Below the pieces are notes generated by a model. The model was not told where the DNA came from, made no database searches, and was given only the letters and a program-made list of their open reading frames with translations. The position numbers and the translations under genes were made by a program. From a virus: DNA of 64,000 bases. Where the stretch lies: the IMG/VR virus record IMGVR_UViG_3300046167_000876. One strand, written 5' to 3'. Below are positions 1 to 64,000 of this stretch, in pieces; positions within the stretch are counted from its first letter, which is position 1; each line of letters opens with the position of its first letter.

Positions 1-814
1 AAATGTAGATGAGTATAGATATAATGTAATAAGTGCTCCTGGGTTAATTAACGCAGTTCACGCAACTCAAACTACGGCTTTAATTAATAACTCGATAAAC
101 AGAGGTGATAATATTGCTGTATTAGATTTAGTACAATATGGTAGCTCAATAGCTTCAGTATCACAAGCAGCTTCTGCTTTTGATAATAGTTATGCAGCAA
201 CATATTGGCCATGGGTTCAAATGATTGATCCTCAAACTGGAGAATTAGTATATTCACCAGCATCAACAGTAATTCCAGGAGTTTATGTATTTACAGATGC
301 TTCAAGTGAACCATGGTTTGCACCAGCTGGATTAACTAGAGGAGCTTTAGGACAAGTAGTTAGAGCTGAAAGAAAATTAACAGCAACTAATAGAGATACT
401 TTGTATGAAGCAAATGTTAATCCATTAGCAACATTCCCACAAAGTGGAGTAGTAGTATTTGGTCAGAAAACTTTACAGAAAAGAGCTAGTGCTCTAGATA
501 GAGTAAATGTACGTAGATTGTTAATTGCTCTTAAAGGATTTATTTCTGGAGTAGCTGATAATTTAGTATTTGAACAAAATACAATTGCTACAAGAAATAA
601 TTTCTTAAGTGTAGTAAACCCATATTTAGAAGGAGTACAACAAAGACAAGGATTGTATGCATTTAAAGTAGTAATGGATGATACTAATAATAATCCAACT
701 GTAATAGATAGAAATGAGTTAGTAGGACAAATATTCTTACAACCAACTAAAACAGCTGAATTTGTAATATTAGATTTCAATGTATTACCAACTGGAGCAA
801 CATTCCCAGCATAA
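1..814 (+). CDS. Tail sheath protein, C-terminal part (5' truncated by window)
   Basis: WFAPAGLTRG, VNPLATFP, GQKTLQ..ALDRVNVRRLL, VFEQN and P.KTAEF motifs typical of contractile tail sheath; coding sequence continues upstream of 221. Confidence 0.93.
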   Translation, partial: NVDEYRYNVISAPGLINAVHATQTTALINNSINRGDNIAVLDLVQYGSSIASVSQAASAFDNSYAATYWPWVQMIDPQTGELVYSPASTVIPGVYVFTDASSEPWFAPAGLTRGALGQVVRAERKLTATNRDTLYEANVNPLATFPQSGVVVFGQKTLQKRASALDRVNVRRLLIALKGFISGVADNLVFEQNTIATRNNFLSVVNPYLEGVQQRQGLYAFKVVMDDTNNNPTVIDRNELVGQIFLQPTKTAEFVILDFNVLPTGATFPA

Positions 815-830
815 AAATTAAAAAGATAAA

Positions 831-838
831 TATTTATA
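831..838 (+). promoter_or_regulatory. Putative late promoter TATTTATA (also 2118, 3156, 5183, 21193, 26440, 28175, 60642, 62779)
   Basis: Same octamer recurs in short intergenic gaps upstream of structural and lysis genes. Confidence 0.7.
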
Positions 839-856
839 ATAAAATAAAATAATAAA

Positions 857-1345
857 ATGGCAGTATTAGATCCAAACGAAATATTTTTTACAGCTTTTGA
901 GCCAAAACAAGCAAATAGATTTGTCATGTATATTGACGGTATTCCAGCTTATTTGGTAAAAGAAGTAGGGGCTGTATCTTTAACACAGGGAACAGTTGAA
1001 TTAAATCATATTAATGTATCAAGATATGTAAAAGGTAAATCCACTTGGGATCCAATCTCTTTAACATTATTTGACCCAATTACCCCTTCAGGTGCACAAG
1101 CAACTATGGAATGGGTACGTTTGCATCATGAATCAGTTACTGGTCGTGATGGGTATAGTGACTTCTATAAGAAAGATCTTACTTTCAATGTACTTGGCCC
1201 TGTAGGAGATATTGTATCCGAATGGATTATTAAAGGTGCTTTTATAACTCAAGCTTCATTTGGAGATTACAATTGGGATACAGTTGATACAGCACAAAAT
1301 ATTTCACTTACAGTACAACCTGATTATTGTATTTTAAATTTCTAA
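857..1345 (+). CDS. Tail tube protein (T4 gp19-like)
   Basis: Follows sheath; FEPK..NRF, W..I.LTLFDPI, YKKDLT..VLGPVG..V.EW..KGAF pattern. Confidence 0.9.
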   Translation: MAVLDPNEIFFTAFEPKQANRFVMYIDGIPAYLVKEVGAVSLTQGTVELNHINVSRYVKGKSTWDPISLTLFDPITPSGAQATMEWVRLHHESVTGRDGYSDFYKKDLTFNVLGPVGDIVSEWIIKGAFITQASFGDYNWDTVDTAQNISLTVQPDYCILNF

Positions 1346-1372
1346 AATTTTACCCACCCCTGATTAGAAAAT

Positions 1373-1396
1373 AGCTTGGCTTTTGCCAGGCTTTTT
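1373..1396 (+). terminator. Intrinsic terminator after tail tube
   Basis: AGCTTGGC-TTTT-GCCAGGCT stem (one G-U) followed by a T run. Confidence 0.75.
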
Positions 1397-1410
1397 CTTA
1401 TTTTACCTAT

Positions 1411-2079
1411 ATGGTTCAAAACTATTCAGATTTTTTATCTTCTACTGAAATTAATTTAATAAAAGAAGAAGTATATAATTTAAAACAATATTGGAAACAT
1501 TCTTCTCAATATCGAAATTCACATTTATTACCCTACAAAGATACTCCCCTTATAGAAGTTTTAAAAGACCAATATAAAGCAGAATATCTTCTAGGGGATG
1601 CTTTATATAGATTAGAGGGACATAAAGAAGATATAACGTTAGAAACCCAATTTGTGTTGTTAGAAACATTTCATTGGTTATATACAAAAATTACAAATAA
1701 AATTACAGAAATTACTTCAATAACATCTGAATTAGAACCTGATCTTACTATTCCTGGATTTCATGTATATGCTAATAATATTCAACCTTTTAATGAATTT
1801 AATTATCATGTAGATACTAGTATTTTAGATTATTATCCTACTATTGATACTAATAAAATATATTCTTTTGTATCTCTTATAGAATGTAATGGAATTACTC
1901 CTTATTTAGATTATAAAACAGGAACTAAAGAATATAAATTAGGAAGTTTGCATATATGGAATGGAAATATAAATCATAGGATAGGTGGATTTGAATTAAA
2001 AAAAGGAGATTCAAGAATAACTTTTCAAGGTCATTATTATTATGATCTAAATACAAAAACAAATAAATTATTTTTTTAA
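1411..2079 (+). CDS. 2OG-Fe(II) dioxygenase-like protein
   Basis: HxD (YHVD), distal H (NHRI) and RxT (SRITFQGH) arrangement of the double-stranded beta-helix fold. Confidence 0.6.
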   Translation: MVQNYSDFLSSTEINLIKEEVYNLKQYWKHSSQYRNSHLLPYKDTPLIEVLKDQYKAEYLLGDALYRLEGHKEDITLETQFVLLETFHWLYTKITNKITEITSITSELEPDLTIPGFHVYANNIQPFNEFNYHVDTSILDYYPTIDTNKIYSFVSLIECNGITPYLDYKTGTKEYKLGSLHIWNGNINHRIGGFELKKGDSRITFQGHYYYDLNTKTNKLFF

Positions 2080-2158
2080 AAATTATGTGGAAATGTAATA
2101 AAAGTTTATTACATTAATATTTATAAACGCACAAAAACGTTATTAACAAATAAAGATT

Positions 2159-2893
2159 ATGGCCGAATTTAAATTAGCTACTGAAATTGTAGATTTACCC
2201 TCAAAAGGATACTTATATTCTAAAGATTCTCCTTTAGCAGAAGGAAAAATTGAAATTAAATATATGACTGCTAAAGAAGAAGATATTCTTACTAATGCTT
2301 CTTATATCCAAAAAGGAACAGTATTAGATAAACTATTTCAATCATTAATTGTTTCTAAAATAAATTATAATGATTTATTAATAGGAGATAAAAATGCAAT
2401 TATGATCGCAGCTCGTATTTTAGGGTATGGTAAGGATTATAATTTTACATATGAAGGAGTAGAAGAAACAGTTGATCTAACTGATGTAAATAACATTGAA
2501 ATAGACGAAGAATTATTTAAATCAGGTAAAAATGAATTTAATTATACATTCCCTCATTCGGGTAATGAAATTACATTTAAATTATTAAATCATGGAGATG
2601 AAGTAAAAATCCAACGTGAATTAGATGGTTTAAAGAAAATAAATAAAAATGAAGATCCTACTCTTACTACAAGATTAAAACATATGATTTTATCAGTAGA
2701 AGGAAAAACAGATAAAAAAGATATTCGAGAATTTGTAGATAAATATCTACTGGCACGAGATGCTCGTGCCTTAAGAGAATATATTAAGTCAATATCTCCT
2801 GATGTAGATTTAACTTTTTTTCCCTCTGGTAGCGAAACAACAAAAACAATTCCAATTGGGGTTGGATTTTTTTGGCCTGACTTTGGAAAATAG
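2159..2893 (+). CDS. Tail/baseplate hub assembly chaperone (T4 gp26-like)
   Basis: LPSKG..Y, MTAKEEDIL, C-terminal FFWP; lies between tube and tape measure. Confidence 0.75.
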   Translation: MAEFKLATEIVDLPSKGYLYSKDSPLAEGKIEIKYMTAKEEDILTNASYIQKGTVLDKLFQSLIVSKINYNDLLIGDKNAIMIAARILGYGKDYNFTYEGVEETVDLTDVNNIEIDEELFKSGKNEFNYTFPHSGNEITFKLLNHGDEVKIQRELDGLKKINKNEDPTLTTRLKHMILSVEGKTDKKDIREFVDKYLLARDARALREYIKSISPDVDLTFFPSGSETTKTIPIGVGFFWPDFGK

Positions 2894-3140
2894 TCAAACT
2901 TACAGAAAAAATTTATTTACTCAAATACACAACATAGTCTTCCATGGAAATGGAGGCTATGATTGGTTTACAATATATAATATGCCTATTTGGCTTCGTA
3001 AATTTACATTCCATGAGATAAATGAATATAATAAAGCTCAAAATGAAAGAGCAAATAAGTCAAAAAATAAAGATTCTTTAGTTAATTCCAAAGGTCAAGT
3101 AAAAAGACCTCAATTTAAAAACAAGTCTAGTTATAAGTAA
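2856..3140 (+). CDS. Tail assembly chaperone C-terminal extension (gpT/gp51-like), probably reached by frameshift
   Basis: Overlaps previous ORF in +1 frame across a T7 run; IYNMPIWLRKF motif; directly upstream of tape measure. Confidence 0.6.
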   Translation: MGLDFFGLTLENSQTYRKNLFTQIHNIVFHGNGGYDWFTIYNMPIWLRKFTFHEINEYNKAQNERANKSKNKDSLVNSKGQVKRPQFKNKSSYK

Positions 3141-3176
3141 AATTATTCTTTTTAATATTTATAACAAAATACTCAT

Positions 3177-5177
3177 ATGGCATTAGGAGACGATGTAAAA
3201 AAAGCTAAACAAGAGGCACAGGAATTTAAAGAAATAATGTTGCAATTAGACTCAACATTAGCATCTTTGGCGGCTACATTTGCAAATGGGTTTGGTAAAG
3301 GAGTGGATGATGCTGTAAAAAAAGCAGAAAAACTTACTCAAGTTTACGAAAAAGATCTTTCAAAAGCAGTAGCTCAATCTAGAAAAGATCAAGAAGCCAT
3401 AAATAAACTTCAAGATCAAGCTAATAAAGGTAAAGCTAGTGAAGCTAAAGTAGCATCAAAACTTGCTGATATAGAATCAAAAAGACAATCAGTTCTTGAT
3501 AAAATTGAAAATGCTAAAAGAGAAGGATTAAAAATTAACTATGAAGAAGCAAATGCTTTAGTAGGAGTTTACAACCAACAAGAAAAAATTACTAAAGAAA
3601 TTGAAGAAAGAGTTAAAGCTCAAGATGATTCTTTAGGTGCTATAGGAAAAATTACAGGGGCATTTACTGGTTTATTAAGTAAGCTAGGAATGGGTGATCT
3701 TAATAAGTTTTTTAACTTAGATAAGGCAAATGAAGCATCTAAAGTACAATTAGAAAACCTAGGTAAAAGTGCAACCGCAGGCCAAAAAATAGGTACTGTT
3801 ACTAAGAACATAGTTAAAAATTTAGATCTCGCAGGGTTAGGAGCAGGTGCTTTATTTGGTTTAGCTAGTAAACTATTTGACCAATTTAAAAAGGCAGATC
3901 AATCTACAACTGAAATTGCTCGTGGTCTTAGTATGTCCAAAGCTGAAGCTAAGGAATTTAAAAAAGAAATGAAAGAAACTAGTGGATCATTTCTATCCAC
4001 TGCTGTATCTATAAAAGAACAGAAAAAAACTGTAATGGCTCTAAATAAAGAGCTAGGTGGTACTGCAATTGCATTTAAAAAAGATATTTTAGCTGGTGCA
4101 GCAGATACATTAAACAGACTTCATCTATCAGAAGAAGCAGTAGGTAACATGGCTAAATTAGCTATGGTTACTGGTAAAAATTTTAAAGCATTAGAAAAAG
4201 AACAAGCTAAAGGAGTTTTAGATGCTGAAAGAGAATTTGGGATTAGATTAAAATTATCAGATGTCTTAGATGAAGCTAATAAAATAACAGGTTTAACCCG
4301 AGTTAATGCTATGGGTATTGAAGGTGGTTTAACAAAAGCAGTTGCTACAGCTAAATCTTTAGGTATTGAAATGAGTGCAGTTGCAGGGTCTGCGGAGTCA
4401 TTATTAGATTTTGAATCTTCTATTCAAAAAGAATTAGAGGCAGAATTATTAATTGGTAGAGATTTAAATTTAGAAAAAGCTAGGGCAGCAGCTTTAGCAG
4501 GAGATCAAGAAGCATTAGCTAGAGCATTAGTTGAAGAAGCAGGTAGTTTAGAAGAACTACAAGGTATGAATGTTGTTCAACAAAAAGCATTAGCAGCATC
4601 ACTAGGAATGAGTGCCGATCAATTAGCAGATAGTTTAATGACTCAAGAAGCATTATCTACACAAGCACAGGAAGATTTAGATAGAGATGCTCAAGCAGCT
4701 TTAAATAATGAAAAAATGCTTTCTTTACAAGAAAAACAAACACTAGCAATGGAAAAATTTTCTGAAACAGTTCAAATGTTAGGTCCATTATTATTAGTAG
4801 CAGCAGCAGCTGCAGCTGCAATTGCTATTGCTATGTCATTTGGTACTGCAACTCCTTTAGTTGTTGGGGGTATATTAGCAACAGCAGCAGCAGTTGGTGG
4901 TATAATGTCTCTTAGTAACGTAGAAGATGGTGTAGCACCACCAGGATCAGGACCTTTTACTATTACAGATAAATTTGGTGCTACTACAGTAACAGCAGCG
5001 GGTGATGGTTTAGCAGTTTCTCCTAATATAAATACACAAGGCGGAGCAGGGGGTAATGCCAATATGGGTGAAACAAATATGTTATTAAAACAAATTTTAA
5101 ACAAAGAAGGAACAGTAAAAATGGATAGTACTGAAGTAGGTACAGCTTTTTCTGTAGGTTCTAGACAAATACAATAA
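3177..5177 (+). CDS. Tape measure protein
   Basis: 666 aa, Ala/Lys/Glu-rich helical with hydrophobic segments; position after tail chaperones. Confidence 0.8.
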   Translation: MALGDDVKKAKQEAQEFKEIMLQLDSTLASLAATFANGFGKGVDDAVKKAEKLTQVYEKDLSKAVAQSRKDQEAINKLQDQANKGKASEAKVASKLADIESKRQSVLDKIENAKREGLKINYEEANALVGVYNQQEKITKEIEERVKAQDDSLGAIGKITGAFTGLLSKLGMGDLNKFFNLDKANEASKVQLENLGKSATAGQKIGTVTKNIVKNLDLAGLGAGALFGLASKLFDQFKKADQSTTEIARGLSMSKAEAKEFKKEMKETSGSFLSTAVSIKEQKKTVMALNKELGGTAIAFKKDILAGAADTLNRLHLSEEAVGNMAKLAMVTGKNFKALEKEQAKGVLDAEREFGIRLKLSDVLDEANKITGLTRVNAMGIEGGLTKAVATAKSLGIEMSAVAGSAESLLDFESSIQKELEAELLIGRDLNLEKARAAALAGDQEALARALVEEAGSLEELQGMNVVQQKALAASLGMSADQLADSLMTQEALSTQAQEDLDRDAQAALNNEKMLSLQEKQTLAMEKFSETVQMLGPLLLVAAAAAAAIAIAMSFGTATPLVVGGILATAAAVGGIMSLSNVEDGVAPPGSGPFTITDKFGATTVTAAGDGLAVSPNINTQGGAGGNANMGETNMLLKQILNKEGTVKMDSTEVGTAFSVGSRQIQ

Positions 5178-5205
5178 CTTAATATTTATAATAAAAACAA
5201 TAATT

Positions 5206-5409
5206 ATGGGACTTTTAGACAAATTAACACAAGGTAACTCTAATTTAACAGGGTTAAATGGTGGTACACCATCTACACCTGATTTTGCATTATCAAAATT
5301 ACATGATACTTACTCAGCAGATGGTATTCCTAAAGTAAATGGTAAACCAGCACCTTCAAATTTAACATCAGGTGATCCAGTAAAGTATTTAGATAATTTA
5401 CCAAGATAA
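5206..5409 (+). CDS. Small virion-associated hypothetical protein
   Basis: 67-aa ORF behind a late motif in the tail module. Confidence 0.6.
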   Translation: MGLLDKLTQGNSNLTGLNGGTPSTPDFALSKLHDTYSADGIPKVNGKPAPSNLTSGDPVKYLDNLPR

Positions 5410-5415
5410 TATAAC

Positions 5416-7299
5416 ATGGGACTCTTAGATTTAACAACAGACCTTAAATCTTTAAGGTATGGTAAAGACCGTATAGGTGGAGGGAGTAGTAAAGAACCCT
5501 TTATTACTACATCTATAGACAGTACTCCTGGAGATACTGGTGGTCCTGATTTCCTTCTAAGAGCAAATGCTTTACAACATACTGCTGATGATACTTCAAG
5601 AATATTTCAATATTTAAAAAGCCCAAAAGGAATACAATTTGCATTAAAACAAAATTTACTATCTAGAACAGCAGTTAGAGCTCAAGCAAGTAATGGTCCT
5701 ATAAATGATGGAATTTATTTACCAACTTCAACTTTAGCTCAAGTAGGACTTAGTGGTGCTGGGAGTCATTTATTAAAACAAGGTATAAATCCTTTTGCAA
5801 ATACAACAGCTAATGCTGCTAATACAGGTATAGGAATTATTGATAACATAGCTAATTTCTTATCTGATAGTTTACCTTTATCAGCACCCTTTTATGTTAA
5901 AAAAGTTACTAAATCTCAACCTATTTCTGAAAATAGATTAACTAATTTAGTTGATTATAAAATGGGAGTAGCAGCTCAAACCACTAATCCTTTTAGTTCT
6001 TTTTTAGATAACATTACAAGTGGTCAAGGTGTTGGGGGTTTTTTAGGTGGATTTGGAGGAGGATTATTAAATAATATTTTAGCTACATCTGCAACTGCAG
6101 GTCAAAAATTCAATAGTATTTCTTTAAATAAGGATGAAATATTAAGATATGATGGAGGTCCTGGATCAGCATTAGGTCTTGGTCAAACATCTTTAAAAAG
6201 GGTAACAGTAACTAATAATGAAGAACCTTATCTTCTTAACTATAGTGAATTAGTAGCAGTAGGAGATTCAAAAACTTCAAAAGCCCAAACTTTACTTGAT
6301 TTTAGATCCCTAAAAAACCCAGAATCAAACCAATCTGTAATATCTACAACTTTAGATTATACTAGAGATAATATAGAAAATAGAGTACATTTAGGTAATC
6401 CTGGAAGAAGAAATAAAAATTTATCTAATTATAATATTGGAACTGGAGATGGTCCCTTAGATAAAATAAATGCCTTACCCTTATATCTTTCTTCAAATGT
6501 AGTAGGTTCTTATAAAGGAGATAATATTAAAAATGATTTAATAAAATTTAGAATAGGTATATTAAGTAATGAATATGATGATTTAAAAACATACATTCAT
6601 TTTAGAGCATATATAGATAGTTTTTCAGATAATTACTCAGCAGGTTGGTCTGAAGAAAAATTTATGGGTAGAGCTGAAAGTTTTTATAGGTATAATTCTT
6701 TTAATAGATCAATATCTATGGGGTGGACTTTAGCTGCTCAATCTGTAGATGAATTAATTCCTATGTATCAAAAATTAAACTTTTTAGCTTCTAGTTTAGC
6801 ACCTGATTATAGTCAACAAGGATATATGCAAGGAAATTTAGCATATTTAACTATGGGTGGATATTGTTATGAACAACCTGGTATAATTACAAGTTTAAAT
6901 TTATCGTATCCAAAAGAATCACCCTTTGAAATTGATACTAATAGTAAATCTGGAAGAAATGATGGAGGGAAAAAAACTAAAGAACTACCCCATATTATGA
7001 CTGTTACTGGATTTGAATTTAAACCTATCCATAATTTTGTACCTCAAATTCAACAAAATAATTATGATGGTCTTGTAGAAGGAGGTGCATCATTTATATC
7101 TAAATTTGGTGATGAAAGATATATTGCTTTAAGAAATCAAAACGGAAATAATTATGATGGTACTGATGGTACAGAAAATTTTACAGTCCCTTCTTCTAAA
7201 ACCGAACAAGAACAAGCTTCAGTTGATATTAATAATACTGAAGAGGCTATAGGTTCAAATACTGATAATTTTATAAATAATATGATAGAACCAACATAA
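5416..7299 (+). CDS. Baseplate/tail-tube initiator-like structural protein
   Basis: C-terminal FRAYIDSFSDNYSAGW...GRAE.FY.Y..F.R domain; context between TMP and LysM-like gene. Confidence 0.55.
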   Translation: MGLLDLTTDLKSLRYGKDRIGGGSSKEPFITTSIDSTPGDTGGPDFLLRANALQHTADDTSRIFQYLKSPKGIQFALKQNLLSRTAVRAQASNGPINDGIYLPTSTLAQVGLSGAGSHLLKQGINPFANTTANAANTGIGIIDNIANFLSDSLPLSAPFYVKKVTKSQPISENRLTNLVDYKMGVAAQTTNPFSSFLDNITSGQGVGGFLGGFGGGLLNNILATSATAGQKFNSISLNKDEILRYDGGPGSALGLGQTSLKRVTVTNNEEPYLLNYSELVAVGDSKTSKAQTLLDFRSLKNPESNQSVISTTLDYTRDNIENRVHLGNPGRRNKNLSNYNIGTGDGPLDKINALPLYLSSNVVGSYKGDNIKNDLIKFRIGILSNEYDDLKTYIHFRAYIDSFSDNYSAGWSEEKFMGRAESFYRYNSFNRSISMGWTLAAQSVDELIPMYQKLNFLASSLAPDYSQQGYMQGNLAYLTMGGYCYEQPGIITSLNLSYPKESPFEIDTNSKSGRNDGGKKTKELPHIMTVTGFEFKPIHNFVPQIQQNNYDGLVEGGASFISKFGDERYIALRNQNGNNYDGTDGTENFTVPSSKTEQEQASVDINNTEEAIGSNTDNFINNMIEPT

Positions 7300-7312
7300 A
7301 AACCAAAAAGAT

Positions 7313-7609
7313 ATGAATAGATACAATTATACAAATTTATTTGGAAGAGATTTTTTATATTTTGGAACTACAAAGTATCCATCCCCTCCCTTAAGTTCCT
7401 CAGATATATATGTTATTACTCAAGAAAATGACAGATATGATCAATTAGCCCAAAAACATTATGGTGATTCTAGTTTATGGTGGGTTATTTCTACTGCAAA
7501 TCCTAATTTAAAACAAAATTCATATTTTCCACCTGTAGGTATACAAATTAGAATACCACAAAATATAGCAGCTATATTAAATAGTTTTAAACAATTAAAT
7601 GAAAGATAG
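7313..7609 (+). CDS. LysM-like baseplate wedge protein (gp53/tail X-like)
   Basis: DRYDQLAQKHYGDSSLWWVISTANP...G.QIRIP. Confidence 0.8.
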   Translation: MNRYNYTNLFGRDFLYFGTTKYPSPPLSSSDIYVITQENDRYDQLAQKHYGDSSLWWVISTANPNLKQNSYFPPVGIQIRIPQNIAAILNSFKQLNER

Positions 7610-7611
7610 TT

Positions 7612-10600
7612 ATGACAGGAAATCTAATAGGAGAAGAATTTGATGATTATGTTTTTAATCAAATAAATGCAAGACAAACCCTTTCAGGAAAAGGGTATGA
7701 TGTAACTAATTTAGAAGATTCTAATCTTTTATCTCCAAGAGAAATTAATTTATTAAATAATAAATCTTCATTTATTAAATTAGCATCTGGAGTTGACTTT
7801 TTTAGTTATTTAGATATCCCAACTTTTGATGAAGCTTATAAATCTGGTGCTATAGATCCTAATGGTATTTTTGAGTGGGGGGGAGCACATAAATTAAAGG
7901 ATACAAATGAGGAAAGAGAAAATGGTTATATAATATTAGACAGAGGTCAGGAGGAATATAAATTATATAAAGAACAAATAAAACAAAATAACAAAAACCA
8001 AAGATTAATGGGAATCCAAAAACTCAGAAATATAGGTTTTAGTTTAGAACAAGCAAAAAGTTTTTCAAATACTAATCAATTAGCAAAAAGTGCAGTATTA
8101 TTTGCAGGTTTAGGTTCACTTCAATCTGATAAAACTATTAAATCAAGATTTGGAATTTCTGAAGATGGTAACTCAATTTGGAATCCTGATTCAGCTTATG
8201 GATTAGGAGGAAATCAATTTGGTAAACAACCAATGCCTGGTATTACATCGGCTACTGTAAATTGTATAAATAGAGGATCAATTAGATCTGCAACAATACA
8301 AATTAAAGCCTATAATACTTTTCAATTTCAATTAATTGAATTATTATATTTAAAATTAGGTTTTACTATGATGTTAGAATGGGGACATAATAAATATTTT
8401 AGTAGCGAAGGACTTTTAGAAGAAGTAGGATCAACTCTAATAGAAGATTCATTTTTTTCATCATCCCCTAAAACACAATTAAGTGTATTAAAAAATATTG
8501 AAAACTATAGAAAAACATACCAAGGTAATTATGATGGATTCTTTGGTAGAGTAACTAATTTTGATTGGGATTTCTCCCCAGATGGTACTTATAATATTAC
8601 CATAAAATTAGTAACTTTAGGAGATATTATAGAATCTTTACAAGTAAATATTCCTGCCCCTATAAATTCTCTAGCTTCAGATAAATCTGAAGTTAATGGT
8701 TCAAACACAATAGAGGTATGGTTAAATAAATGGGAAAAACGTAATGCTAAAGTTGGGGGTTCAACAACAGTATATAGACCTAATAAAAAATTTTTAAATC
8801 TTTTAAATGCTAATTACGAAAGGCAAATTGCTGAAGAAGTTTTTAGATATACTAACCCTGATGGGTCAATTTTTAATGGTACTATGACCCAAGTTAAGGC
8901 ACAAATCCGAAAAAATTTAACTGAAGAATACAAAAAGGAAACTGGAGAAGAAGGTTTAAATAAAGAAAGATTTCAAGAAGAACTAAATAATTTTAAATCA
9001 CAACTTAATTCACAATTTAATATTACAAATGGGTTAACTAAAATGAATAGTTATTATACTACATTTGGAAATTTATTAGATGCTATACAAAAATATGTAG
9101 TACCTAGAGTAGTAAGTGGAGATCTAGATTCTCCTTTACTATCTATTGGAACAGATGAAGATGTTAATATTGTTAGTGCCCAACCTAATCAAATTTCATT
9201 TGATATTAGTAAATGTTTTATTAAACCTTCATTGAATATTGAAGGAGTTACTCCTCCCCAATTTTTACAAAATCAAAAAATTAAAGATTTTTTAGTTTTA
9301 GAAAAAACTGGTGATAAAGAAGATATAATTTATGGTAAATTAATGAATGTATACCTAAATTTTTCTTTTATAAGATCATGTTTAAATAAAAATATATCAA
9401 AAGAAGGAACTTTAGGTTTATTTAATTTCCTTTCATCTATATGTGATGGAATTAATAGTTCATTAGGTAATGTAAATAAAATAGAACCTATAATTAATAC
9501 TGAAATTAATGAAATAGTATTTATTGATCAAAATCCTATAAGGGGTAATAGTGAATTACTAAAAAGACTTTTAGAGAGAGTTCCTGAAAAACAAGAAATT
9601 ATTCCTTTTGAAGTTTTTGGGTTTAATTCTGATAAAGGTAAACCTAAATCAAATTTTATAAAAAATTTTAAATTTGAATCTAAAATACCCTCTAGTTTAG
9701 CTACTATGATGACTATAGGAACAACTGCTGGGGGTTCATCTTCTAAAACAATTGATGGTACTGCTTTTGCTTCTATGAATGCTGGATTTGTAGATAGATT
9801 CCAACCACAAATATTACCTCCCCCAGGTTTTCCTAATCCTATACAAGAAGCAGAACAAGCAGAAAAGGCTGAAGAAGAAGACGTAGAAGCTAAATTTGCA
9901 GCATATTGGGGAGTTAAAATTGATAGTATACTCCAGAGAAACTCATATGGAACTGTATTAAGGGATCTTGATATTGGGGGTTTAAGACAAAAAATGAAAG
10001 ACGATGTAACCCGTAATGTTGGTGTAGGTAATTCTATTAAATGGGTAATAAAAAGTGGAACCAGTTTAGTCCAATATAAAACGGGTAGAGGAGAACAAAA
10101 ATCAGGTACATATAATGGTTATACTTTTACAGGATTAACTTATAGAGAAGCATTAGATGGTTTTAAATCATTTAAATCAGGTGCAGGAGCAAATGTAGTA
10201 TCTGAAAATGATATTGATCTTGCTTCTTCTTATCAGCAGTGGATGATATACGCTCTTACTGGTAATTTAACAGGTAAAACAGATGTTAATGGGAATCCCT
10301 TTCGTATTGGTAATGATAGAGCACAATATCTTAACATGGAAAATAAAGACTTTTTTAAAAAAGGAAAACAAGCTTTTAGAGAATATGTTAATTTAAGAGA
10401 CCAAAAAGAATTTAGACTCTCAGGTACACCTTCAAATCAATCTGGTTTTTTACCTATAACTTTAAATATAACTATGGATGGGTTATCTGGAATGAAAATA
10501 TACCAAAAAATAAATGTTAATCAGAAATTTTTACCTCAAGAATATCAAACAAATAGTAGTACAGGTACATTAGATTTTATAATAACTAAAGTAGATCATA

Positions 10601-11388
10601 AATTGGCTGATAATAAATGGGAAACTTTAATATCTACTCTTAGTATACCTCCATCAGCACCTAAAAATGAAAAATTAGCAGATGAAGGAATATTTGAAGA
10701 AAATAAGGTTGTAACCGTTGAAGAGGATACAACTGAACCTATAGAAGGTGATCAAACCCGAATTGATGCTACACAGCTCCAACCTAATAAATTCATAAAA
10801 GACGAACTTAAAATATCTGAGGGTTATTATAGTGGAGGAGTAAATAGAGTATTTAGATCAAGTACTGTTGCTTATGCCTACCCAGATCCTAAACCTCGTA
10901 AAAAAATAAATCAAATAAAAAGAAAAAGTGATTATTATCCGGGTAAAGAAAATGAACCTTGGACTATTGGATATGGACAAACTTATTATGCACAAGGACA
11001 ACAATACGAAAGAGGAGGACAATTATTAACAGGTAAAGGTACCAGAGCATTATCCCCAGTAAAAGAAGGAGACTCTATTACTAAAGAATCAGCTGAAATG
11101 GGATTTGATAATGTATTATTAGGAATAGCTAAAACTATGTCATCTAAAAAAAGAATAAAAGTGCCTCTAACCCAAAATGAATATAATGCTCTTTTATCTT
11201 TCTCATATAATTCTGGGCCTGGTGTATCAAATCCTAAGAAAAAACTTTATAGCTTAATTAATACAAAACAATATGTAGCAGCGGGGTTTGAATTAGAAAA
11301 AACTCTTACTAATAATGGACAATTATTGTCTAGAAGAAAAAAAGAATCTGACATATGGTTTACTAATAATCCTGGAGATCCAATTTAA
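7612..11388 (+). CDS. Baseplate hub protein with C-terminal GH24 lysozyme domain
   Basis: N-terminal PMPGITS/LEWGH hub motifs; C-terminal EG...AYPD...WTIGYG, LTQNEYNALLSFSYNSG, L..RR..E. Confidence 0.75.
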   Translation: MTGNLIGEEFDDYVFNQINARQTLSGKGYDVTNLEDSNLLSPREINLLNNKSSFIKLASGVDFFSYLDIPTFDEAYKSGAIDPNGIFEWGGAHKLKDTNEERENGYIILDRGQEEYKLYKEQIKQNNKNQRLMGIQKLRNIGFSLEQAKSFSNTNQLAKSAVLFAGLGSLQSDKTIKSRFGISEDGNSIWNPDSAYGLGGNQFGKQPMPGITSATVNCINRGSIRSATIQIKAYNTFQFQLIELLYLKLGFTMMLEWGHNKYFSSEGLLEEVGSTLIEDSFFSSSPKTQLSVLKNIENYRKTYQGNYDGFFGRVTNFDWDFSPDGTYNITIKLVTLGDIIESLQVNIPAPINSLASDKSEVNGSNTIEVWLNKWEKRNAKVGGSTTVYRPNKKFLNLLNANYERQIAEEVFRYTNPDGSIFNGTMTQVKAQIRKNLTEEYKKETGEEGLNKERFQEELNNFKSQLNSQFNITNGLTKMNSYYTTFGNLLDAIQKYVVPRVVSGDLDSPLLSIGTDEDVNIVSAQPNQISFDISKCFIKPSLNIEGVTPPQFLQNQKIKDFLVLEKTGDKEDIIYGKLMNVYLNFSFIRSCLNKNISKEGTLGLFNFLSSICDGINSSLGNVNKIEPIINTEINEIVFIDQNPIRGNSELLKRLLERVPEKQEIIPFEVFGFNSDKGKPKSNFIKNFKFESKIPSSLATMMTIGTTAGGSSSKTIDGTAFASMNAGFVDRFQPQILPPPGFPNPIQEAEQAEKAEEEDVEAKFAAYWGVKIDSILQRNSYGTVLRDLDIGGLRQKMKDDVTRNVGVGNSIKWVIKSGTSLVQYKTGRGEQKSGTYNGYTFTGLTYREALDGFKSFKSGAGANVVSENDIDLASSYQQWMIYALTGNLTGKTDVNGNPFRIGNDRAQYLNMENKDFFKKGKQAFREYVNLRDQKEFRLSGTPSNQSGFLPITLNITMDGLSGMKIYQKINVNQKFLPQEYQTNSSTGTLDFIITKVDHKLADNKWETLISTLSIPPSAPKNEKLADEGIFEENKVVTVEEDTTEPIEGDQTRIDATQLQPNKFIKDELKISEGYYSGGVNRVFRSSTVAYAYPDPKPRKKINQIKRKSDYYPGKENEPWTIGYGQTYYAQGQQYERGGQLLTGKGTRALSPVKEGDSITKESAEMGFDNVLLGIAKTMSSKKRIKVPLTQNEYNALLSFSYNSGPGVSNPKKKLYSLINTKQYVAAGFELEKTLTNNGQLLSRRKKESDIWFTNNPGDPI

Positions 11389-11393
11389 AAATT

Positions 11394-12260
11394 ATGTATT
11401 ATCCTAAATCTCAAATACAAGAAAATTTATATACCAATGGTAATGAATATATAATAGCTTCAACATCAAAGCCTTATATAGGTTATTACTATCAAACTTC
11501 TAATAACCAAAGATTTACAGGAAAAAATCCTAATGATACCCCTAATTTTCAACTAATAAGTAAACCATCTAATATACTATCAAATGATATTGTATCTGAA
11601 ACTAATGGAACTGCAACCCCAAATGCTTTTTGGTCTAATGAATACCAATATATAAATAAAAAACAGGGAATAAACCTTCCTACTCCCGCATCACCCCCTG
11701 TTCAAATTACCCCTTTACCTACAGATAATAATTATTCTAATGGTTTTTTTACAAGATATTTTTTATATAATTTTGTAGAAAAATCTACTATAGAAACTAA
11801 TAGTTTAAATTATTCAATGTTTTTATCAAAATCTCCTAATACTCAATATGATAGATTTACTCCACTAACTTTATCTTGGAGTTTAACTGGTAAATATAAT
11901 AGTGTATTTAAATCGAATAAAAATAATGTAAATCTTTTAGAACAAAGAACCAGATCTTTTGGATTTAGTAACTTTTTTAAAGATAAATATGCTCAATATT
12001 ATCAATATAAAGATAATGAAAATTTATATAGTAATGGAAAAGAGATAAGATATACTAAAACTAAAAAACCTTATATTGGTTATTATCATATACACCCTGA
12101 AAAAGGACCAATGGTTGGGAGGCAACATACAATGGAAGCCCATGATTATTTGGAATTTACAACAACAGGTTCTATATTAAACTCATTACCTCCAACTCCA
12201 CAATCTGGTTCATATAATGAACCTACAAAAGTAATCCCAAATACATTTGGAGGCTATTAA
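11394..12260 (+). CDS. Hypothetical structural protein with duplicated ENLY.NG.E...KPYIGYY motif
   Basis: End of tail module; motif present at both N- and C-terminus. Confidence 0.6.
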   Translation: MYYPKSQIQENLYTNGNEYIIASTSKPYIGYYYQTSNNQRFTGKNPNDTPNFQLISKPSNILSNDIVSETNGTATPNAFWSNEYQYINKKQGINLPTPASPPVQITPLPTDNNYSNGFFTRYFLYNFVEKSTIETNSLNYSMFLSKSPNTQYDRFTPLTLSWSLTGKYNSVFKSNKNNVNLLEQRTRSFGFSNFFKDKYAQYYQYKDNENLYSNGKEIRYTKTKKPYIGYYHIHPEKGPMVGRQHTMEAHDYLEFTTTGSILNSLPPTPQSGSYNEPTKVIPNTFGGY

Positions 12261-12275
12261 TTGAGTTCGTATATT
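12246..12275 (+). promoter_or_regulatory. Bacteroidota-type promoter TTTG-N20-TATATT (early/middle class)
   Basis: TTTG at 12246, CGTATATT at 12268; same geometry at about 16 sites in the window. Confidence 0.75.
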
Positions 12276-12293
12276 AGGGTAAAATAAGGTTAT

Positions 12294-13565
12294 ATGTACT
12301 GGCTTGTAGAAGACGAGGAGCAGTTAAATGTTTTAATAAATAGTGGTTATAAAGAGGCTTTCATTGAGGTAATACCTTATAATGACACAATACACCCCAC
12401 ACAAAATCATGTTAGTTTAGTGTATATTAGACCAATTGAAGCGAGTAAAGGCTTTATGGTATGCATTACACATAGTGAATGTTTAAATGTGTTAAACACG
12501 CGTATAAACGATTTATTAAATAAATTTGAAGTATTATATTGTCGTGATAAAAAGGAAATATTACACTATTTTCCAATCAAAACTCTTTATGACATAACAC
12601 CACCCCCTACTACGTATATACGACCTACAACACAAACACATGATTTATATTATCGTGAACACAAAGATAATCCGGAGTTAAACTTAATTATACCGATTGT
12701 TAAACATTATGAATTGTGTGAAACGATTTTTAGAGATCTAAAAACAAATATTAACATAGAAAAAACTAAATATGATGAATTCTTTAACAGTAGAGTATCC
12801 GTGGTATTCAACGCTATCGAGAGAAGTGGAATACGTATACACAACAAAACCTTCAATGAATATTTCCATCCCGTTGATGGTGAATACATCTACACTCAGT
12901 TCAACTTAAAAACAACAACAACAAGACCCTCAAATAAATTTAAAAATGTAAATTATGCCGCACTTAATAAAGAAAATGGTTGTAGAAAAAGTTTTATACC
13001 ACGTAATAATAGGTTTGTGGAAATTGATATTTCTGCTTACCATCCTAGCTTGTCTGCTCGTCTTATTGATTATGATTTTGCCGGGGTTGATATTCACGCT
13101 CATTTTGCTTCCTTATATGGAGTGGATTATAAAAAATCGAAAGAACTTACCTTCAAACAGCTCTATGGAGGCGTTTTTGACAATTACAAAGGCCTGGAAT
13201 TCTTTCAAAAAATCGAAAAATACGTAGGAGAACTTTGGAGTAAGTTTCAAAGCGATGGGTTTGTAGAATGTAAGATTTCTGGGTATAGATATGAAAAAGA
13301 AAACTTGGATAATATGAATCCACAAAAGTTATTTAATTACATTTTACAAAATTTAGAAACGTCTACAAATGTGTTGATATTGTGGGATATACTTTGTATA
13401 TTACGAGAATATAAAACGAAACTAGTACTATATACTTATGATTCGTTTTTATTTGATTGGGATGAGAATGAAACAGAATTATTAGAGAAAATAAGAGATA
13501 TTTTCAAAAAATATAAATTAAATATTAAAGAAATAGAAGGTTATGACTACAATTTTACAAAATAG
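12294..13565 (+). CDS. Divergent family A DNA polymerase-like protein
   Basis: TTTRPS, motif A EIDISAYHP, motif B KELTFKQLYGG, NYILQ, motif C YTYDSFLFD. Confidence 0.75.
   Translation: MYWLVEDEEQLNVLINSGYKEAFIEVIPYNDTIHPTQNHVSLVYIRPIEASKGFMVCITHSECLNVLNTRINDLLNKFEVLYCRDKKEILHYFPIKTLYDITPPPTTYIRPTTQTHDLYYREHKDNPELNLIIPIVKHYELCETIFRDLKTNINIEKTKYDEFFNSRVSVVFNAIERSGIRIHNKTFNEYFHPVDGEYIYTQFNLKTTTTRPSNKFKNVNYAALNKENGCRKSFIPRNNRFVEIDISAYHPSLSARLIDYDFAGVDIHAHFASLYGVDYKKSKELTFKQLYGGVFDNYKGLEFFQKIEKYVGELWSKFQSDGFVECKISGYRYEKENLDNMNPQKLFNYILQNLETSTNVLILWDILCILREYKTKLVLYTYDSFLFDWDENETELLEKIRDIFKKYKLNIKEIEGYDYNFTK
12955..13227 (+). CDS. Candidate nested +1-frame membrane protein inside polA-like gene
   Basis: 90-codon ATG ORF with a long hydrophobic stretch; host gene codon usage distorted over this interval. 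Confidence 0.5.
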   Translation: MPHLIKKMVVEKVLYHVIIGLWKLIFLLTILACLLVLLIMILPGLIFTLILLPYMEWIIKNRKNLPSNSSMEAFLTITKAWNSFKKSKNT

Positions 13566-14010
13566 AACTAATACGTATAATGCGAATTATGATGTCATAA
13601 AAGACATCCAAAACGCAGGAGATTTGAATAATAAATTATTTTGTACTTTCACCAACTTAGAAGGGTTAGATGCACTTATTGAAGAAATACAATCGAGATA
13701 TACAATCATATATAATAAAATGTTTGTTTTAGAAATTGTAGATAAAGATGAATATGTGGTTACATATAATGTAGACCAAGGAAATGTACACACAATCCCA
13801 GACAATACTATTTTAGTACATAGAAAAAAGGAATCCAACACCTTATATACAATTAATGCTCTTAACGAACTTATTAAAAAGTTAAATGGTGGTGTAGTAG
13901 ATACTAAATATAAAGTAGATTGGCAACATTATAGAAATTGTGTTTTACTTACACAACATAATGATTTAAACCAATTAAATACAAAAATATATAAAATAAT
14001 CGAAGTATAA
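13543..14010 (+). CDS. Conserved-looking hypothetical protein (start uncertain)
   Basis: KLFCTF, TILVHRKKESNTLYTINALN; between polA and ssb. Confidence 0.7.
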   Translation: MTTILQNRTNTYNANYDVIKDIQNAGDLNNKLFCTFTNLEGLDALIEEIQSRYTIIYNKMFVLEIVDKDEYVVTYNVDQGNVHTIPDNTILVHRKKESNTLYTINALNELIKKLNGGVVDTKYKVDWQHYRNCVLLTQHNDLNQLNTKIYKIIEV

Positions 14011-14040
14011 TTTGGTTCCCCAAATTTCATTTCGTATATT
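14011..14040 (+). promoter_or_regulatory. Promoter TTTG-N20-TATATT upstream of ssb
   Basis: TTTG at 14011, CGTATATT at 14033. Confidence 0.75.
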
Positions 14041-14082
14041 AGGTTACATATAAACAGTTATAATTAAAAATAAGTTACAATT

Positions 14083-14910
14083 ATGGATTTAAATGCACTA
14101 AAGCAAAAATTGGATACCCTCCAATCAAAACCACAGGGTGGTCAAAAGACCGATTACACAACAATTTTTTGGAGACCTACAGTAGGTAAACAACAAATTA
14201 GAATCGTACCATCAGCGTATGATGCTTCCAACCCATTTACTGAGTTGAAGTTTTATTATGGAATTACTAATAAAGTAATGATTTCACCTCTTAATTTTGG
14301 GGAAAAAGACCCTATTGCTCTATTCGCGGGGAAACTACGTGAAGGTGAGTATAATAAAGAGAATTATATACTTGCTAAAAAGCTAGATGCTAAAAACCGA
14401 ATTTTTGTTCCTGTAGTAGTACGTGGAGAAGAAGATAAAGGTGTTAGACTATGGCAATTTGGGAAACAAGTATATGAAGAATTATTAGCACTTGCAGTTG
14501 ATGATGAAATTGGAGATTATACTGACATTGTAAATGGTAGAGATCTTACAGTAGAAACAGTAGGACCAGAATCAACAGGTACTCCTTATAATAAATCATC
14601 AGTTAGAGTTAGATTAAAAACCTCTCCACTTAGTGAAGATGCTACACTAGTAGAAAAATGGACAAATGAACAACCAAACCCAACAGATGGTTTATTTAAA
14701 AGATATTCATTTGAAGACATGAAATCAGCTTTAGAAAAATGGTTATCACCAGAAGAAGATGAAGAAGAAGTAGTTGCTACTCCAGTAGCAGCTAAACCAG
14801 CTACAAACTTTAGTTTAGATACTTCAAAAGCTAAACAAAGTAAAGTAGATCAATTTGATTCTTTATTTGAAAATAAAGCTAGTAATGAAGTTGATGATCT
14901 ACCTTTCTAA
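14083..14910 (+). CDS. Single-stranded DNA-binding protein (T4 gp32-like)
   Basis: FWRP..G...IRIVP, DPI, LWQFGK, D..D...GRDL; acidic tail ending DDLPF. Confidence 0.85.
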   Translation: MDLNALKQKLDTLQSKPQGGQKTDYTTIFWRPTVGKQQIRIVPSAYDASNPFTELKFYYGITNKVMISPLNFGEKDPIALFAGKLREGEYNKENYILAKKLDAKNRIFVPVVVRGEEDKGVRLWQFGKQVYEELLALAVDDEIGDYTDIVNGRDLTVETVGPESTGTPYNKSSVRVRLKTSPLSEDATLVEKWTNEQPNPTDGLFKRYSFEDMKSALEKWLSPEEDEEEVVATPVAAKPATNFSLDTSKAKQSKVDQFDSLFENKASNEVDDLPF

Positions 14911-14912
14911 AT

Positions 14913-15986
14913 ATGGCAAGAAAAGCATCGAAGTCTCTCTCGGCGGCAGTATCCGCCGAGATTAAGAGCAAATTTGACTTAAATAAATTTAAATCATCTA
15001 AAGGTTTAGATAAAAACGTTAAATTTAAGGAACAAAAATGGATACCATTATCTCCTGCTTTTCAAGAAATTGCTGGAGTACCTGGGGTACCCATGGGACA
15101 TATTTCATTACTTAGAGGACATTCTGATACAGGTAAAACAACTGCTTTACTTGAAGCTGCAGTATCAGCACAAAAAATGGGAATATTACCTGTTTTTATT
15201 ATTACTGAGATGAAATGGAATTGGGAACATGCCGCTCAAATGGGATTAGAAGTTAAACTAATCAAAGATGATGAAGGTAATGTTATTGATTATGAGGGAA
15301 ACTTTATTTATGTTGATAGAGAAACTTTACATACTATTGAAGACGTAGCAGCATTTATAATGGATCTACAGAATGAACAGAAAAAAGGTAATCTACCTTA
15401 TGATTTAGCATTTTTCTGGGATAGTATTGGATCAATTCCTTGTGCAATGTCAGTTGAAAAGTTGAAAAACAATAACGAATGGAATGCTGGAGCCATGTCA
15501 ACACAATTTGGTAATACAGTTAACCAGAGTATTGTAATGTCTCGTAAAGAATCATCACCATATACTAATACTTTAATTTGTATTAATAAAGTATGGACAG
15601 CCAAAGCAGAATCACCTATGGGTCAACCTAAAATGATGAATAAAGGTGGAATGGCTATGTGGTATGATGCAACATTTGTAGTTACCTTTGGAAATGTTTC
15701 TAATGCTGGAACTTCTAAAATTAAAGCAATTAAAGGTGGTAAGCAAGTAGAATGGGGTAAAAGAACAAATTTACAGATTGATAAAAATCATGTTAATGGT
15801 ATGCAATCAAGAGGTAAAATTGTTATGACAAATCATGGTTTTATTACAGATACTGATAAAGATAAGAATGCCTACAAGAAAGAACATTCAGATGAATGGA
15901 CAAAAATCTTGGGTGGAGGAACATTCAAAATTGTAGAAGACCAAGAAGATGTAACCCCTGTACTTTACGACGTACAAGACTTATAA
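14913..15986 (+). CDS. RecA/UvsX-like recombinase
   Basis: Walker A GHSDTGKTT, FFWDSIG Walker B, GG.A..Y. Confidence 0.85.
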   Translation: MARKASKSLSAAVSAEIKSKFDLNKFKSSKGLDKNVKFKEQKWIPLSPAFQEIAGVPGVPMGHISLLRGHSDTGKTTALLEAAVSAQKMGILPVFIITEMKWNWEHAAQMGLEVKLIKDDEGNVIDYEGNFIYVDRETLHTIEDVAAFIMDLQNEQKKGNLPYDLAFFWDSIGSIPCAMSVEKLKNNNEWNAGAMSTQFGNTVNQSIVMSRKESSPYTNTLICINKVWTAKAESPMGQPKMMNKGGMAMWYDATFVVTFGNVSNAGTSKIKAIKGGKQVEWGKRTNLQIDKNHVNGMQSRGKIVMTNHGFITDTDKDKNAYKKEHSDEWTKILGGGTFKIVEDQEDVTPVLYDVQDL

Positions 15987-15994
15987 ATAAAAAC

Positions 15995-17035
15995 ATGAAG
16001 CATAAAGAGTTATTTAATCTTCTGGATAATATCCAAGAAGATCAGGAGATCCCTACCCAAAATAGACACGACAGAGTATTAATTTTAGATGGTTTAAATT
16101 TATTTTTTAGAAATTTTGCTATGATGAATATGGTTAATCCTGATGGGGTCCATATTGGAGGATTAGGTGGGTTTTTTCGCTCTTTAGGTGCTATGATTAG
16201 ACAAACAAATCCAACATCTGTTTATGTAGTATTCGACGGAGCAGGTTCAACCGTAAATCGTAAGAATCTGCTCTCCGAATATAAAGGTACTAGAAATTTA
16301 CAACGAATTACTAATTGGGAAGCATTTGATAATCTTGAAGAAGAACATGATTCAAAAATTGACCAAATAGTGCGTATAATCCAGTATTTAAAGCTATTAC
16401 CTGTTAAAACCACTATAATCGATAAAGTTGAAGCTGATGATATTATAGCAGTGTTAGCTGAAAAATTAGTAGAAAAATGTAATTCAACTTGTTTTATAGT
16501 ATCTAGCGATAAAGATTTTCTACAGTTAGTAACAGATAAGATTATTGTTTACAGACCAATGGAAAAAGAGTACTATACTCCTAAAACTGTAGAAGAAAAA
16601 TTTGGATTAAAACCTACTAATTTTATTTTACATAAAGTATTACTAGGAGATAATTCAGATAATATTCGAGGAATTAAAGGTTTAGGTGCAAAAGGTATAT
16701 TTAAAAAATTTCCTGAATTAAAAACCCATGATTTAACTTTAGATGATATTTTCGATATATCTGCTAGGAAATTTAAGGATCATGTTGTATATTCCCGTAT
16801 TGTTCAAGAACAAGCTAGAATTGAAACTAATTATAAGGTTATGGATTTAAGTATCCCAATGATTGATGATAAAGGAAAAGAACATATAGATAATTTAATA
16901 AATGAAGGTTTACCTGAATTTAATCCTGAAATGTTTATATCATTTTATAATGAAGATAAATTAGGAGGGATGATTAGAAATTTAGATTCATGGTTAAAAG
17001 ATATATTTGCTCTATTTCCAACTTATAAAAAATAA
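15995..17035 (+). CDS. 5'-3' exonuclease / flap endonuclease (T4 RNase H-like)
   Basis: LILDG.N, VFDG, YKGTR, EADD, SSDKDF.QL, GDNSDNI.GIKGLG. Confidence 0.92.
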   Translation: MKHKELFNLLDNIQEDQEIPTQNRHDRVLILDGLNLFFRNFAMMNMVNPDGVHIGGLGGFFRSLGAMIRQTNPTSVYVVFDGAGSTVNRKNLLSEYKGTRNLQRITNWEAFDNLEEEHDSKIDQIVRIIQYLKLLPVKTTIIDKVEADDIIAVLAEKLVEKCNSTCFIVSSDKDFLQLVTDKIIVYRPMEKEYYTPKTVEEKFGLKPTNFILHKVLLGDNSDNIRGIKGLGAKGIFKKFPELKTHDLTLDDIFDISARKFKDHVVYSRIVQEQARIETNYKVMDLSIPMIDDKGKEHIDNLINEGLPEFNPEMFISFYNEDKLGGMIRNLDSWLKDIFALFPTYKK

Positions 17036-17046
17036 AAAGGTTATAA

Positions 17047-18420
17047 ATGACATTAAATAGTATAAATCAATACGGACATGATTTTCAAATTAAAGTATTA
17101 TCATCTCTACTAACTCATAAAGAATTTCTTACTAATATTCATGATATTATCTCAGAAGAATATTTTGAAAATCAAGCACAAAAATGGGCAATTAAAGAAG
17201 TACTTAAATATTATGATAAGTATCATACTACTCCTTCATTAGATATATTAAAAGTAGAATTACAAAAAGTAGATAATGAAGTATTACAAATTTCTATTAA
17301 AGACCAATTAAAACAAGCATACGTAACTTCAGATGAAGATTTAGAATATGTTCAAGAAGAATTTACTAATTTTTGTAAAAACCAACAATTGAAGAAGGCC
17401 TTAATGTCGTCTGTGGATTTATTAAAAGCAGGCGACTTTGATGGTATTCGTTTTATTGTAGATAATGCTTTAAAAGCAGGACAAGATAAAAATATAGGAC
17501 ATGAATATGTTAAAGATATTGAATCAAGGTATAGAGAAAATTCAAGAGAAACTATACAAACACCTTGGCCGCGTATTAACGATTTACTACAAGGGGGACT
17601 TGGAAATGGAGATTTTGGTCTCATATTTGGTAATCCAGGAGGTGGTAAATCTTGGTCATTAGTAGCTTTAGGAGGACATGCTGTAAGATTAGGATACAAT
17701 GTACTTCATTATACTCTTGAATTAGGAGAAGATTATGTTGGAAAAAGATATGATGCTTTTTTTACTAAAATTCCTGTTAATAAGGTAGATTCTCATAGAG
17801 ATAAAATTGAAGAAATTATCCCTCAACTACCAGGAAAGTTAATAATTAAAGAATATCCAACGGGTAAGGCAACTATCTCAACTATTGAATCACATATTGC
17901 AAAAGCTACAAGTATGGGTTCTAAACCTGATTTAGTAATTATTGATTATGTAGACCTTCTTTCATCAAGAAGAAAAAATAGAGAGCGTAAGGATGAAATT
18001 GATGATATTTATACAAGTACTAAAGGATTAGCTAGACAATTAGATATACCAATTTGGTCTGTTTCACAAGTTAATCGTGCTGGTGCACAAGATAAAGTGA
18101 TTCAAGGAGATAAGGCAGCAGGATCATATGATAAAATTATGATAACTGATTTTTGTATGTCTCTTTCACGTAAAAAAGAAGATAAAATTAACAACACAGG
18201 TAGATTTCATCTAATGAAAAATCGATATGGAATGGATGGAATGACTTTTGGTGTTGAAGCTGATACTTCTACTGGTCATTTTGTAGTTAAAAATGAATAT
18301 TTTGAAGGAGAAGAATCTGAAACATTAGCTCCAACAACACGTTCTAATAAATTTGATACAGACGTAGATGACTTTGATAAACAATTGTTACGTAAGAAAT
18401 TTTTTGAACTAAACTCATAA
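17047..18420 (+). CDS. dnaB: Replicative DnaB-like helicase
   Basis: GNPGGGKS Walker A, YTLEL, IIDYVDL, SQVNR, KNRYG. Confidence 0.9.
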   Translation: MTLNSINQYGHDFQIKVLSSLLTHKEFLTNIHDIISEEYFENQAQKWAIKEVLKYYDKYHTTPSLDILKVELQKVDNEVLQISIKDQLKQAYVTSDEDLEYVQEEFTNFCKNQQLKKALMSSVDLLKAGDFDGIRFIVDNALKAGQDKNIGHEYVKDIESRYRENSRETIQTPWPRINDLLQGGLGNGDFGLIFGNPGGGKSWSLVALGGHAVRLGYNVLHYTLELGEDYVGKRYDAFFTKIPVNKVDSHRDKIEEIIPQLPGKLIIKEYPTGKATISTIESHIAKATSMGSKPDLVIIDYVDLLSSRRKNRERKDEIDDIYTSTKGLARQLDIPIWSVSQVNRAGAQDKVIQGDKAAGSYDKIMITDFCMSLSRKKEDKINNTGRFHLMKNRYGMDGMTFGVEADTSTGHFVVKNEYFEGEESETLAPTTRSNKFDTDVDDFDKQLLRKKFFELNS

Positions 18421-18431
18421 ATAAAAAAATA

Positions 18432-19418
18432 ATGGCAAAAACCTCATTACTACAAGAAAGAATAGTATACAAACCTTTTGAATACCCAGAAGCACATGAT
18501 TACTGGATGAAACAACAACAAGCACATTGGTTACATACAGAAGTACCAATGATGTCTGATGTAAATGATTGGAAACAAAATCTAACAAAAACAGAAAAAA
18601 ATATTATTGGTTCTATTTTAAAAGGATTTGCTCAAACAGAAACTGTAGTAAATGATTATTGGTCGTCTTTAGTAACTAAGTGGTTTAGAAAACCTGAAGT
18701 AATTAAAATGGCTGTTACATTTGGGGCGTTTGAAACTATTCATGCCGAAGCTTATTCTTTACTAAATGAAGAATTAGGATTAGATGATTTTAGTGAGTTT
18801 TTAGAAGATGAAGCTACAATGGCAAAAATAGAGGCATTAACTGAAGTAAGAGATTCTCATGATGGTACTCCTAATTGGCATGAAAGAGCAAAATCCTTAG
18901 CTATATTTTCAGCATTTACAGAAGGGGTTAATCTCTTTTCTTCTTTTGCTGTTTTACTTTCTTTTAAATTAGATAATAAACTTAAGGGAGTAGGACAAAT
19001 TGTAGAATGGAGTATTAGAGACGAATCATTACATTCAGATGCTGGGTGTTGGTTATTTAGAACATTACTAAAAGAACACCCAGAATATGACACTCCAAAA
19101 TTAAAAGCTGATATTGAAGAAGCAGCTAAATTATCTTTAAAATTAGAATTAGATTTTATTGATACTGTTTATGAAATGGGAGATTTAAAAGGATGTCCTA
19201 AATATGATTTAGTATCCTTTATTAAACATAGAGTAAATACTAAAATGGGAGATTTAGGGTATGGTCCTATAGTAAATGGTATTGATCAAGAAGCAGTAAA
19301 AAGAATGAAATGGTTTGATAATTTATCAGGTGGTAAACAACATACAGATTTCTTTGCAAATAGAGTTACAAATTATAGTAAAGGTGTTCAAAATTGGGAC
19401 GCAAACAGTTTATTTTAA
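18432..19418 (+). CDS. nrdB: Ribonucleotide reductase class I beta subunit
   Basis: W...EV....D, ETIHAEAY, EGV.LFSSF, RDESLH, DFFANRVTNY. Confidence 0.95.
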   Translation: MAKTSLLQERIVYKPFEYPEAHDYWMKQQQAHWLHTEVPMMSDVNDWKQNLTKTEKNIIGSILKGFAQTETVVNDYWSSLVTKWFRKPEVIKMAVTFGAFETIHAEAYSLLNEELGLDDFSEFLEDEATMAKIEALTEVRDSHDGTPNWHERAKSLAIFSAFTEGVNLFSSFAVLLSFKLDNKLKGVGQIVEWSIRDESLHSDAGCWLFRTLLKEHPEYDTPKLKADIEEAAKLSLKLELDFIDTVYEMGDLKGCPKYDLVSFIKHRVNTKMGDLGYGPIVNGIDQEAVKRMKWFDNLSGGKQHTDFFANRVTNYSKGVQNWDANSLF

Positions 19419-19421
19419 AAT

Positions 19422-21137
19422 ATGGAAAACAACGCACTACAAGTAGATTATACAAATTGGGAAAAAGGAAAAAATTACCCAGAATGGATGGATGAAATAT
19501 CTTTAGCAACTATATCTAAAGGTTATTTATTGCCTGGAGAAGATGTAAAAAAAGCATATAGAAGAGTTTCTAATGCCGCTGCTAATAGATTAAAAAAACC
19601 AGAACTAGCTAATAAATTTTTTAAAATTATGTGGAATGGTTGGTTAGGATTAGCATCACCTGTATTATCAAATATGGGAACTGATCGTGGTTTACCTATT
19701 TCATGTTTTGGGGTTGATACACCGGATTCAATACGTGGAATTGGTTTAACTAACGCAGAACTAATGAAGCTAACAGCCTCTGGTGGTGGTGTAGGTATTT
19801 CATTAAATCGTATTAGACAACGTGGTGAAGCAATTACTGGAAATGGTAAAAGTGAAGGTGTAGTACCATGGGCTAAAATATTTGATTCATCAATTATTGC
19901 AACTAATCAAGGAAATGTTAGAAGAGGAGCAGCATCTGTTAATTTAGATATAGAACACGGAGATATAGAAGAATTTTTACAAATTCGTAGACCAAAAGGT
20001 GATCCAAATAGACAATGTCTAAACTTACATCAATGTGTTGTTGTAGGAGATTCATTTATGAGAAAATTAGAAGCAAGAGACCCAGAAGCAATGAATAGAT
20101 GGGCTACTGTTTTAAAATCCAGAATGGAAACAGGTGAACCTTATATAATGTATAAGGATAATGTTAATAAAGATAACCCAATAGCTTATAGATTAAATAA
20201 TTTAGATGTAAGCATGACAAATATTTGTTCTGAAATTACATTATTTACAGATGAAGAACATAGTTTTATTTGTTGTTTATCATCTATGAATTTATCTAAA
20301 TATGATGAATGGAAAGATACAGATACAGTTGAATTAGCCACTTGGTTTTTAGATGGTGTAATGCAAGAATTTATTGATAAATCTAATGGTAAAGATTCCT
20401 TAAAAAGAACTCATGCACATGCTCGTAAGGGTCGTGCTTTAGGTTTAGGTGTAATGGGTTGGCATTCATTCTTACAACAAAAAGGTTTACCATTTAACTC
20501 TATAGCATCCACAGCACATACTCATAACATTTTTAACGATATTAGAGGTAAAGCAGAAAAAGCATCTATGGCTCTAGCTTTAGAATATGGAGAACCTTTA
20601 TGGTGTAGAGGAACAGGTATGAGAAATACTCATTTATTAGCAATAGCACCAACAGTATCAAATTCAGTTATTTGTGGTGGTATTAGTGCTGGTATTGAAC
20701 CTTTACCTGCTAATATTTATACTTTCAATGGTGCTAAAGGTACTTTTATTAGAAAAAATAAAGTATTACAATCTATTTTAGCAGAAAAGGGTGAAGATAA
20801 AGATAAATGGTGGGACCAAATGTTAGCTGAAGATGGCTCAGCACAAGGTTTACCTGATAGCATCCTAACCCCAGATGAAAAAGAATTATTTTTAACATTT
20901 CCTGAAATAAATCAATTAGAATTAGTTAGACAAGCAGCCATTAGACAAAGATATATTGACCAAACACAATCATTAAATTTATCTTTTGATGTAAATGATT
21001 CCCCAAAATGGATTAACCAAGTGCATTTAGAAGGTTGGAAATTAGGTATTAAAACTTTTTATTATTTAAGAACTGATAGTGTTATAAAAGGTGATCTTGG
21101 TTCAAGAATGGCGGATTGTGTATCTTGTGATGGATAG
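19422..21137 (+). CDS. nrdA: Ribonucleotide reductase class I alpha subunit (short, no ATP cone)
   Basis: PISCF, GGGVG, RRGA, TNICSEI, AIAPT, KTFYYLR, C-terminal CVSCDG. Confidence 0.95.
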   Translation: MENNALQVDYTNWEKGKNYPEWMDEISLATISKGYLLPGEDVKKAYRRVSNAAANRLKKPELANKFFKIMWNGWLGLASPVLSNMGTDRGLPISCFGVDTPDSIRGIGLTNAELMKLTASGGGVGISLNRIRQRGEAITGNGKSEGVVPWAKIFDSSIIATNQGNVRRGAASVNLDIEHGDIEEFLQIRRPKGDPNRQCLNLHQCVVVGDSFMRKLEARDPEAMNRWATVLKSRMETGEPYIMYKDNVNKDNPIAYRLNNLDVSMTNICSEITLFTDEEHSFICCLSSMNLSKYDEWKDTDTVELATWFLDGVMQEFIDKSNGKDSLKRTHAHARKGRALGLGVMGWHSFLQQKGLPFNSIASTAHTHNIFNDIRGKAEKASMALALEYGEPLWCRGTGMRNTHLLAIAPTVSNSVICGGISAGIEPLPANIYTFNGAKGTFIRKNKVLQSILAEKGEDKDKWWDQMLAEDGSAQGLPDSILTPDEKELFLTFPEINQLELVRQAAIRQRYIDQTQSLNLSFDVNDSPKWINQVHLEGWKLGIKTFYYLRTDSVIKGDLGSRMADCVSCDG

Positions 21138-21166
21138 ATAAATAACTATTAAATTTAATTTGTAAT

Positions 21167-21191
21167 GGGGGTCAATTTGACCCCCTTTTTT
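21167..21191 (+). terminator. Intrinsic terminator after nrdA
   Basis: GGGGGTCA-ATT-TGACCCCC followed by TTTTTT. Confidence 0.85.
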
Positions 21192-21224
21192 ATATTTATA
21201 ACAAAATATAAAATTAAGAATAAC

Positions 21225-24200
21225 ATGAAAAAATTATTACTTTGGTTATGCTTTATGCTTCCTTTTTTGAACATAGCCCAAGAAACAGCACCCGTAACCT
21301 TTAGATTAGATGTTAATCAAATCACCACTAATATTCCTAACCCAGATCAAATGCAAGTTTATATTCAAACTAGCGTTACTGGATGGACTGATATACCAAT
21401 GGAAGATGTTGGGGGTAACGGAATTTACAGAAAAAATATTAATATAGGACACCCAACAGATGAAAATGTAGAGGTATTTTATAGGTTTAAGTTAACATCT
21501 TTTGGTAATAATGGGCTACCCTGGACAGGATGGGAAGGAGGTTCTGATGCATCTGACTGTTTATTTGATGTAGCCACAGGAGGTGCTCCAGGAGGACCTA
21601 ATAGTTTAAGAAAAGTAACAGTACCCGAAGAATTGATAGATAATGGTACTTACGTAAATCCTTCAGGAGAATATAAATTAACTCATTGCTTTAATGAGTG
21701 TGGTAATGAACCTTGCCCACCTGAACCTTGTGTAGATGGTTTAACATCATCTAATGCTTATCAACAATGTGTAGAGAATACTCAAGCTTTAATAGTTTTT
21801 GAATGGGAGACAGAATGTACTCCTCAATCTGTCTTATACTCTAATGCAGAAGGAGCAGGGCCTTTTGAATATCAAGTTAATGAAGATGCAACAAACTTTG
21901 GAGTATATGCTGGAAACGGACAAATGCCACCAAATTGGAGTGTAGAGCATCAATTAATAGTTAAATTTACAGATGGAAGTGAATCAGAACCTATTTTATA
22001 CACCCCTACCCCTTGTATTGCAGGATGTACAGATCCAAATTCTGATGCTTATAACCCATGGGCAACAGTAGATGATGGTTCTTGTTCTGGAACAAATTGT
22101 GACCCGGACACAGAACATCAAATAACAATGCAGATTACATTAGATAATTGGCCAGGTGAAACTTCATGGACAATGAATAGTGGAGGTATTATAGGAGCAG
22201 TTACAGATGGAACATATAATTTTAACGATATAGGAAAAACATTTACCTATAATTTCTGTATAGATAAAAATACAGGATTTGAATTTATTATTAATGATAC
22301 TTATGGAGATGGTTTAGGTGGTACTACATCTGGAGGAACTATAGACGGTAATGTTGTAATATACGATTGTAATGGAGATATTATTTGGGAATTACCTGAA
22401 CCTGACTTTGGAGATGTAGCATACTCAGGACAACAATTTGGAGTTGATTGTGAAGGAACAGAAGAAATTTATGGATGTACAGATCCAGCTTATCAATCAT
22501 ATAATCCTGATGCTACTATAGATGATGGTTCTTGTTCTGAACTTCATGTTGTAGGTTGTATGGATGAAGATTCAATTAACTACAATCCAGATGCTACTAA
22601 ACAAGAATTAGTTCCAGTTTGTGAATATAATTTAGTAGTAAGAGATGCAGCATCAGATGGATGGGGTAATTCTTTTATAGGAGTTGCTCAAGGAGGAGTT
22701 AGTTTAGGAACTTATACTTTAGGACCTGGAATAGAAGAACAAGTCTGGCCTTTAACTTTAAACTCAGATGAAGAAGTAATAGTATATTATTTTGAAGTAG
22801 GTAATCCTCAAACAACACCAGAAGAATTAAATTTCCAAACTTTACAAAATTCATTCCTCATAGTAGATTCAGATGAACAAGTATTACTAGACGGTGGTAC
22901 TAACCCATTTGAAGATAATGGACAAGGAGCCTTACAAAATTTTGAAGCACCATTTTTTGAAAAATATTCAGCTTTACCATTTTGTGGTACAGTTTGTATT
23001 CCAATTGTAGAAGGGTGTATGACTGAAGGTTCATTAAACTATAATCCTGAAGCTAATGTAGATGATGGTTCTTGTATTCCTTATATAGAAGGTTGTATGA
23101 ATCCATTAGCATTTAACTACAACCCAGATGCCACAGTAGATGATGGTTCTTGTATTGAAGTAATTGTAGGTTGTATGGACCCAGATTCATTTAACTATAA
23201 CCCAGAAGCTAACACCCCAGGTGATTGTATTCCAGTTATAGAAGGTTGTATGGATCCAACATCATTTAATTATAATGAAAATGCAAATGTAGATGATGGT
23301 TCATGTATCCCTGTAATAGAAGGATGTATGGATGTAAATTCAATTAATTATAATCCTGATGCTAATACTGATGATGGAAGTTGTATTCCAATTGTAGAAG
23401 GTTGTACAGATCCAGATTCATTTAATTATAACCCTAATGCAAATGTAGATGATGGAAGTTGTGTACCTGTAGTATTCGGTTGTATGGACCCAGATTCATT
23501 TAATTATAATCCAGATGCTAACACAGACAATGGAACTTGTGAACCAGTAGTATTCGGTTGTACTGATCCTGATTCATTTAACTACAACCCAGATGCTAAT
23601 ACAGACAATGGAACTTGTGTTCCCCGTAATTCTAGGATGTACAGACAACACATCATTTAACTACAATCCAGAAGCTAATACTAATGATGGTTCTTGTATT
23701 CCTATATTAGCAGGTTGTACAGATCCAAACTCATTTAATTATAATGAACTAGCTAATACTGATGATGGTTCCTGTATACCAGTTGTCTATGGATGTACAG
23801 ATAATACTTCTTTAAACTACAACCCAGAAGCTAATACTGATGATGGTAGCTGTATCCCAATTCTGTATGGTTGTATGGACCCAGATTCATTTAATTATAA
23901 TCCTTTAGCAACAGTTGATGATGGTTCCTGTATAGCAATAGTAGAAGGATGTACTGATAACACATCATTAAATTACAACCCTGATGCAAATGTAGATGAT
24001 GGTAGCTGTATTCCTATTTTATACGGCTGTATGGACCCTGATTCATTTAACTATAATGCACTAGCAACTGTTGACGATGGTAGCTGTATTCCAATTGTAA
24101 CAGGTTGTCACAGATCCAGATGCATTAAATTTTAATCCAGATGCGAATACAGAAGATTTTAGTTGTATAGAAAAAGTTTATGGTTGTATGGATCCTAACT

Positions 24201-24745
24201 CGATAAATTATGACCCTGAAGCTAATATAGATAACGGTAGTTGTATAACAGCAGTAGTAGGATGTACAGATCCAGAATCATATAACTATAATCCTGAAGC
24301 TAACGTTTCAGACCCAGATGCTTGTTTATATGATGCAGGCTGTATAGATGGTCCTGGTAATCCATATTGGTTAAATGATAATTGCTATGCTTGGGTAATT
24401 GATGTGGATCAATATTGTTGTGATAACGAATTTGATTCTATATGTCAGGATATGTATAATTATTGTGAAGATGGATGGCCTGATGGATTTGATTTAAATT
24501 CAATTCAATCTCAATTTTCTAGAATTAATAATATAATTGTGCATCCAAATCCAACATCTGGAATAATAAACGTATCTTCTAATATAGAAGGTGTAACATT
24601 TGAAGTAAGGGATTTATTAGGTAAAATAATTGTACCTGAGTCTAGTGGTAATACAATTGATCTATCAAAATCAGCTGCTGGAATATATGTCTTAACAATT
24701 AAGAATGGAACACAAACATATAATAAAAAAATAATTAAAGAATAA
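21225..24745 (+). CDS. Secreted Cys-repeat protein with T9SS type A sorting domain (about 1172 aa after correcting two 1-nt insertions near 23622 and 24109)
   Basis: Signal peptide MKKLLLWLCFMLPFLNIA; 20 GC(M/T)D...NYNP.A..DDGSC repeats; C-terminal HPNPTSG...DLLGK...IDLS...GIYVL...KKIIKE. Confidence 0.85.
23013..24337 (+). repeat. Coding tandem repeat, 17 units of about 78 bp (26 aa)
   Basis: GC(M/T)DxxSxNYNPxAxxDDGSCIPxx units counted directly; three further dispersed copies at about 22020-22620. Confidence 0.95.
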
Positions 24746-24746
24746 A

Positions 24747-25813
24747 ATGAAAAAATTATTAATACTATTTTTAGTAATACCGTTTTTAGGTTTTAGCCAA
24801 GAGCCAGAATCTAAATTTAAAAAAGAATTAAAAAAAACATTTAAGTTTTCAACTATATTTGCTGCAGTAAATGGGGGTACTTCATTAGCCGATAAAAATA
24901 CCTATTCTGTAAATACGGGTACATTAGTACCTGGAGTAATAGAAACACCTTTTGATTATTCTTTATCATTAGGGATTAGAAAAATTGCTCGATTCCAATA
25001 TGAAAATAGAGCTAATGTATTTTACAATGGTACAGAAGAATCTTATTCAGATAATGCAACATTAGGTAAAATAAAAGGATTTGAGTTTTTATTTGAAGCT
25101 GATTATAGAAGAATTCAAGGGATCGAATATTTAGATCAACATCATTTTTTAAGATATGTAGCTGATGATTGGGTAGCTAAAGTAGAATACTTAGTAGGTG
25201 GTTTTATTGACATAGAATACTTCCAAGCATCACAAAGATATAAAAGAATATTACTAAAGAATTTTCAGTTAATGTAGGTGCTGCCCAAAGATTAGCAAGA
25301 CCTTATGGATATGATCCTTTACAAGAATGGATGTTGAGTAATGGTAATTTACATTATACATGGTTAGCAATTCAAGAAGGATACGAAGTAGAATTTAATG
25401 GAATAGGAGGAGAAACCTATTTAGACCCTTCAGGTAATGTTGTAGCAACAAGTACTGAAGTTTGGGAAGAAGTAATTATACCACAAGTATTAGTTGATTA
25501 TGTAGAGAAAAAAACAGATGCAGCCCCATTAAGATTAGAATACTCATTAATATTAGGATTTGATTATTATAAGTATACGAAAAACTTTTGGTTACATGCC
25601 TGGGGTAATGTAATGCCCTACCACATAAAAAATGGGGATAAATTTTCTTTTCATAATTATAATGGTGGGCAATGGGTAGATTATTCTGGAGGATTAATAT
25701 TTGGTTATAAATTAACTAAATCATTAGGATTATTTGCAGAAGGAACTTATAATCAATATTGGAATAGAAATTGGCATAATTTTTCAATGGGAGTTAACTA
25801 CATAATTTTTTAA
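24747..25813 (+). CDS. Putative outer-membrane beta-barrel protein (about 355 aa after correcting a 1-nt deletion near 25243)
   Basis: Signal peptide; aromatic alternating strands; C-terminal FSMGVNYIIF resembles a BAM beta-signal; fragments join in frame with one added A. Confidence 0.6.
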
Positions 25814-25815
25814 AA

Positions 25816-26101
25816 ATGGCGAAAGAATTAAGTGAAAATACTAGTTTTCAAATAAGCATACAAACACTAATAGGTATTGCATTCGGTATAGCTACAGTAG
25901 TAGGTATGTGGTTTGCACTTCAAGCAGATATAGAAGAAGCAAAAGAACTTCCAGTTCCCCCCACCACCAGATGTTACAAGAATGGAATACGATATGAAAG
26001 ATCAATTAATCCGTCAAACAATTATGTCTACTCAAGAAGATGTTGAAGAAATAAAGGATAGAATGATTCGAATGGAAGAAAAGATTGATAAATTAAGATA
26101 A
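25816..26101 (+). CDS. Single-pass membrane coiled-coil protein (extra C in C6 run at 25957-25962)
   Basis: TM IGIAFGIATVVGMWFAL; corrected C-terminus DVTRMEYDMKDQLIRQ...RMEEKIDKLR. Confidence 0.65.
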
Positions 26102-26107
26102 TTAATT

Positions 26108-26434
26108 ATGAAAAAATTACTAACCCTTGTATTATTTATATTTTCTTTATCTTTATATAGTCAAGTTGAAGTAAAGTATTTTAATGCCGGATGGAATAAA
26201 GCAAATGACATAGAATGGGTAAGTAAATTATCTGACTGTGAGTTAGAAAAATTTGATATAGGAATTGATCCATCACTTGCTGCAAAATATAAAGTAGTTG
26301 TAGTACCCACCATCATCATCTTCCAAGATGGAGAAGAAGCAGAAAGATATCAAGCAGACATTAGCTTTAAAATGTCAGCTACTAAAGAAGAAGTTCAAGA
26401 TTATATTGATGAACTTATAATGAGTGCATTCTAG
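26108..26434 (+). CDS. Secreted thioredoxin-fold protein lacking CxxC
   Basis: Signal peptide; YFNAGWN in place of F.A.WC; VVPTIIIFQDGEE cis-Pro strand. Confidence 0.65.
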   Translation: MKKLLTLVLFIFSLSLYSQVEVKYFNAGWNKANDIEWVSKLSDCELEKFDIGIDPSLAAKYKVVVVPTIIIFQDGEEAERYQADISFKMSATKEEVQDYIDELIMSAF

Positions 26435-26481
26435 CATCATATTTATAATTGCAAACTAGTTATTAACCAAATTGTTATTTT

Positions 26482-26748
26482 ATGTTTAAATTTATAAAAC
26501 GTAATTGGATGGCCTTAAAAAATTTATTTGATGATAATAATAACATCAACGAAAAATCAGTAGTTGGATTCGCTTCATTTGCAGTAATGACTATTTTTGC
26601 TATAGTAGATTTAGTAACTGGATATGTTGGTAAAGATTTAGTAATCAATGAATTCATTTACGACTCTTTTTTATTTATAACACTCGGTTGTTTTGGTATT
26701 GCTGAAATAGGACAAATTTTTGGTAAAAAAAACAATAAGGAAGAATGA
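26482..26748 (+). CDS. Small two-TM membrane protein (holin-like)
   Basis: Two hydrophobic helices, basic C-tail, late motif upstream. Confidence 0.55.
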   Translation: MFKFIKRNWMALKNLFDDNNNINEKSVVGFASFAVMTIFAIVDLVTGYVGKDLVINEFIYDSFLFITLGCFGIAEIGQIFGKKNNKEE

Positions 26749-27110
26749 AAAAATTACTATTTTTACTACTTTTAATCCCAACTTTATCTTTTTCTCAATT
26801 ACAAATTGGAAATTGGACTGTTGAAGAAGATAAAATGCTTCATTATATTGGAGGAGTTGCTATTACTAGTATTGCTCATGATTTAATATTTGAAGAAACT
26901 AAAGATAAAGATAAAGCTGTTATGTATTCAATGGCTACTACTTTAGCTTTATCTGCTTTTAAAGAAATATTTATAGATAAAAAAGGTGATGGAGATGATA
27001 TAGCTGCAGGAATGTATGGAGCTTTGACAGTAGGAGTAGTTATTTCTATAGATGATATTTTTAAAAAAAGAAAAAGAAAAAAAATAGCCCGAAGAAATTC
27101 AAAATATTAA
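26745..27110 (+). CDS. Membrane protein with DKxLH motif (YfiM/DUF2279-like)
   Basis: EDKMLHY, KE..D, D..A motifs with TM helices. Confidence 0.55.
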   Translation: MKKLLFLLLLIPTLSFSQLQIGNWTVEEDKMLHYIGGVAITSIAHDLIFEETKDKDKAVMYSMATTLALSAFKEIFIDKKGDGDDIAAGMYGALTVGVVISIDDIFKKRKRKKIARRNSKY

Positions 27111-27123
27111 AATTTAATTAATT

Positions 27124-27729
27124 ATGAGCTGTTATACAAGAAAACAAATAAAATGTGCTGTTGAATCAAAAGGATATAAATGGTTCGAAAGTGGTAATTA
27201 TAACTTAAACATTGTAGGAGTTAGAAATTCAGAAACACTTGGTAAAGTTACAAATAAATTTGATGATTGTCTTACAGTATCTTATAATGTAGATGGAGAA
27301 GAAAAATTCCATTGTTTTAAAGCAACAACTGACCCAGGATCTCATTGGGAGAGAAATTTATTAAATAAAGATGGTGTTGCTATTCTAGTTCCGGGGCAAT
27401 ATAGGGGTTCACATAAAATTAGAAAACATCAGGGTAAGTATGAAGCCCTATGTCAACAAAAAGAAGTTTGTGTTTATAGAGATAATAACAAAGATGGAGT
27501 GTATGATATGCTAGAAGAAAGTATTCATAAAGGTATTTATGGTATTAATATACATAAAGCAGGTTCTAGAGTTAATGGATCAACTCAAATTGATAAATGG
27601 TCAGCAGGTTGTCAGGTATTTTCCAAAGAATCAGATTTTAATCAATTAATGGATTTAGCATATAAAGCTAAAGATTTGTATGGTAATTCATTTACTTATA
27701 CTTTAATTGAATCAAAAGATTTAACCTAA
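27124..27729 (+). CDS. Putative cell-wall hydrolase/endolysin (L,D-transpeptidase-like)
   Basis: GINIHKAG...WSAGCQV His/Cys motif; next to holin-like genes. Confidence 0.6.
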   Translation: MSCYTRKQIKCAVESKGYKWFESGNYNLNIVGVRNSETLGKVTNKFDDCLTVSYNVDGEEKFHCFKATTDPGSHWERNLLNKDGVAILVPGQYRGSHKIRKHQGKYEALCQQKEVCVYRDNNKDGVYDMLEESIHKGIYGINIHKAGSRVNGSTQIDKWSAGCQVFSKESDFNQLMDLAYKAKDLYGNSFTYTLIESKDLT

Positions 27730-27731
27730 AA

Positions 27732-28148
27732 ATGAAAACAATTAAATTAGCAATACTAACATCTACTATGTCAATAGGATTTATATGTTCCTACTTTATG
27801 GAACTTACAATGCAAAATGCAGAACAATATTTAGCTATTTCAACTTTAGTATTTGCTGATGGGTTTTTTGGGATTCTTGCAGGAATTAAGAGAGAAGGAT
27901 TTAAAACTTACAAAGCAATAAAAATTTTAAGAACTTTAATATTTTGGGTTATTATGTTAACTGTAATATTAGTTATAGAAAAAAGCATTCCAGGAGCTGG
28001 GTGGTTAAGTGAAACTATGCTTATGCCTTTAGTTGTATTTCAATTAATAAGCACTGTAAAAAATGCATCAATGGCTGGATTTATTAAAGGTGATGTTTTA
28101 AATCAAATCCTAGATAATATCGATAGACATAAAGGCCTTAGAAAATAG
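27732..28148 (+). CDS. Holin-like membrane protein
   Basis: 3-4 TM helices, D.F.GI and S..KNA...G motifs. Confidence 0.6.
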   Translation: MKTIKLAILTSTMSIGFICSYFMELTMQNAEQYLAISTLVFADGFFGILAGIKREGFKTYKAIKILRTLIFWVIMLTVILVIEKSIPGAGWLSETMLMPLVVFQLISTVKNASMAGFIKGDVLNQILDNIDRHKGLRK

Positions 28149-28185
28149 GTTGTCTTAATTCAATTTTTTTACTATATTTATAATC

Positions 28186-28524
28186 ATGTATAGATACAAC
28201 GCAAAATTAGATCGGGTTGTTGACGGAGATACTGTCGATGCCTTAGTAGACTTAGGATTTAATACCTGGAAAAAGGTAAGAGTTCGAATGATGGGGATGA
28301 ATGCCCCTGAATCTCGTACAAGAGATTTAGAAGAAAAAAAACGTGGATTAGCTGCTAAAGCAAGATTAATTGAATTATTAGGAGATGGTAATTTTATTTT
28401 ACAATCTCATGGGGTTGGAAAATATGGTAGATGTCTAGGTACCCTATTTGTAAAAGATACAGATATAAATAAAACTTTAATTAATGAGGGACATGCAACA
28501 GAATACTTTGGGGGTGCTAGATAA
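28186..28524 (+). CDS. Thermonuclease (SNase) family protein
   Basis: RVVDGDT, VR..G.NAPE, GKYGRCL, IN..L..EG.A. Confidence 0.88.
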   Translation: MYRYNAKLDRVVDGDTVDALVDLGFNTWKKVRVRMMGMNAPESRTRDLEEKKRGLAAKARLIELLGDGNFILQSHGVGKYGRCLGTLFVKDTDINKTLINEGHATEYFGGAR

Positions 28525-29695
28525 GATAAAACAAGGAATGTTTCCATTCCTTATTGGATTTTCTGCCCTGTCAGTTTCAGCTTCAGCTGCTTTCTATTCA
28601 GTTAGTGGCTTAAGCAAACTTTTTGCAGGAGCAAGTTTAGAAGTAATTATAATGGCAGGTTCATTAGAATTTGCTAAATTAGTTACAGCTTCACTTTTAT
28701 ACCAATATTGGGATACAATTAATAAATCTTTACGTACTTATTTATCTATAGCAACTATTATACTAGTATTAATTACTAGTATGGGTATTTATGGATTTTT
28801 AAGTGCTGCTTATCAAGAAACGTATTCTAAATTATCAACTATAGAAAATCAAAAAGGTTTTATTCAAAAGAAAATTGAATTTTATCAAAATGATGTAAAT
28901 CGATATGATGAGGAAATTAAAAGAATATCTAGTAATATTAGTACTTTATCTAATGCAAAAGCTTCGACCATCCAAGTACGAGACACCACGGTATCTGGAG
29001 GCTTTAGACAAACAATATCCACAACTGAGCTTAGAATGGCGCAGAGTCGTATTAACATTGAGGAGGAGAATCGTAAGTTGGCGCAAGAAAAACGAACTAT
29101 AGCATCTGATAGTCTTCAAAAATTCCAATTACAAGTATTAGATTTAGATAATAATAATGAAGTGGCTGGAGAATTAGGACCACTACAGTATTTATCGGGT
29201 TTAACGGGTACTTCTATGGATAAGATTATAAATTGGTTATTACTTATTATAATATTTGTATTTGATCCTTTAGCAATATCTCTTGTAATAGCAGCCAACT
29301 TTGCTTTTACTCAAGCTTATCCAAAAAAGAAATATAGAAAAAATTTATATGGAGAAAAAATAGAAGACATTGAAGTTAAAGATGCTGAGGAAATCCAAAC
29401 CCAAGATGAGTTTATGAAAAATTTAGATAATCTTGAAAAGATTAAAGATTGGGAAGCAGCAGAACGAAGAATGGAAATTATAGGTCAAAATGGAAACGAT
29501 GGAGAACATTACTCAGGATTAGACTTAAATAATGATGGTGTTATTAATGAAAAAGATATTGAAATTGCTAAAAATAGAATAAAAGAAATTGATAGTATAT
29601 TAGAAAAAACTCCAAATTTATCTCGAGAATGGGCTAAACGTTTATCTATTGAAAGAAGAAAATTAGATGATGATGAAAATACAAAAATTTATTAA
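28484..29695 (+). CDS. Multi-TM coiled-coil protein with C-terminal EF-hand/dockerin-like loop (start uncertain)
   Basis: N-terminal TMs, coiled coil, IIFVFDPLAI, DLNNDGVINEKD. Confidence 0.7.
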   Translation: MRDMQQNTLGVLDKIKQGMFPFLIGFSALSVSASAAFYSVSGLSKLFAGASLEVIIMAGSLEFAKLVTASLLYQYWDTINKSLRTYLSIATIILVLITSMGIYGFLSAAYQETYSKLSTIENQKGFIQKKIEFYQNDVNRYDEEIKRISSNISTLSNAKASTIQVRDTTVSGGFRQTISTTELRMAQSRINIEEENRKLAQEKRTIASDSLQKFQLQVLDLDNNNEVAGELGPLQYLSGLTGTSMDKIINWLLLIIIFVFDPLAISLVIAANFAFTQAYPKKKYRKNLYGEKIEDIEVKDAEEIQTQDEFMKNLDNLEKIKDWEAAERRMEIIGQNGNDGEHYSGLDLNNDGVINEKDIEIAKNRIKEIDSILEKTPNLSREWAKRLSIERRKLDDDENTKIY

Positions 29696-29867
29696 ATTTC
29701 TTATAATTTGGATTAGTCAAAATCTAGCAATCCCTTTTTGGGTTGTAGGTCATATTCACTTATCAATTCATAATTTTCATGATTTAATAGAAATTGGGGC
29801 ATCAATAGGAATGAATTTAATAGTAGCAATTGGGTTTTTTATAGATTATAAAGAAAATGGAAAGTAA
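29667..29867 (+). CDS. Small membrane protein
   Basis: Two hydrophobic segments, WISQNLAIPFW..GH.HL. Confidence 0.6.
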   Translation: MMMKIQKFIKFLIIWISQNLAIPFWVVGHIHLSIHNFHDLIEIGASIGMNLIVAIGFFIDYKENGK

Positions 29868-30234
29868 GGAAATACTACAAATAGCAAATAAAGTATACCC
29901 TAAAATTAGGGCTCATTATGGTTTAGGTAAAAAAGAATACCCACCAATTGAAGTGTATAGAAATATATTTGCTAGACTAAGTGGAGAACCAGATATGGAA
30001 GGTGATGATCCTGCAGAAGCTGAATTTGACCGTAAAACAAATAAGTTATTTATATACTCAGACTTTAATGATAGTGTTGAGGATGTAATTAGGGGAGTTA
30101 TTCATGAGTATATACATTATTTACAATCTGGATCTTGGATGAAAAGATATTATAGTATGGGTTATACTTATGGTAACCACCCATATGAAGTTGATGCTAA
30201 AAAAGCAGAAGAAGATTGGAAGTTATTTGTGTAA
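29857..30234 (+). CDS. Zincin-like metallopeptidase
   Basis: HEYIH (HExxH) and P.E..A. Confidence 0.7.
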   Translation: MESKEILQIANKVYPKIRAHYGLGKKEYPPIEVYRNIFARLSGEPDMEGDDPAEAEFDRKTNKLFIYSDFNDSVEDVIRGVIHEYIHYLQSGSWMKRYYSMGYTYGNHPYEVDAKKAEEDWKLFV

Positions 30235-30289
30235 TATGTGGATACCTGAATAAGGGTTCGTATATTTAAGTATAAGAAAAATAAAGGTC

Positions 30290-30472
30290 ATGAATAATCT
30301 AGCACAAAAATCTTTAGTTATTGGTATTATAGTATTAGCAATGATATTTATTCCATTACTTATCAAAGCAGTATTTTGGATATTATTACAATTATTTAAT
30401 TTTCCATTCCAATCGTTATTAATCTCAATTATAGTTATATGTTTGATATCCCTCTTACCAGAAAAGAAGTAG
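30290..30472 (+). CDS. Small membrane protein
   Basis: Two TM segments; downstream of promoter TGTG-N20-TATATT at 30237-30266. Confidence 0.55.
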   Translation: MNNLAQKSLVIGIIVLAMIFIPLLIKAVFWILLQLFNFPFQSLLISIIVICLISLLPEKK

Positions 30473-30948
30473 ATAAACAATTATCACAATATCAAAAAAT
30501 AAACTATAACCAGTTTAGATGGTGGAGGAGTTATCAACCAAAAAATAAACCACTTGATAATCGCAAACCACTTCGTGAGCGTATATTCAATGGTGATTTT
30601 GATTATTCATGTTATAAAGCTCAACAATATCAAGTCGAATATCAATTGAATGATATACTAAAAGAGTGTGGTATGGATTACGCAAAGTATTTAGAAAAAA
30701 CCCCCGTTATTAGAGCACGAAGAAAACGTTTAATGGAAGATTTTGAAAAAGATGAAACTGAAAGATTACGTTCTTTAACAGTTGAATTTACAAAATACTT
30801 TAGATGTAATAGAGAACAAGTTGAAGAAGAAATGTTAAAATGTAGTGGCTCCCTAATAGATCTTTATTATATTATAGAAGAAAAATATAAAATAGTCCAT
30901 ATGCCTTATCCTTTAAAGCGTAGAGGACGACCCAAAAAAGTTATATAA
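30439..30948 (+). CDS. Hypothetical protein
   Basis: 169-aa ORF with C-terminal RRGRPKK AT-hook-like motif. Confidence 0.65.
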   Translation: MFDIPLTRKEVDKQLSQYQKINYNQFRWWRSYQPKNKPLDNRKPLRERIFNGDFDYSCYKAQQYQVEYQLNDILKECGMDYAKYLEKTPVIRARRKRLMEDFEKDETERLRSLTVEFTKYFRCNREQVEEEMLKCSGSLIDLYYIIEEKYKIVHMPYPLKRRGRPKKVI

Positions 30949-31746
30949 ATGAAAGTATCACACGAAGTACCTAGATGTTTACTAAAAGCATCACAAGAAT
31001 TTAATGATTATGATTATTGCTTACCTCATCTATTAGATCAAGATGAAGAATATAAACAATATTTTTATAATGCTAAAGAAGAAGGACGTTATGTTATCAT
31101 GGATAATTCACTTCATGAATTAGGAGAAGCATATGATTATGATAGATTAAGATATTGGGTCAATGAATTAGAACCAAATGAATTTATTGTACCAGATGTT
31201 TGGATGAATTGTTCTCAAACAGCGGCACAAGCTAAATATTGGAAACAATTTAAATATCCTAAAAAAACTAAACTCACAGCTGTAATTCAGGGTGAAGATA
31301 AGAATCAAGCTTATCTATGTGCTACTTTATTAGCAAATTTAGGATATAAAAAATTATGTGTATCTTATGGTGCTACTTGGTATAATGATTTTTTCCCACA
31401 TACTAACGCAGATATGGGAAAAGCATTAGGTAGAGTACGATTTGTACAAGGTTTATTTAAGATAAAACATTTAAAAGATATTAAATTTCATTTATTAGGT
31501 TGTTCAATTCCACAAGAATTTGGTTGGTATGATGATGGTTTTTCATCAAGAATTGAATCAATTGATACTTCTAATCCAGTAATGGCAGCTTTAGATGGAA
31601 CTAAATATAATAGTAATGGAATGAATTATAAACCAAATGCTAATATGAATGATTTTTTTGATGTTAAATTTGAAGATATTAAATACGAAGATATTATTTA
31701 CAACACAACACAATTTAGAAGAATTAATAATTTAAAAATCAAATAA
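30949..31746 (+). CDS. TGT/DpdA-like guanine transglycosylase-fold protein
   Basis: MDNS, VPDV, VIQG, HLLG and SIDTS correspond to TGT TIM-barrel catalytic motifs; adjacent to que genes. Confidence 0.7.
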   Translation: MKVSHEVPRCLLKASQEFNDYDYCLPHLLDQDEEYKQYFYNAKEEGRYVIMDNSLHELGEAYDYDRLRYWVNELEPNEFIVPDVWMNCSQTAAQAKYWKQFKYPKKTKLTAVIQGEDKNQAYLCATLLANLGYKKLCVSYGATWYNDFFPHTNADMGKALGRVRFVQGLFKIKHLKDIKFHLLGCSIPQEFGWYDDGFSSRIESIDTSNPVMAALDGTKYNSNGMNYKPNANMNDFFDVKFEDIKYEDIIYNTTQFRRINNLKIK

Positions 31747-31748
31747 TT

Positions 31749-31943
31749 ATGGCAAAGTTAACAAGAAATGTAAATTACGCAAATTACAGATGGGAAGAAT
31801 ATGTGCTAACAGAAGAAGAATTAGCACAATGGAAAACAGGTGATGAAGATCTCCAACAAGAAATCATAGATAATGCAGATTGGGACCTAGTAAGAGATAA
31901 ACCAATTGATGATTATAGTGAACCAGAATTTGTAGAAGAATAA
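31749..31943 (+). CDS. Small acidic hypothetical protein
   Basis: 64-aa ORF tightly packed between neighbours. Confidence 0.6.
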   Translation: MAKLTRNVNYANYRWEEYVLTEEELAQWKTGDEDLQQEIIDNADWDLVRDKPIDDYSEPEFVEE

Positions 31944-31947
31944 AGAT

Positions 31948-32133
31948 ATGGCAGAATTTATAAGACACGCACTAGGACTTTGTGGAGAACACTATCATCC
32001 AAACTTATGGACTCTTTTAATAGGAGGAGTTGGATTTTCAACTATTTTTTCGTATGTTCGATCATATATAAAATGTAAATTTAATCAAGCGTTAGCCTAT
32101 ACGCGAAATACCTGGCAAATTTTAAATAAGTAA
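31948..32133 (+). CDS. Small membrane-associated hypothetical protein
   Basis: H.LGLCGEH.HPNL followed by a TM segment. Confidence 0.55.
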   Translation: MAEFIRHALGLCGEHYHPNLWTLLIGGVGFSTIFSYVRSYIKCKFNQALAYTRNTWQILNK

Positions 32134-32136
32134 ATT

Positions 32137-32925
32137 ATGGCACATTGTGTAGTAAGTTTAAGTGGTGGAATGGATAGTAGCACCCTATTGTTAAGAGCTA
32201 TCGAGAAATATGATACTGTAACAGGTATCTCATTTGACTATGGTCAAAAACACAGAGTAGAGCTAGAGAGAGCTCAATCATTAATTGATTACCTTGCAAG
32301 TAAAGGTCACAAAGTAAATTATCGTCAAATCAAATTAGATGGATTAGTAGATCTACTAGACTCAGCTTTGGTTACAGGTGGAGATGATGTACCAGAAGGA
32401 CATTATGAGCAAGATAATATGAAAGAAACAGTTGTTCCTAACAGAAATAAAATGTTTGCTTCTATTACTCAAGCAGTTGCATTATCTGTAGCAAATAGAA
32501 CAGAAGATGTTTGTGATATTGCTTTAGGTATTCATGCTGGTGATCATGCAGTTTATCCTGATTGTAGACAAGAATTTAGAGATGCAGATGATGCAGCTTT
32601 TAGAATTGGAAACTGGGATGCAGATAGAGTAGGTTACTTTACACCTTATTTAGATACTGATAAATTTGGTATTCTACAAGATGGAGAAAAATTATGTGAA
32701 ATTTTAGGTATTGATTTTGATGAAGTTTATAAAAGAACAAATACTTCTTATAAGCCTTATCCTTCGGGAAATAGTGATTATAAGTCTGCTTCTAGTGTTG
32801 AGAGGATTGAGGCTTTTATTGCTCTTGGCAGAAAAGATCCCGTACAGTATGAGGATGAAACTGGAGAAGTTGATTACGAAGTAGCAGAAACCCATGTAAA
32901 ACAAGTATTAGCTGAATATGAATAA
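32137..32925 (+). CDS. queC: 7-cyano-7-deazaguanine synthase
   Basis: SGGMDS PP-loop, FDYGQKH..E, VPNRN, YPDCR.EF; lacks the canonical C-terminal CxxC Zn ligands. Confidence 0.92.
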   Translation: MAHCVVSLSGGMDSSTLLLRAIEKYDTVTGISFDYGQKHRVELERAQSLIDYLASKGHKVNYRQIKLDGLVDLLDSALVTGGDDVPEGHYEQDNMKETVVPNRNKMFASITQAVALSVANRTEDVCDIALGIHAGDHAVYPDCRQEFRDADDAAFRIGNWDADRVGYFTPYLDTDKFGILQDGEKLCEILGIDFDEVYKRTNTSYKPYPSGNSDYKSASSVERIEAFIALGRKDPVQYEDETGEVDYEVAETHVKQVLAEYE

Positions 32926-33088
32926 TAAAAAACAAGAATTACCTGATGCAAGATTGCATCAAAGAATTAGTTTCATCAAATCAGGCATTCGTATCTTAGG
33001 ATACGGTGCCTTATGGTGGAGCTTGGACATTGCAGTTATTTTACTTATATTAAGTGAAGTAGTTGGAATAGGAGAAGAATTAGTATAA
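32918..33088 (+). CDS. Small membrane protein (56 aa, not in ORF track)
   Basis: MNNKKQELPDARLHQRISFIKSGIRILGY...ILSEVVGIGEELV. Confidence 0.6.
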   Translation: MNNKKQELPDARLHQRISFIKSGIRILGYGALWWSLDIAVILLILSEVVGIGEELV

Positions 33089-33105
33089 TAACCAAAATTT
33101 AAAAT

Positions 33106-33354
33106 ATGAAAAAAATAATTTATTTTAGTGCTCCTTGGTGTGGTCCTTGTAAAGTTTTAGGACCAACTATAGAAAGATTAACTGGTGAGTTACCTATTAC
33201 AAAAGTTAATGTAGATGAAGATAATACTATTTCTGCTAAATATGGAATTAGAAACATTCCTACATTGGTTTTAATAGATCAAAATGGTAAAGAAATTAAT
33301 AGAATAGTAGGAAACATTTCAGAACAACAAATAAAACAATTTTATAATGGGTAA
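33106..33354 (+). CDS. Thioredoxin
   Basis: WCGPC active site, IPT. Confidence 0.92.
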   Translation: MKKIIYFSAPWCGPCKVLGPTIERLTGELPITKVNVDEDNTISAKYGIRNIPTLVLIDQNGKEINRIVGNISEQQIKQFYNG

Positions 33355-33811
33355 ATTTCAATCAAGTAAAGTATTTGACGGGTTTAGTACAGTGTTTCGT
33401 CAATGGAAAGCTACAACAACACACTGTAGGTTTGTACATGGTTATGGAATTTCATTTAAAGTATATTTTGAAGGCGATTTAGACGAAAGAAATTGGGTTT
33501 GGGACTTTGGAGGTATGAAAAGAGCTAAAACTAAAATAGATGGTAAGTCTCCTAAAGAATGGATGGATTATATGTTTGATCATACTTTAATTGTTGCTGA
33601 AGATGACCCATTTTTAGAAGCATTTAAGCAAATGGAAGAATCAGAAGTAGCTCAAGTTAGAGTAATCCCAGCTACTGGTGCAGAAAAATTTGCTGAATAT
33701 ATTTATACTAAATTAAATAGTTTTGTTCAAACTGAAACTGAAGGTAGAGTAAGAGTTACTAAAGTTAAGTTTGCGGAACATGGAAAAAATGCTGCTTATT
33801 ACAGCGAGTAA
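33347..33811 (+). CDS. queD: 6-carboxytetrahydropterin synthase
   Basis: HCRFVHGY, WVWDFG, FDHT, TGAE. Confidence 0.88.
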   Translation: MGKFQSSKVFDGFSTVFRQWKATTTHCRFVHGYGISFKVYFEGDLDERNWVWDFGGMKRAKTKIDGKSPKEWMDYMFDHTLIVAEDDPFLEAFKQMEESEVAQVRVIPATGAEKFAEYIYTKLNSFVQTETEGRVRVTKVKFAEHGKNAAYYSE

Positions 33812-33853
33812 GTTATAATAGTGAATGAAAAACCACTTAAAAAAATTAACAAT

Positions 33854-34639
33854 ATGCACAAACAATTGAAACGTATTGAGGATTACGATAAAAATCTTCC
33901 GATTGTAGAAGTTTATACTGCAGTCCAATCTGAAGGCTCTAGAGCAGGATACCCCACAGTAGTAATTAGAACAACAGGATGCACTCACAGATGTTATTTC
34001 GGTGAAGGTGGTTGGTGTGATAGTTGGTATACAAGTATCCACCCAGAAAAAGGCCAATTTAATTTTAATAATATTATACAAAAGTATAAAGATAATCCTC
34101 ATATTAAAGAGATGATGCTTACTGGTGGTTCACCTACTATGCATCCCGCTTTAGTAAATGAGTTAACCCATTTTGCACATGAAAATGATATATTCATTAC
34201 TATCGAAACTGAAGGATCTCATTTCCTCCCCACTGATTATCCTATTAATCTTTTGTCAATTTCTCCTAAGTTTAGTAATAGCGTTCCCGTTGTTGGTGTT
34301 GCTACTCCTCAAGGAGGAATTACAGACGAAAGGATGGTTAAAAAACATAATTCGAAAAGGTTGAATTATGAAGCAATGAAACAATCAATTGCTTACCACT
34401 CAGACTATCATATTAAACCAGTATGGGATGGTAAAGATGAAGATGCGTTAGCTGAAATTATGGATTGTTTAGAAAAACTTGAAGTATCCCAAGATAAAGT
34501 TTGGTTTATGCCCGCAGGTGATTCAAGAGAAGCATTATTTAAATCATACCCCATATTATTTGATTGGGTAAGAGATAATGGTTACAGAATGACTTGGAGA
34601 CCCCACATTATAGCATTTGAAGATCAAAGAGAAGTATAA
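33854..34639 (+). CDS. queE: 7-carboxy-7-deazaguanine synthase (radical SAM)
   Basis: VQSEG...G, RT.GC..RC...WCDS, LTGG.P, IETEG, SPK. Confidence 0.9.
   Translation: MHKQLKRIEDYDKNLPIVEVYTAVQSEGSRAGYPTVVIRTTGCTHRCYFGEGGWCDSWYTSIHPEKGQFNFNNIIQKYKDNPHIKEMMLTGGSPTMHPALVNELTHFAHENDIFITIETEGSHFLPTDYPINLLSISPKFSNSVPVVGVATPQGGITDERMVKKHNSKRLNYEAMKQSIAYHSDYHIKPVWDGKDEDALAEIMDCLEKLEVSQDKVWFMPAGDSREALFKSYPILFDWVRDNGYRMTWRPHIIAFEDQREV
34179..34364 (+). CDS. Candidate nested +1-frame membrane protein inside queE
   Basis: 61 aa with LIILLIFCQFLLSLVIAFPLLVLLLL hydrophobic stretch. Confidence 0.45.
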   Translation: MKMIYSLLSKLKDLISSPLIILLIFCQFLLSLVIAFPLLVLLLLKEELQTKGWLKNIIRKG

Positions 34640-34803
34640 TGAATAAAATTTGGAGGTATTGGGCTAGAGCATTAGGTGAAAAGGTAGGAGAAGATAATAA
34701 AAAAGCAGATACTGTAGCTTGGATTAGAACTTTTATTATAGCGCAAGCTGTAATAACAAACCTGCTTATAGCTATTAACATTTTAATAGTTTGGTTTGGA
34801 TAA
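34639..34803 (+). CDS. Small membrane protein (54 aa, not in ORF track)
   Basis: WRYWARALGEK...AD.VA.IRT plus TM; start overlaps queE stop (TAATG). Confidence 0.6.
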   Translation: MNKIWRYWARALGEKVGEDNKKADTVAWIRTFIIAQAVITNLLIAINILIVWFG

Positions 34804-35004
34804 GCAAGAAGCCCTTCGTATATTAGAGGAAATAGAAGAAAATGTTAATACCTGCTGTGCTATTACTATGGAACCAGATGATGTATTAGTATTAATAGAT
34901 AAATTGAAAGAATATTTAAATGAAAAAAATTAAAAATATAGTTATATTAAAAATATTTTTATTTAAATTATGGTTACAAAGAATTAAAATTAAAATCAAG
35001 TTAA

Positions 35005-35703
35005 ATGTCAGAAAATAAACGTAGAAAAGTTCATGAAGAATTAGAAGTAGTAAAAGTAGGTTATGCGAATGGTGTTGCAGAAGGATTTCCCTTTACAGAT
35101 AAAGAAAAATTAAAAATGATTGATAAAGCAGAAAAAGCTTATGGTAAGTTTTTAGATGCTTTAAAATGTGATTGGAGAGATGATCCCAATTCAATGGAAA
35201 CACCTCGACGAGTAGCTAAAGCTTATGTGAATGATCTATGGGCTGGTAGATACACAGCAATGTCCCCAATTACATCATTTCCCTCGGATGGTTATGATGG
35301 TATTGTTATTGAACGTAACATACCATTAACTTCAATGTGTTCTCATCACCATCAAACAATTGGAGGTGTAGTTCATATTGGATATATAGCAGGAGAAGGT
35401 GGTCAAGTAATTGGTTTATCTAAATTAAACAGAATTGTAGAATTATTTGGTCGTAGAGGAGCAATACAAGAACAATTAACATCAGCAATCCATAATGCTG
35501 TAGATAAAATTACAGAAGGAAATAAAGGTGTTATTGTTACTATAGTAGGTACTCATAATTGTGTATCTTGTAGAGGAGTTAAACATCAGGGTGCAGCAAT
35601 GGTTACAACTAAAGCATCAGGTGTATTTAAAGATAATAAAAATTTAGCTCGTAAAGAATTCTTTGATAGTCTTAAAATTAATAACGGGGGACATAATATA
35701 TAA
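35005..35703 (+). CDS. folE: GTP cyclohydrolase I
   Basis: ETPRRVAK, SMCSHH, GLSKLNR, QEQLT, HNCVSCRGV. Confidence 0.95.
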   Translation: MSENKRRKVHEELEVVKVGYANGVAEGFPFTDKEKLKMIDKAEKAYGKFLDALKCDWRDDPNSMETPRRVAKAYVNDLWAGRYTAMSPITSFPSDGYDGIVIERNIPLTSMCSHHHQTIGGVVHIGYIAGEGGQVIGLSKLNRIVELFGRRGAIQEQLTSAIHNAVDKITEGNKGVIVTIVGTHNCVSCRGVKHQGAAMVTTKASGVFKDNKNLARKEFFDSLKINNGGHNI

Positions 35704-35708
35704 GAGAA

Positions 35709-36167
35709 ATGGCATTAGTAGACAAATCAGAAAATAAAATATATTTAAGTTGGGGAGATATTAATGATGCGGTTGATAACTTATGTAACAAGATTAGACA
35801 TGATCAACCCAACATAGACTCAATCCATGGTATTGCTAGGGGAGGATTAATTCCCGCAGTTTTAATTTCTCATAAATTAGGTTTACCTTGGACTGATGTT
35901 ATTTTACCTAATACTTTAGTAGTAGATGATGTATGTGATTCAGGGGTAACATTAGAAAATGCACCAGGTGTTTGGACAGCAGTATTACATTATAAACCCC
36001 ACACATCATGTTTTCAACCTAGTATATGGGCAGAAATACATGAAGGTGATGAGTGGTTAATTTACCCTTGGGAAACTAAAGATTCAAAACCTATTCAAGA
36101 TTATTTAAAACCTGGAGCTAAAGAATATAGAGATAAACTAGATGAATATTATAAATCAAATGAATAA
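35709..36167 (+). CDS. Type I phosphoribosyltransferase (purine PRT-like)
   Basis: GIARGGL.PA, VVDDVCDSGVT PRPP-binding loop, W..YPWE. Confidence 0.88.
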   Translation: MALVDKSENKIYLSWGDINDAVDNLCNKIRHDQPNIDSIHGIARGGLIPAVLISHKLGLPWTDVILPNTLVVDDVCDSGVTLENAPGVWTAVLHYKPHTSCFQPSIWAEIHEGDEWLIYPWETKDSKPIQDYLKPGAKEYRDKLDEYYKSNE

Positions 36168-36169
36168 AT

Positions 36170-36367
36170 ATGGAATATTGGCAAATTAAAACTCAAAATG
36201 AATTTGAGAATGAAAGAGGTAGGATACAAAAAACAACTGAATTATATTTAGTAGTAGCAGTATCAGCAACGGATGCAGAAGCTAAGATGTACAAACATAA
36301 TGAAGGTATGTCTAATTTTAGAGTTGTAGAAGTAAAGAAAACCAAATTTTTAGAAGTAATAAGCTAA
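36170..36367 (+). CDS. DUF4494-like small protein
   Basis: K..E.YLV.AVS.TDAEAK pattern typical of the Bacteroidota family. Confidence 0.55.
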   Translation: MEYWQIKTQNEFENERGRIQKTTELYLVVAVSATDAEAKMYKHNEGMSNFRVVEVKKTKFLEVIS

Positions 36368-36906
36368 TGGGAAAACAATTAGAATTATTTAGCAAAGCCG
36401 ACGTGCCCTTTGTTAATGAAGTAGAAACTTTTAACCGCACGTTCGGAAAACCAAACAATTATGAACCGACAATACCAGAAAAAAAGGAGTGGGAATTCGT
36501 ATACGACTTTGTACTTGAAGAATTGGAAGAATATAGACAGGCTTGCGAAAACGGAGACATCGTGGAAGTTTTGGATGCTCTGTGTGATATTGCTTACGTT
36601 TCCCTTGGGAACGGTACTATGTTACACGGCCTTAAAGATAAGATATGGCCTGCATATCAAGAAGTACAAGGAAGCAATATGTCGAAGTCTTGTAGCACTA
36701 AAGAGGAAGCCATGGAAACTGTCACCCTCCGCTCTAAAGAACAAGATGAGCCATGTCACTTTGAACAGATCGAAGACCGATTCGTAGTATACAGAACACG
36801 TGATCGTAAAGTAATGAAATCAATTAATTACTATAGACCAGATTTAAAACAATTCTTTACAGGAGATGAATTACAAAAATTCCATAAACCAGCAACCTTT
36901 ATTTAA
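36367..36906 (+). CDS. MazG-like all-alpha NTP pyrophosphohydrolase (DR2231/PRA-PH type)
   Basis: EELEE...EVLDALCDIAYV..G, EV..SNMSK, KVMK. Confidence 0.85.
   Translation: MGKQLELFSKADVPFVNEVETFNRTFGKPNNYEPTIPEKKEWEFVYDFVLEELEEYRQACENGDIVEVLDALCDIAYVSLGNGTMLHGLKDKIWPAYQEVQGSNMSKSCSTKEEAMETVTLRSKEQDEPCHFEQIEDRFVVYRTRDRKVMKSINYYRPDLKQFFTGDELQKFHKPATFI
36461..36787 (+). CDS. Candidate nested +1-frame basic single-TM protein inside MazG-like gene
   Basis: 108-codon ATG ORF; TM FWMLCVILLTFPLGTVLCYTAL; host codon usage shifts to G/C-ending codons over the overlap. Confidence 0.5.
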   Translation: MNRQYQKKRSGNSYTTLYLKNWKNIDRLAKTETSWKFWMLCVILLTFPLGTVLCYTALKIRYGLHIKKYKEAICRSLVALKRKPWKLSPSALKNKMSHVTLNRSKTDS

Positions 36907-38657
36907 TGTATAAAAAGTGTTATTTAGGAGATAAAATAAAACCTAATGTTTTTCAAATGCATCTTTGGGAAGAAGATGGGGGACATCAAATTATTGAATA
37001 TGAAAATGTAGCATATCAAGAATGTACTGAAGAAGAACATACACATAAAGGATTAAATGGAGAATTTTTAAAATCCCAACCTAAATGGTTTTATTCTAAA
37101 AATCCGGATTATAGTCATAAAAATACACCTGGTTTACATTTCCATGATATGAAACCTCATCAAAAATTTTTAGTTGAGCGTTATGGTGTAAATGATGTTC
37201 CTTCTAAGGGACATAGAGAAGTATTTTTTGATATTGAGTGTGAAATAGGAGGAGCATTAACTGAAGAATATATTGAAGATGCTCCTATGCCTATTACTTC
37301 TATTGCTTGGTGGGATAAACAAAAAGATTATTGGTCTATACTTATTTTAGATAAAAAAAATCAACTATCACATACTAAAACAGGAAAAAATAAAAATAAA
37401 GAAATTATTCCTTGTACTACAGAAAATGAATTGTTAGCTAAATTTATTGAAGCTATAAGAGAGATGGATCCCGATATACTAGTAGGTTACAACTCAGATT
37501 ATTTTGATATACCTTATTTATATTATAGAATGTGTAGAACAATAGGTAAAGATTGGGCTGATCATTTATCTCCTATTGGTAAAGTAGTTTCTAAGAAAAA
37601 TAATAAATATTTTTTTAAACAAAATCAATATGTAGATATTGTAGGTATTGAATCTTTAGATTATATTCGTTTACATAAAAAATATAGTTGGAAAGATGAA
37701 CCAAGTTGGAAATTAGATGCAATTGGGGCCAAATATGTAGGTATGAATAAAGTTGAATATGATGGAAATTTAGATCAACTATTTGAAACTGATATTCATA
37801 AATTTATTCAATATAACTTTGTTGATGTAGAAATTTTACAAAAGTTAGATGAAAAATTACAATATTTAGCTTTAACTAAAAACTTATCCCATAAAGGTAA
37901 GCATAATTATAGTGAAGTTTATTCTAATAGTATTACTCAAGATGGAGCAATTTCTGCTTATTTATTATCCCAAAATATAGTTCCACCTCCTAAAGAACCT
38001 TTCCCTCAAAAGAAAGATAGTTATGCAGGAGGATATCTTTTTTGCCCTAAAGCAGGATTATACAAATATATGTTTGATGAAGATTTAACATCGTTATACC
38101 CATCTATAATTATGTCAATTAACATTGGTAAAGAAACATTCGTGGGTCGTATTATAGATGCAGATGACCGTAATAATAGATTGGGTCTTAACGATTTAAA
38201 AGAACGTGACCCCGAAGAAAAATTATTAGTAGAAAATGCAAAACGAAAACAAACCTATGTTAATGCTGGTAGGTTAGTTGAAATGATCAAACAAAATGAT
38301 TTAGCAGTAGCGGCTAATGGTTCAATGTTTAGAACAGATAAAGAAGCAGTATTATCCACTATACTTAAAAAATGGTTTAAGGAGCGTGTTATTTATAAAA
38401 ATGCAATGAAAAAAGCATATAAAGAAGGAAACAAAGAATTAGGTGAATATAATCATTTAATGCAATACACAATGAAAATTCTTTTAAATTCATTGTATGG
38501 TGCAACTGCATTACCTTCATTTAGGTATGGTATGAATTTCCAAACCCTAAGTGAAGCAATTACATTATCAGGACACAGAATAATCCAAGAATCAGCCCTT
38601 TGTGCTAATAGACATATGAATAAAGTTATGCGAGGGGAATTAAAATTAGAAATATGA
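36906..38657 (+). CDS. DNA polymerase family B, N-terminal subunit (exonuclease plus motifs A and B)
   Basis: FDIE, GYN...FD.PY, YN..DV, DLTSLYPS, KILLNSLYG. Confidence 0.93.
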   Translation: MYKKCYLGDKIKPNVFQMHLWEEDGGHQIIEYENVAYQECTEEEHTHKGLNGEFLKSQPKWFYSKNPDYSHKNTPGLHFHDMKPHQKFLVERYGVNDVPSKGHREVFFDIECEIGGALTEEYIEDAPMPITSIAWWDKQKDYWSILILDKKNQLSHTKTGKNKNKEIIPCTTENELLAKFIEAIREMDPDILVGYNSDYFDIPYLYYRMCRTIGKDWADHLSPIGKVVSKKNNKYFFKQNQYVDIVGIESLDYIRLHKKYSWKDEPSWKLDAIGAKYVGMNKVEYDGNLDQLFETDIHKFIQYNFVDVEILQKLDEKLQYLALTKNLSHKGKHNYSEVYSNSITQDGAISAYLLSQNIVPPPKEPFPQKKDSYAGGYLFCPKAGLYKYMFDEDLTSLYPSIIMSINIGKETFVGRIIDADDRNNRLGLNDLKERDPEEKLLVENAKRKQTYVNAGRLVEMIKQNDLAVAANGSMFRTDKEAVLSTILKKWFKERVIYKNAMKKAYKEGNKELGEYNHLMQYTMKILLNSLYGATALPSFRYGMNFQTLSEAITLSGHRIIQESALCANRHMNKVMRGELKLEI

Positions 38658-38918
38658 CATTAAAAAAACAATCTATTAGAAAAAATCAACTAATTACTGT
38701 AGAAGGTAAACCTATATCTAAAGAAGAAATAATCACTAGAAGTGAAAAATGGAGTGAAATCCAAGAGAATTTTTTTAAAAAAATGCTTAAACAAGGGGGG
38801 AACATTTAAAGTAGCGGGAATAAAATATAAAGTAGAATTAATTGAAAGAAGTGATTTAGACTCTAACGGAAATAAACCAATAACTGTACCACCATTACCA
38901 GGTGAAAGAACATTTTAA
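38654..38918 (+). CDS. Small hypothetical protein between polB halves (extra G in G6 run near 38795)
   Basis: MTLKKQSIRKN...FFKKMLKQGG continues as TFKVAGIKYKV...PGERTF when one G is removed. Confidence 0.55.
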
Positions 38919-38920
38919 TT

Positions 38921-39616
38921 ATGATATTACAAGAGGCATTTAATTGGTATTTAAATTATAACCCAAATACTGATTCTTTAAGATCTTCTCAATTAAATAA
39001 AGTAATTGGGGAAATAGAAGATGAATTTATTAGTAATTTTGATTCTTCTAAAAAAATAATTTGTATAGAAACAGGTGCTTCCCATAATTGGAATGATGGT
39101 TGTGTTGGAGCTTTTTTTGCAAAATTATGTGAATTAACAAATGGGAAATTCTATTCTGTAGATATAAATTCTGAATTAATTGATAATAGTAAAACATTAT
39201 ATAATAGCTTAGGATTTACTAATATAACTCATCATATTGATGACTCAGTAAATTATTTAAAGAATACAAAAGTTATTCCTAATATAGTTCATTTGGATTC
39301 ATGGGATTTAAATCTTCGAGATCCTTTTCCTAGTGCATTACATGGGTGGAATGAATTTTTAGCTATTGAAGATAAAATGCCTTTAGGGTCTCTTTTAATT
39401 ATAGATGATAATTATTTTAATGGAACTTGGGTTAATTGGAAAGATAATCGTAATGATAAAGAATGGGATAGAGTAACAATTAATTATCCAATTGTAGGTA
39501 AAGGAAGTCATATTTACAGTTATGTTGAAAGTGGTAATAGTAATTGGATAAAATTAAGTAATGACCATGTTGGAACAAATGAAAAATTAGTTTATAAAAA
39601 AGTAAAATTATGTTAG
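38921..39616 (+). CDS. Class I SAM-dependent methyltransferase-like protein
   Basis: IETG, SVDI, DS, HLDS, IIDD motifs. Confidence 0.6.
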   Translation: MILQEAFNWYLNYNPNTDSLRSSQLNKVIGEIEDEFISNFDSSKKIICIETGASHNWNDGCVGAFFAKLCELTNGKFYSVDINSELIDNSKTLYNSLGFTNITHHIDDSVNYLKNTKVIPNIVHLDSWDLNLRDPFPSALHGWNEFLAIEDKMPLGSLLIIDDNYFNGTWVNWKDNRNDKEWDRVTINYPIVGKGSHIYSYVESGNSNWIKLSNDHVGTNEKLVYKKVKLC

Positions 39617-39993
39617 TAGAAATTTCAAACGGAGAATTATTAGATAAAATTTCAATTTTAGAGTTAAAATTACTTAAAATTGAAGATGAAGAAAAACTAA
39701 TAAATATTAAAAAAGAATTTGAAACATTAAACCCTTTAGTAATAGAACTATTTGAAAAGTATGATGGTCAATTACAAAATCATTATCTTGAATTAGCTAA
39801 AATTAATGGTCAACTTTGGGATATAGAAGATTGGATTAGAGATTGTGAACGTGAAAAGAGATTTGATAAAGAATTTGTAGAACTAGCCCGTTCTGTGTAT
39901 ATTACCAATGATAAAAGATGTGAAGTTAAAAAATTAATCAATTTAATGACCTCATCAGGATTAGTAGAAGAAAAATCATATAAAGAATATTAA
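39610..39993 (+). CDS. DUF6165-like protein
   Basis: S.GELLDKISILELK, N..LWDIED.IR, ARSVY.TND.R, EEKSY. Confidence 0.7.
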   Translation: MLVEISNGELLDKISILELKLLKIEDEEKLINIKKEFETLNPLVIELFEKYDGQLQNHYLELAKINGQLWDIEDWIRDCEREKRFDKEFVELARSVYITNDKRCEVKKLINLMTSSGLVEEKSYKEY

Positions 39994-40928
39994 TGAAACA
40001 TTTAGAAGAAACACCTTGGTGGATATGTGATACAGATGATGAAAATTATTGTGCCTACGTTGATACTGATTCTAATTATTTTAATGCTGAACCTTTACTT
40101 TTTAAGTTATATCCTAATTTTGAAGAATTATCTGCAGAAAAAAAAGATGATATTTTAGAAAAGGTAGCAATGAAATATCAAGATGTAATTAATGAAGATT
40201 ATGATAGATTAGCTAAAGAGTGTTTTAATGTAACTGAACATCGACTTGAAATGAAAACTGAATGTGTTATTCGTTCAGCTTATTTTAGAGCAACTCGTCG
40301 TTATGCTCAATGGATTACTAAACAAGAAGGAATTGCTAAAGAATCTTTAGATATTAAAGGTTTGGAATTTATGAAAGCAAATTTTCCACCTATCTTAGGA
40401 TCATTTTTTAATGACATACTTCAACAGGTACTAAAAGGTGAAGAAAAATCTAGTATTTTAGATCAAATTAAAATATTTAAAAAACAAATCTTAGATGGTA
40501 CAATACCACTTACTAAACTAGGTAATCCATCAGCAGTTAAAAAATTAGAAAAATACTCGGGTAAAAATGCTAGAGCAGGAGAAATGTTTACAGAAATACT
40601 TAAAGGAGCTCCTGCACCTGTACGTGCTACAATTCGTTATAATGATTTATTAAGGTTATGGCAATTAGATAAAAAATATAATTTAATTACACAAGCAGAT
40701 AAAGTTAAATGGATTTATTTAAGAGATAACCCTTATAAAATAGAAGCATTAGCATTTCAAGATTTTGATGTGCCTGAAAAAATTAATGATTTTTTAAATG
40801 CTTATGCTGATAGACAAAAAGTATTTGATTCAATATTATTAAATAAATTAGAAGGATTCTTTAGTGACTTACAATGGTCATTAGATTTAAATCCTTATAC
40901 AAATGCATTAGCATCTTTTGAGATATAA
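39993..40928 (+). CDS. DNA polymerase family B, C-terminal subunit (motif C plus thumb)
   Basis: YVDTDS, RRYA, IKGLE. Confidence 0.9.
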   Translation: MKHLEETPWWICDTDDENYCAYVDTDSNYFNAEPLLFKLYPNFEELSAEKKDDILEKVAMKYQDVINEDYDRLAKECFNVTEHRLEMKTECVIRSAYFRATRRYAQWITKQEGIAKESLDIKGLEFMKANFPPILGSFFNDILQQVLKGEEKSSILDQIKIFKKQILDGTIPLTKLGNPSAVKKLEKYSGKNARAGEMFTEILKGAPAPVRATIRYNDLLRLWQLDKKYNLITQADKVKWIYLRDNPYKIEALAFQDFDVPEKINDFLNAYADRQKVFDSILLNKLEGFFSDLQWSLDLNPYTNALASFEI

Positions 40929-40951
40929 AATAAACTTCGTATATTACAACT

Positions 40952-41674
40952 ATGGTAAATAAAACAACACTAACATCAGTTATTTCAAAATATTATTTAA
41001 ATGGTTTAAATAATCAAGTAAAATGGCGTATTAAAGATAACCAATTAACTGTTTATGCGGGTGAAAATGGTAGAGTATGTAAAGTAATACATAATAATTT
41101 TAACCTTGAAGACTCAGAATTAGGTGTATTTGATACTCATAAACTTAGTAAATTACTTTCTATCACCAACGGTGAATTAAATATTTCACTTGAAAAAATT
41201 AAAGCGGTTTATACTAAAATACATATCGCTGATTTAAACTTTGATTTAACTTATTCATTAGCTGATATTTTAATTTTAGGTAAAAATACTTATTATGAAG
41301 ATCCTGAAGAATTTGAAATACAAATTGATTTAACAAATGAAGATATTAATCATTTAATTAAAGCTAAAAGTGCTTTAGCTGATGTTAATAATATGTTAAT
41401 CACAAGTACCACAGATATGGATGGGACTAATATATGTGAAATTATATTTGGTGATAATACAGGATTTTCAAATAAAATTACTTATCAGCTTAGAGGTAAT
41501 ATTACTAAAGGAGATATTCAAATTCCTTTTGATTCAGATATATTTAAAGATATTTTAAATGCTAATAAAGATATGGAAAGTGGTACACTGAAAATATCTG
41601 AAGTAGGAATGTTAAAATTAAATTTTTCAACAACAGAAACAGAAAGTGAATACTTTATTGCAAGAAATGAGTAA
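40952..41674 (+). CDS. Sliding clamp (gp45-like)
   Basis: Size, beta-rich two-domain pattern, follows polB; promoter at 40917-40945. Confidence 0.65.
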   Translation: MVNKTTLTSVISKYYLNGLNNQVKWRIKDNQLTVYAGENGRVCKVIHNNFNLEDSELGVFDTHKLSKLLSITNGELNISLEKIKAVYTKIHIADLNFDLTYSLADILILGKNTYYEDPEEFEIQIDLTNEDINHLIKAKSALADVNNMLITSTTDMDGTNICEIIFGDNTGFSNKITYQLRGNITKGDIQIPFDSDIFKDILNANKDMESGTLKISEVGMLKLNFSTTETESEYFIARNE

Positions 41675-41694
41675 ACACATATGTATAATAGAAC

Positions 41695-42224
41695 ATAAAA
41701 TGGAGCTAGGGCACGTGTTATGTTTAAATTAAATTAACCGAGAGCTACGGCCTCACAAAACTAAATGATATGAGTACATTATTCAATGAACGTACACCGT
41801 TCGACTTACTATTCCGTAACTTTTTTAAAGCAGACGGATCTTTTCAACCAACAACGTTTGACAACAAACAACCTCACCCACTAGATATTTTTTACGACGA
41901 AGAAGGGCTTCACTTTGAGATTGCCTGTACTGGTCTAACTAAAAAAGATATTCAACTAGAAATAGATGGAGATCTTTTAAAAATTATCTATGATAAACCA
42001 AAAGAAGAAGAAGATTATTCTGGTTATATCTATAAAGGATTAGCTAAACGATCTTTTAATCTAGGTTATAAAGTAGCAGCTAAATTTGAACTTGAAAGTT
42101 TAACTGCTGGAATGAAAGATGGCTTACTTCATATTTTTATTCCAATAGCTGAATCTAAGAAGCCAAAAACAATTAAAATTCAATAATAAGTTTTATTAAA
42201 AAAGCGTGTCCTAGCGCATTTTAT
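41695..42224 (+). repeat. Imperfect inverted repeat flanking hsp20 (41695-41716 / 42204-42224)
   Basis: ATAAAATGGAGCTAGGGCACGT pairs with GCGTGTCCTAGCGCATTTTAT: 20 bp with two G-U pairs and a 2x1 internal loop. Confidence 0.85.
41770..42186 (+). CDS. Small heat shock protein Hsp20/IbpA-like
   Basis: HP.DI, EIAC.G..K.DI, YKGLAKRSF, A.MKDGLL.I. Confidence 0.9.
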   Translation: MSTLFNERTPFDLLFRNFFKADGSFQPTTFDNKQPHPLDIFYDEEGLHFEIACTGLTKKDIQLEIDGDLLKIIYDKPKEEEDYSGYIYKGLAKRSFNLGYKVAAKFELESLTAGMKDGLLHIFIPIAESKKPKTIKIQ

Positions 42225-42256
42225 TTCGTATATTAACGTCTAAATAAATAAGTTAT

Positions 42257-42574
42257 ATGATAAAAAAAAGAAAGTCTATTCAGACTATTACCGATCCCTT
42301 ACTAGAACCATTCTTTATTACTAAGGACGAATACAGTTATACTGTAAAACAAAATGTGACATCTGATGCCAATCATTTTAGGGCTAAAGGTAAAGCAAAA
42401 ACTTATGAAAAATCCCTATATTATTATGCTAATTTTGAACAGGCTTTACAAAAAATAGCTAAATTACAAGCTGATATTGAAGATTTTGATAGTTTAGATG
42501 AATATATTAACAATTATACAAAAATAAGTACTAACATTAAAAATTATACAAATGGAATTAGAAGCATTGTTTGA
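42257..42574 (+). CDS. Hypothetical protein
   Basis: 105-aa ORF between hsp20 and groES. Confidence 0.7.
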   Translation: MIKKRKSIQTITDPLLEPFFITKDEYSYTVKQNVTSDANHFRAKGKAKTYEKSLYYYANFEQALQKIAKLQADIEDFDSLDEYINNYTKISTNIKNYTNGIRSIV

Positions 42575-42863
42575 TGCCGTTATTGTAAAACCCCAAGAAG
42601 TTGAAGAAACTACTTATGGGTCAATTATTGTGCCTGATTTAGGTAAAGATAGAAATGAGCATGGAACTGTAGTAGCAGTAGGTCCTGGTAAACCAACTGT
42701 AACTGGAACTTTTTTACCAACAACTGTAAAGGTTGGGGATAAAGTAGTTTTACCAACAGTAGGTTTTACTAAATTACAACATTTAGGAGATGAATATTAT
42801 ATTGGCCCCGAAAATCAAATTTTAGCAAAAATTAACCAAACAGAGAAAAAAGAAGATGAATAA
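42552..42863 (+). CDS. groES: Co-chaperonin GroES
   Basis: LFDAVIVK, G.IIVPD, GTVVAVGPG, VKVGDKV. Confidence 0.92.
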   Translation: MELEALFDAVIVKPQEVEETTYGSIIVPDLGKDRNEHGTVVAVGPGKPTVTGTFLPTTVKVGDKVVLPTVGFTKLQHLGDEYYIGPENQILAKINQTEKKEDE

Positions 42864-44475
42864 ACAAGTTACATTAGGTTCAAAAGCTAGAACCAATTTA
42901 GTAAAAGGAATTGATACCTTAGCTGATGCTGTAGTATCAACACTAGGACCAAATGGTCGAAATGTAGTAATAGCAAACGAAATGGGAGTTCCACAATCAA
43001 CAAAAGATGGAGTTACAGTTGCTAAATCAATTAAACTAAAAGATCCTGAACAAGAATTAGGAGTACAATTAGTAAAACAAGCTGCAATTAAAACAGCTGA
43101 AAAAGCAGGTGATGGTACAACTACATCTACTTTATTAGCTCGTGAAATGGTAAAAGCAGGATTAAATGCTTTAAATAATAATGAAAATGCAGTCCAAATT
43201 AAACGTGATATTGATTCTACAGTTGAAAAAGTAGTTAACAATCTTAGAAACAATATTTCAGAAGATATCTCAGGAGAAGAACAATTAGAACAAATTGCAA
43301 CTATATCAGCAAATAATGATCCAGAAACCGGAAAATTAATTGCTACTGCTATTGACAAAGTAGGAATGGAAGGAGTTGTTCATATAGAAGAATCCCGAAC
43401 AGGAGAAACATATTTGGAAACAGTAGAAGGTATGCAATTTGATAGAGGTTATAAATCCCCGTATTTTGTAACTGATAATAATACAATGACTGCTACTTTA
43501 GATAATCCACTTATATTAATTGCGGATAGTAAAATTACTCAAGTAAAAGAATTATTACCTATTCTTGAAAGTGTTTCTTCACAAGCAAAATCATTACTTA
43601 TTATAGCAGAAGATATTGATCAAGAAGCATTAGCAACTCTTATTGTTAATAAAATGAGAGGTACTATGAAAGTATGTGCTGTAAAAGCCCCAGATTTTGG
43701 TGATAGACGTAAATTAGTTTTAGAAGATATTGCAGTCACAACAGGTGGTGTAGTATTTGATAAACAAAAAGGAATGAAAATGGATAAATTTAGTTGGGAA
43801 TGGTTTGGAGAAGCTAGAACCGCAACTATAGATAAAGAAAAGACAACACTGGTAGATGGAAAAGGAACAATTGAATCAATTGAAACACGTATTGAAGAAC
43901 TACAACAACAAATTGACAAAGCAGACTCACCGTTCGAAATCGAAAAACTCCAAGAAAGACTTGCAAAATTTGTCGGAGGAGTAGCAGTTATTCATGTAGG
44001 TGGAAATACTGAAACTGAAATGAAAGAGAAAAAAGATAGGGTTGATGATGCTTTACATGCAACAAAAGCCGCTATTGAAGAAGGTATAGTACCTGGTGGT
44101 GGAACAGCATTATTATATGCATCATCAGGATTAGAAGCTAAAACAACAGGAGCAGCTATTGTAATAGAAGCTTGTGCTAAACCCTTTAATCAAATTTTAG
44201 TTAATGCTGGGTTTGATGAAGTTAAGGGGCAAATTTTAGCTGATAATTTAGTTAACTCTGGTAATGATACTTGGGCTGGATTTAATATTAAAAATGAAAA
44301 AACAGTTAATATGAAAGAAGCTGGTATTATCGATCCAACTAAAGTAGCAAGAACTGCATTGCAAAATGCGGCATCTGTTGCTGGTACAGTATTACTAACA
44401 GAATGTACTGTAGTAAATGAAATTACTGAGGAAAATCCTCAACAACAAGTTGATCCATCAATGATGGGTTATTAA
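42856..44475 (+). CDS. groEL: Chaperonin GroEL
   Basis: TLGPNGRNV, TKDGVTVAK, GDGTTT, GMQFDRGYKSPYF, KLQERLAK, GIIDPTKV. Confidence 0.97.
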   Translation: MNKQVTLGSKARTNLVKGIDTLADAVVSTLGPNGRNVVIANEMGVPQSTKDGVTVAKSIKLKDPEQELGVQLVKQAAIKTAEKAGDGTTTSTLLAREMVKAGLNALNNNENAVQIKRDIDSTVEKVVNNLRNNISEDISGEEQLEQIATISANNDPETGKLIATAIDKVGMEGVVHIEESRTGETYLETVEGMQFDRGYKSPYFVTDNNTMTATLDNPLILIADSKITQVKELLPILESVSSQAKSLLIIAEDIDQEALATLIVNKMRGTMKVCAVKAPDFGDRRKLVLEDIAVTTGGVVFDKQKGMKMDKFSWEWFGEARTATIDKEKTTLVDGKGTIESIETRIEELQQQIDKADSPFEIEKLQERLAKFVGGVAVIHVGGNTETEMKEKKDRVDDALHATKAAIEEGIVPGGGTALLYASSGLEAKTTGAAIVIEACAKPFNQILVNAGFDEVKGQILADNLVNSGNDTWAGFNIKNEKTVNMKEAGIIDPTKVARTALQNAASVAGTVLLTECTVVNEITEENPQQQVDPSMMGY

Positions 44476-44493
44476 CCAATAAATAATAAAAAA

Positions 44494-44661
44494 ATGACAA
44501 AACAAGAAATTTTTGAGATTATTGAAACAAATTTCAATATCTTAGCAGCAGAAAACGATGGAACTACTAAGGCAAGTCAAGCACGAGCTAGAAAAGCAGC
44601 CCAAGCTATTAAACGAGTAATCACAGATTATAAAAAAGCATCTGTGGCTGAGTCAAAATAG
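44494..44661 (+). CDS. Histone H1-like (Hc1-type) small basic protein (55 aa, not in ORF track)
   Basis: TKASQARARKAAQAIKRVITDYKKAS resembles the Bacteroidota Hc1-like KA...RARK...Y/FRK.S pattern. Confidence 0.65.
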   Translation: MTKQEIFEIIETNFNILAAENDGTTKASQARARKAAQAIKRVITDYKKASVAESK

Positions 44662-44672
44662 TTTCGTATATT

Positions 44673-44942
44673 ATGGCTACAAAGATTGAAGAAAAAAATA
44701 TCCTAATCGCTCGGAGAGTTCCTCCGGGCGACAAATGGAGATTAGTTGCAAATGAACCAGATGGTCCTGTACATAAAACTTTAACTGATGCCTTAGAAGC
44801 ATACATGGTCAAAACAGGATTTAAAGGTCACTACAGGTTAGAACCACTTAAAAGTAGTTTATATGCAATTGATTCTAAAGAAACAGAAGTAATACCAGAA
44901 CCAGAAAAGAAATATTCAATATATGGCGAATACGGAGAATAG
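44673..44942 (+). CDS. Hypothetical protein
   Basis: IARRVPPGDKW, LTDALEAY. Confidence 0.7.
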   Translation: MATKIEEKNILIARRVPPGDKWRLVANEPDGPVHKTLTDALEAYMVKTGFKGHYRLEPLKSSLYAIDSKETEVIPEPEKKYSIYGEYGE

Positions 44943-45858
44943 TTTATTAGTAGAAAAATATAGACCTAAAACATTAAATAATTATGTTGGAAATGAAAAT
45001 ATAAAAAAATCTATATCTGCCTATTTAAACCAAAATGATATTCAAAATTTTATATTTTATGGTCCTGCAGGAACTGGTAAAACAACGTTAGCAAAAATTA
45101 TTGTTAATAGTCTAGACTGTGATCATCTATATATTAATGCTTCTGATGAACGTGGTATTGAAACCATTAGAGATAAAGTTTCTAGTTTTGCATCTGTTGC
45201 TTCGTTTAAACCACTTAAAGTGGTTATTTTAGATGAAGCAGATTTTCTTACAATTCAAGCTCAAGCATCACTTAGAAATATAATTGAAACATTTTCTCGT
45301 ACTACAAGATTTATTATGACTTGTAATTTTGTAGAACGTATTATTGATCCCCTACAATCTAGATGTCAAGTACTTAAAATTGTACCTCCAACCAAAAAAG
45401 ATGTTGCTAAACATTTAAATTGGATTTGTAATGAAGAATCAATTACACATGAAATAAATGATTTAGTACCTCTAGTTAATCAATATTATCCCGATTTACG
45501 TAAGTGTATTAATACTATACAATTATCAACTGTAGATGGTGGGGCAAATGATTTATATCTTAGGTTAGATCAATCCATACTAGTATCATCTAATTATATA
45601 GACAAGGTTATTACTGAATTATCTAAAGGTAATAAAGTATCATCATTTAATACCATACGTCAAATTATAGCAGATGCTAATGTAGATGACTTTGATGAGT
45701 TATTTAGAGCACTTTATGATCGTTCATCTGAATATTATAAAGATAAAGAAGGCACAGCAACACTAGCAATAAACGAACACCAATATAAAGCAAATTTCCG
45801 TATTGACAAGGAAATAAATATAATGTCATTAATTCAAACTTTAATAAAATATAAATAA
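44923..45858 (+). CDS. Clamp loader AAA+ subunit (gp44/RFC-like)
   Basis: EKYRP, GPAGTGKTT, NASDERG, LDEAD, SRC. Confidence 0.93.
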   Translation: MANTENSLLVEKYRPKTLNNYVGNENIKKSISAYLNQNDIQNFIFYGPAGTGKTTLAKIIVNSLDCDHLYINASDERGIETIRDKVSSFASVASFKPLKVVILDEADFLTIQAQASLRNIIETFSRTTRFIMTCNFVERIIDPLQSRCQVLKIVPPTKKDVAKHLNWICNEESITHEINDLVPLVNQYYPDLRKCINTIQLSTVDGGANDLYLRLDQSILVSSNYIDKVITELSKGNKVSSFNTIRQIIADANVDDFDELFRALYDRSSEYYKDKEGTATLAINEHQYKANFRIDKEINIMSLIQTLIKYK

Positions 45859-45865
45859 TTAAACT

Positions 45866-46108
45866 ATGGAACAACCAGTTCAACAACCCAAAATCGATTT
45901 ATCCAACACTACTGCATTAAAAAACTTTGATGGAGGGGATACATTTACTCAACAATTTATCATTCGTAAAGTTTCTAGATTTGTAACAGGTACTGATGAA
46001 GATGCTATGATGCCTATTCCAGTATTTGTATGTACAGAATCAGGTAAAATTGTAGGAGAAGGATTACCTCCTGAATTAAGAGAAGAATATAAAGATCAAC
46101 TTCTTTAA
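45866..46108 (+). CDS. Hypothetical protein
   Basis: 80-aa ORF, IRKVSRF, PIPVFVC. Confidence 0.7.
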   Translation: MEQPVQQPKIDLSNTTALKNFDGGDTFTQQFIIRKVSRFVTGTDEDAMMPIPVFVCTESGKIVGEGLPPELREEYKDQLL

Positions 46109-46521
46109 TGAAAAATATTTTTGATTGGTTAAAAGCAATTAATAATACCAAACCCCCAGCTGAGTCTTTTACAGACAAAGATTGGGAGGTTTGGAACAGT
46201 TATATGATACATAGATTTTTATCTATGAATCCTGATTATTTAGAAATTGTAAATTATGTTCAAGATTTTCCCCCGCAGGAAAAAAGAATGATTTATAATA
46301 TTTATAGAGAATTTATTCCAAAAAATAATAAATGGAGTAAATATATTAAATCTAAAGTAAAACAACCAAATAAAGATTTAATTATTAATATTAAAAATTA
46401 TTTCCAATGTTCATCAAAAGAAGCAAAAGAATATATAAATATATTGGATTCTACAGACGTAGGTCGTATATTATCTAGTATAGGATTAGAAAAAAAAGAA
46501 ATTAAACAATTATTAAAATGA
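46108..46521 (+). CDS. Clamp loader small subunit (gp62-like)
   Basis: FDWL..IN..K, YMIHRFLSM, YF..S..EA.EY; near gp44-like gene. Confidence 0.7.
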   Translation: MKNIFDWLKAINNTKPPAESFTDKDWEVWNSYMIHRFLSMNPDYLEIVNYVQDFPPQEKRMIYNIYREFIPKNNKWSKYIKSKVKQPNKDLIINIKNYFQCSSKEAKEYINILDSTDVGRILSSIGLEKKEIKQLLK

Positions 46522-46748
46522 CAAAAGAATTATATAATATGTTAAAAACATCTGCTGAGGCAGATAAAGCTAAAGCATTATTATCACTTGAATTACTTGG
46601 TAATAAAGCAGTAGGAATTGGAGATCACTCTACAGAAGATTTTTATAAAAATGCTGAAGAAGCACTTATAAATCTAGTTGATGCTGATGATAGATTAGCA
46701 GCACTAAATACTTATTTTCTAGATAGTAAAGAACAAATCAATGGGTGA
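46518..46748 (+). CDS. Hypothetical protein
   Basis: VGIGDHS motif, helical. Confidence 0.7.
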   Translation: MTKELYNMLKTSAEADKAKALLSLELLGNKAVGIGDHSTEDFYKNAEEALINLVDADDRLAALNTYFLDSKEQING

Positions 46749-47220
46749 TTCAGTTAAAAAATACATGGAGAGTTTAGAAAATAAAATTAATAGCGGGGGA
46801 CATTTTGCTTCCAACGCCATCCAATTATCAAAATTTATGAGTGATAGAGAAATTATGAATGCTAAAAACGGGGTATCAACAAAATTAAGTGTACAAGTAT
46901 TCGAAAAAGAATACCCTGAATTATCTAAGGAATTTAAAAAAATCCAAAAAGAAATGTATGAAATGTTTGCCCGTAAACATATGGATTATGGTTTAAATAA
47001 CATTGCTTTAGGTGGAGATATCGTTAATAACAGCGATGATAAACAATTTTCATTAACTGGGTTATGTATTAGATTAACTGACAAAATATCACGTTTAAAA
47101 AATTTACTAATTAATGGTAGATCATTTGTTGAAGGTGAAGGTATGCAAGATACATTTATAGATATTGCTAATTATGGAATAATCGGTCTTTTAGTAGGTC
47201 GAGATAAATGGAAAAAATAG
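46741..47220 (+). CDS. DUF1599 / nucleotide-modification-associated domain protein
   Basis: K..DYG, IR..DK..RL, DT..DIANY.II. Confidence 0.75.
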   Translation: MGDSVKKYMESLENKINSGGHFASNAIQLSKFMSDREIMNAKNGVSTKLSVQVFEKEYPELSKEFKKIQKEMYEMFARKHMDYGLNNIALGGDIVNNSDDKQFSLTGLCIRLTDKISRLKNLLINGRSFVEGEGMQDTFIDIANYGIIGLLVGRDKWKK

Positions 47221-47221
47221 T

Positions 47222-48196
47222 TTGGCTAAAAAACTTCCAAAAATAGTAAAAGAGATTAGAAATAATCCCCCACCACCTATTAATTATGCATATCAAAAGA
47301 ATATATCATATTCTCAGATGTCTATATTTAGAGGATGTCCTCATAGATGGAAACTTCAGTATAAAGATAAAATTAAACGATTTACATCTTCTATCCATAC
47401 TGTATTTGGAACTGCTATGCATGAATCAATGCAATATTATCTAGATTATGCTTATGAAAAATCATTTGCTGCTGCTGATAGAGATATTGATTTAAAAGAA
47501 GATTTTCAAGGTCGATATATAAGTGAATATCAAGTACAATATAGAAAGAATAATGATTCTCATTTTTCTGATGCCGTTGAAATGAGAGAATTTTTTGAAG
47601 ATGGGGTAGCTATTTTAGAATGGTTTAAGAAAAAGCGTAATAGATATTTTAGTAAAAAGGGTACATATTTAGTTGGATGTGAAATACCAATTGTAGTAGC
47701 ACCAAATAAAATGTTAAATAACGTATTATATGTGGGGTATCTTGATGTTGTAACATATTGTGAAACAACAGATACATTTAAAATAATCGATATAAAAACA
47801 AGTACTAATGGGTGGAATGATTATTCTAAAAAAGATGAAAATAAACAATTCCAACTATTACTCTATAAACAATACTTTTCAGAACAATATAATATACCTT
47901 TAAATAAAATTGAAATTGAGTTTTTTATTCTTAAAAGAAAGGTATTAGATCCTAATGATGAAAAGCTTATGTCACCTTATCAAGCTTATAGGGTACAACA
48001 ATTTGCACCACCAAGTGGTAAAATTAAACTATCAAGAGCAAAAAATGCTATTAATGATTTTATTAATGAATGTTTTAATTCAAGTGGTAAAATAAAAGAA
48101 GCAGATTATCCAAAATCTCCTTCTAAATGGAATTGTAATTTTTGTCCTTATGGAGAAGATAAAGAATTATGTGGAGCTAAACAACATTTTTCGTAG
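47222..48196 (+). CDS. PD-(D/E)XK nuclease (RecB/Cas4-like, Fe-S Cys pattern)
   Basis: SYSQ...F..CP, FGTAMH, GYLD, IIDIKTS, QL.LY, C.FCPY...C. Confidence 0.85.
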   Translation: MAKKLPKIVKEIRNNPPPPINYAYQKNISYSQMSIFRGCPHRWKLQYKDKIKRFTSSIHTVFGTAMHESMQYYLDYAYEKSFAAADRDIDLKEDFQGRYISEYQVQYRKNNDSHFSDAVEMREFFEDGVAILEWFKKKRNRYFSKKGTYLVGCEIPIVVAPNKMLNNVLYVGYLDVVTYCETTDTFKIIDIKTSTNGWNDYSKKDENKQFQLLLYKQYFSEQYNIPLNKIEIEFFILKRKVLDPNDEKLMSPYQAYRVQQFAPPSGKIKLSRAKNAINDFINECFNSSGKIKEADYPKSPSKWNCNFCPYGEDKELCGAKQHFS

Positions 48197-48244
48197 GTTT
48201 CCACATACGTATATATATAAATAATGTTTTAATAAATAAAGACT

Positions 48245-48445
48245 ATGAGTTCAACAAAAAACCAAACACTAACTAGTGTTAAAGTCCAAACCCCTTTATT
48301 TGAGGAATTTAAAATTGAATGTGTAAAGCGTAAATTTTCATTTCAAAAACTTGCTGATCGTGCTTTGTTTTTGTATCTTACAGATGAAGATTTTCGTAAA
48401 AAAATTACAAATCAAATTAACCTCCAAATAAAAAAGAATGGATAG
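48245..48445 (+). CDS. Ribbon-helix-helix-like small DNA-binding protein
   Basis: LTSVKV...LFEEFK...SFQKLADRA. Confidence 0.55.
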   Translation: MSSTKNQTLTSVKVQTPLFEEFKIECVKRKFSFQKLADRALFLYLTDEDFRKKITNQINLQIKKNG

Positions 48446-49886
48446 AAAATTTAGTTATATTCCCAAAGATAAACGTAAAAAAATACTTTTAATTTGTGAT
48501 GATATCAGAGTACATTCAGGTGTTGCTACTGTTGCTAAAGAAATTGTAGTACATACTGCAAATCATTTTAATTGGTGTCAAATAGCAGGTGCTATTAGAC
48601 ATCCTGAAAAAGGAAAACAACTAGATCTATCAGATGAAACTAATAAAGTAGCAAAAATTGAAGATTCTTATGTAAAATTATTCCCTGTAGATGGTTATGG
48701 TAATGAACAGATTTTAAGAGAAATTTTAAAATTTGAAAAACCAGATGCCGTAATGTTGTTTACAGATCCAAGATATTTTGAGTTTGTTTTTAGAATGGAG
48801 GCTGAAATTAGAAAAATTTGTCCTATTATGTATCTTAATATTTGGGATGATTTACCTGCTCCTATGTATAACAGTGCTTACTATGAAGCTTGTGATTTAT
48901 TAATGGGAATTTCAAAACAAACTGTAAATATTAATAAGTTAGTTTTAAAAGGAAAAGAAAAAAATAGACTATTTAAATATTTACCTCATGGTAAAAATGA
49001 AAATATCTATTACCCTTTAACACAAGAAGAAAAATCATCAAAAGATTTTATTAACTTTAAAAAAAGTATATTTAAAAATAAAAACCCTAAATTTGTTGGT
49101 TTCTTTAACTCTAGGAATATTAGAAGAAAACAAATCCCTGATACTTTATTAGCTTTTAGAGAATTTTTATATTCATTACCTAAAGAAGAAGCTAAAGAAT
49201 GTTTTCTAATATTACATACAGAAGCAGTAACTGATCATGGTACAGATCTATATAAAGTAAGAGAATATTTATTTGGAGAAGATTTTGAAGATCAAATTAT
49301 ATTTTCCCACCAAAAATATGATGATAGAATATTAAATTGGTTATATAATATAGCTGATGTACAACTATTAATTACATCAAATGAAGGATGGGGATTAACA
49401 ATTACTGAGGCTATTTTAGCAGGTACTCCTATTATAGCTAATACTACAGGTGGGATGCAAGATCAAATGAGATTTGTAGATAATGAAGGTAAATGGTTTG
49501 AACCGGATGAGAATGTGCCTTCTAATCATAGGGGTACATATAAAGAACATGGTGAATGGGCATTTCCAGTTTATCCAACTTCAAATTCAATACAAGGTTC
49601 TCCTCCTACTCCTTACATTTATGATGATAGATGTTCATGGGAAGATGTTAGTAAAAGATTAAAAGAAGTATATCTTATGAATAAAGAGGAACTTCAATCT
49701 AGAGGGTTAAAAGGTAGAGAATGGGCTATAAGTAATGAAGCTGGTTTTACATCAAAACACCAGGCTGAAAGATTTGTAGAATATGTAAATGAACTATTTG
49801 ATACTTGGGAACCAAGAGAAAAATATGAAATAGTAAATGCAAATGAATATAAAGGAAAATTTTTAAACCATAAAATAATTTATTAA
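48438..49886 (+). CDS. Glycosyltransferase GT-B (GT4-like)
   Basis: SGVA, RN..RK, NEGWGLTITEA...G.PII. Confidence 0.88.
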   Translation: MDRKFSYIPKDKRKKILLICDDIRVHSGVATVAKEIVVHTANHFNWCQIAGAIRHPEKGKQLDLSDETNKVAKIEDSYVKLFPVDGYGNEQILREILKFEKPDAVMLFTDPRYFEFVFRMEAEIRKICPIMYLNIWDDLPAPMYNSAYYEACDLLMGISKQTVNINKLVLKGKEKNRLFKYLPHGKNENIYYPLTQEEKSSKDFINFKKSIFKNKNPKFVGFFNSRNIRRKQIPDTLLAFREFLYSLPKEEAKECFLILHTEAVTDHGTDLYKVREYLFGEDFEDQIIFSHQKYDDRILNWLYNIADVQLLITSNEGWGLTITEAILAGTPIIANTTGGMQDQMRFVDNEGKWFEPDENVPSNHRGTYKEHGEWAFPVYPTSNSIQGSPPTPYIYDDRCSWEDVSKRLKEVYLMNKEELQSRGLKGREWAISNEAGFTSKHQAERFVEYVNELFDTWEPREKYEIVNANEYKGKFLNHKIIY

Positions 49887-51160
49887 TGAGTAAAACAAGT
49901 TTTGTAATAAGTTGCCCATTTGACACTTATAGTGGATATGGAGCTAGATCAAGAGATATAGTTAAAGCTATAATACAATCTGGAAAATATGATGTAATGT
50001 TATTACCCCAGAGATGGGGATCAACTTCTTGGGGTTTTTGTGATGCACACCCTGAATGGAAGTTTTTAAATGATTTAAAAATTAATAGATTAACTAAACG
50101 TCCTGATATTTGGATGCAAATTACAATACCTAATGAATTTCAACCAGTTGGGAGATATAATATTGGATGTACCGCAGGTATTGAAGCTGATAAATGCAAA
50201 CCAGAATGGATTGCTGGTTTAAATAAAATGGATAGGAATTTTGTGTCTTCTAAATTCACAAAAAAGATGTTTGAAGAACAAATATTTGATCAAAAAGATA
50301 AAAAAACAAACCAAGTTATAGGAAGTATTAAATTAGAAAAACCTATAGATGTTGTATTTGAAGGTGTAGATTTAGATACATATAAACCTCTAAAAAGTAC
50401 TGAATTAACTACTTTTGATTTTAGTAAAATTAAAGAATCATTTTGTTATTTATTTGTAGGACATTGGATGAAAGCAGATTTTGGTCATGATAGAAAAAAT
50501 GTTAGTTTATTAGTAAAAGCATTTTATGAAACATTTAAAAATAAAAAGAAAAAACCTGCTTTAATATTAAAATCATCTACTGGAGTAGCAGGATATATGA
50601 GTAGAGATGAAATTTTAGATAAAATTAACAAAATTAAAAAATCAGTAGATTCTAAAATTTTACCTAATATTTATGTTTTAAATGGAGAATTTAGTGATTC
50701 TGAAATGAATGAATTATATAACCATCCTAAAGTAAAAGCAATGGTTAGTTTAACTAAAGGAGAAGGGTTTGGTAGACCATTACTAGAATTTACTACAACA
50801 GGTAAACCTGTAATAGCTTCAGGTTGGTCTGGTCATACAGATTTTTTACATAATCAATTTTCAGTTTTAATACCTGGAGAATTAGAACCTGTACACGCCT
50901 CTGCTGCTAATAATTGGTTAATTACTGAAGCTAAATGGTTTAAACCTGATACTAGATATGTTGGAGGTTCTTTTAAAAATGTATTTGAGAAATATAAAGA
51001 TTTTAGAACAAAAAGTAAAAGACAAAAATATTATACACAACAAAATTATAGTTGGAAACATATGGAAAAATTAGTTAATGAAATTTTAGATAATAATCTT
51101 CCAGAGTTTCCTAAAGAAATGGAGCTAAAACTCCCAGAATTAAATATACCAAAATTATGA
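49886..51160 (+). CDS. Glycosyltransferase GT-B (GT4-like)
   Basis: SGYG, DRKN, GEGFGRPLLE...GKPVIA. Confidence 0.88.
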   Translation: MSKTSFVISCPFDTYSGYGARSRDIVKAIIQSGKYDVMLLPQRWGSTSWGFCDAHPEWKFLNDLKINRLTKRPDIWMQITIPNEFQPVGRYNIGCTAGIEADKCKPEWIAGLNKMDRNFVSSKFTKKMFEEQIFDQKDKKTNQVIGSIKLEKPIDVVFEGVDLDTYKPLKSTELTTFDFSKIKESFCYLFVGHWMKADFGHDRKNVSLLVKAFYETFKNKKKKPALILKSSTGVAGYMSRDEILDKINKIKKSVDSKILPNIYVLNGEFSDSEMNELYNHPKVKAMVSLTKGEGFGRPLLEFTTTGKPVIASGWSGHTDFLHNQFSVLIPGELEPVHASAANNWLITEAKWFKPDTRYVGGSFKNVFEKYKDFRTKSKRQKYYTQQNYSWKHMEKLVNEILDNNLPEFPKEMELKLPELNIPKL

Positions 51161-51600
51161 AACATGACTCACTAAAAATATGCACCAGATGTGGTTCAGA
51201 TGCTTGTTATACCCAAGAAGTAACTAAAGATATTAATATAGAAATGTGTTATGGATGTGGTTTTCAAAGTAACAGTATAATTAAAAAAGGAAATGAATTC
51301 TTTAATCAACAATTTGAAAATCTTCCAGAATTATATAAAGAATTAATGGATGAAGAAGAAGAAACAGGTAAAATATGGATGCCCACTATTATTAACTTAA
51401 AAGATAAGGGTATGGTTTTTGCTGATGGAACTGGAAGAAATAATTGGAGATGGGCTGCAGTCAAAGCAGTAGAAATACCTAAGGAAGAACAAGAAAAATT
51501 TAAAGGAGAAAAACATAAAGCTGATATGTCTACTATAAAACATTTTGTAGAACGTGAATTTATAGAAGCACTTTCATATATTGGCGTATTACCAGAATAA
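51157..51600 (+). CDS. Zn-ribbon hypothetical protein
   Basis: CTRCGS...CYGCGF. Confidence 0.65.
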   Translation: MKHDSLKICTRCGSDACYTQEVTKDINIEMCYGCGFQSNSIIKKGNEFFNQQFENLPELYKELMDEEEETGKIWMPTIINLKDKGMVFADGTGRNNWRWAAVKAVEIPKEEQEKFKGEKHKADMSTIKHFVEREFIEALSYIGVLPE

Positions 51601-52455
51601 ATGAAAATATTAGTTACAGGTGGAGTTGGATTTGTAGGAACAGCTCTAATTAAAAAATTGTTAACCGAGGGACATAATGTTCACTCATTAGATAATTATG
51701 AAATTGGTGTTATTGAAAATGAAATAGCTGGTTGTAATTATCATATTGGGGATATAGAAAATATAAGTTTAATGGATAAAGATTTTGATCTAATATTTCA
51801 TTTAGCTGCTCTATCTAGAATACAACCTTCATTTAATAATCCAAATGAAACCTACAGAGTTAATACAATTGGAACACAAAGGGTATGTGAATTTGCTAGA
51901 TTAACGGGAGCTAAAGTTGTATATGCTGGTTCCTCTTCTAGATGGCATGATCCATATCAATCACCTTATGCTGCGTGTAAACACATGGGAGAAGAAGCAT
52001 GTAAAATGTATAAAAAAACCTATGGTATGAATATTGAAATAGTTAGGTTTTATAATGTTTATGGTCCTGGTGAAATAGTAGATGGAGATTGGGCTGCGGT
52101 TATAGGAAAATGGAGACGTCAAGTTAGAGATGGAGAACCAATAACCATTGTAGGTAATGGTGAACAAAGAAGAGATTTTACCTATATAGATGACATTATA
52201 GATGGACTATGGAAAATTGGAATGAAGGAATTAACACATGAAGATGCCTGGGAATTAGGAACGGGTATGAATTATTCTATTAATGATGTTTATTTAATGT
52301 TTAAGGAAAGATTTGGAGTTGATTTTATTAACTTACCAGACCAATCAGGCAATTATAGAGCTACTTTAAGAGAAAATGATGATAGTTTAGATAAATTAAA
52401 TTGGAAACCTTCAGATAAATTAAGAGATTATATCTTAAGTTTAAACAAAAATTAA
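51601..52455 (+). CDS. NAD-dependent epimerase/dehydratase
   Basis: TGGVGFVG, HLAA, YAACK, RFYNVYGP, RDF. Confidence 0.92.
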   Translation: MKILVTGGVGFVGTALIKKLLTEGHNVHSLDNYEIGVIENEIAGCNYHIGDIENISLMDKDFDLIFHLAALSRIQPSFNNPNETYRVNTIGTQRVCEFARLTGAKVVYAGSSSRWHDPYQSPYAACKHMGEEACKMYKKTYGMNIEIVRFYNVYGPGEIVDGDWAAVIGKWRRQVRDGEPITIVGNGEQRRDFTYIDDIIDGLWKIGMKELTHEDAWELGTGMNYSINDVYLMFKERFGVDFINLPDQSGNYRATLRENDDSLDKLNWKPSDKLRDYILSLNKN

Positions 52456-52457
52456 AT

Positions 52458-53087
52458 ATGAAAATAAGTTATGCAATAACCGTATGTGATGAGTTTCTTG
52501 AAATACAAAAACTTCTCTCACTATTATTAAATAATAAAAGACAACAGGATGAAATTGTAGTATTAGTTGATTTAAGTAAAAATGAACCTACATCTGAACT
52601 TTTAAGTTATCTTCATGAACTAAGTTCTGAAGATTGTATTAAGTTAGTTGAAGACAATTTTAAAGGACATTTTGCTAATTGGAAGAATTTATTAACTAAT
52701 CATTGTTCTGGAGATTTTATATTTCAAATAGATGCTGATGAAACCCCCCATGAAGTATTATTAGGTTATCTTCCTGAAATATTAGGAAATAATCCTAATA
52801 ATGAAGTATATTTAGTTCCTAGAGTTAATACTGTAGAAGGATTAACAGATGAACATATTAAAAAATGGGGATGGAGAGTTAACGATGCCGGTTGGGTAAA
52901 TTGGCCTGATTATCAATGGCGTATTTGGAAAAATAAACCAGAAATTAAATGGGTAAATAAAGTACATGAAAAACTAGAAGGTTTTAAAACATATGCTACC
53001 ATTCCTTTAACTGAACAATTATCTTTATACCACCCTAAAAATATTAATCGTCAAGAAAAACAAAACGCTTATTACGATACATTATGA
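52458..53087 (+). CDS. Glycosyltransferase family 2
   Basis: DEIVV, IDADE, PDYQ.R, VHE. Confidence 0.85.
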   Translation: MKISYAITVCDEFLEIQKLLSLLLNNKRQQDEIVVLVDLSKNEPTSELLSYLHELSSEDCIKLVEDNFKGHFANWKNLLTNHCSGDFIFQIDADETPHEVLLGYLPEILGNNPNNEVYLVPRVNTVEGLTDEHIKKWGWRVNDAGWVNWPDYQWRIWKNKPEIKWVNKVHEKLEGFKTYATIPLTEQLSLYHPKNINRQEKQNAYYDTL

Positions 53088-53959
53088 AAATATTATATGT
53101 AACAAATCATAATGATATTTTTGATTTTACTAAAGGGGTTATTAATGATTACCAAAATGATTTAGTATTTCATGGTTTAAGAGAATTATTTGGAGATGAT
53201 GTTGTAGATAGTACACAAATAATATCTTTATATAAAGAATTTGAAGGTAAGATTTTGCCTCAAAACTTATGGGGACGTATGACTCTTTTTTGGTTAATAG
53301 GTGATAATAATATAGATAGAACTAATATTGAAGATAAAATTAAAGATAAATATTATGATTTAATTATTTATGGGTCAATTAAACGTTGTAGAAATTATTA
53401 TAATCTAGTTTCTAAAGTATACCCACCTGATAGAGTTATACTAATTGATGGAAATGATGAAGAAACTTTAGATCCTTTACATACTAAACATCTATATTTT
53501 AAAAGAGAATTTTTACCTGGCTATGAACATAAAAATATCCATCCTATAACTTTTGGTATTCCTTCTTCTAAAATAGCCAAATTGCCTATAACAAAAACAC
53601 AACAATATGCAACTAACATCCCAGGTAAACCTGAAACTTATATTTTTAAAGATGAAAAAAGTTACTATGAAGATTACCAAAAATCATATTATGGAGTAAC
53701 TACTAAAAAAGCAGGATGGGATTGTATGAGACACTATGAGATATTAGGTAATTATTGTATGCCTTATTTTCCAGAATTAGAAAAATGTCCTAAGAATACT
53801 TTATCTTTACTACCAAAAGAATTACTTATAGAAGGAAGAGAGTTAACGAAAAATTTTAATATTGAAAGATATTATAATATTTTAGATGAACTATTTGATT
53901 ATACTAAACAAAATCTTACTACAAAAAATGTAGCTGAGTATATATTATCTAAAATATGA
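53084..53959 (+). CDS. Putative glycosyltransferase
   Basis: IDG.D, FKRE, GWDCMRHYEI....C.P; lies in sugar island. Confidence 0.55.
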   Translation: MKILYVTNHNDIFDFTKGVINDYQNDLVFHGLRELFGDDVVDSTQIISLYKEFEGKILPQNLWGRMTLFWLIGDNNIDRTNIEDKIKDKYYDLIIYGSIKRCRNYYNLVSKVYPPDRVILIDGNDEETLDPLHTKHLYFKREFLPGYEHKNIHPITFGIPSSKIAKLPITKTQQYATNIPGKPETYIFKDEKSYYEDYQKSYYGVTTKKAGWDCMRHYEILGNYCMPYFPELEKCPKNTLSLLPKELLIEGRELTKNFNIERYYNILDELFDYTKQNLTTKNVAEYILSKI

Positions 53960-54747
53960 TATTAAAGGAAATTATAAATAAATCATATTATGGTACCTGT
54001 AATTATATTGGTAATCTTAATGATCTTAAAAGATTAGAACAACTTATTTTATATAATTTTAATGTACTAAAAGAATATAAAGGTATTATAGTAGCCACTA
54101 ACTATGGAAATCTAGATTTATCCTCCCAAAATTCAGAAATGTGGTTAAAGTATTTCCCTAATTGTCATATAATTGATTTAAATGAAAATAGAGGACATAA
54201 TTTTGGGACTGCTGATTTAGACAATGTCTTATTTGATTATTGTAAACAAAATAATATAGAATGGTTATGTAAATCATCAGGAGATACTATTTTAGAAATA
54301 GAAGTACTTAATAATAGAATTGAAGAAAGTGATTTTTATTACTTAAATGGAATTGGTTATGGTGGAATGGTTAAATATAATTTTAATTTAGATGTAATAA
54401 TTAAAGAAGATTTTTATCCACAAACTAATTTTTATTTTATAAATGTATCAAAAACAGATTATTTAAATGATAAAGATTACATTAATAAAACATATGACAC
54501 TATTAAAAATAATTCTGAATATAATGGAAAAATTTGGGAATATTTTAGTGGGTGGAGTTGTGAAGATTTCTTAAAAAATTGTGTTATTAGAAATAATCTT
54601 TCCAAATTTCATTTGGTTACTCCAAAAAATTATCGTATATTACTTCAATATATAAAAGATTCTCAAATACATGACTGTAGTCATAAACAAATAATGATTG
54701 AAAATATTTGTCATTTACATGAGGGTAATAATATAATAAAACTTTAA
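53956..54747 (+). CDS. Hypothetical (GT-A-like) protein
   Basis: ENRGH.FG motif; lies in sugar island. Confidence 0.45.
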   Translation: MILKEIINKSYYGTCNYIGNLNDLKRLEQLILYNFNVLKEYKGIIVATNYGNLDLSSQNSEMWLKYFPNCHIIDLNENRGHNFGTADLDNVLFDYCKQNNIEWLCKSSGDTILEIEVLNNRIEESDFYYLNGIGYGGMVKYNFNLDVIIKEDFYPQTNFYFINVSKTDYLNDKDYINKTYDTIKNNSEYNGKIWEYFSGWSCEDFLKNCVIRNNLSKFHLVTPKNYRILLQYIKDSQIHDCSHKQIMIENICHLHEGNNIIKL

Positions 54748-54748
54748 T

Positions 54749-55901
54749 ATGAAACAAACAAAAAAAATTTGGTATGCTCCTTATAAGCATGAAGCTTATG
54801 GTCAAGAAGAAATTGATGCCGTAGTTGAATCACTAAAATCAGGTTGGTTAGGAGGACAAGGTCCTAAATCAGTTGAATTTGAAGAAAAAATTGCTAAAAC
54901 ATTTGGTAAAAAATATGGTGTATTTGTTAACTCGGGTTCATCAGCATGTTTATTAGCTATTGCTGCTTTAGACTTACCTAAAGGAACTAAAATTATTACA
55001 CCTGCTTGTACATTTGCTACCACATTAGCTCCTATTATCCAATTAGGATATGTACCTGTATTTGTAGATGTAGATTTAACTACATATTGTGCAAATATAG
55101 ATCAAGTTATAGCTAAAGTAACAGATGATACATCAGCAATTATGTTGCCAAATTTAATTGGTAATAAACCAGATTGGCCTAGACTTAAAAAGGCATTAGT
55201 TGATATGGGTAGAGAAGATATTTATTTAATTGAAGATTCAGCTGATACTTTAACTCAAACACCTGAAACAGATGTTGCCACTACTAGTTTTTACGCTTCA
55301 CACGTTATTACAGCTGGTGGAGTAGGTGGAATGGTAATGTATAATGATAAAAAACATGTTACTAAATGTTTACAATATAGAGATTGGGGTAGATTAGGTG
55401 ATGATTCTGAGATTATGGATGATAGATTTAATCATATAGTAGATGGGATTCCTTATGATCATAAATTTTTATATTCAGTATTAGGTTATCATATGAAAGC
55501 TAGTGAAATGAATGCCGCATTTGGTATTGTTCAATTAGAAAGATTTGGTGTTAATAGTAAAATTAGAAGAGATAATGTTGAACGTTATTTAGAAAATTTA
55601 AAAGGGGTTGGGGATCTAATTTTACCTGATGATAGTATTAAACCTAATTGGTTAGCAATACCCTTACAAACAGAAAAAAGATTTGAATTATTAAACTTTT
55701 TAGAGGAATAATAACATCCAAACTAGAGTAACATTTGCCGGTAATGTAACTAGACACCCAGTTTATCGTGAGTATTTAGAAGACTTTGAAAATTCAGATA
55801 CTATTATGAAAAATGGATTTTTACTAGGAGCTCATCACGGGATGACTGTTGAAGATGTAGATATTGTATGTGATAAAGTTAAAGAATTTTTTAATAAATA
55901 G
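54749..55901 (+). CDS. DegT/RfbH-type PLP-dependent nucleotide-sugar enzyme (1-nt insertion near 55708)
   Basis: VNSGSSA, TF.TT, IEDSAD, SFYASH...G.GG (His in place of Lys, as in E1/ColD-type dehydratases), RDWGR; C-terminus NIQTR..FAGN continues in shifted frame to TAG 55901. Confidence 0.85.
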
Positions 55902-56585
55902 ATGAAAGTAGCTATATTAGGGGATGGATTACTAGGAATAGAATTATCAAAACAAACTAATTGGGATATTATTAGTAGAAATTCTCATGGTCTTGATTTT
56001 AATGATATATCATCTTGGTATCAATATTTAGTTAAATATGATGTAATTATTAATTGTATAGCTAACACTGATTCATACTCCAAAGATAAAACCCAACATT
56101 GGAACATAAATTATAAATCAGTAGTAAGACTATGTAATTGGTGTAATGAATATGATAAAAAATTAGTACATATATCTACTGAATTTGTTTATGCTAATAA
56201 TGAAAAACCACCTACAGAAGAAGATATTCCATCCCCTGATAATACTTGGTATGCTTATACTAAATTATTAGCAGATGAATATATTAAACTTACTAGTTTT
56301 AATTATCTAATTTGTAGAGAATTACATAAACCAAATCCATTCCTATATGATGAGGTTTGGAAAGTCCAAACATCAGGAGATACAGTTGATAAAATAGCTA
56401 ATTTAATAATACAATTAATAAATAAAAATGCTAGTGGAGTTTTTAATGTTGGTACTGGGGATAAATGGTTAAAAGAACTTGCACCTAAAACAAGTAAAGT
56501 AATACCACCTCCATTTAAAACCCCATTTGATACTAGAATGGACTTAACTAAACTTAATAACTTTTTAAATGAGAATAATATATAG
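55902..56585 (+). CDS. dTDP-4-dehydrorhamnose reductase-like SDR
   Basis: GDGLLG, INCIA, HISTEFVY, YAYTK. Confidence 0.75.
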   Translation: MKVAILGDGLLGIELSKQTNWDIISRNSHGLDFNDISSWYQYLVKYDVIINCIANTDSYSKDKTQHWNINYKSVVRLCNWCNEYDKKLVHISTEFVYANNEKPPTEEDIPSPDNTWYAYTKLLADEYIKLTSFNYLICRELHKPNPFLYDEVWKVQTSGDTVDKIANLIIQLINKNASGVFNVGTGDKWLKELAPKTSKVIPPPFKTPFDTRMDLTKLNNFLNENNI

Positions 56586-57264
56586 AATATCAGATGCTGG
56601 TTATAATAAAGTCAAACCAGAATATATTAATAATGAAAATTGTTTAGCTAATGCTACTAAGGTATTTGATAATTCAACCTGGAGTGTTATAGCAGATAAT
56701 GTATCCCCAGATACTAATAATATGATTCAAAAATATGTAACACGTAATTGTATTTTATATGCTGAAAAAGGTAATGGGGCTGCAACATTTAATTTAGCAT
56801 TGGATGAAGCCTTAACTTATGATGATGAAGAAATAATATATTTTATAGAGAATGATTATTTGCATAAACCTGAATCTGAAAAAATAATAGAAGAAGGATT
56901 TAAATTAGGAGCATCATTTGTATCATTATATGACCATCCAGATAAATACATTACACCTGAAAATGGTGGTAATCCTTATTGTCAAGGTGGAGCTGAAGAC
57001 ACAAGAGTATATTTAACTGATTCTTGCCATTGGAAAATAACTAATAGTACTACTATGACTTTTGCTGCTAAAGTAAAAACATTAAAAAAAGTAGAACCTA
57101 CACTTAGAGCTTATACTACTGGAACCTACCCTCAGGATTTTAAAATGTTTTTGGATTTAAGAAAACAAGGACATTTGTTAGTAACACCTTTACCTGGATA
57201 TTCTACTCATGGAGAAACTGCTTGGTTAACTCCTTTAACTAAATGGGAACAATATATAAAATGA
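56569..57264 (+). CDS. GT-A glycosyltransferase-like protein
   Basis: YFIENDYLH, STTMTFA. Confidence 0.6.
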   Translation: MRIIYRISDAGYNKVKPEYINNENCLANATKVFDNSTWSVIADNVSPDTNNMIQKYVTRNCILYAEKGNGAATFNLALDEALTYDDEEIIYFIENDYLHKPESEKIIEEGFKLGASFVSLYDHPDKYITPENGGNPYCQGGAEDTRVYLTDSCHWKITNSTTMTFAAKVKTLKKVEPTLRAYTTGTYPQDFKMFLDLRKQGHLLVTPLPGYSTHGETAWLTPLTKWEQYIK

Positions 57265-58025
57265 TAACAGTAGTAATTACAACATATAAAGAACCTAAGG
57301 CATTAGATATTTGTTTACAATCCGCTATTAAAGGACAAGTCCACGATAATCAGATTATTGTAGTAGTAGATGGTTATTATGACTTAAATAAAGAAGTACT
57401 AGATAAATATAAGGATAAAATAAATACCCTTAATTTAGAAAATAATTTAGGAATGATTAAGGCCATGAATTTAGGTCATTATAATGCCCATCATGATTTG
57501 GTATTTCATGTTCAAGATGATAATGTATTTCCAAATAAATGGGATGAAAAATTATTAGAACATTATAAAGAAGGATCAGTTTTAACCCCAAACCAAATAG
57601 AACCTAATCCAAGTATGTTTCCTCAATTTAGTATAAAAGATTTAGGAACGGATTTAAATAACTTTAATTTATCTTCATTTTGGGATTACAATGAATTAAT
57701 ATCTAAAAATGAATTTGATGAATGTGGTTCAACTTTCCCTTTCTTAATATCTAAATCTGATTATCTAAAAATAGGTGGATTTGATGAATCATACCCAGGA
57801 CCTTGGGTTGTTGATTGGGAATTTTTTATGAAATGTCAAATGAATGGATTAAAAATGATTAGAACTTATAACTGCCATTTTTACCATTTTGTATCATTAG
57901 GGACAAAATCACAAGAACAATTAGAGGAAGCAAAACAAAAAGAAAATTTATGTCATAAATTTGCCTTATACAAATGGGGTTCGTATATTAAACATAACCC
58001 CCAAAATAATTTAAAATATATTTAA
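57261..58025 (+). CDS. Glycosyltransferase family 2
   Basis: IIVVVDG, N.G...A.N.G, QDD, GGFDE, D.EF. Confidence 0.88.
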   Translation: MITVVITTYKEPKALDICLQSAIKGQVHDNQIIVVVDGYYDLNKEVLDKYKDKINTLNLENNLGMIKAMNLGHYNAHHDLVFHVQDDNVFPNKWDEKLLEHYKEGSVLTPNQIEPNPSMFPQFSIKDLGTDLNNFNLSSFWDYNELISKNEFDECGSTFPFLISKSDYLKIGGFDESYPGPWVVDWEFFMKCQMNGLKMIRTYNCHFYHFVSLGTKSQEQLEEAKQKENLCHKFALYKWGSYIKHNPQNNLKYI

Positions 58026-58466
58026 ATGAAAAAATATAAATTAGGTTTTACTGCTGGTAATTTTGATTTACTTCATCCCGGTTATATTTACACATTTGAA
58101 GAGGCAAAACGTCATTGCGAAAAATTTATAGTATTTTTACAAAGAGATCCTTCATTGCATAGAAAATCCAAGTATAAACCTGTAATTCCATCTTGGGATA
58201 GATATAAAGCATTAATGTCAATTCAACACATTGATGAAGTTTATATGTATCAGACTGAAGATGAATTACTTGATTTAATTAAAATATTTAAACCTGATCT
58301 AAGGATTTTAGGTGAGGATTATTTAGGTAAATCCTTTACAGGAGACGATTTACCTATTAAAATATTGTATACTTCTAGATCACATGGTTGGTCAACAACT
58401 AAATTAAAAGATTTAATTACTAAACAAACCATTAAACAAAACCCAGACATGTTAAATGAAAAATAA
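58026..58466 (+). CDS. Cytidylyltransferase-like (TagD/RfaE family)
   Basis: GNFDLLHPGY (HxGH variant), GEDY, STT. Confidence 0.8.
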   Translation: MKKYKLGFTAGNFDLLHPGYIYTFEEAKRHCEKFIVFLQRDPSLHRKSKYKPVIPSWDRYKALMSIQHIDEVYMYQTEDELLDLIKIFKPDLRILGEDYLGKSFTGDDLPIKILYTSRSHGWSTTKLKDLITKQTIKQNPDMLNEK

Positions 58467-58902
58467 TATACCAGTTTTTACTGATGTTAGAGGTGATTTT
58501 ATTCCTTATGACTTAAAAGGTTGGGATCAGATGAATATTAGTATCAACGAAGCTAGATATACATTCAGAGGTCTACATTATCAAATTAACCCTCGACAAA
58601 CTAAGTTAGTTAAAGTTATTCAAGGAAAAGTTTTAGATATTATATATGACTTAAATTCTTCTAATATTGAATTTTATAAGTTAGATAAAAATAATGATTT
58701 GTATATAACAGATAATTATGCTCATGGTTTTTTAACATTAGAACCTAATACTATATTTACTTATCTAGTTAAAGGGGAATACAATCCTAAAGAGGAGTAT
58801 AGTATTGTTTGGGATAAAATCCCAGAGGTAAAATCCATTATTGAACATTATACCACAGCAGATAGATTAACAATTTCAGAAAAAGATAAATTAGGAAAAT
58901 GA
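58456..58902 (+). CDS. rmlC: dTDP-4-dehydrorhamnose 3,5-epimerase
   Basis: D.RG.F, RGLHYQ, Q.KLV, AHGF.TL, S.KD. Confidence 0.88.
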   Translation: MKNNIPVFTDVRGDFIPYDLKGWDQMNISINEARYTFRGLHYQINPRQTKLVKVIQGKVLDIIYDLNSSNIEFYKLDKNNDLYITDNYAHGFLTLEPNTIFTYLVKGEYNPKEEYSIVWDKIPEVKSIIEHYTTADRLTISEKDKLGK

Positions 58903-59789
58903 GAATAGTAATTACAGGAGCATTTGGATTTATTGGATCACATTTTGCAAAATGGGTATTTAATTTAGATGACGATATTAAAATATTAGTGGTAGATAAT
59001 TGTACTTATGCAGCCAATAGAGATAATTTAAAGGGTATTACTTATGAATGGTTAAATAAAGATATTTGTGATGTAACAGCTGAAGATTTAGGAGAATATG
59101 ATTATTTAATTAATTTTGCAGCTGAATCCCATGTTGATAATTCAATTAAAGATGGAAGACCATTTGTTAGAACAAATGTAGAAGGTACATTCAATTTATT
59201 AGAAGTAGCAAGACAAAACCCAGATTTAAAGAAATTTATCCAAATATCAACAGATGAAGTTTATGGGGATATGGATGATTATGGTCCTGGTGTTTTAGCT
59301 GATGAAAAATTTAGTTTAATTGGGTCATCATATTATTCATCAACTAAGGCGTCTGCCGATTTATTAGTTCAAGCAGCAGGTAGAACGTATAAGTTACCAT
59401 ATTTAATAACACGTACGTGTAATAATTATGGTAAAAACCAACATCAAGAAAAATTATTGCCTACAATAATAAATTGTGTTAAAAATAATCTTAAAATTCC
59501 TATCTATGGAGATGGTCAAAATATAAGAGAATGGATACATGCTGATGATAATTCAATGATAATATTCAATTTATTAAATTCAGATAAAACAGGAGTACAT
59601 AACATAGGTTCAGGTGAAAGATATACTAATTTACAAATAATTGAAACTATAGAAAAAATATTAGGTTATCAATTAGATTTAAAGTTTGTAGAAGATAGAA
59701 AAGGCCATGATAGAGCTTATGGTTTATTAACTAATTATACACCTGTATTACAAAATAACTTGACAAAATATTTAACAGAACAATTATGA
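58899..59789 (+). CDS. rmlB: dTDP-glucose 4,6-dehydratase
   Basis: GFIGS.F, NFAAESHVD.SI, ISTDEVYG, YSSTK, NNYG..Q..EK, DRKGHD. Confidence 0.92.
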   Translation: MRIVITGAFGFIGSHFAKWVFNLDDDIKILVVDNCTYAANRDNLKGITYEWLNKDICDVTAEDLGEYDYLINFAAESHVDNSIKDGRPFVRTNVEGTFNLLEVARQNPDLKKFIQISTDEVYGDMDDYGPGVLADEKFSLIGSSYYSSTKASADLLVQAAGRTYKLPYLITRTCNNYGKNQHQEKLLPTIINCVKNNLKIPIYGDGQNIREWIHADDNSMIIFNLLNSDKTGVHNIGSGERYTNLQIIETIEKILGYQLDLKFVEDRKGHDRAYGLLTNYTPVLQNNLTKYLTEQL

Positions 59790-60616
59790 AAATAGGAATT
59801 ATAGGACAAGGATTTGTAGGTAATGCTATATACCAAAAGTTTAAAAATTATTATAATGTAATAACTTATGATTTAAAACCAAATTTATGTAATTCTACAT
59901 TTGAAGAAGTAGCTAAACAATTAGTTATATTTGTTTGTCTTCCTACTCCAATGAATATGGATGGAAGTTGTAATATTGATTTAATTGAAAAAACTCTTTT
60001 AAAAATATCTCAATCTCCATCTCCAAATTTATTTAGAACAATAGTAATTAAATCAACAATCCCCCCAGGTACAACTGATAAATTAAATGCTAAATATGAT
60101 AATCTTCATATTATGTTTAATCCTGAATTTTTAACTGAAGCTAATGCTATAGAAGACTTTAATAATCAAAATAGAATAATTTTAGGAGGTCATAAAGATG
60201 TTACATCCTACCTTAAAACTATATACATTAAAGTATTTCCACAAGCACGTATAATTAAAACTGATTCAACTCATGCAGAAATGGTAAAGTATCTAATAAA
60301 TACATTTCTTTCAACCAAAGTATCTTTTGCAAATGAGATGTACGAAATAAGTAAATCATTAGGTATTGATTATGATAAGGTTATTGAGTATGCAACATTA
60401 GATGATAGATTAGGAAAATCACATTGGAATGTACCAGGACCAGATGGGGATTTTGGATTTGGTGGACATTGTTTTCCAAAAGACCTCCAGGCATTGATAT
60501 CATTAGCACACGATTTAAATGTATCCCCAAGAATATTAACAGCAGTTGATTGTAAAAACAATGATGTTAGAAAAAACAAAGATTGGAAACAAATGAGAGG
60601 GAGAGCTGTAATATAG
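59786..60616 (+). CDS. UDP-glucose/GDP-mannose dehydrogenase family protein (lacks C-terminal domain)
   Basis: GQGFVG, CLPTP, KSTIPPG, NPEFL, AE.VKY..N, GFGGHCFPKD. Confidence 0.88.
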   Translation: MKIGIIGQGFVGNAIYQKFKNYYNVITYDLKPNLCNSTFEEVAKQLVIFVCLPTPMNMDGSCNIDLIEKTLLKISQSPSPNLFRTIVIKSTIPPGTTDKLNAKYDNLHIMFNPEFLTEANAIEDFNNQNRIILGGHKDVTSYLKTIYIKVFPQARIIKTDSTHAEMVKYLINTFLSTKVSFANEMYEISKSLGIDYDKVIEYATLDDRLGKSHWNVPGPDGDFGFGGHCFPKDLQALISLAHDLNVSPRILTAVDCKNNDVRKNKDWKQMRGRAVI

Positions 60617-60678
60617 TTGTTTACCTAATCTCTTTTTCATATATTTATATATTGCAATTTAAATTTAAATAATAGTTA

Positions 60679-60825
60679 ATGACAACAACTCAACAATCAA
60701 ACAATGGGCAAACTCAAGTCAATAGTACTAGAGAAACGTTCAATGCAAAGGTATCCCGATTAAGTATGTTAGGGAGATCTAAAAAAGTTGCCTGGGACAA
60801 TGTAAGAAGAAACAGGTCAATTTAA
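60679..60825 (+). CDS. Small basic hypothetical protein (48 aa, not in ORF track)
   Basis: ATG ORF behind overlapping promoter motifs at 60616-60649. Confidence 0.5.
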   Translation: MTTTQQSNNGQTQVNSTRETFNAKVSRLSMLGRSKKVAWDNVRRNRSI

Positions 60826-60845
60826 CACTTAAAAAGTAATAAAAA

Positions 60846-61097
60846 ATGAAAATGATTCCTTGTATTAAATGTAAGGCAGATATGCCTGAATTAAGGTTAA
60901 CTCAATATGGTTATAAAGTATGTGTTAATTGTTCTAGTGTAAGCACTAAACGTGGCATCCCAGTAACAAGGGGTTCAGGTGATCATACTTGGACTGAAAC
61001 CGTAATAATGGAAGAAGATCAATATCAGTCTTTTGTAAACTCAACTTCTAAAGAAAGAGGTAGCAGTGGTGATACAGTAACCTTTAAATTAAATTAA
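60846..61097 (+). CDS. Zn-finger protein (DksA/TraR C4-like)
   Basis: CIKC...MPELRL...CVNC. Confidence 0.6.
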   Translation: MKMIPCIKCKADMPELRLTQYGYKVCVNCSSVSTKRGIPVTRGSGDHTWTETVIMEEDQYQSFVNSTSKERGSSGDTVTFKLN

Positions 61098-61714
61098 TGC
61101 CTAAGGCAAAACCTTTATCTAAAGAACAAATAGTAGCGGCTCAAGCGAAAACAAAATCTAATATGGCTGCTGCTCGTTATCTTCATGTGTCATATCAACA
61201 CTATAAGAAGTGGGCTAAGTTATATAAATTATTTGATGGACATAAAAATCAAAGTGGTAAAGGTATACCTAAGTTTTTAAAGGGGCCTAAAAAAATGCCT
61301 CATATGTTAGAAATAATTGAGGGTAGGATAGCTGCATCTTCATTTGATCCAAATAAACTTAAATATGCTCTAATAGAACAGGGATATTTATCAGAGGAAT
61401 GTTCTATATGTTCATTTAAAGAAAGAAGGGTATTAGATTACAAGATTCCTTTATTACTTCATTTCAAAGATAATAATAGTAATAATTATAGTTTAGATAA
61501 TGTACAGTTATTATGTTATAATCATTATTTTCTAACTGTAGGAGATGTTTTTAATGCTAAAGATGTAAAACAAATTGAATCAAAACAAGAACATTTTGGT
61601 ACAAGTGAAAAAGTAGAATGGGAAGTTGATGATTATCATTTACAACGTTTAAAAGAATTAGGATTAGGAGATGATGATGAAGATGATATTAATCAATATA
61701 TTTCAAGAATATGA
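61097..61714 (+). CDS. HTH plus HNH-like zinc-finger protein
   Basis: AARYLHVS HTH; CSIC...LH.KD....N...DN..LLCYNH. Confidence 0.65.
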   Translation: MPKAKPLSKEQIVAAQAKTKSNMAAARYLHVSYQHYKKWAKLYKLFDGHKNQSGKGIPKFLKGPKKMPHMLEIIEGRIAASSFDPNKLKYALIEQGYLSEECSICSFKERRVLDYKIPLLLHFKDNNSNNYSLDNVQLLCYNHYFLTVGDVFNAKDVKQIESKQEHFGTSEKVEWEVDDYHLQRLKELGLGDDDEDDINQYISRI

Positions 61715-61890
61715 AAAAATCTAGACGAGCTAAATCATTAGAAAAAAAACATCATAAAATTACTAAGGATTACGATAAACAAAAAGAACGTCATTTAGAA
61801 AAACTTGCATCAAAAACTTTGGCTAATGACGAAAAGTTTCGTAAATTACATGATAAGAAAATCAAGGGTGATTTCTTAAAAAATTTTTAA
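61711..61890 (+). CDS. Small basic hypothetical protein (59 aa, not in ORF track)
   Basis: ATGA overlap with previous stop; ends IKGDFLKNF. Confidence 0.55.
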   Translation: MKKSRRAKSLEKKHHKITKDYDKQKERHLEKLASKTLANDEKFRKLHDKKIKGDFLKNF

Positions 61891-61892
61891 TT

Positions 61893-62198
61893 ATGGAATT
61901 TGCACACAAATGGGAATTTGATAGTGAAGATGAATTAAATAATATCTTTACTGACGGTAAAAAAGAATTAAATGATCTAATTGTAGATATAGCATTAGAT
62001 AATTTGCATACTAAAATTAATGATATACCTGTACTATCAATCTATACTAAAGATACAGATATGTTTTATGATATTATGATTGAACGTCCTGATATGGTAG
62101 AAACATTAGAACAAAATCTTACAGCAATGGAGGAATATGAGGATTATGAACGTTGTTCTAAGATTATTAAAGCAATAGATTATCTTAAAAATCAATAA
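61893..62198 (+). CDS. Hypothetical acidic protein with UVR-like C-terminus
   Basis: EEYEDYERC..I. Confidence 0.6.
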   Translation: MEFAHKWEFDSEDELNNIFTDGKKELNDLIVDIALDNLHTKINDIPVLSIYTKDTDMFYDIMIERPDMVETLEQNLTAMEEYEDYERCSKIIKAIDYLKNQ

Positions 62199-62199
62199 T

Positions 62200-62787
62200 A
62201 TGAAAACTACGTTAAAAATTGGAATTATAGGAATATCAATTTTTTTACTAGCATTTAAAGATTATAGAGAAAAACTACTCCCAGTTACTCCAGTATTAGA
62301 TTTACCCGTTAAAGGTATAAATAATATTGAAGTTACACCATTAACGGTACCTCATATTGAATTAAAATCAAATTCCCATGAAGAATTTTTAAAAGCTATT
62401 GGATTTAAAGAATCAGGTAATAGATATGATGTTGTAAATCGTTTTGGTTATATGGGTAAATATCAATTTGGAAAACGAACACTCAGAGGTTTAGGATTTA
62501 AAGTAAGTAAAGAAGAATTTTTAAATTCCCCTGAAATTCAAGAAGCTGCTATGAGAAAATTACTCCAAACTAATAAAAAATATTTACAAAAATATATAGA
62601 TGAGTTTGAGGGAAAAGTAGTAAATGATATTCTAGTAACAGAATCAGGATTATTAGCTGCTGCACATTTAGGAGGTGCTGGGAGTGTTAAAAAATGGTTC
62701 CGTACTGGTAAAGTTAAAAAAGATGGTAATGGAGTTAAAATAACTACATATATGGAGCGTTTTTCTGGATATGATTTATATTTATAA
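62200..62787 (+). CDS. Membrane-anchored lysozyme-like/lytic transglycosylase
   Basis: N-terminal signal/TM; ES...Y, GKYQFG, AAAHLGGAG. Confidence 0.7.
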   Translation: MKTTLKIGIIGISIFLLAFKDYREKLLPVTPVLDLPVKGINNIEVTPLTVPHIELKSNSHEEFLKAIGFKESGNRYDVVNRFGYMGKYQFGKRTLRGLGFKVSKEEFLNSPEIQEAAMRKLLQTNKKYLQKYIDEFEGKVVNDILVTESGLLAAAHLGGAGSVKKWFRTGKVKKDGNGVKITTYMERFSGYDLYL

Positions 62788-62800
62788 GCAAAAATAGATT

Positions 62801-62935
62801 ATGGCAAGGATAGTTGTAAATAATTACACCCCAAATAGTAGAAAAAAACGCCCTGGGGTACATGCTAAAAGCAAAACTAGTAAATTAAAAAAAAGTAAAA
62901 ATTATGTCAAAGCGTATCGTGGTCAAGGGAGATAG
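62801..62935 (+). CDS. Small very basic protein ending YRGQGR (44 aa, not in ORF track)
   Basis: MARIVVNNYTPNSRKKRPGVHAKSKTSKLKKSKNYVKAYRGQGR; late motif at 62779. Confidence 0.7.
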   Translation: MARIVVNNYTPNSRKKRPGVHAKSKTSKLKKSKNYVKAYRGQGR

Positions 62936-62936
62936 T

Positions 62937-63098
62937 ATGGATTTAAGTACTATATCTTTATTTAACCATATGACAGATGATGATTTTCTAGCTGTACATA
63001 ATGCTGGACAATTAAAAAACTTATGTACGGCTTTATCATTAGATTTACAATCAATTAAAGATGAAAAAATTAAAACAAATAACACTTACACAGCATGA
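62937..63098 (+). CDS. Hypothetical protein
   Basis: ATG immediately after previous stop. Confidence 0.55.
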   Translation: MDLSTISLFNHMTDDDFLAVHNAGQLKNLCTALSLDLQSIKDEKIKTNNTYTA

Positions 63099-63219
63099 AT
63101 GGATTGATGCTATGAAACTTCCTACACCTCATAGGAATAAAAAGAAATACTATAGAAAAGAAAAACACAGAGCTGCTTGGAAAAGCGGCTCTTCTTCATT
63201 ATATTTACATAGTAAATAA
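63061..63219 (+). CDS. Small basic protein with KKYYRKEKH motif (52 aa, not in ORF track)
   Basis: MKKLKQITLTQHEWIDAMKLPTPHRNKKKYYRKEKHRAAWKSGSSSLYLHSK. Confidence 0.6.
   Translation: MKKLKQITLTQHEWIDAMKLPTPHRNKKKYYRKEKHRAAWKSGSSSLYLHSK
63169..63200 (+). terminator. GC-rich hairpin/terminator inside the 63061-63219 ORF
   Basis: AGAGCTGCTT-GGAA-AAGCGGCTCT followed by pyrimidine-rich TCTTCATT. Confidence 0.6.
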
Positions 63220-63224
63220 AGGTT

Positions 63225-63665
63225 ATGTTATACGAATTTAAAAATTATAATAAACACGGTAATGTAAGGACAAGGATAGTACCTGGTCCCAAGGGTAAAG
63301 CATTTAGTGTTAATCCAAAAGGTTTAGGTAATTATATTGGTGTTAGAGTATTCAAATATGAATATAAACATGAACTATTACCTCCAAGTTTATTAAGTAT
63401 AGGTGGTAAAAGATATATTGTTCCTACTTGGCAAGAAGTACTACCAGAAACTGAATTGAGTGATATAAAATGGATCAAACCAAAACCAAAGGTTAAACAA
63501 GAACCAATTATTGAGACCCATATTAGCAGTAGCAACGCAAATAAAACGTATAAAACAATATACTACCCAGAATCAGGTAAATTCCATTGCGATTGTCCAG
63601 GTAGATGGAGAGCGTTTGATAACCGTTGTAAACACATAAAATCATTAGAAAAAAAAGTAAAGTAA
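63225..63665 (+). CDS. SWIM zinc-finger protein
   Basis: CDCPG......CKH. Confidence 0.7.
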   Translation: MLYEFKNYNKHGNVRTRIVPGPKGKAFSVNPKGLGNYIGVRVFKYEYKHELLPPSLLSIGGKRYIVPTWQEVLPETELSDIKWIKPKPKVKQEPIIETHISSSNANKTYKTIYYPESGKFHCDCPGRWRAFDNRCKHIKSLEKKVK

Positions 63666-63677
63666 TGCGCGGGAAAT

Positions 63678-63735
63678 TTTGATACCCGGGCTAGGGTTCG
63701 TATATTTACCACGTTGATGCAGTTAAGCATCACGT
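63678..63735 (+). promoter_or_regulatory. Early promoter TTTG-N19-TATATT with 5' leader hairpin
   Basis: CGTATATT at 63699; ACGTTGATGC-AGTTAA-GCATCACGT at 63711-63735. Confidence 0.65.
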
Positions 63736-63752
63736 TAAAACCAATAAGAGTT

Positions 63753-63971
63753 ATGTATATTCAAGTCAAAAACACAACAAAGAAAAGAAACAACCAATTT
63801 AGAGTTCAAACAATGTCTGCTGGATTAAAAGAAATTAAATCTAGAGGATGGATTGTTAATGACTGTAAATTTGAGCAATTAAGAGATGAATTAGTTACTA
63901 ATAAGTACAAAGAATTAGATGGTAGAATGAATACCAGAGGTAAACAATTTGCACAAAGAGCTGGATTATAA
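63753..63971 (+). CDS. Hypothetical protein
   Basis: ATG ORF downstream of promoter and leader hairpin. Confidence 0.6.
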   Translation: MYIQVKNTTKKRNNQFRVQTMSAGLKEIKSRGWIVNDCKFEQLRDELVTNKYKELDGRMNTRGKQFAQRAGL

Positions 63972-64000
63972 ATTTAAAATAAATAGGTTATGAAATTATC

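Follow-up and report, generated by a model that had tools for sequence, protein, structure and literature searches.

Long open reading frames (ORFs) nested in the +1 frame of other genes raise the question of whether they are overlapping genes or chance products of codon usage in AT-rich DNA. The window analysed here, a stretch of 64,000 nucleotides from the IMG/VR record IMGVR_UViG_3300046167_000876, represents an AT-rich phage genome (29% GC) that is syntenic with the Flavobacterium phage vB_FspM_immuto (hereafter immuto). An earlier note had proposed that eight such ORFs form an overprinted repertoire of small membrane or basic proteins, invisible to gene callers. All eight were found, each starting with ATG, ending with a stop and offset by +1 to its host gene (Table 1), and they were indeed absent from the gene calls and from the GenBank record of the cultured relative immuto. 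The proposal was partly supported: on comparative grounds, four of the eight look like real unannotated overlapping genes, that is, candidates with predicted translation. A literature search retrieved no description of these particular ORFs.

Table 1. Host genes and nested +1 ORFs considered in the window (O/E, observed/expected +1 stops in relatives)
Feature	Coordinates	Strand	Product length	Remark
Small family-A DNA-polymerase-like protein (polA-like)	12294..13565	+	423 aa	host gene
polA ORF1, +1	12772..12909	+	45 aa	O/E 0.04
polA ORF2, +1	12955..13227	+	90 aa in window	conserved core 12955-13122, O/E 0.06
dnaB +1 ORF	17501..17662	+		chance, O/E 0.39, inside background range 0.26-1.38
Multi-pass membrane protein, central coiled-coil-like region	28484..29695	+	403 aa	host gene
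28905 nested +1 ORF	28905..29102	+	65 aa	O/E 0.09; lineage-restricted
queC +1 ORF	32720..32884	+		chance, O/E 0.39
queE +1 ORF	34179..34364	+	61 aa in window	borderline
MazG-like nucleoside triphosphate pyrophosphohydrolase	36367..36906	+	179 aa	host gene
mazG-nested +1 ORF	36461..36787	+	108 aa	stop depletion, conserved ATG
groEL +1 ORF	43856..43984	+		chance, O/E 0.54

Within a single genome, the evidence was ambiguous. The drop of TTA, GTA and ATA codons before purines was real, but as within-genome evidence it is a tautology, since NTA before a purine and NTG before A make +1 stops and any open +1 stretch must lack them. TM-grade stretches were confirmed in four products (polA ORF2, queC, queE and mazG; maximum 19-residue Kyte-Doolittle values of 2.1-3.4), two of which (queC and queE) were not conserved over their full length. 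Moreover, the caution that +1 frames here tend to be hydrophobic was justified, with a mean hydropathy of 0.37 compared to -0.43 in the host frame, and 6.7% of all hydropathy windows reached 1.6 in the +1 frame vs. 0.8% in the host frame. When 92 genes were subjected to 500 synonymous-codon shuffles, +1 ATG-ORFs of at least 90 codons exceeded chance (2 observed, 0.06 expected), as did those of at least 60 (4 vs. 0.9), followed by those of at least 50 (8 vs. 3.7, P = 0.02) and at least 40 codons (14 vs. 9.8, P = 0.07). Thus, the long ORFs exceeded chance while the shorter ones did not, and the further caution that ORFs of 40-60 codons can occur by chance agreed with their lack of significant enrichment. 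A single-genome argument cannot separate real nested ORFs from chance, and half of the ORFs first proposed failed the comparative test.

For that comparison, codon alignments of 52 window genes were drawn from approximately 480 IMG/VR loci, and off-frame stops were scored against a codon-usage expectation calibrated outside the ORFs, where observed and expected counts approximately agreed. The supported ORFs were each judged on roughly 35 to 165 related phage sequences, and exact P-values are unavailable because these relatives are metagenomic and not phylogenetically independent. The O/E of +1 stops ranged from 0.04 to 0.09 in the mazG ORF, polA ORF1, the polA ORF2 core and the 28905 ORF, and from 0.26 to 1.38 in 52 other open stretches; in the null set of 56 stretches open in the window, three ORFs stood at 0.04, 0.07 and 0.09, and the next value was 0.26. 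An unbiased scan of the 52 genes in five alternative frames returned as top segments the +1 frames of mazG, polA, the 28484 gene and queE (background maximum 1.43), together with two antisense segments that are by-products of the same TTA/CTA avoidance. Furthermore, when only dicodons differing from the window were counted, which removes the bias of choosing ORFs open in the window, the stops observed and expected in the four supported ORFs were 0.06/0.96, 0.06/2.13, 0.27/2.52 and 0.43/2.08. Among representatives below 80% nucleotide identity, these four were open in 13/15, 23/24, 20/24 and 8/14 sequences, and the +2 frame, used as a check of frame specificity, showed no stop depletion.

Codon choice in the host genes pointed to the same regions, and the enrichment in G/C- or T-ending codons claimed in the earlier note was seen, and was conserved in relatives, in all four supported ORFs, but not in the dnaB, queC and groEL ORFs. 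Inside the ORFs, Leu, Ile and Val codons preceding a purine shifted to CTT/CTC/TTG, ATC/ATT and GTG/GTC, respectively, while the usual TTA/ATA/GTA were retained before pyrimidines; outside the ORFs, GTA before G was common. Host synonymous sites in the supported ORFs tracked the class of the +1 residue, with A-ending four-fold codons making up 4-10% in the hydrophobic segments (43% overall) and C-ending two-fold codons 57-64% in the polar ones (20% overall). Conserved rare codons were confined to the supported regions, and scans for such codons and for A-poor four-fold sites, run blind to the ORFs, landed on the same places. On the other hand, other measures counted against coding: plain synonymous pairwise diversity was only mildly reduced in the ORFs (0.30 vs. 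0.37 for mazG), a measure with little range because of the strong codon bias, and a dNN/dNS test modelled on OLGenie, which estimates dN/dS where genes overlap, failed to discriminate between the ORFs and controls, the latter also giving 0.6-0.75. Comparison of the nested products with Pfam, PHROG, the ESM Atlas and Foldseek-BFVD gave nothing usable, with no family, fold or language-model match. The Bacteroidetes -7 promoter motif TANNTTTG occurred at chance frequency, and none was found just upstream of the nested starts.

The mazG-nested ORF was the strongest of the eight candidates. Its host was identified by Pfam PRA-PH (E = 2.4e-10, aa 19-83) and PHROG 671 nucleotide pyrophosphohydrolase (E = 1.2e-27), is 70% identical to immuto26A_63, and is surrounded by a 7-deazaguanine DNA-modification cluster. 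The immuto cluster is treated in PMC10516641, where no overlap is mentioned. Only 0.15 stops per sequence were observed where 6.9 were expected (n = 103), and the O/E among representatives under 85% nucleotide identity was 0.07. The ORF was intact in about 165 of 168 distinct relatives, including 100 of 103 window-clade sequences, all 64 distinct sequences of the immuto clade, whose host genes are 66-78% identical, and cultured immuto itself (MW353175.1, 33446-33799). NTA codons were avoided only before purines, and four-fold third bases in the TM segment were A in 4% of codons. The predicted product has a single TM helix (about residues 36-59) between a basic N-terminus and a basic C-terminal tail, and its AF2 model is all-helical (mean pLDDT 71). 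The start context of its ATG, like that of the 28905 ORF, was ordinary (49th-71st percentile), which counts against the coding interpretation.

The two polA ORFs lie in a homologue of immuto26A_1 ('DNA polymerase family A', 41% identity), for which Pfam and PHROG gave no match. ORF1, open in 93 of 96 relatives, encodes a slightly acidic Ser/Thr/Tyr/Pro-rich sequence with no TM segment (59 aa in some relatives), at odds with the expected membrane or basic character, which the mazG ORF (one TM helix, basic flanks) and ORF2 (two TM helices) do show. A conserved rare codon occurred in 9 of its 21 informative columns (1.6% overall), 64% of NNY codons ended in C, and the first ATG was kept in 64/96 sequences, with a further Met at the next codon in 83/97. 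For ORF2, it was the first 56 codons that were conserved, with a predicted two-TM hairpin ending in WIIKNRKN and a variable tail (56-103 aa in total). This core was open in 92 of 96 relatives (0.06 stops observed vs. 3.98 expected) and the full length in only 39, so that, of the 90- and 108-codon cases said to carry the argument, the longer held entirely and the shorter in its first part. Its start context was in the 99th percentile of internal ATGs, its +1 hydropathy was the highest in the window (3.41), and four-fold codons ended in A in 10% of cases, including the lowest windows of the data set (0.6-3%). The lack of the polA ORFs in immuto counts against them.

The 28905 ORF lies in a gene with weak Pfam and PHROG matches, whose translated sequence contains hydrophobic segments and a heptad-like pattern in its middle; no homologue was found in the first 45 kb of immuto. 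Its product begins with a short hydrophobic stretch (YLVILVLYLM) followed by a basic amphipathic part; of 34 distinct products, 29 measured 61-65 aa and one 78 aa. The ATG was kept in 29/35 relatives and conserved rare codons appeared in 7 of 46 informative columns (Fisher P = 7.5e-6), but only 23 of 35 were open over the full window length, and the break in about a third counts against it.

The remaining ORFs fared worse in the conservation check, queE being borderline and dnaB, queC and groEL failing. The queE ORF was open at full length in 3 of 54 relatives; its first 38 codons (34179-34292) were the only part open in every relative. Of 50 distinct relatives, 47 had a product of 38-53 aa, two had one of 61 aa and the last had one of 97 aa. 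Segment 34193-34289 had no stops where 2.0 were expected (n = 55), above the background maximum, and four-fold A-ending codons were at 15%, just below the first percentile. At best, queE may hold a shorter conserved ORF of 38-53 aa, a borderline case. The dnaB ORF had 2.3 stops vs. 2.7 expected in its most distant relatives, no conserved rare codons and three stops in immuto. The queC ORF was open in 31 of 56 relatives, had four stops in immuto and showed higher synonymous diversity inside than outside, and the groEL ORF was open in 42 of 84 with no conserved rare codons. These three were rejected as nested genes, being chance products of AT-rich codon usage.

For the mazG ORF, polA ORF1, polA ORF2 and the 28905 ORF, selection keeps each frame open and keeps its ATG, and it sets the host synonymous positions, giving hydrophobic +1 residues in TM segments and Ser/Thr/Pro/Trp elsewhere. 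The preferred reading, with a probability of about 0.72, is that these four are overprinted same-strand +1 protein-coding genes, which would have arisen in this lineage of Flavobacteriia phages, within enzyme or membrane-protein genes that predate them. Translation would start internally on the mRNA of the host gene, at the conserved ATGs, polA ORF2 possibly being reached by re-initiation after ORF1. The mazG product would be a basic-tailed bitopic membrane protein, that of polA ORF2 a membrane protein built as a two-TM hairpin, and the other two ORFs would give short, mostly soluble peptides. As a guess, the membrane products may act on the host envelope during infection, and the earlier suggestions of exclusion, anti-defence or lysis timing are likewise guesses. 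A wider reading, tentative and rather doubtful, is that immuto-like Flavobacteriia phages carry a hidden set of de novo proteins made by +1 overprinting inside core genes, with the MazG-nested membrane protein of both clades tied to the 7-deazaguanine module or to host takeover. It would be favoured by Shine-Dalgarno-independent initiation in Bacteroidota and by the +1 frame of AT-rich genes, which is hydrophobic and has few stops.

An unlikely alternative is that ribosomal frameshifting or transcriptional slippage from the host frame gives access to coding +1 frames. This would yield fusions instead of proteins with starts of their own, for example residues 1-40 of MazG continued into the TM tail by way of the A7 run (36479-36485). 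GAA AAA AAG (36478-36486) does lie six codons after the nested mazG ATG, and several database proteins are chimeras of the MazG N-terminus and the +1 frame that switch at this run. However, these chimeras derive from contigs in which adjacent genes are fragmented too, as expected of indel-rich assemblies, and their switch points vary, some switching back; database matches to the mazG +1 product, mostly such chimeras, were thus rejected as evidence of expression or frameshifting. A programmed dnaX-type site (A AAA AAG) was also discarded, as a -1 slip would enter the stop-filled +2 frame rather than +1 and the heptamer was not specially conserved, AAA at the middle Lys codon (44/57 sequences) being no more frequent than codon usage predicts. 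Moreover, the nested ATGs lie 1-12 codons past an upstream +1 stop and are conserved (100/102 in mazG and 96/96 in polA ORF2), and in polA ORF2 a shift site would hardly fit into that interval.

A non-coding constraint, such as RNA structure, a DNA element or tuning of translation speed, with the open +1 frame as a by-product, seems quite improbable. It would suit the mildly reduced synonymous diversity and the C-ending codon runs of polA ORF1, which also remove +2 stops locally. Against it, the codon used varies with the base that opens the following codon, exactly as expected if +1 stops are avoided, and third bases are T-rich in some stretches of a single ORF and C-rich in others, following +1 hydropathy. 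Furthermore, a +1 Trp in polA ORF1 was kept in 94/97 sequences while the host residue varied among V, L and M through GTG, TTG and ATG, the unusual codon usage is bounded by the start and stop of the ORF, the mazG +2 frame is not depleted, and RNA folding was ordinary (z of -1.2 and +0.4). Finally, that all eight ORFs are chance products of AT-rich genes shared by descent is very improbable and effectively failed for the four supported ORFs: it suits the dnaB, queC and groEL ORFs, the intrinsic hydrophobicity of +1 frames, the shuffles of 40-60 codon ORFs and the O/E of 0.3-0.5 that chance ORFs open in the window still show in relatives, but not the three ORFs clear of the 52-ORF background, the depletion left in differing dicodons, the ORF-blind scans or the second-clade mazG ORF.

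Overprinting is well known in phiX174, a 5.4-kb ssDNA phage under strong genome-size pressure, where gene E, a proven lysis protein, lies inside D, and B and K lie inside A and C. Like E, the mazG product would be a small single-TM protein of de novo origin, encoded wholly within an essential gene to which it is unrelated, in the +1 frame of that strand; unlike E, it has a helix flanked on each side by a long basic stretch, and the dsDNA genome here falls in the class of roughly 160 kb, with MazG-like and PolA-like genes as hosts. The 28905 ORF recalls lambda Rz/Rz1, being in the +1 frame of a coiled-coil-like part of a membrane-protein gene with a weak Rz-like PHROG match (E = 0.047), but this host is multi-pass rather than a type-II i-spanin of roughly 150 aa and adjoins no lysis cassette; a spanin was rejected, as no Cys, and hence no lipobox, occurs in the product or in 34 distinct relatives. 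In its small size, two adjacent TM helices and charged C-terminal end, polA ORF2 resembles class II holins, although its place is within a replication gene and not next to an endolysin; no holin family was matched in Pfam or PHROG, and a holin is annotated separately in immuto. In bacteria, overlapping genes have been proposed from Ribo-seq and evolutionary analysis as long ORFs in alternative frames of annotated genes (e.g. PMC4683798, PMC8850804), with expression data, a narrow taxonomic spread and several antisense cases. The phage ORFs are likewise argued from conservation and constraint, but as candidates they are same-strand and represented by roughly 35 to 165 diverged sequences each.

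Translation of these ORFs would mean that a large dsDNA phage, under no evident pressure to compress its genome, makes new membrane proteins by overprinting, inside genes of replication and nucleotide metabolism. Since immuto and its Flavobacterium host are in culture, this would offer a tractable system for gene birth, and recoding or 'synonymous' engineering of these host genes would not be neutral.

Strong evolutionary evidence was obtained, from comparison of related sequences, that four ORFs nested in the +1 frame and on the same strand within longer host genes of the window are coding. These were the ORF in the MazG-like gene (mazG ORF), two ORFs in the small PolA-like gene (polA ORF1 and polA ORF2) and one starting at position 28905 in a membrane/coiled-coil gene (28905 ORF). 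No report of any nested ORF was found in a literature search, and the GenBank record of the cultured, syntenic Flavobacterium phage vB_FspM_immuto (immuto, MW353175.1) had no feature annotated at the mazG-nested position. The window had a G+C content of 29%, with nearly all the long ORFs on the + strand. In immuto DNA, the G is fully replaced by a 7-deazaguanine derivative (PMC10516641).

An earlier note, made from the sequence only, had listed eight such ORFs, all of which were present, starting with ATG at an offset of +1. The note had also invoked the drop of TTA, GTA and ATA codons before purines, an argument that is circular in a single genome, since a +1 stop arises from NTA followed by a purine or from NTG followed by A, so that open stretches lack them. 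The synonymous shuffling that it had proposed, applied to 92 genes, gave an excess for long ORFs only: 2 +1 ORFs of at least 90 codons were observed vs. 0.06 expected, whereas those of at least 40 codons showed no significant excess (14 vs. 9.8, P = 0.07). Moreover, given the encoded protein and the codon usage, the probability of each stretch being open was ~6e−4 for the mazG ORF, ~1.4e−3 for the 90-codon polA ORF and ~0.015–0.14 for the other six. Reasoning within one genome is unable to tell real ORFs from chance ones, and half of the list fails.

In an initial comparison with immuto, seven of the eight ORFs were broken by 2–6 stops, and the mazG ORF was intact, ATG included. A total of ~480 IMG/VR loci were retrieved around polA, dnaB, queE, mazG and groEL, and codon alignments were built for 52 window genes, each with at least 8 distinct relatives. 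For each adjacent codon pair, the observed off-frame stops were compared with the expectation from both amino acids and the codon usage of the window, a model that was calibrated, observed stops being close to expected outside the candidate ORFs. When the 52 genes were scanned in five alternative frames, the top segments fell within mazG, polA, the 28484 gene and queE; two antisense segments also scored high, as by-products of the same TTA/CTA avoidance, and all other segments scored ≤1.43. To correct for picking ORFs that were open in the window, all 56 open stretches of at least 30 codons in its alternative frames were scored by the ratio of observed to expected stops (O/E). The three lowest values were followed by that of full-length polA ORF2, whose first 56 codons had an O/E of 0.06, the tail being free to vary (total lengths of 56, 64, 86, 90 and 103 aa in relatives), while the queE, queC, dnaB and groEL ORFs lay within a continuum reaching 1.38. 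This ranking was unchanged when only the dicodons differing from the window were counted. Furthermore, the mazG ORF was intact in 64 of 64 distinct immuto-clade sequences (host identity of 66–78%) and broken in just 3 of the 103 sequences of the window's own clade. Conservation across relatives, the check set by the earlier note, was found for the mazG ORF, polA ORF1, the polA ORF2 core and the 28905 ORF, but not for the dnaB, queC and groEL ORFs; queE would contain at most a shorter conserved ORF.

Nested +1 ORFs, their host genes, off-frame stops across relatives and conserved rare codons
ORF	Position	Host gene	Top scan segment (+1)	Stops per sequence, observed vs. expected (n)	O/E (56 open stretches)	Conserved rare codons
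polA ORF1	12772-12909	small PolA-like gene, 12294-13565			0.04	12700-12910, 9/21 columns in ORF1
polA ORF2	12955-13227	small PolA-like gene, 12294-13565	12963-13086	0.05 vs. 4.0 (97)	0.26 (full length)	
dnaB ORF	17501-17662	DnaB			0.39	
28905 ORF	28905-29102	403-aa membrane/coiled-coil protein, 28484-29695	28898-29078	0.19 vs. 4.2 (36)	0.09	28880-29090, 7/46 columns
queC ORF	32720-32884	QueC			0.39	
queE ORF	34179-34364	QueE	34193-34289	0 vs. 2.0 (55)	0.33	
mazG ORF	36461-36787	MazG-like pyrophosphohydrolase, 36367-36906	36466-36760	0.15 vs. 6.9 (103)	0.07	36490-36700, 13/80 columns
groEL ORF	43856-43984	GroEL			0.54	

Two further +1 open stretches that the note had not listed, 15010-15213 (67 codons) and 47250-47444 (64 codons), were not conserved (O/E of 0.53 and 0.83, respectively). 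For about 40 genes (1-12260, 21165-25277 and 53000-64000), the retrieved loci supplied fewer than 8 relatives, which placed them outside the comparative test; in the window sequence alone, no open stretch in their +1 or +2 frames stood out (≤3.5 stops expected). Among relatives, the small genes at 31749-31943 and 31948-32133 showed about half the usual synonymous diversity (0.19 vs. 0.35), which was also low in the two genes just upstream (30439-31746; 0.27–0.28); the low diversity at 30439-32133 might stem from a recent selective sweep, from recombination or from additional constraint.

A conserved rare codon was defined as a majority codon with a genome usage <0.25 that was nevertheless shared by ≥80% of sequences, and the scan for these, blind to ORFs, singled out exactly three regions (in polA, mazG and the 28484 gene) against a base rate of 1.6% of columns. 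Within the mazG ORF, Leu, Ile and Val before a purine were encoded by CTT/CTC/TTG, ATC/ATT and GTG/GTC (overall usage: TTA 70%, GTA 57%), while before a pyrimidine they kept the usual TTA/ATA/GTA; immediately outside the ORF, GTA|G was the commonest form. The host third base is the +1 second base, and it tracked the hydropathy of the +1 product. In particular, A-ending four-fold codons, 43% in all genes, accounted for 4% in the mazG TM segment, 10% in the polA ORF2 TM region (0.6–3% in its lowest windows) and 8% in the hydrophobic stretch of the 28905 ORF, and C-ending NNY codons, 20% in all genes, for 64% in the polar polA ORF1 and 57% in the polar mazG N-terminus. In polA ORF1, the run of C-ending codons was bounded by the ORF's own start and stop, and a +1 Trp was retained in 94 of 97 sequences as the host residue varied among Val, Leu and Met, always through rare NTG codons. 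Such patterns are expected where a second protein is under selection, and they would not result from base composition, from RNA structure or from the avoidance of stops by itself. The mazG +2 frame showed no depletion of observed relative to expected stops, and the folding test gave ordinary RNA folding. Overall synonymous diversity was only modestly lower in the nested ORFs, and the dNN/dNS test did not discriminate them.

The nested frames would be read by internal initiation on the host mRNA, which fits the conservation of the ATGs (100/102 for mazG, 96/96 for polA ORF2) and their location 1–12 codons downstream of the preceding +1 stop. Among internal ATGs, the start contexts of polA ORF2 (99th percentile) and ORF1 (95th) were like those of real gene starts, those of the mazG and 28905 ORFs were unlike them, and a search for an internal promoter motif found none. 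A programmed frameshift at the A7 run of mazG (GAA AAA AAG, 36478-36486), 6 codons into the ORF, would be another route to the +1 frame, and several database proteins are indeed MazG/+1-frame chimeras switching at this run. However, the three source contigs that were retrieved had fragmented neighbouring genes too, and the switch points of the chimeras varied, which suggests that the chimeras reflect homopolymer indel errors of indel-rich long-read assemblies; it also counted against a frameshift that the run was conserved no better than codon usage predicts and that a −1 slip would lead to the wrong frame. The polA ORF1 and ORF2 lie in the same +1 frame with two stops between them (12907-12957). 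In 23 distinct relatives, ORF1 continues to a TAA only 3 nt upstream of the ORF2 ATG, a stop-to-ATG spacing typical of translational coupling, which suggests that the two may be coupled.

The mazG-nested product (103–137 aa) had a basic N-terminus, a single TM helix, whose core reads W(K/R)FW(M/T)LC..LLMFPLGTVLCY, and a Lys/Arg-rich tail, and was predicted to be all-helical (pLDDT of 80–89 over residues 30–80). An intact 117-aa version was found in immuto_2-6A (MW353175.1, 33446-33799), inside the annotated nucleoside triphosphate pyrophosphohydrolase gene immuto26A_63. The polA ORF2 product was predicted to be a two-TM hairpin ending in WIIKNRKN, and that of polA ORF1 was a Ser/Thr/Tyr-rich peptide of 45 or 59 aa. 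The 28905 product (61–65 aa) had a short hydrophobic N-terminus followed by a basic amphipathic part; an Rz1-like lipoprotein was ruled out, as it has no Cys. Family and fold searches gave no match for any nested product; that they act at the host membrane is a guess, prompted by the analogy of other small membrane proteins of phages. As overprinted genes, the four nested ORFs would resemble phiX174 E/D and lambda Rz1/Rz; it would be unusual for a large dsDNA phage to carry such ORFs within genes for enzymes.

Follow-up and report, generated by a model that had tools for sequence, protein, structure and literature searches.

Flavobacterium phage immuto, the nearest isolate to the phage described here, has all of its G replaced by 7-formylaminomethyl-deazaguanine (fdPreQ1), and its insertion was ascribed to DpdA3 (Cui et al. 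2023, PMC10516641). The same report, which defined DpdA3, states that replacement of G reaches 100% in each of the three DpdA3 phages analysed (immuto, phiST and CP220), that the ADG nucleoside is seen in infected cytoplasm and that attempts to obtain DpdA3 activity in E. coli by heterologous DNA-insertion assays failed; its stated conclusion is that all such modifications are post-replicative (PMC10516641). Campylobacter phage CP220 (Firehammervirus) is reported to have a dADG system (Crippen et al. 2019), and Cellulophaga phage phiST has a dDG system comprising FolE, QueD, QueE, DpdL, DpdA3 and a MazG/dUTPase-like protein, the reported best match of this MazG-like homologue being the dimeric dUTPase family. 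For the DpdA1 phage CAjan, replacement of 32% of G by preQ0 is reported.

DpdA3 phages are the only known viruses with all guanine replaced by 7-deazaguanines, and DpdA3 activity has never been demonstrated so far. Since fully 7-deazaguanine-substituted DNA resists many restriction enzymes, knowing how it is made would be useful to phage biology.

Results

The stretch of DNA analysed (64,000 nt; hereafter the window) comes from an uncultured ~160-kb marine myophage of Flavobacteriia-like hosts that is kin to immuto. Positions 30949-40928 hold genes for DpdA3, QueC, thioredoxin, QueD, QueE, FolE, a phosphoribosyltransferase (PRTase), a DUF4494 protein, a MazG-like protein and a split PolB (Table 1), and every gene that the original prediction had put in this single run (a DpdA-like/TGT gene, queC, trx, queD, queE, folE and those for the PRTase, MazG-like protein and PolB) was found in its place, all on the + strand. 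The gene set is the already described DpdA3 type, and the reading of it as a 7-deazaguanine DNA-modification cluster is supported. The same gene order recurs in 80 related viral contigs, and FolE, PRTase and MazG are contiguous in 37/37 clade loci with enough flanking sequence, so the arrangement is not due to chance and the proposed companionship of the PRTase and MazG-like genes is real. The upstream u169 gene adjoins DpdA3 in 74/80 clade loci and in 24/80 loci of a second type I set; its product gave no match in Pfam and PHROG searches, and the 64-aa and 61-aa ORFs had no family match. Que genes without DpdA were once interpreted as boosting host queuosine or folate metabolism, and one could likewise suppose that the present genes do this, or modify tRNA, and leave phage DNA unmodified. 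However, a conserved DpdA3 homologue is present, the DNA of the closest isolate is fully modified and the cluster is surrounded by replication genes, and we regard such an explanation as very improbable.

Table 1. Features of the cluster, with positions in the window.
Position	Strand	Feature	Basis or remark
30439..30948	+	u169, conserved 169-aa protein, basic RGRPKK tail	directly upstream of DpdA3
30949..31746	+	DpdA3-family guanine transglycosylase homologue, TGT fold, no Zn site	homology, AlphaFold model
31749..32133	+	two small conserved ORFs, 64 and 61 aa	in 37/80 and 50/80 clade loci, respectively
32137..32925	+	QueC homologue without the four Zn-binding Cys, immuto type	PF06508 E 2e-37
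33106..33354	+	thioredoxin, WCGPC active site	PF00085 E 1e-18
33347..33811	+	QueD, 6-carboxytetrahydropterin synthase	PF01242 E 1.5e-14
33821..34639	+	QueE, radical SAM 7-carboxy-7-deazaguanine synthase	phrog_2076 E 3e-53
35005..35703	+	FolE, GTP cyclohydrolase I	PF01227 E 2e-42
35709..36167	+	minimal 6-oxopurine-type phosphoribosyltransferase without flexible-loop hairpin	profile and structure matches
36170..36367	+	DUF4494 small protein, partner of the MazG-like gene	64% identity to immuto DUF4494 protein
36367..36906	+	MazG-like all-alpha nucleoside triphosphate pyrophosphohydrolase	PF01503 E 2e-10
36906..38657	+	family B DNA polymerase, N-terminal part	exonuclease motifs; motifs A and B, DLTSLYP and KILLNSLYG
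38921..39616	+	window-specific insert, putative class I SAM methyltransferase-like protein	weak Methyltransf_31 match
39610..39993	+	DUF6165 protein inside the polymerase split	PF19662 E 5e-14
39993..40928	+	family B DNA polymerase, C-terminal part	motif C YVDTDS, thumb; phrog_262 E 9e-47

The first protein of the run gave no match in a Pfam search; by tblastn it is 34% identical to the immuto 'DNA guanine transglycosylase' (E 1e-42) and 35-36% identical to proteins of the Campylobacter CP220 group (E 1e-38), and a profile built around it finds immuto (6e-108), CP220 (1.5e-82) and phiST CGPG_00065 (5.7e-27). Its AlphaFold model (pLDDT 97.2, pTM 0.93) is a TGT-type TIM barrel (Z 16.5-16.9, rmsd 3.2-3.4 Å over ~232 residues) when compared to archaeosine TGT 1IQ8, bacterial (Z. 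mobilis) TGT and DpdA 7UI4. D52, D83, H181 and D206 are invariant among 86 diverse homologues and seem to parallel Asp95, Asp130, His181 and Asp256 of bacterial DpdA (PMC10164549); the motifs LDNS, HLLG and DTSNP align, at low hhalign probability, with LDSG, HAFG and CDSS of a DpdA1 protein. The predicted enzyme thus looks catalytically competent, and would be a stripped-down TGT-fold transglycosylase that probably keeps the catalytic aspartates. No conserved cysteine cluster corresponding to the structural Zn site (CxCxxC...H) occurs in the 86 homologues, but the phage DpdA1 of VogelGryff likewise has no Zn motif, so that loss of Zn is no mark setting DpdA3 apart from phage DpdAs that act on DNA. 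Members of the family abound in aquatic metagenomes: clustering at 50% identity gave 1,543 representatives, and viral contigs numbered in the hundreds.

Among the base synthesis proteins, QueC, QueD and QueE are 70%, 69% and 83% identical to their immuto counterparts. The NCBIfam FolE models score ~141 bits against FolE, below their cut-offs, and QueC, with a PP-loop ATPase domain, an SGGMDS motif and a PF06508 match above its cut-off, reaches 130 bits against the TIGR00364 equivalog cut-off of 150. The original prediction had noted that QueC lacks its usual Zn-binding cysteines, and all four of this C-terminal site are indeed replaced; the further suggestion that the product might therefore differ from preQ0 is undercut by immuto, whose QueC has lost the same four and whose DNA carries a preQ1 derivative, so the loss is no sign of a different product. 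The cysteines are retained in Campylobacter F379 (Firehammervirus), MaInes and VogelGryff. Equally borne out was the lack of a recognisable queF, which was absent from the window by tblastn with immuto QueF and gave no PF14489 match in an 85%-complete relative. Because neither QueF nor DpdN was found in the clade of the window, we predict the product to be dPreQ0 or, less likely, dADG.

The PRTase has its best matches among HGXPRT and XGPRT structures, the closest being 1VDM (30% identity; profile E 3e-25, as compared to 1e-12 to 1e-13 for XGPRTs). Among 41 sequences, from phages whose final bases differ, R44-G45-G46 of the PPi loop and D73, D74 and D77 of the PRPP motif DDxxD[ST]G never vary and W116 hardly does; the enzyme looks, by prediction, like a guanine-type one. 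The hairpin of the flexible catalytic loop, which in relatives lies between the helix of the PPi loop and the PRPP motif, is deleted (~23 residues as compared to 1VDM, 4Z1O and 4TRB), as it is in most phage homologues, although not in those of phiST, MaInes and a few others, and the chemistry may thus differ from that of relatives.

This enzyme was central to the original prediction, in which a 7-deazaguanine nucleotide would be made, MazG would remove dGTP and PolB would incorporate the analogue. Spelled out, the PRTase would join a 7-deazaguanine base or its precursor CDG to PRPP, and kinases and the phage RNR would carry the ribonucleotide to a dNTP. Deazapurine antibiotic pathways do use a PRTase on preQ0 or CDG (ToyH, TubE), the phage encodes RNR and thioredoxin, and the PRTase is embedded in Que genes in the window's clade and four isolated DpdA3 phage lineages (immuto, the CP220 group, the phiST group and MaInes), adjoining FolE in the window, immuto and MaInes. 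However, the DpdA3 phage genome G009, which is complete and has terminal repeats, encodes no PRTase, so the enzyme cannot be an obligatory step; in other DpdA3 groups it lies within 2.5 kb of FolE in only 13/33, 22/37 and 6/16 informative loci, and a homologue occurs in a gut phage record without DpdA3. The universal component is DpdA3, not the PRTase. Moreover, D77, equivalent to the purine N7-contacting Asp of 6-oxopurine PRTases, is invariant although final bases differ among phages, the flexible loop is missing, and an analogue made in this way would enter RNA too. We consider this route improbable; the alternative given with it, salvage of guanine by the PRTase, is favoured by the absence from G009 and by the kept D77.

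The MazG-like protein (PF01503 above cut-off; phrog_671 E 1e-27) has the acidic metal-binding motifs EELEE and DALCD and is 72% identical to an immuto 'hydrolase'; a fusion of DUF4494 and PF01503 exists (P0421). In five genomes the gene alternates with a classical trimeric dUTPase, which fits dUTPase-like housekeeping better than the proposed removal of dGTP, and such pool housekeeping is its most likely role. Together with the PRTase it is a regular yet dispensable companion of DpdA3 gene sets. The polymerase (PF03104 and PF00136) is split in every clade locus reaching it and intact (854 aa) in L091. The DUF6165 gene lies between the halves in 23 clade loci, and the window-specific insert, for which there is an atlas lead to Methyltransf_24 (score 0.97), has no homologue in 80 clade loci. 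Adjacency to a polymerase, once taken as a hint of pre-replicative replacement, loses weight because the DpdA1 phage cluster is also next to a polymerase.

Nucleotide-pool genes (PRTase, MazG-like, P-loop kinases, HD hydrolase, RNR) accompany DpdA3 in several unrelated phages; in the single DpdA1 cluster that served as a control, none of them occurs. An AAA_28 kinase flanks DpdA3 in 53/54 immuto-type loci and in CP220, where an HD and AAA_33 fusion does so too; in phiST the neighbour of DpdA3 is an AAA_18 kinase-like protein, and in MaInes a single run of genes comprises the DpdA3 homologue, polymerase, RNR, dNMP kinase, FolE and PRTase. All 5/5 near-complete DpdA3 genomes encode the AAA_28 kinase, a clade relative of the window included (G001), but no kinase lies in the cluster in the window's clade. 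The AAA_28 kinase is also found in 89 Streptomyces phage records and so may be a general dNMP kinase; Streptomyces phages are not among the ten most frequent organism names of 239 QueC-encoding records. The kinase adjacency represents two or three independent lineages at most.

Discussion

The cluster may best be explained as a DpdA3-type module for 7-deazaguanine DNA modification, in which DpdA3 exchanges bases, the PRTase recycles guanine and the MazG-like protein cleans the pool, and we give this explanation an even chance of being right. FolE, QueD, QueE and the Cys-less QueC would convert GTP to a 7-deazaguanine base, which DpdA3 would swap for guanine; the minimal PRTase would most likely re-capture the expelled guanine with PRPP as GMP, which would return through GTP to FolE. 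The MazG-like pyrophosphatase and its DUF4494 partner would most likely perform dUTPase-like pool cleaning, and the split PolB would replicate the genome. Judging from the three DpdA3 phages whose DNA has been analysed, we infer complete G replacement in this phage as well. Such completeness counts against base exchange, because the one-by-one exchange of ~46,000 G per genome is demanding and because complete base replacement is otherwise, to our knowledge, achieved via the dNTP pool (T4 hmC, S-2L Z, PBS2 dU). The position of DpdA3 beside P-loop kinases or an HD-kinase fusion is also left unexplained by post-replicative exchange.

Alternatively, one could envision DpdA3 exchanging guanine for 7-deazaguanine not on DNA but on a free deoxynucleoside or nucleotide. 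Under such circumstances, a hydrolase (MazG-like here, HD in CP220) would degrade dGTP to dGMP or dG and so deplete it, P-loop kinases would turn the exchanged monomer back into a triphosphate for incorporation by the polymerase, and the PRTase would recycle the freed guanine into GTP. This could account for the kinases and the HD-kinase fusion flanking DpdA3 in the immuto-type, CP220 and phiST loci, the AAA_28 kinase of all near-complete genomes, the MaInes run and the DpdA1 control cluster without such genes, as well as for the reported 100% replacement, cytoplasmic ADG nucleoside and failed DNA-insertion assays; a modified-dGTP idea has already been proposed for Campylobacter phages. However, we know of no TGT-superfamily enzyme that acts on mononucleotides, the clade of the window has no kinase in its cluster, the AAA_28 kinase is perhaps a general one and the few independent lineages limit the adjacency argument, while MazG alternates with dUTPase. 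We judge this route plausible but less likely than the explanation given first. In favour of pre-replicative replacement, the presence of pool genes with DpdA3 in unrelated phages stands, and the arguments of the original prediction from the PRTase, MazG, QueC and the polymerase are weakened.

If DpdA3 did act on free monomers, it would be the first TGT-fold transglycosylase of this kind, and complete G replacement in abundant marine phages would be pre-replicative. The window adds a compact QueF-less variant with DpdA3, the base pathway, PRTase, pyrophosphatase and polymerase in one 10-kb run, a convenient gene set for a biochemical test of pre- versus post-replicative replacement. The consulted text of the key DpdA3 literature makes no mention of a PRTase travelling with DpdA3.

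Pre-replicative base replacement is exemplified by T4 hmC and by the S-2L Z-genome (PurZ/MazZ/DatZ). The window resembles these in working arrangement only, with genes for base synthesis, an NTP pyrophosphatase and a polymerase in one region and complete replacement in related phages; the key enzyme is not homologous, the window has a transglycosylase, and any dNTP-level step in it is hypothetical. The Seuratvirus DpdA1 dPreQ0 systems (CAjan, VogelGryff) share FolE, QueD, QueE, QueC and a small Zn-less TGT-fold DpdA beside a polymerase, but their DpdA belongs to another subfamily (low hhalign probability) and their cluster is without PRTase, MazG and kinase. In phiST, FolE lies beside the MazG-like gene, DpdA3 lies near the polymerase and a PRTase homologue is present in the genome; unlike the window, phiST has the DpdL decarboxylase in place of QueC, and its PRTase keeps the loop segment and adjoins RNR and a dNMP-kinase-like gene. 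CP220 has a DpdA3 35-36% identical to that of the window, a PRTase homologue and, as in the window, QueC but no QueF, and the two phages may hence arrive at the same class of end product; its genes, however, are scattered round the genome, its DpdA3 is flanked by the HD-kinase fusion and the AAA_28 kinase, and its relative Firehammervirus F379 keeps the QueC Zn cysteines. As compared to immuto, the window is without QueF, DpdN and the AAA_28 kinase beside DpdA3, its DpdA3 is only 34% identical and stands at the head of the cluster, and its polymerase is a split family B rather than a family A enzyme. Immuto is nonetheless of the same phage lineage, with GroES/GroEL, a sugar-nucleotide gene cluster and replication genes in common, and shares DpdA3, the Cys-less QueC, and QueC, QueD, QueE, FolE, PRTase, DUF4494 and MazG-like hydrolase proteins that are 55-83% identical.

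Results

In agreement with the original prediction, the 7-deazaguanine cluster encodes a TGT-like protein (DpdA3), QueC, a thioredoxin with its active site, QueD, QueE, FolE, a small purine phosphoribosyltransferase (PRTase), a MazG-like protein of family PF01503 and a family B DNA polymerase; a small DUF4494 protein is also encoded within it. A DpdA3 65–96% identical to that of the window is encoded by 80 IMG/VR contigs (hereafter the clade), in which the order u403, u169, DpdA3, QueC, Trx, QueD, QueE, FolE, PRTase, MazG, PolB-N, (DUF6165), PolB-C, u240, Hsp20, GroES, GroEL is kept, and FolE, PRTase and MazG occur together in every clade locus with enough flank (37/37). The lack of queF, likewise noted there, holds beyond the window: neither QueF nor DpdN was found in the clade loci, nor QueF in a relative that is 85% complete. 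A search for riboswitches gave no Rfam match at E values up to 1 within window positions 28000–45000. The conserved protein u169, encoded directly upstream of DpdA3, carries an AT-hook-like C-terminal tail (RGRPKK) and might bind DNA in partnership with DpdA3.

Features of the window discussed in the text
Feature	Position	Strand	Family match
Type IX secretion C-terminal sorting domain protein	24188-24745	+	PF18962, E 2e-11
u169	30439-30948	+	
7-deazaguanine cluster	30949-40928	+	
DpdA3	30949-31746	+	
PRTase	35709-36167	+	
Family B polymerase (split)	36906-40928	+	
Methyltransferase-like gene	38921-39616	+	
u240	40952-41674	+	
Clamp loader	44923-45858	+	
159-aa protein	46741-47220	+	PF07659 (DUF1599), E 3e-8
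Sugar/glycosyltransferase block	48438-57264	+	

With a G+C content of ~29% and every gene on one strand, the window runs from tail and baseplate genes through a replication block (gp32-like SSB, RecA/UvsX-like protein, 5'-3' exonuclease, DnaB-type helicase and both RNR subunits) to the 7-deazaguanine cluster, then Hsp20, GroES and GroEL, a clamp loader and a sugar-nucleotide/glycosyltransferase block; its own PRTase is recorded on contigs of up to 161 kb. The type IX sorting-domain protein, together with kinship to the nearest isolate, Flavobacterium phage immuto, points to a host among the Bacteroidota. Some 6 kb downstream of the cluster, a protein matching "nucleotide modification associated domain 1" adjoins a PD-(D/E)XK nuclease. 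The sugar block combines glycosyltransferases, an NAD-dependent epimerase/dehydratase, a DegT-type aminotransferase and an RmlD-like reductase, and a similar block lies at 49–60 kb in immuto.

The polymerase is cut between motifs B and C by the methyltransferase-like gene and a DUF6165 gene. It is split in every clade locus that reaches it, with varying inserts: DUF6165 is present in about half of the clade relatives, and the methyltransferase-like gene only in the window. In a sister lineage (locus L091:7440-10004), by contrast, the same polymerase is an uninterrupted protein of 854 aa whose stop codon runs 4 nt into the start of DpdA3. The placement of the polymerase beside the cluster was considered as a sign that it tolerates a base analogue, an argument we reject because the same adjacency occurs in a DpdA1 phage. 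The conserved 240-aa protein encoded after the polymerase (u240) has no family match; its size, and its position between polymerase and clamp loader, would suit a sliding clamp.

DpdA3 homologues numbered 3,938 in 90% clusters, with 1,543 representatives at 50%. A profile of 86 diverse family members picks up DpdA3 of immuto, of Campylobacter phage CP220 and of Cellulophaga phage phiST, and also matches (E 2e-12) an unannotated, "hypothetical" protein of Brevundimonas phage MaInes (L084:667-1467; ON529866). There the DpdA3-family protein shares a run with QueC, QueD, QueE, DNA polymerase, RNR, dNMP kinase, FolE and PRTase; going by the available portions of Cui, Hutinet et al. 2023 (PMC10516641) and Hutinet et al. 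2019, MaInes is outside the phages analysed for DNA modification.

The AlphaFold model of DpdA3 (pLDDT 97.2) gives Z of 16.5–16.9 when superposed on archaeosine TGT, on bacterial TGT and on DpdA from bacteria. D52, D83, H181 and D206 are invariant among the 86 diverse homologues and appear to correspond to the residues that serve bacterial DpdA in acid/base catalysis (Asp), base recognition (Asp and His) and nucleophilic attack (Asp) (PMC10164549). DpdA3 lacks the Zn site found in TGT and bacterial DpdA, a loss that we rejected as an argument against DNA binding because DpdA1 of the control phage VogelGryff also lacks it. Given the confident TGT-fold model, the invariant catalytic-type residues and the same missing Zn site in a phage DpdA1, DpdA3 seems equipped to exchange bases. 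The charge of the protein was uninformative (median pI 5.6 for the family, as compared to 6.0 for E. coli Tgt and 6.3 for DpdA1), and phmmer searches of DpdA3 and of the MazG-like protein against PDB sequences returned nothing useful. The only domain fusions of DpdA3 are with DpdN-type formyltransferases and homing-endonuclease modules; in two metagenomic proteins (P0294 and P0363), DpdA3 is naturally fused to a DpdN-type formyltransferase domain (PF00551), an arrangement which suggests that DpdA3 and DpdN may act on the same substrate.

Discussion

In the available text of Cui, Hutinet et al. 2023 (PMC10516641), where DpdA3 was defined, G is fully replaced in phiST (dDG), immuto (fdPreQ1) and CP220 (dADG), all 7-deazaguanine modifications are concluded to be post-replicative, and efforts to assay DpdA3 in E. 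coli are reported to have failed; our literature search found no DpdA3 work after that paper. The original prediction was of a possible pre-replicative route, in which the PRTase builds a 7-deazaguanine nucleotide, MazG removes dGTP and PolB incorporates the analogue, and which we consider very unlikely. The MazG-like protein is an all-alpha pyrophosphatase with acidic motifs, its domain sometimes being fused to DUF4494. In a small sample of five genomes, PF01503 alternates with trimeric dUTPase (the trimeric enzyme is missing from the four whose match exceeds the family cut-off and present in the fifth, which has no match above it), so that a role in removing dGTP is not favoured. This alternation, together with the best match reported for the phiST homologue, to the dimeric dUTPase family (available text of Cui et al. 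2023, PMC10516641), points to dUTPase-like housekeeping rather than a dedicated dGTPase.

Whereas QueC is encoded in 239 phage records, PRTase homologues among isolated phages come almost exclusively from lineages with DpdA3 (immuto, the CP220 group, phiST and relatives, and MaInes/StAshley); one gut phage record encodes the PRTase but no DpdA3. The PRTase gene adjoins FolE in the window, immuto and MaInes, and a dNMP-kinase-like gene, near RNR, in phiST. In other DpdA3 groups only 13/33, 22/37 and 6/16 informative loci have it close to FolE, and neither of two profiles found a PRTase in a complete DpdA3 genome of 163 kb that carries terminal repeats. By fold and motifs, the protein is an archaeal/XGPRT-type 6-oxopurine PRTase without a flexible-loop hairpin of ~23 residues; RGG, DD and D77 are invariant and W116 nearly so, D77 being what we take to be the Asp that contacts N7 in the HGPRT/XGPRT class. 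Because the PRTase is widespread yet dispensable, and its active site is conserved no matter which base the phage ends up with, it fits a role in recycling expelled guanine, a product common to all DpdA3 systems: guanine would be converted by the PRTase to GMP and thence to GTP, the substrate of FolE. The word "phosphoribosyl" does not occur in the available portions of Cui et al. 2023 (PMC10516641) and Hutinet et al. 2019. Base exchange by DpdA3, coupled with guanine recycling by the PRTase and pool housekeeping by MazG, is the reading that we adopt, and we put its chances at about even.

Alternatively, DpdA3 may act on monomers, before replication. A modified-dGTP route was once proposed for Campylobacter phages (available portion of Hutinet et al. 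2019), and ADG was observed as a nucleoside in the cytoplasm of infected cells (available text of Cui et al. 2023, PMC10516641). Several gene neighbourhoods still speak for a nucleotide-level route. In a second large group of DpdA3 contigs, DpdA3-DpdN-kinase-QueF forms a fixed block, the kinase being present in 53 of 54 loci. The "thymidylate kinase" that immuto and CP220 encode beside DpdA3 belongs to the AAA_28 P-loop kinases and is not a true TMK; an HD and kinase fusion flanks the other side of DpdA3 in CP220, an AAA_18 kinase-like gene adjoins it in phiST, and DpdA3, polymerase, RNR, dNMP kinase, FolE and PRTase form one run in MaInes. The AAA_28 kinase was found in all five near-complete genomes tested, elsewhere in the genome in the case of the window's relative, and VogelGryff, the sole DpdA1 control cluster examined, has none of these nucleotide-level genes. 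However, the AAA_28 kinase is present in 89 Streptomyces phage records as well and may serve as a general dNMP kinase, and we regard action on monomers as doubtful, if credible enough to weigh.

In both the window and immuto, other residues stand in for all four Zn cysteines of QueC; Campylobacter F379, MaInes and a dPreQ0 phage keep the cysteines. This loss had been taken as a possible sign of a product other than preQ0, an expectation that immuto does not bear out: its Cys-less QueC sits upstream of QueF and DpdN and its DNA carries fdPreQ1, so this QueC presumably still makes preQ0, and the missing cysteines are no argument for a different product. Since QueF is absent, the base in the window's phage is predicted to be preQ0, or ADG if QueC stops at the amide.

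Between immuto and the window, QueC, QueD, QueE, FolE, PRTase, DUF4494 and the MazG-like hydrolase are 55–83% identical at the protein level, whereas the annotated DpdA of immuto is only 34% identical to the window's TGT-like protein, and the window encodes no equivalent of the QueF, DpdN formyltransferase, "thymidylate kinase" or family A polymerase of immuto. The cluster is a real, well-conserved member of the known DpdA3 class, a variant that lacks QueF and DpdN, whose QueC has no Zn cysteines and whose PolB is split.

Follow-up and report, generated by a model that had tools for sequence, protein, structure and literature searches.

Why would the two spacers on either side of a phage gene for a small heat-shock protein be complementary to each other, as if the messenger RNA were to be closed end to end? 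This question is raised by the hsp20 locus of an uncultured marine phage, whose hosts are Flavobacterium-like bacteria. The locus lies within a 64-kb stretch of DNA that was analysed at its full length (hereafter, the window). An earlier note on this DNA had described the complementarity and had read it as a switch at the RNA level, with thermosensing and circularisation among its possible uses. Hereafter, the long-range helix is called H2, and the two local hairpins of the hsp20 leader are called H1 and H3.

The hsp20 locus and the long-range helix

The genome is T4-like and has all the genes of the window on the + strand; those around hsp20 follow the order polB-C, 240-aa ORF, hsp20, 105-aa ORF, groES and groEL. 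Among them, the following can be delimited: (i) the C-terminal part of a split family-B DNA polymerase (polB-C; 39993-40928, +); (ii) the hsp20 ORF of 138 aa (41770..42186 in the ORF list, +), which matches Pfam HSP20 with an E value of 1.2e-11 and is followed by a second in-frame stop codon at 42187-89; (iii) a conserved 105-aa ORF between hsp20 and groES (42257-42574, +), with no match in Pfam; and (iv) groES (42552-42863, +), which overlaps the 105-aa ORF by 23 nt. The 105-aa ORF was found in nearly all relatives and, therefore, may be part of the chaperone module. No DNA-level match to 40900-43000 was found in cultured phages, and the best cultured-phage match for GroEL is that of Flavobacterium phage vB_FspM_immuto_2-6A (59% identity). 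An identical hsp20 is carried by a 157-kb metagenome contig (JACKZZ010009883.1; locus L127), and none of the members of the group that has hsp20 with this bracket is cultured.

The complementarity of 20 bp that had been claimed for the two flanks of hsp20 is present in the window. It consists of two parts: (i) a core of 12 bp, in which 41705-41716 (GCTAGGGCACGT) pairs with 42204-42215 (GCGTGTCCTAGC); and (ii) an outer part of 8 bp, in which 41695-41702 (ATAAAATG) pairs with 42217-42224 (CATTTTAT). Both parts are separated by a 2x1 internal loop (GA versus G). The only two pairs that are not of the Watson-Crick type, G41711-U42209 and U41716-G42204, are both G-U on the + strand, as the earlier note had pointed out. 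The 5' arm of H2 lies 55-75 nt upstream of the hsp20 ATG, and the cistron that would be looped out measures approximately 490 nt, the bulged-A leader hairpin (H3) included.

According to RNAduplex, the duplex between the spacers of hsp20 reaches -32.6 kcal/mol, compared with -19.0±3.4 in dinucleotide shuffles, and none of 2000 shuffles was as low. When the eight genes of the window that are flanked at either end by spacers of 35 nt or more were compared, the runner-up reached -12.7, and no other bracketed gene was found among them. The 11-mer GCTAGGRCACG occurs at both arm sites and nowhere else in the 64 kb; likewise, repeat and motif searches found no further copy of the arm motif or of the leader hairpin within the window. 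In the RNA from 41690 to 42236 (547 nt), the minimum free energy (MFE) structure and the centroid structure are both closed by H2, with a z score of -4.5. In contexts of 0.5-2 kb, H2 has a predicted pair probability of 0.96-1.0, whether at 15 or at 37 °C; that of the outer part is 0.84-0.86 if the RNA is made to start at 41696.

Two candidate features of the same sequence were rejected. An extension of the duplex out to 41680/42240 most likely corresponds to two copies of a near-palindromic promoter motif (TATACGTATA) and was excluded from the helix. A frame of 10 codons (41700-41732), whose ATG at 41700 lies within the 5' arm, is probably not meaningful, since that ATG is missing in most relatives.

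Conservation, covariation and the level of the pairing

Three scans of sequence collections with hsp20 proteins yielded the loci numbered L001-L125 and L127-L206. In those from the first scan (n = 79), the gene order is kept: polB-C, 240-aa ORF, sometimes an extra ORF, hsp20, 105-aa ORF, groES and groEL. All hsp20 loci have one orientation throughout. A strong duplex was found in every one of the 186 loci having both flanks, which represent 120 distinct flank pairs; their mean is -28.8±3.1, versus -10.9±3.0 for shuffles, and 99% of the distinct pairs fall below the first percentile of the shuffles. In general terms, the core of H2 is rich in G+C and 10-13 bp long, the outer part is rich in A+U and measures 5-10 bp, and the internal loop that separates them is asymmetric. 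The median number of pairs that relatives form between the two promoter motifs is 18.5; the regex trimming at these motifs was noisy (11 loci had no motif match and some were mis-trimmed), so that the distances are rough.

The arms themselves differ in sequence between lineages, and among 15 representative loci no fewer than nine arm sequences with different cores can be told apart, each of them complementary to its own partner. The window has the 5'/3' arm type GCTAGGGCACG / CGTGTCCTAGC, and relatives have the types TTAGGACACGCT / AGCGTGTCCTAA, GCTAGAGCAC / GTGCTCTAGC, GCCAGGGCACG / CGTGTCCTGGC, ACCTAAGGGCGC / GCGCCCTTTAGGT, GACCTTAGAGC / GCTCTAAGGTT, CTTTAGGGCGCC / GGCGCCCTAAAG (which in L092 reads CTTCAGGG / CCTGAAG) and CAAGGCGCGCT / AGCGCGCCTT; more types occur in L118, L119 and L120. 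When the arms of the 15 loci were crossed with each other (15 x 15), cognate combinations averaged -27.8 and non-cognate ones -15.3±5.4, and in 13 of the 15 loci an arm's own partner was its best partner. Matching changes are also seen in the outer part, which reads AAAATG/CATTTT in the window versus ATATTG/CAATAT in relatives.

A MAFFT alignment of 60 distinct mRNA regions points in the same direction. With H1, H2 and H3 taken together, 93.3% of its cells are paired, versus 29-60% when the partner is slid; nine pairs are changed on both sides, and the covariation score is 0.177 versus 0.118, a value that none of 500 shuffles attained. For the core of H2, 92.5% of the cells are paired. The divergent arm types were misaligned by MAFFT, which makes these counts conservative; such types were studied by duplex prediction instead. 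The 3' arm is much less variable than the 5' strand, and nearly constant in the main arm type, probably because of its double duty as a strand of H2 and as the site of the -33 position of the next promoter.

The covariation across homologous hsp20 loci that had been put forward as a check is thus found in 120 distinct flank pairs, and matching changes on both sides in about 120 relatives show the pairing to be a real RNA element. That H2 is under selection as an RNA structure is well supported. As in UTR pairing of the hbs and icaR kind, leader and trailer have stayed complementary in evolution. No family in Rfam corresponds to an element that brackets hsp20, and no description of the element was found in the literature on long-range UTR pairing with RNase III and on thermometers of phage hsp20 genes.

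Pairing of RNA leaves a different trace from pairing of DNA, and the earlier note had argued for the former from the G-U pairs. In the main arm type, the 12 core pairs of 55 distinct sequences comprise 521 Watson-Crick, 113 G-U and 3 A-C cells, and transitions in the 5' arm retain wobble pairs against a near-constant 3' arm. The + strand duplex is more stable than that of the minus strand in 56 of 60 cases, with averages of -33.5 versus -27.3, and a strand-neutral scoring, in which G-T and A-C were treated alike, gave 115 G-U versus 32 A-C. The G-U bias of the + strand holds for both arms. This asymmetry excludes duplicated sites, recombination sites and an insertion relic at the DNA level, and it shows that selection on pairing within the + strand RNA is ongoing. 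RNA-level closure on the + strand is borne out both by the MFE and centroid folds and by covariation.

A feature of the DNA itself (the relic of an insertion into a hairpin, a pair of recombination or inversion sites, or a pair of protein-binding sites) has nevertheless some attraction for a gene as cassette-like as hsp20, which is missing in the nearest cultured relative, is flanked by two promoter-like motifs and has a parallel in the PeSL-bounded cassettes of T4-type phages (PMC2839356). Hsp20 is the most conserved protein of the neighbourhood, with 83-93% identity in most first-scan loci, compared with 29-70% for the neighbouring proteins (79 loci); in the lineages with hsp20 at 83-93%, the 240-aa ORF is at 39-56% and GroEL at 64-73% (L001-L079 versus window 39993-44475). 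One locus (L016) has the arms of one lineage together with the ORF and H3 of another, and hsp20 seems to be exchanged among phage lineages via recombination inside the spacers. The bracket is kept with the 240-aa ORF, an extra ORF or polA upstream; in L030 and L077, the cassette lies between polA and groES. In a number of loci (L005-L007, L012, L018-L021, L027-L029, L033, L037-L038, L046-L048, L051, L057, L059 and L065), 470-1200 nt of extra sequence, probably with at least one ORF, is present between the 240-aa ORF and hsp20; in these loci, the 5' arm stays adjacent to hsp20.

The closest cultured relative, immuto_2-6A, offers a natural empty site with a promoter motif: polA is followed by groES and groEL, with no hsp20 and a spacer of 63 nt (L126, 3630-3692), and neither arms nor a hairpin were found in that spacer. 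The insertion of hsp20 into the loop of a pre-existing terminator is ruled out by this hairpin-free site; hence, the arms came with the insertion of hsp20 or arose afterwards, and are not the halves of an older terminator. The bracket is tied to hsp20 and not to the neighbouring genes. Still, no bracket (-19.0, versus -22.6 for shuffles) surrounds the distant hsp20 of Pelagibacter phage HTVC008M (31% identity), which has an ordinary local terminator, so the element is not general to phage hsp20 genes. A DNA-level feature is, in short, largely refuted and hardly credible: 113 G-U against 3 A-C cells are unexpected for DNA duplexes or duplicated sites, one-sided transitions retain wobble pairs although the partner strand is constant, a hairpin is missing from the empty site and all the loci are oriented alike. 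Besides, the arm sequences are completely different between lineages, so no common protein site exists.

Leader hairpins, promoters and transcript extent

The local hairpin that had been reported to compete for the 5' arm is present as well, and covaries. H1 (41691..41725, +) has a stem formed by 41691-98 (GAACATAA) and 41718-25 (TTATGTTT), and its loop of 19 nt holds the 5' strand of the H2 core (GCUAGGGCACGU; 41705..41716, +; 12 bp with 42204-15). The 5' strand of the outer part (AUAAAAUG; 41695..41702, +; paired with 42217-24) has 4 nt (41695-98) in common with the 5' half of H1. In the alignment, 91.6% of the H1 cells are paired and three of its eight pairs show changes on both sides, for example C-G versus U-A at 41694/41722. 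For RNAs that stop short of the 3' arm, H1 is predicted with a probability of about 0.9 in most contexts tested; with the 3' arm present, the value drops to 0.0. From these predictions together with the covariation, we infer that H1 is a holding hairpin of the nascent RNA that would be displaced when the 3' arm appears. As for the proposed switch, the predicted alternation of H1 with H2 looks sequential and not environmental.

Downstream of H1, the tetraloop hairpin noticed earlier was found again at 41740..41754 (+), with the addition of a bulged A: H3 has the form GAG-A-GC[UACG]GC-CUC, with a loop of the UNCG/GNRA type, and is found at a single place in the window. Every one of the 112 loci tested can form it, with 20 sequence variants among them; the bulged A is invariant and the 3' edge of the hairpin stands at 15±1 nt before the ATG. 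In the alignment, 97.9% of its cells are paired, with compensatory changes. Such a fixed geometry suggests a role of its own in protein binding or in the positioning of the ribosome. H3 is followed by an A-rich leader (41755-41769) with no Shine-Dalgarno sequence, whose absence is expected for Bacteroidota.

A motif of the form TTTG-N~20-(C)GTATATT lies upstream of at least 10 genes of the window and resembles the -33/-7 promoter type of Bacteroidota. Copies of the promoter-like motif (T)TTCGTATATT are found at 12268, 14033, 30259, 34817, 40938, 42227, 44665, 46465, 54634, 57982 and 63699, with TTTG or TGTG approximately 20 nt upstream and at 8-190 nt before gene starts. Some copies are preceded by small hairpins (14011-14032, 63666-63690).

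The copy that follows hsp20, here P2 (CGTATATT; 42227..42234, +), belongs to the next unit, composed of the 105-aa ORF, groES and groEL. Its hexamer is TATATT (42229-34), as in 52 of 56 distinct relatives. The overlap that had been described between the 3' arm and the next promoter holds, as the -33 position of P2 falls within the arm: the 3' strand of the H2 core (GCGUGUCCUAGC; 42204..42215, +) also spans this position, and the 3' strand of the outer part (CAUUUUAU; 42217..42224, +) ends 2 nt before the P2 motif.

Upstream of hsp20, the promoter-like motif P1 (TGTATAAT; 41682..41689, +) is kept as ATA(T/C)GTATAAT in nearly all relatives. It deviates from P2 in its hexamer, mostly TATAAT, and a TTG of the -33 type stands at the right distance in only 6 of 95 distinct copies; P1 is a doubtful promoter. 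Since H1 covaries and its first base lies 2 nt past the P1 hexamer, any RNA with H1 must have been initiated farther upstream; in consequence, the functional RNA is, at least in part, a read-through product from the 240-aa ORF. The spacer before hsp20 does pair as had been said of it, but its label as a 5' UTR is to be qualified, for it may be intercistronic, given that H1 abuts the P1 hexamer. No terminator-like site was found between the hsp20 stop codon and P2; hence, transcripts probably continue into the chaperonin genes. With read-through at both sides, H2 would bracket one cistron within a longer transcript.

Function of the helix and its relation to known systems

The function of H2 is inferred here from anatomy and analogy. 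Its most likely role among several, and one that we consider somewhat more probable than all the others together, would be that of a processing and stability clamp, which is favoured because of the stable core, the asymmetric internal loop, the weaker outer part, the length of about two turns and the free start. During the transcription of hsp20, the 5' arm would sit in the loop of H1, kept from mispairing with the coding region. On emergence of the 3' arm, the cores would pair, H2 would extend into the 5' half of H1 and H1 would melt. Then, one of two things could happen: (i) a host double-strand-specific nuclease of the RNase III type (presumably present in the host) would cut near the internal loop, which would free hsp20 from transcripts running into the 105-aa ORF, groES and groEL, and the G+C-rich core would keep the new ends together after the cut; or (ii) the duplex would remain uncut and hide both ends. 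By either route, the hsp20 message would be protected both from 3' exonucleases and from any decay that requires a free 5' end and, as a result, its level would be set apart from that of its neighbours. Translation would not be blocked, because the start region lies outside H1, H2 and H3. From its anatomy, RNase III processing is plausible: like the stalks that this enzyme recognises, the flanks of the unit form about two turns of double-stranded RNA (8 + 12 bp). As regards the suggested circularisation, nothing in the analysis points to covalent circles.

Against the clamp it can be said that a duplex of 20 bp could equally mark the RNA for destruction, as in icaR. Furthermore, the 3' arm begins merely 6-10 nt past the stop codon in several arm types; a terminating ribosome would open part of H2 in each round, which fits a coupling of translation and decay better than a clamp. 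These points lead to a negative control of the icaR/hok kind, in which the closing helix would keep the full-length message short-lived or inert, either through its destruction by RNase III or through activation only after trimming of the 3' arm and refolding of the 5' end into H1. Its two states (H1 without the 3' arm, H2 with it) would mirror the metastable hairpin of hok and the fbi/tac logic; the pairing in icaR is known to make an RNase III substrate and to lower expression (PMC3868564); and the 3' arm lies within reach of the terminating ribosome in some arm types. Nevertheless, we regard such a control as rather unlikely. The start codon, the A-rich leader and H3 are outside the H1 and H2 helices in both states, so that no translational block is visible, and Hsp20 is a chaperone and not a toxin, as well as the most conserved protein of the neighbourhood, with no apparent reason for its silencing.

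Two further possibilities give H2 a role in sensing or in transcription. Small HSP genes are often under RNA thermometers, and in a sensor of temperature or stress, heat would melt the A+U-rich outer part, which overlaps H1, or shift the balance between H1 and H2, changing the expression of this heat-shock gene. Thermosensing is, however, very improbable: H2, the whole 5' arm included, stays at a predicted 0.96-1.0 at both 15 and 37 °C, with a duplex near -30 kcal/mol; neither the start codon nor a Shine-Dalgarno sequence is covered by a helix, H1, H2 and H3 all ending 15 nt or more upstream of the ATG; and Rfam gave no match to ROSE or fourU at E values up to 5 (41000-43000). A long-range terminator or insulator, in which the helix and a following U-run would halt transcription before the next promoter, is brought to mind by the 3' arm of the window, which continues into UUUUAUUU and occupies the place that a small hairpin takes before the same promoter motif in other spacers of this phage. 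But the U-run is itself paired in H2, and an intrinsic terminator, with a hairpin directly followed by a U-run, is not what was found. Termination requires fast closure of a hairpin, to which stem halves 500 nt apart are a poor fit. This role is also improbable because in several arm types the arm is not followed by a U-run (...AAGAACCCUUCG in L091-95, AAUAUUAUUCG in the common type).

The element is an intramolecular pairing between the 5' and 3' parts of an mRNA, which is a known kind of structure. In the hbs mRNA of Bacillus subtilis, a leader-trailer pairing of 14 bp, off the ribosome-binding site, modulates endonuclease access and stability (Braun, Durand & Condon, 2017; PMC5737220). Both cases share a long-range intramolecular pairing that leaves the ribosome-binding site uncovered, in hbs within the message of a small and abundant protein; the hsp20 element differs in its longer helix (about 20 bp and more), its dedicated holding hairpin, its occurrence in a Bacteroidota phage and its probably polycistronic transcript. 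In Staphylococcus aureus, the 5' and 3' UTRs of icaR pair over the Shine-Dalgarno region, and translation is repressed by this pairing (Ruiz de los Mozos et al., 2013; PMC3868564). In contrast, the start region of hsp20 is free (5' arm at 41695-41716, ATG at 41770), and the 3' arm does not pair with a ribosome-binding region.

The closest parallel to the holding hairpin would be the hok mRNA (hok/sok, plasmid R1), with its fbi/tac fold-back and its metastable 5' hairpins. This mRNA encodes a toxin, is kept untranslatable and is controlled by an antisense RNA. Closure from end to end is common to both, as is a local 5' hairpin restricted to RNA that is nascent or has lost its 3' end, whereby the fold signals whether that end is present; in hsp20, the closure and the metastable hairpin are supported by prediction and covariation. 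Unlike hok, the hsp20 element has no toxin (the product is Hsp20), no sequestered ribosome-binding site (the start region is free) and no antisense partner, none having come to light when the window was searched for repeats and motifs.

RNase III stalks are known from the precursors of 16S and 23S rRNA and from the early mRNA sites of T7. Like them, H2 comprises approximately 20 bp or more drawn from the flanks of a unit, has an internal loop, as the T7 sites do, and would leave paired ends if cut. But the rRNA stalks flank non-coding RNA and the T7 sites are local intergenic hairpins, whereas cleavage around hsp20 is only hypothetical. We know of no described stalk around a single protein-coding cistron. 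Small heat-shock genes can also have a structured leader in the form of ROSE and fourU thermometers, which are local hairpins over the Shine-Dalgarno sequence or the AUG that melt at physiological temperature. The hsp20 helices neither cover the start region nor melt, by prediction, between 15 and 37 °C, so that the earlier view of an element distinct in kind from these thermometers is upheld with respect to sequestration, Rfam matches and melting. As for the PeSL cassettes of T4-type phages, a local stem-loop acts there as a terminator and promoter motifs are repeated (Arbiol et al., 2010; PMC2839356). The hsp20 cassette resembles them in its small accessory gene, T4-like genome, flanking promoter motifs and gain or loss among relatives; unlike them, it has its stem halves on either side of the gene in place of a promoter and a local stem-loop terminator at each side, and the empty site has no stem-loop.

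The distinctive features of the hsp20 element are the enclosure of a whole cistron, the co-evolving holding hairpin, the overlap with the next promoter and the very broad comparative support. To our knowledge, end-to-end pairing of bacterial mRNAs has been studied in only a handful of cases (hok, icaR and hbs), none of them with comparative support as broad as about 120 variants and at least nine independent sequence solutions. Tentatively, the element might even represent a new class of phage mRNA, though we hold this to be considerably less likely than not: (i) a cistron within an rRNA-like processing stalk with a dedicated holding hairpin, in which a host double-strand nuclease would excise a self-clamped, long-lived monocistronic message from the operon transcript; or (ii) a sensor of 3'-end integrity, in which H1/H2 would couple the decay of hsp20 mRNA to read-through or translation.

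The natural arm types are a ready-made set of orthogonal arm pairs for RNA engineering, already validated by nature. With its co-evolving holding hairpin, the element would be a model for the co-transcriptional assembly of a long-range RNA helix. It would equally be a model for the control that a phage exerts on the level of a single gene inside an operon, and this in Bacteroidota, whose mRNAs have no Shine-Dalgarno sequence and whose RNA decay has been little studied.
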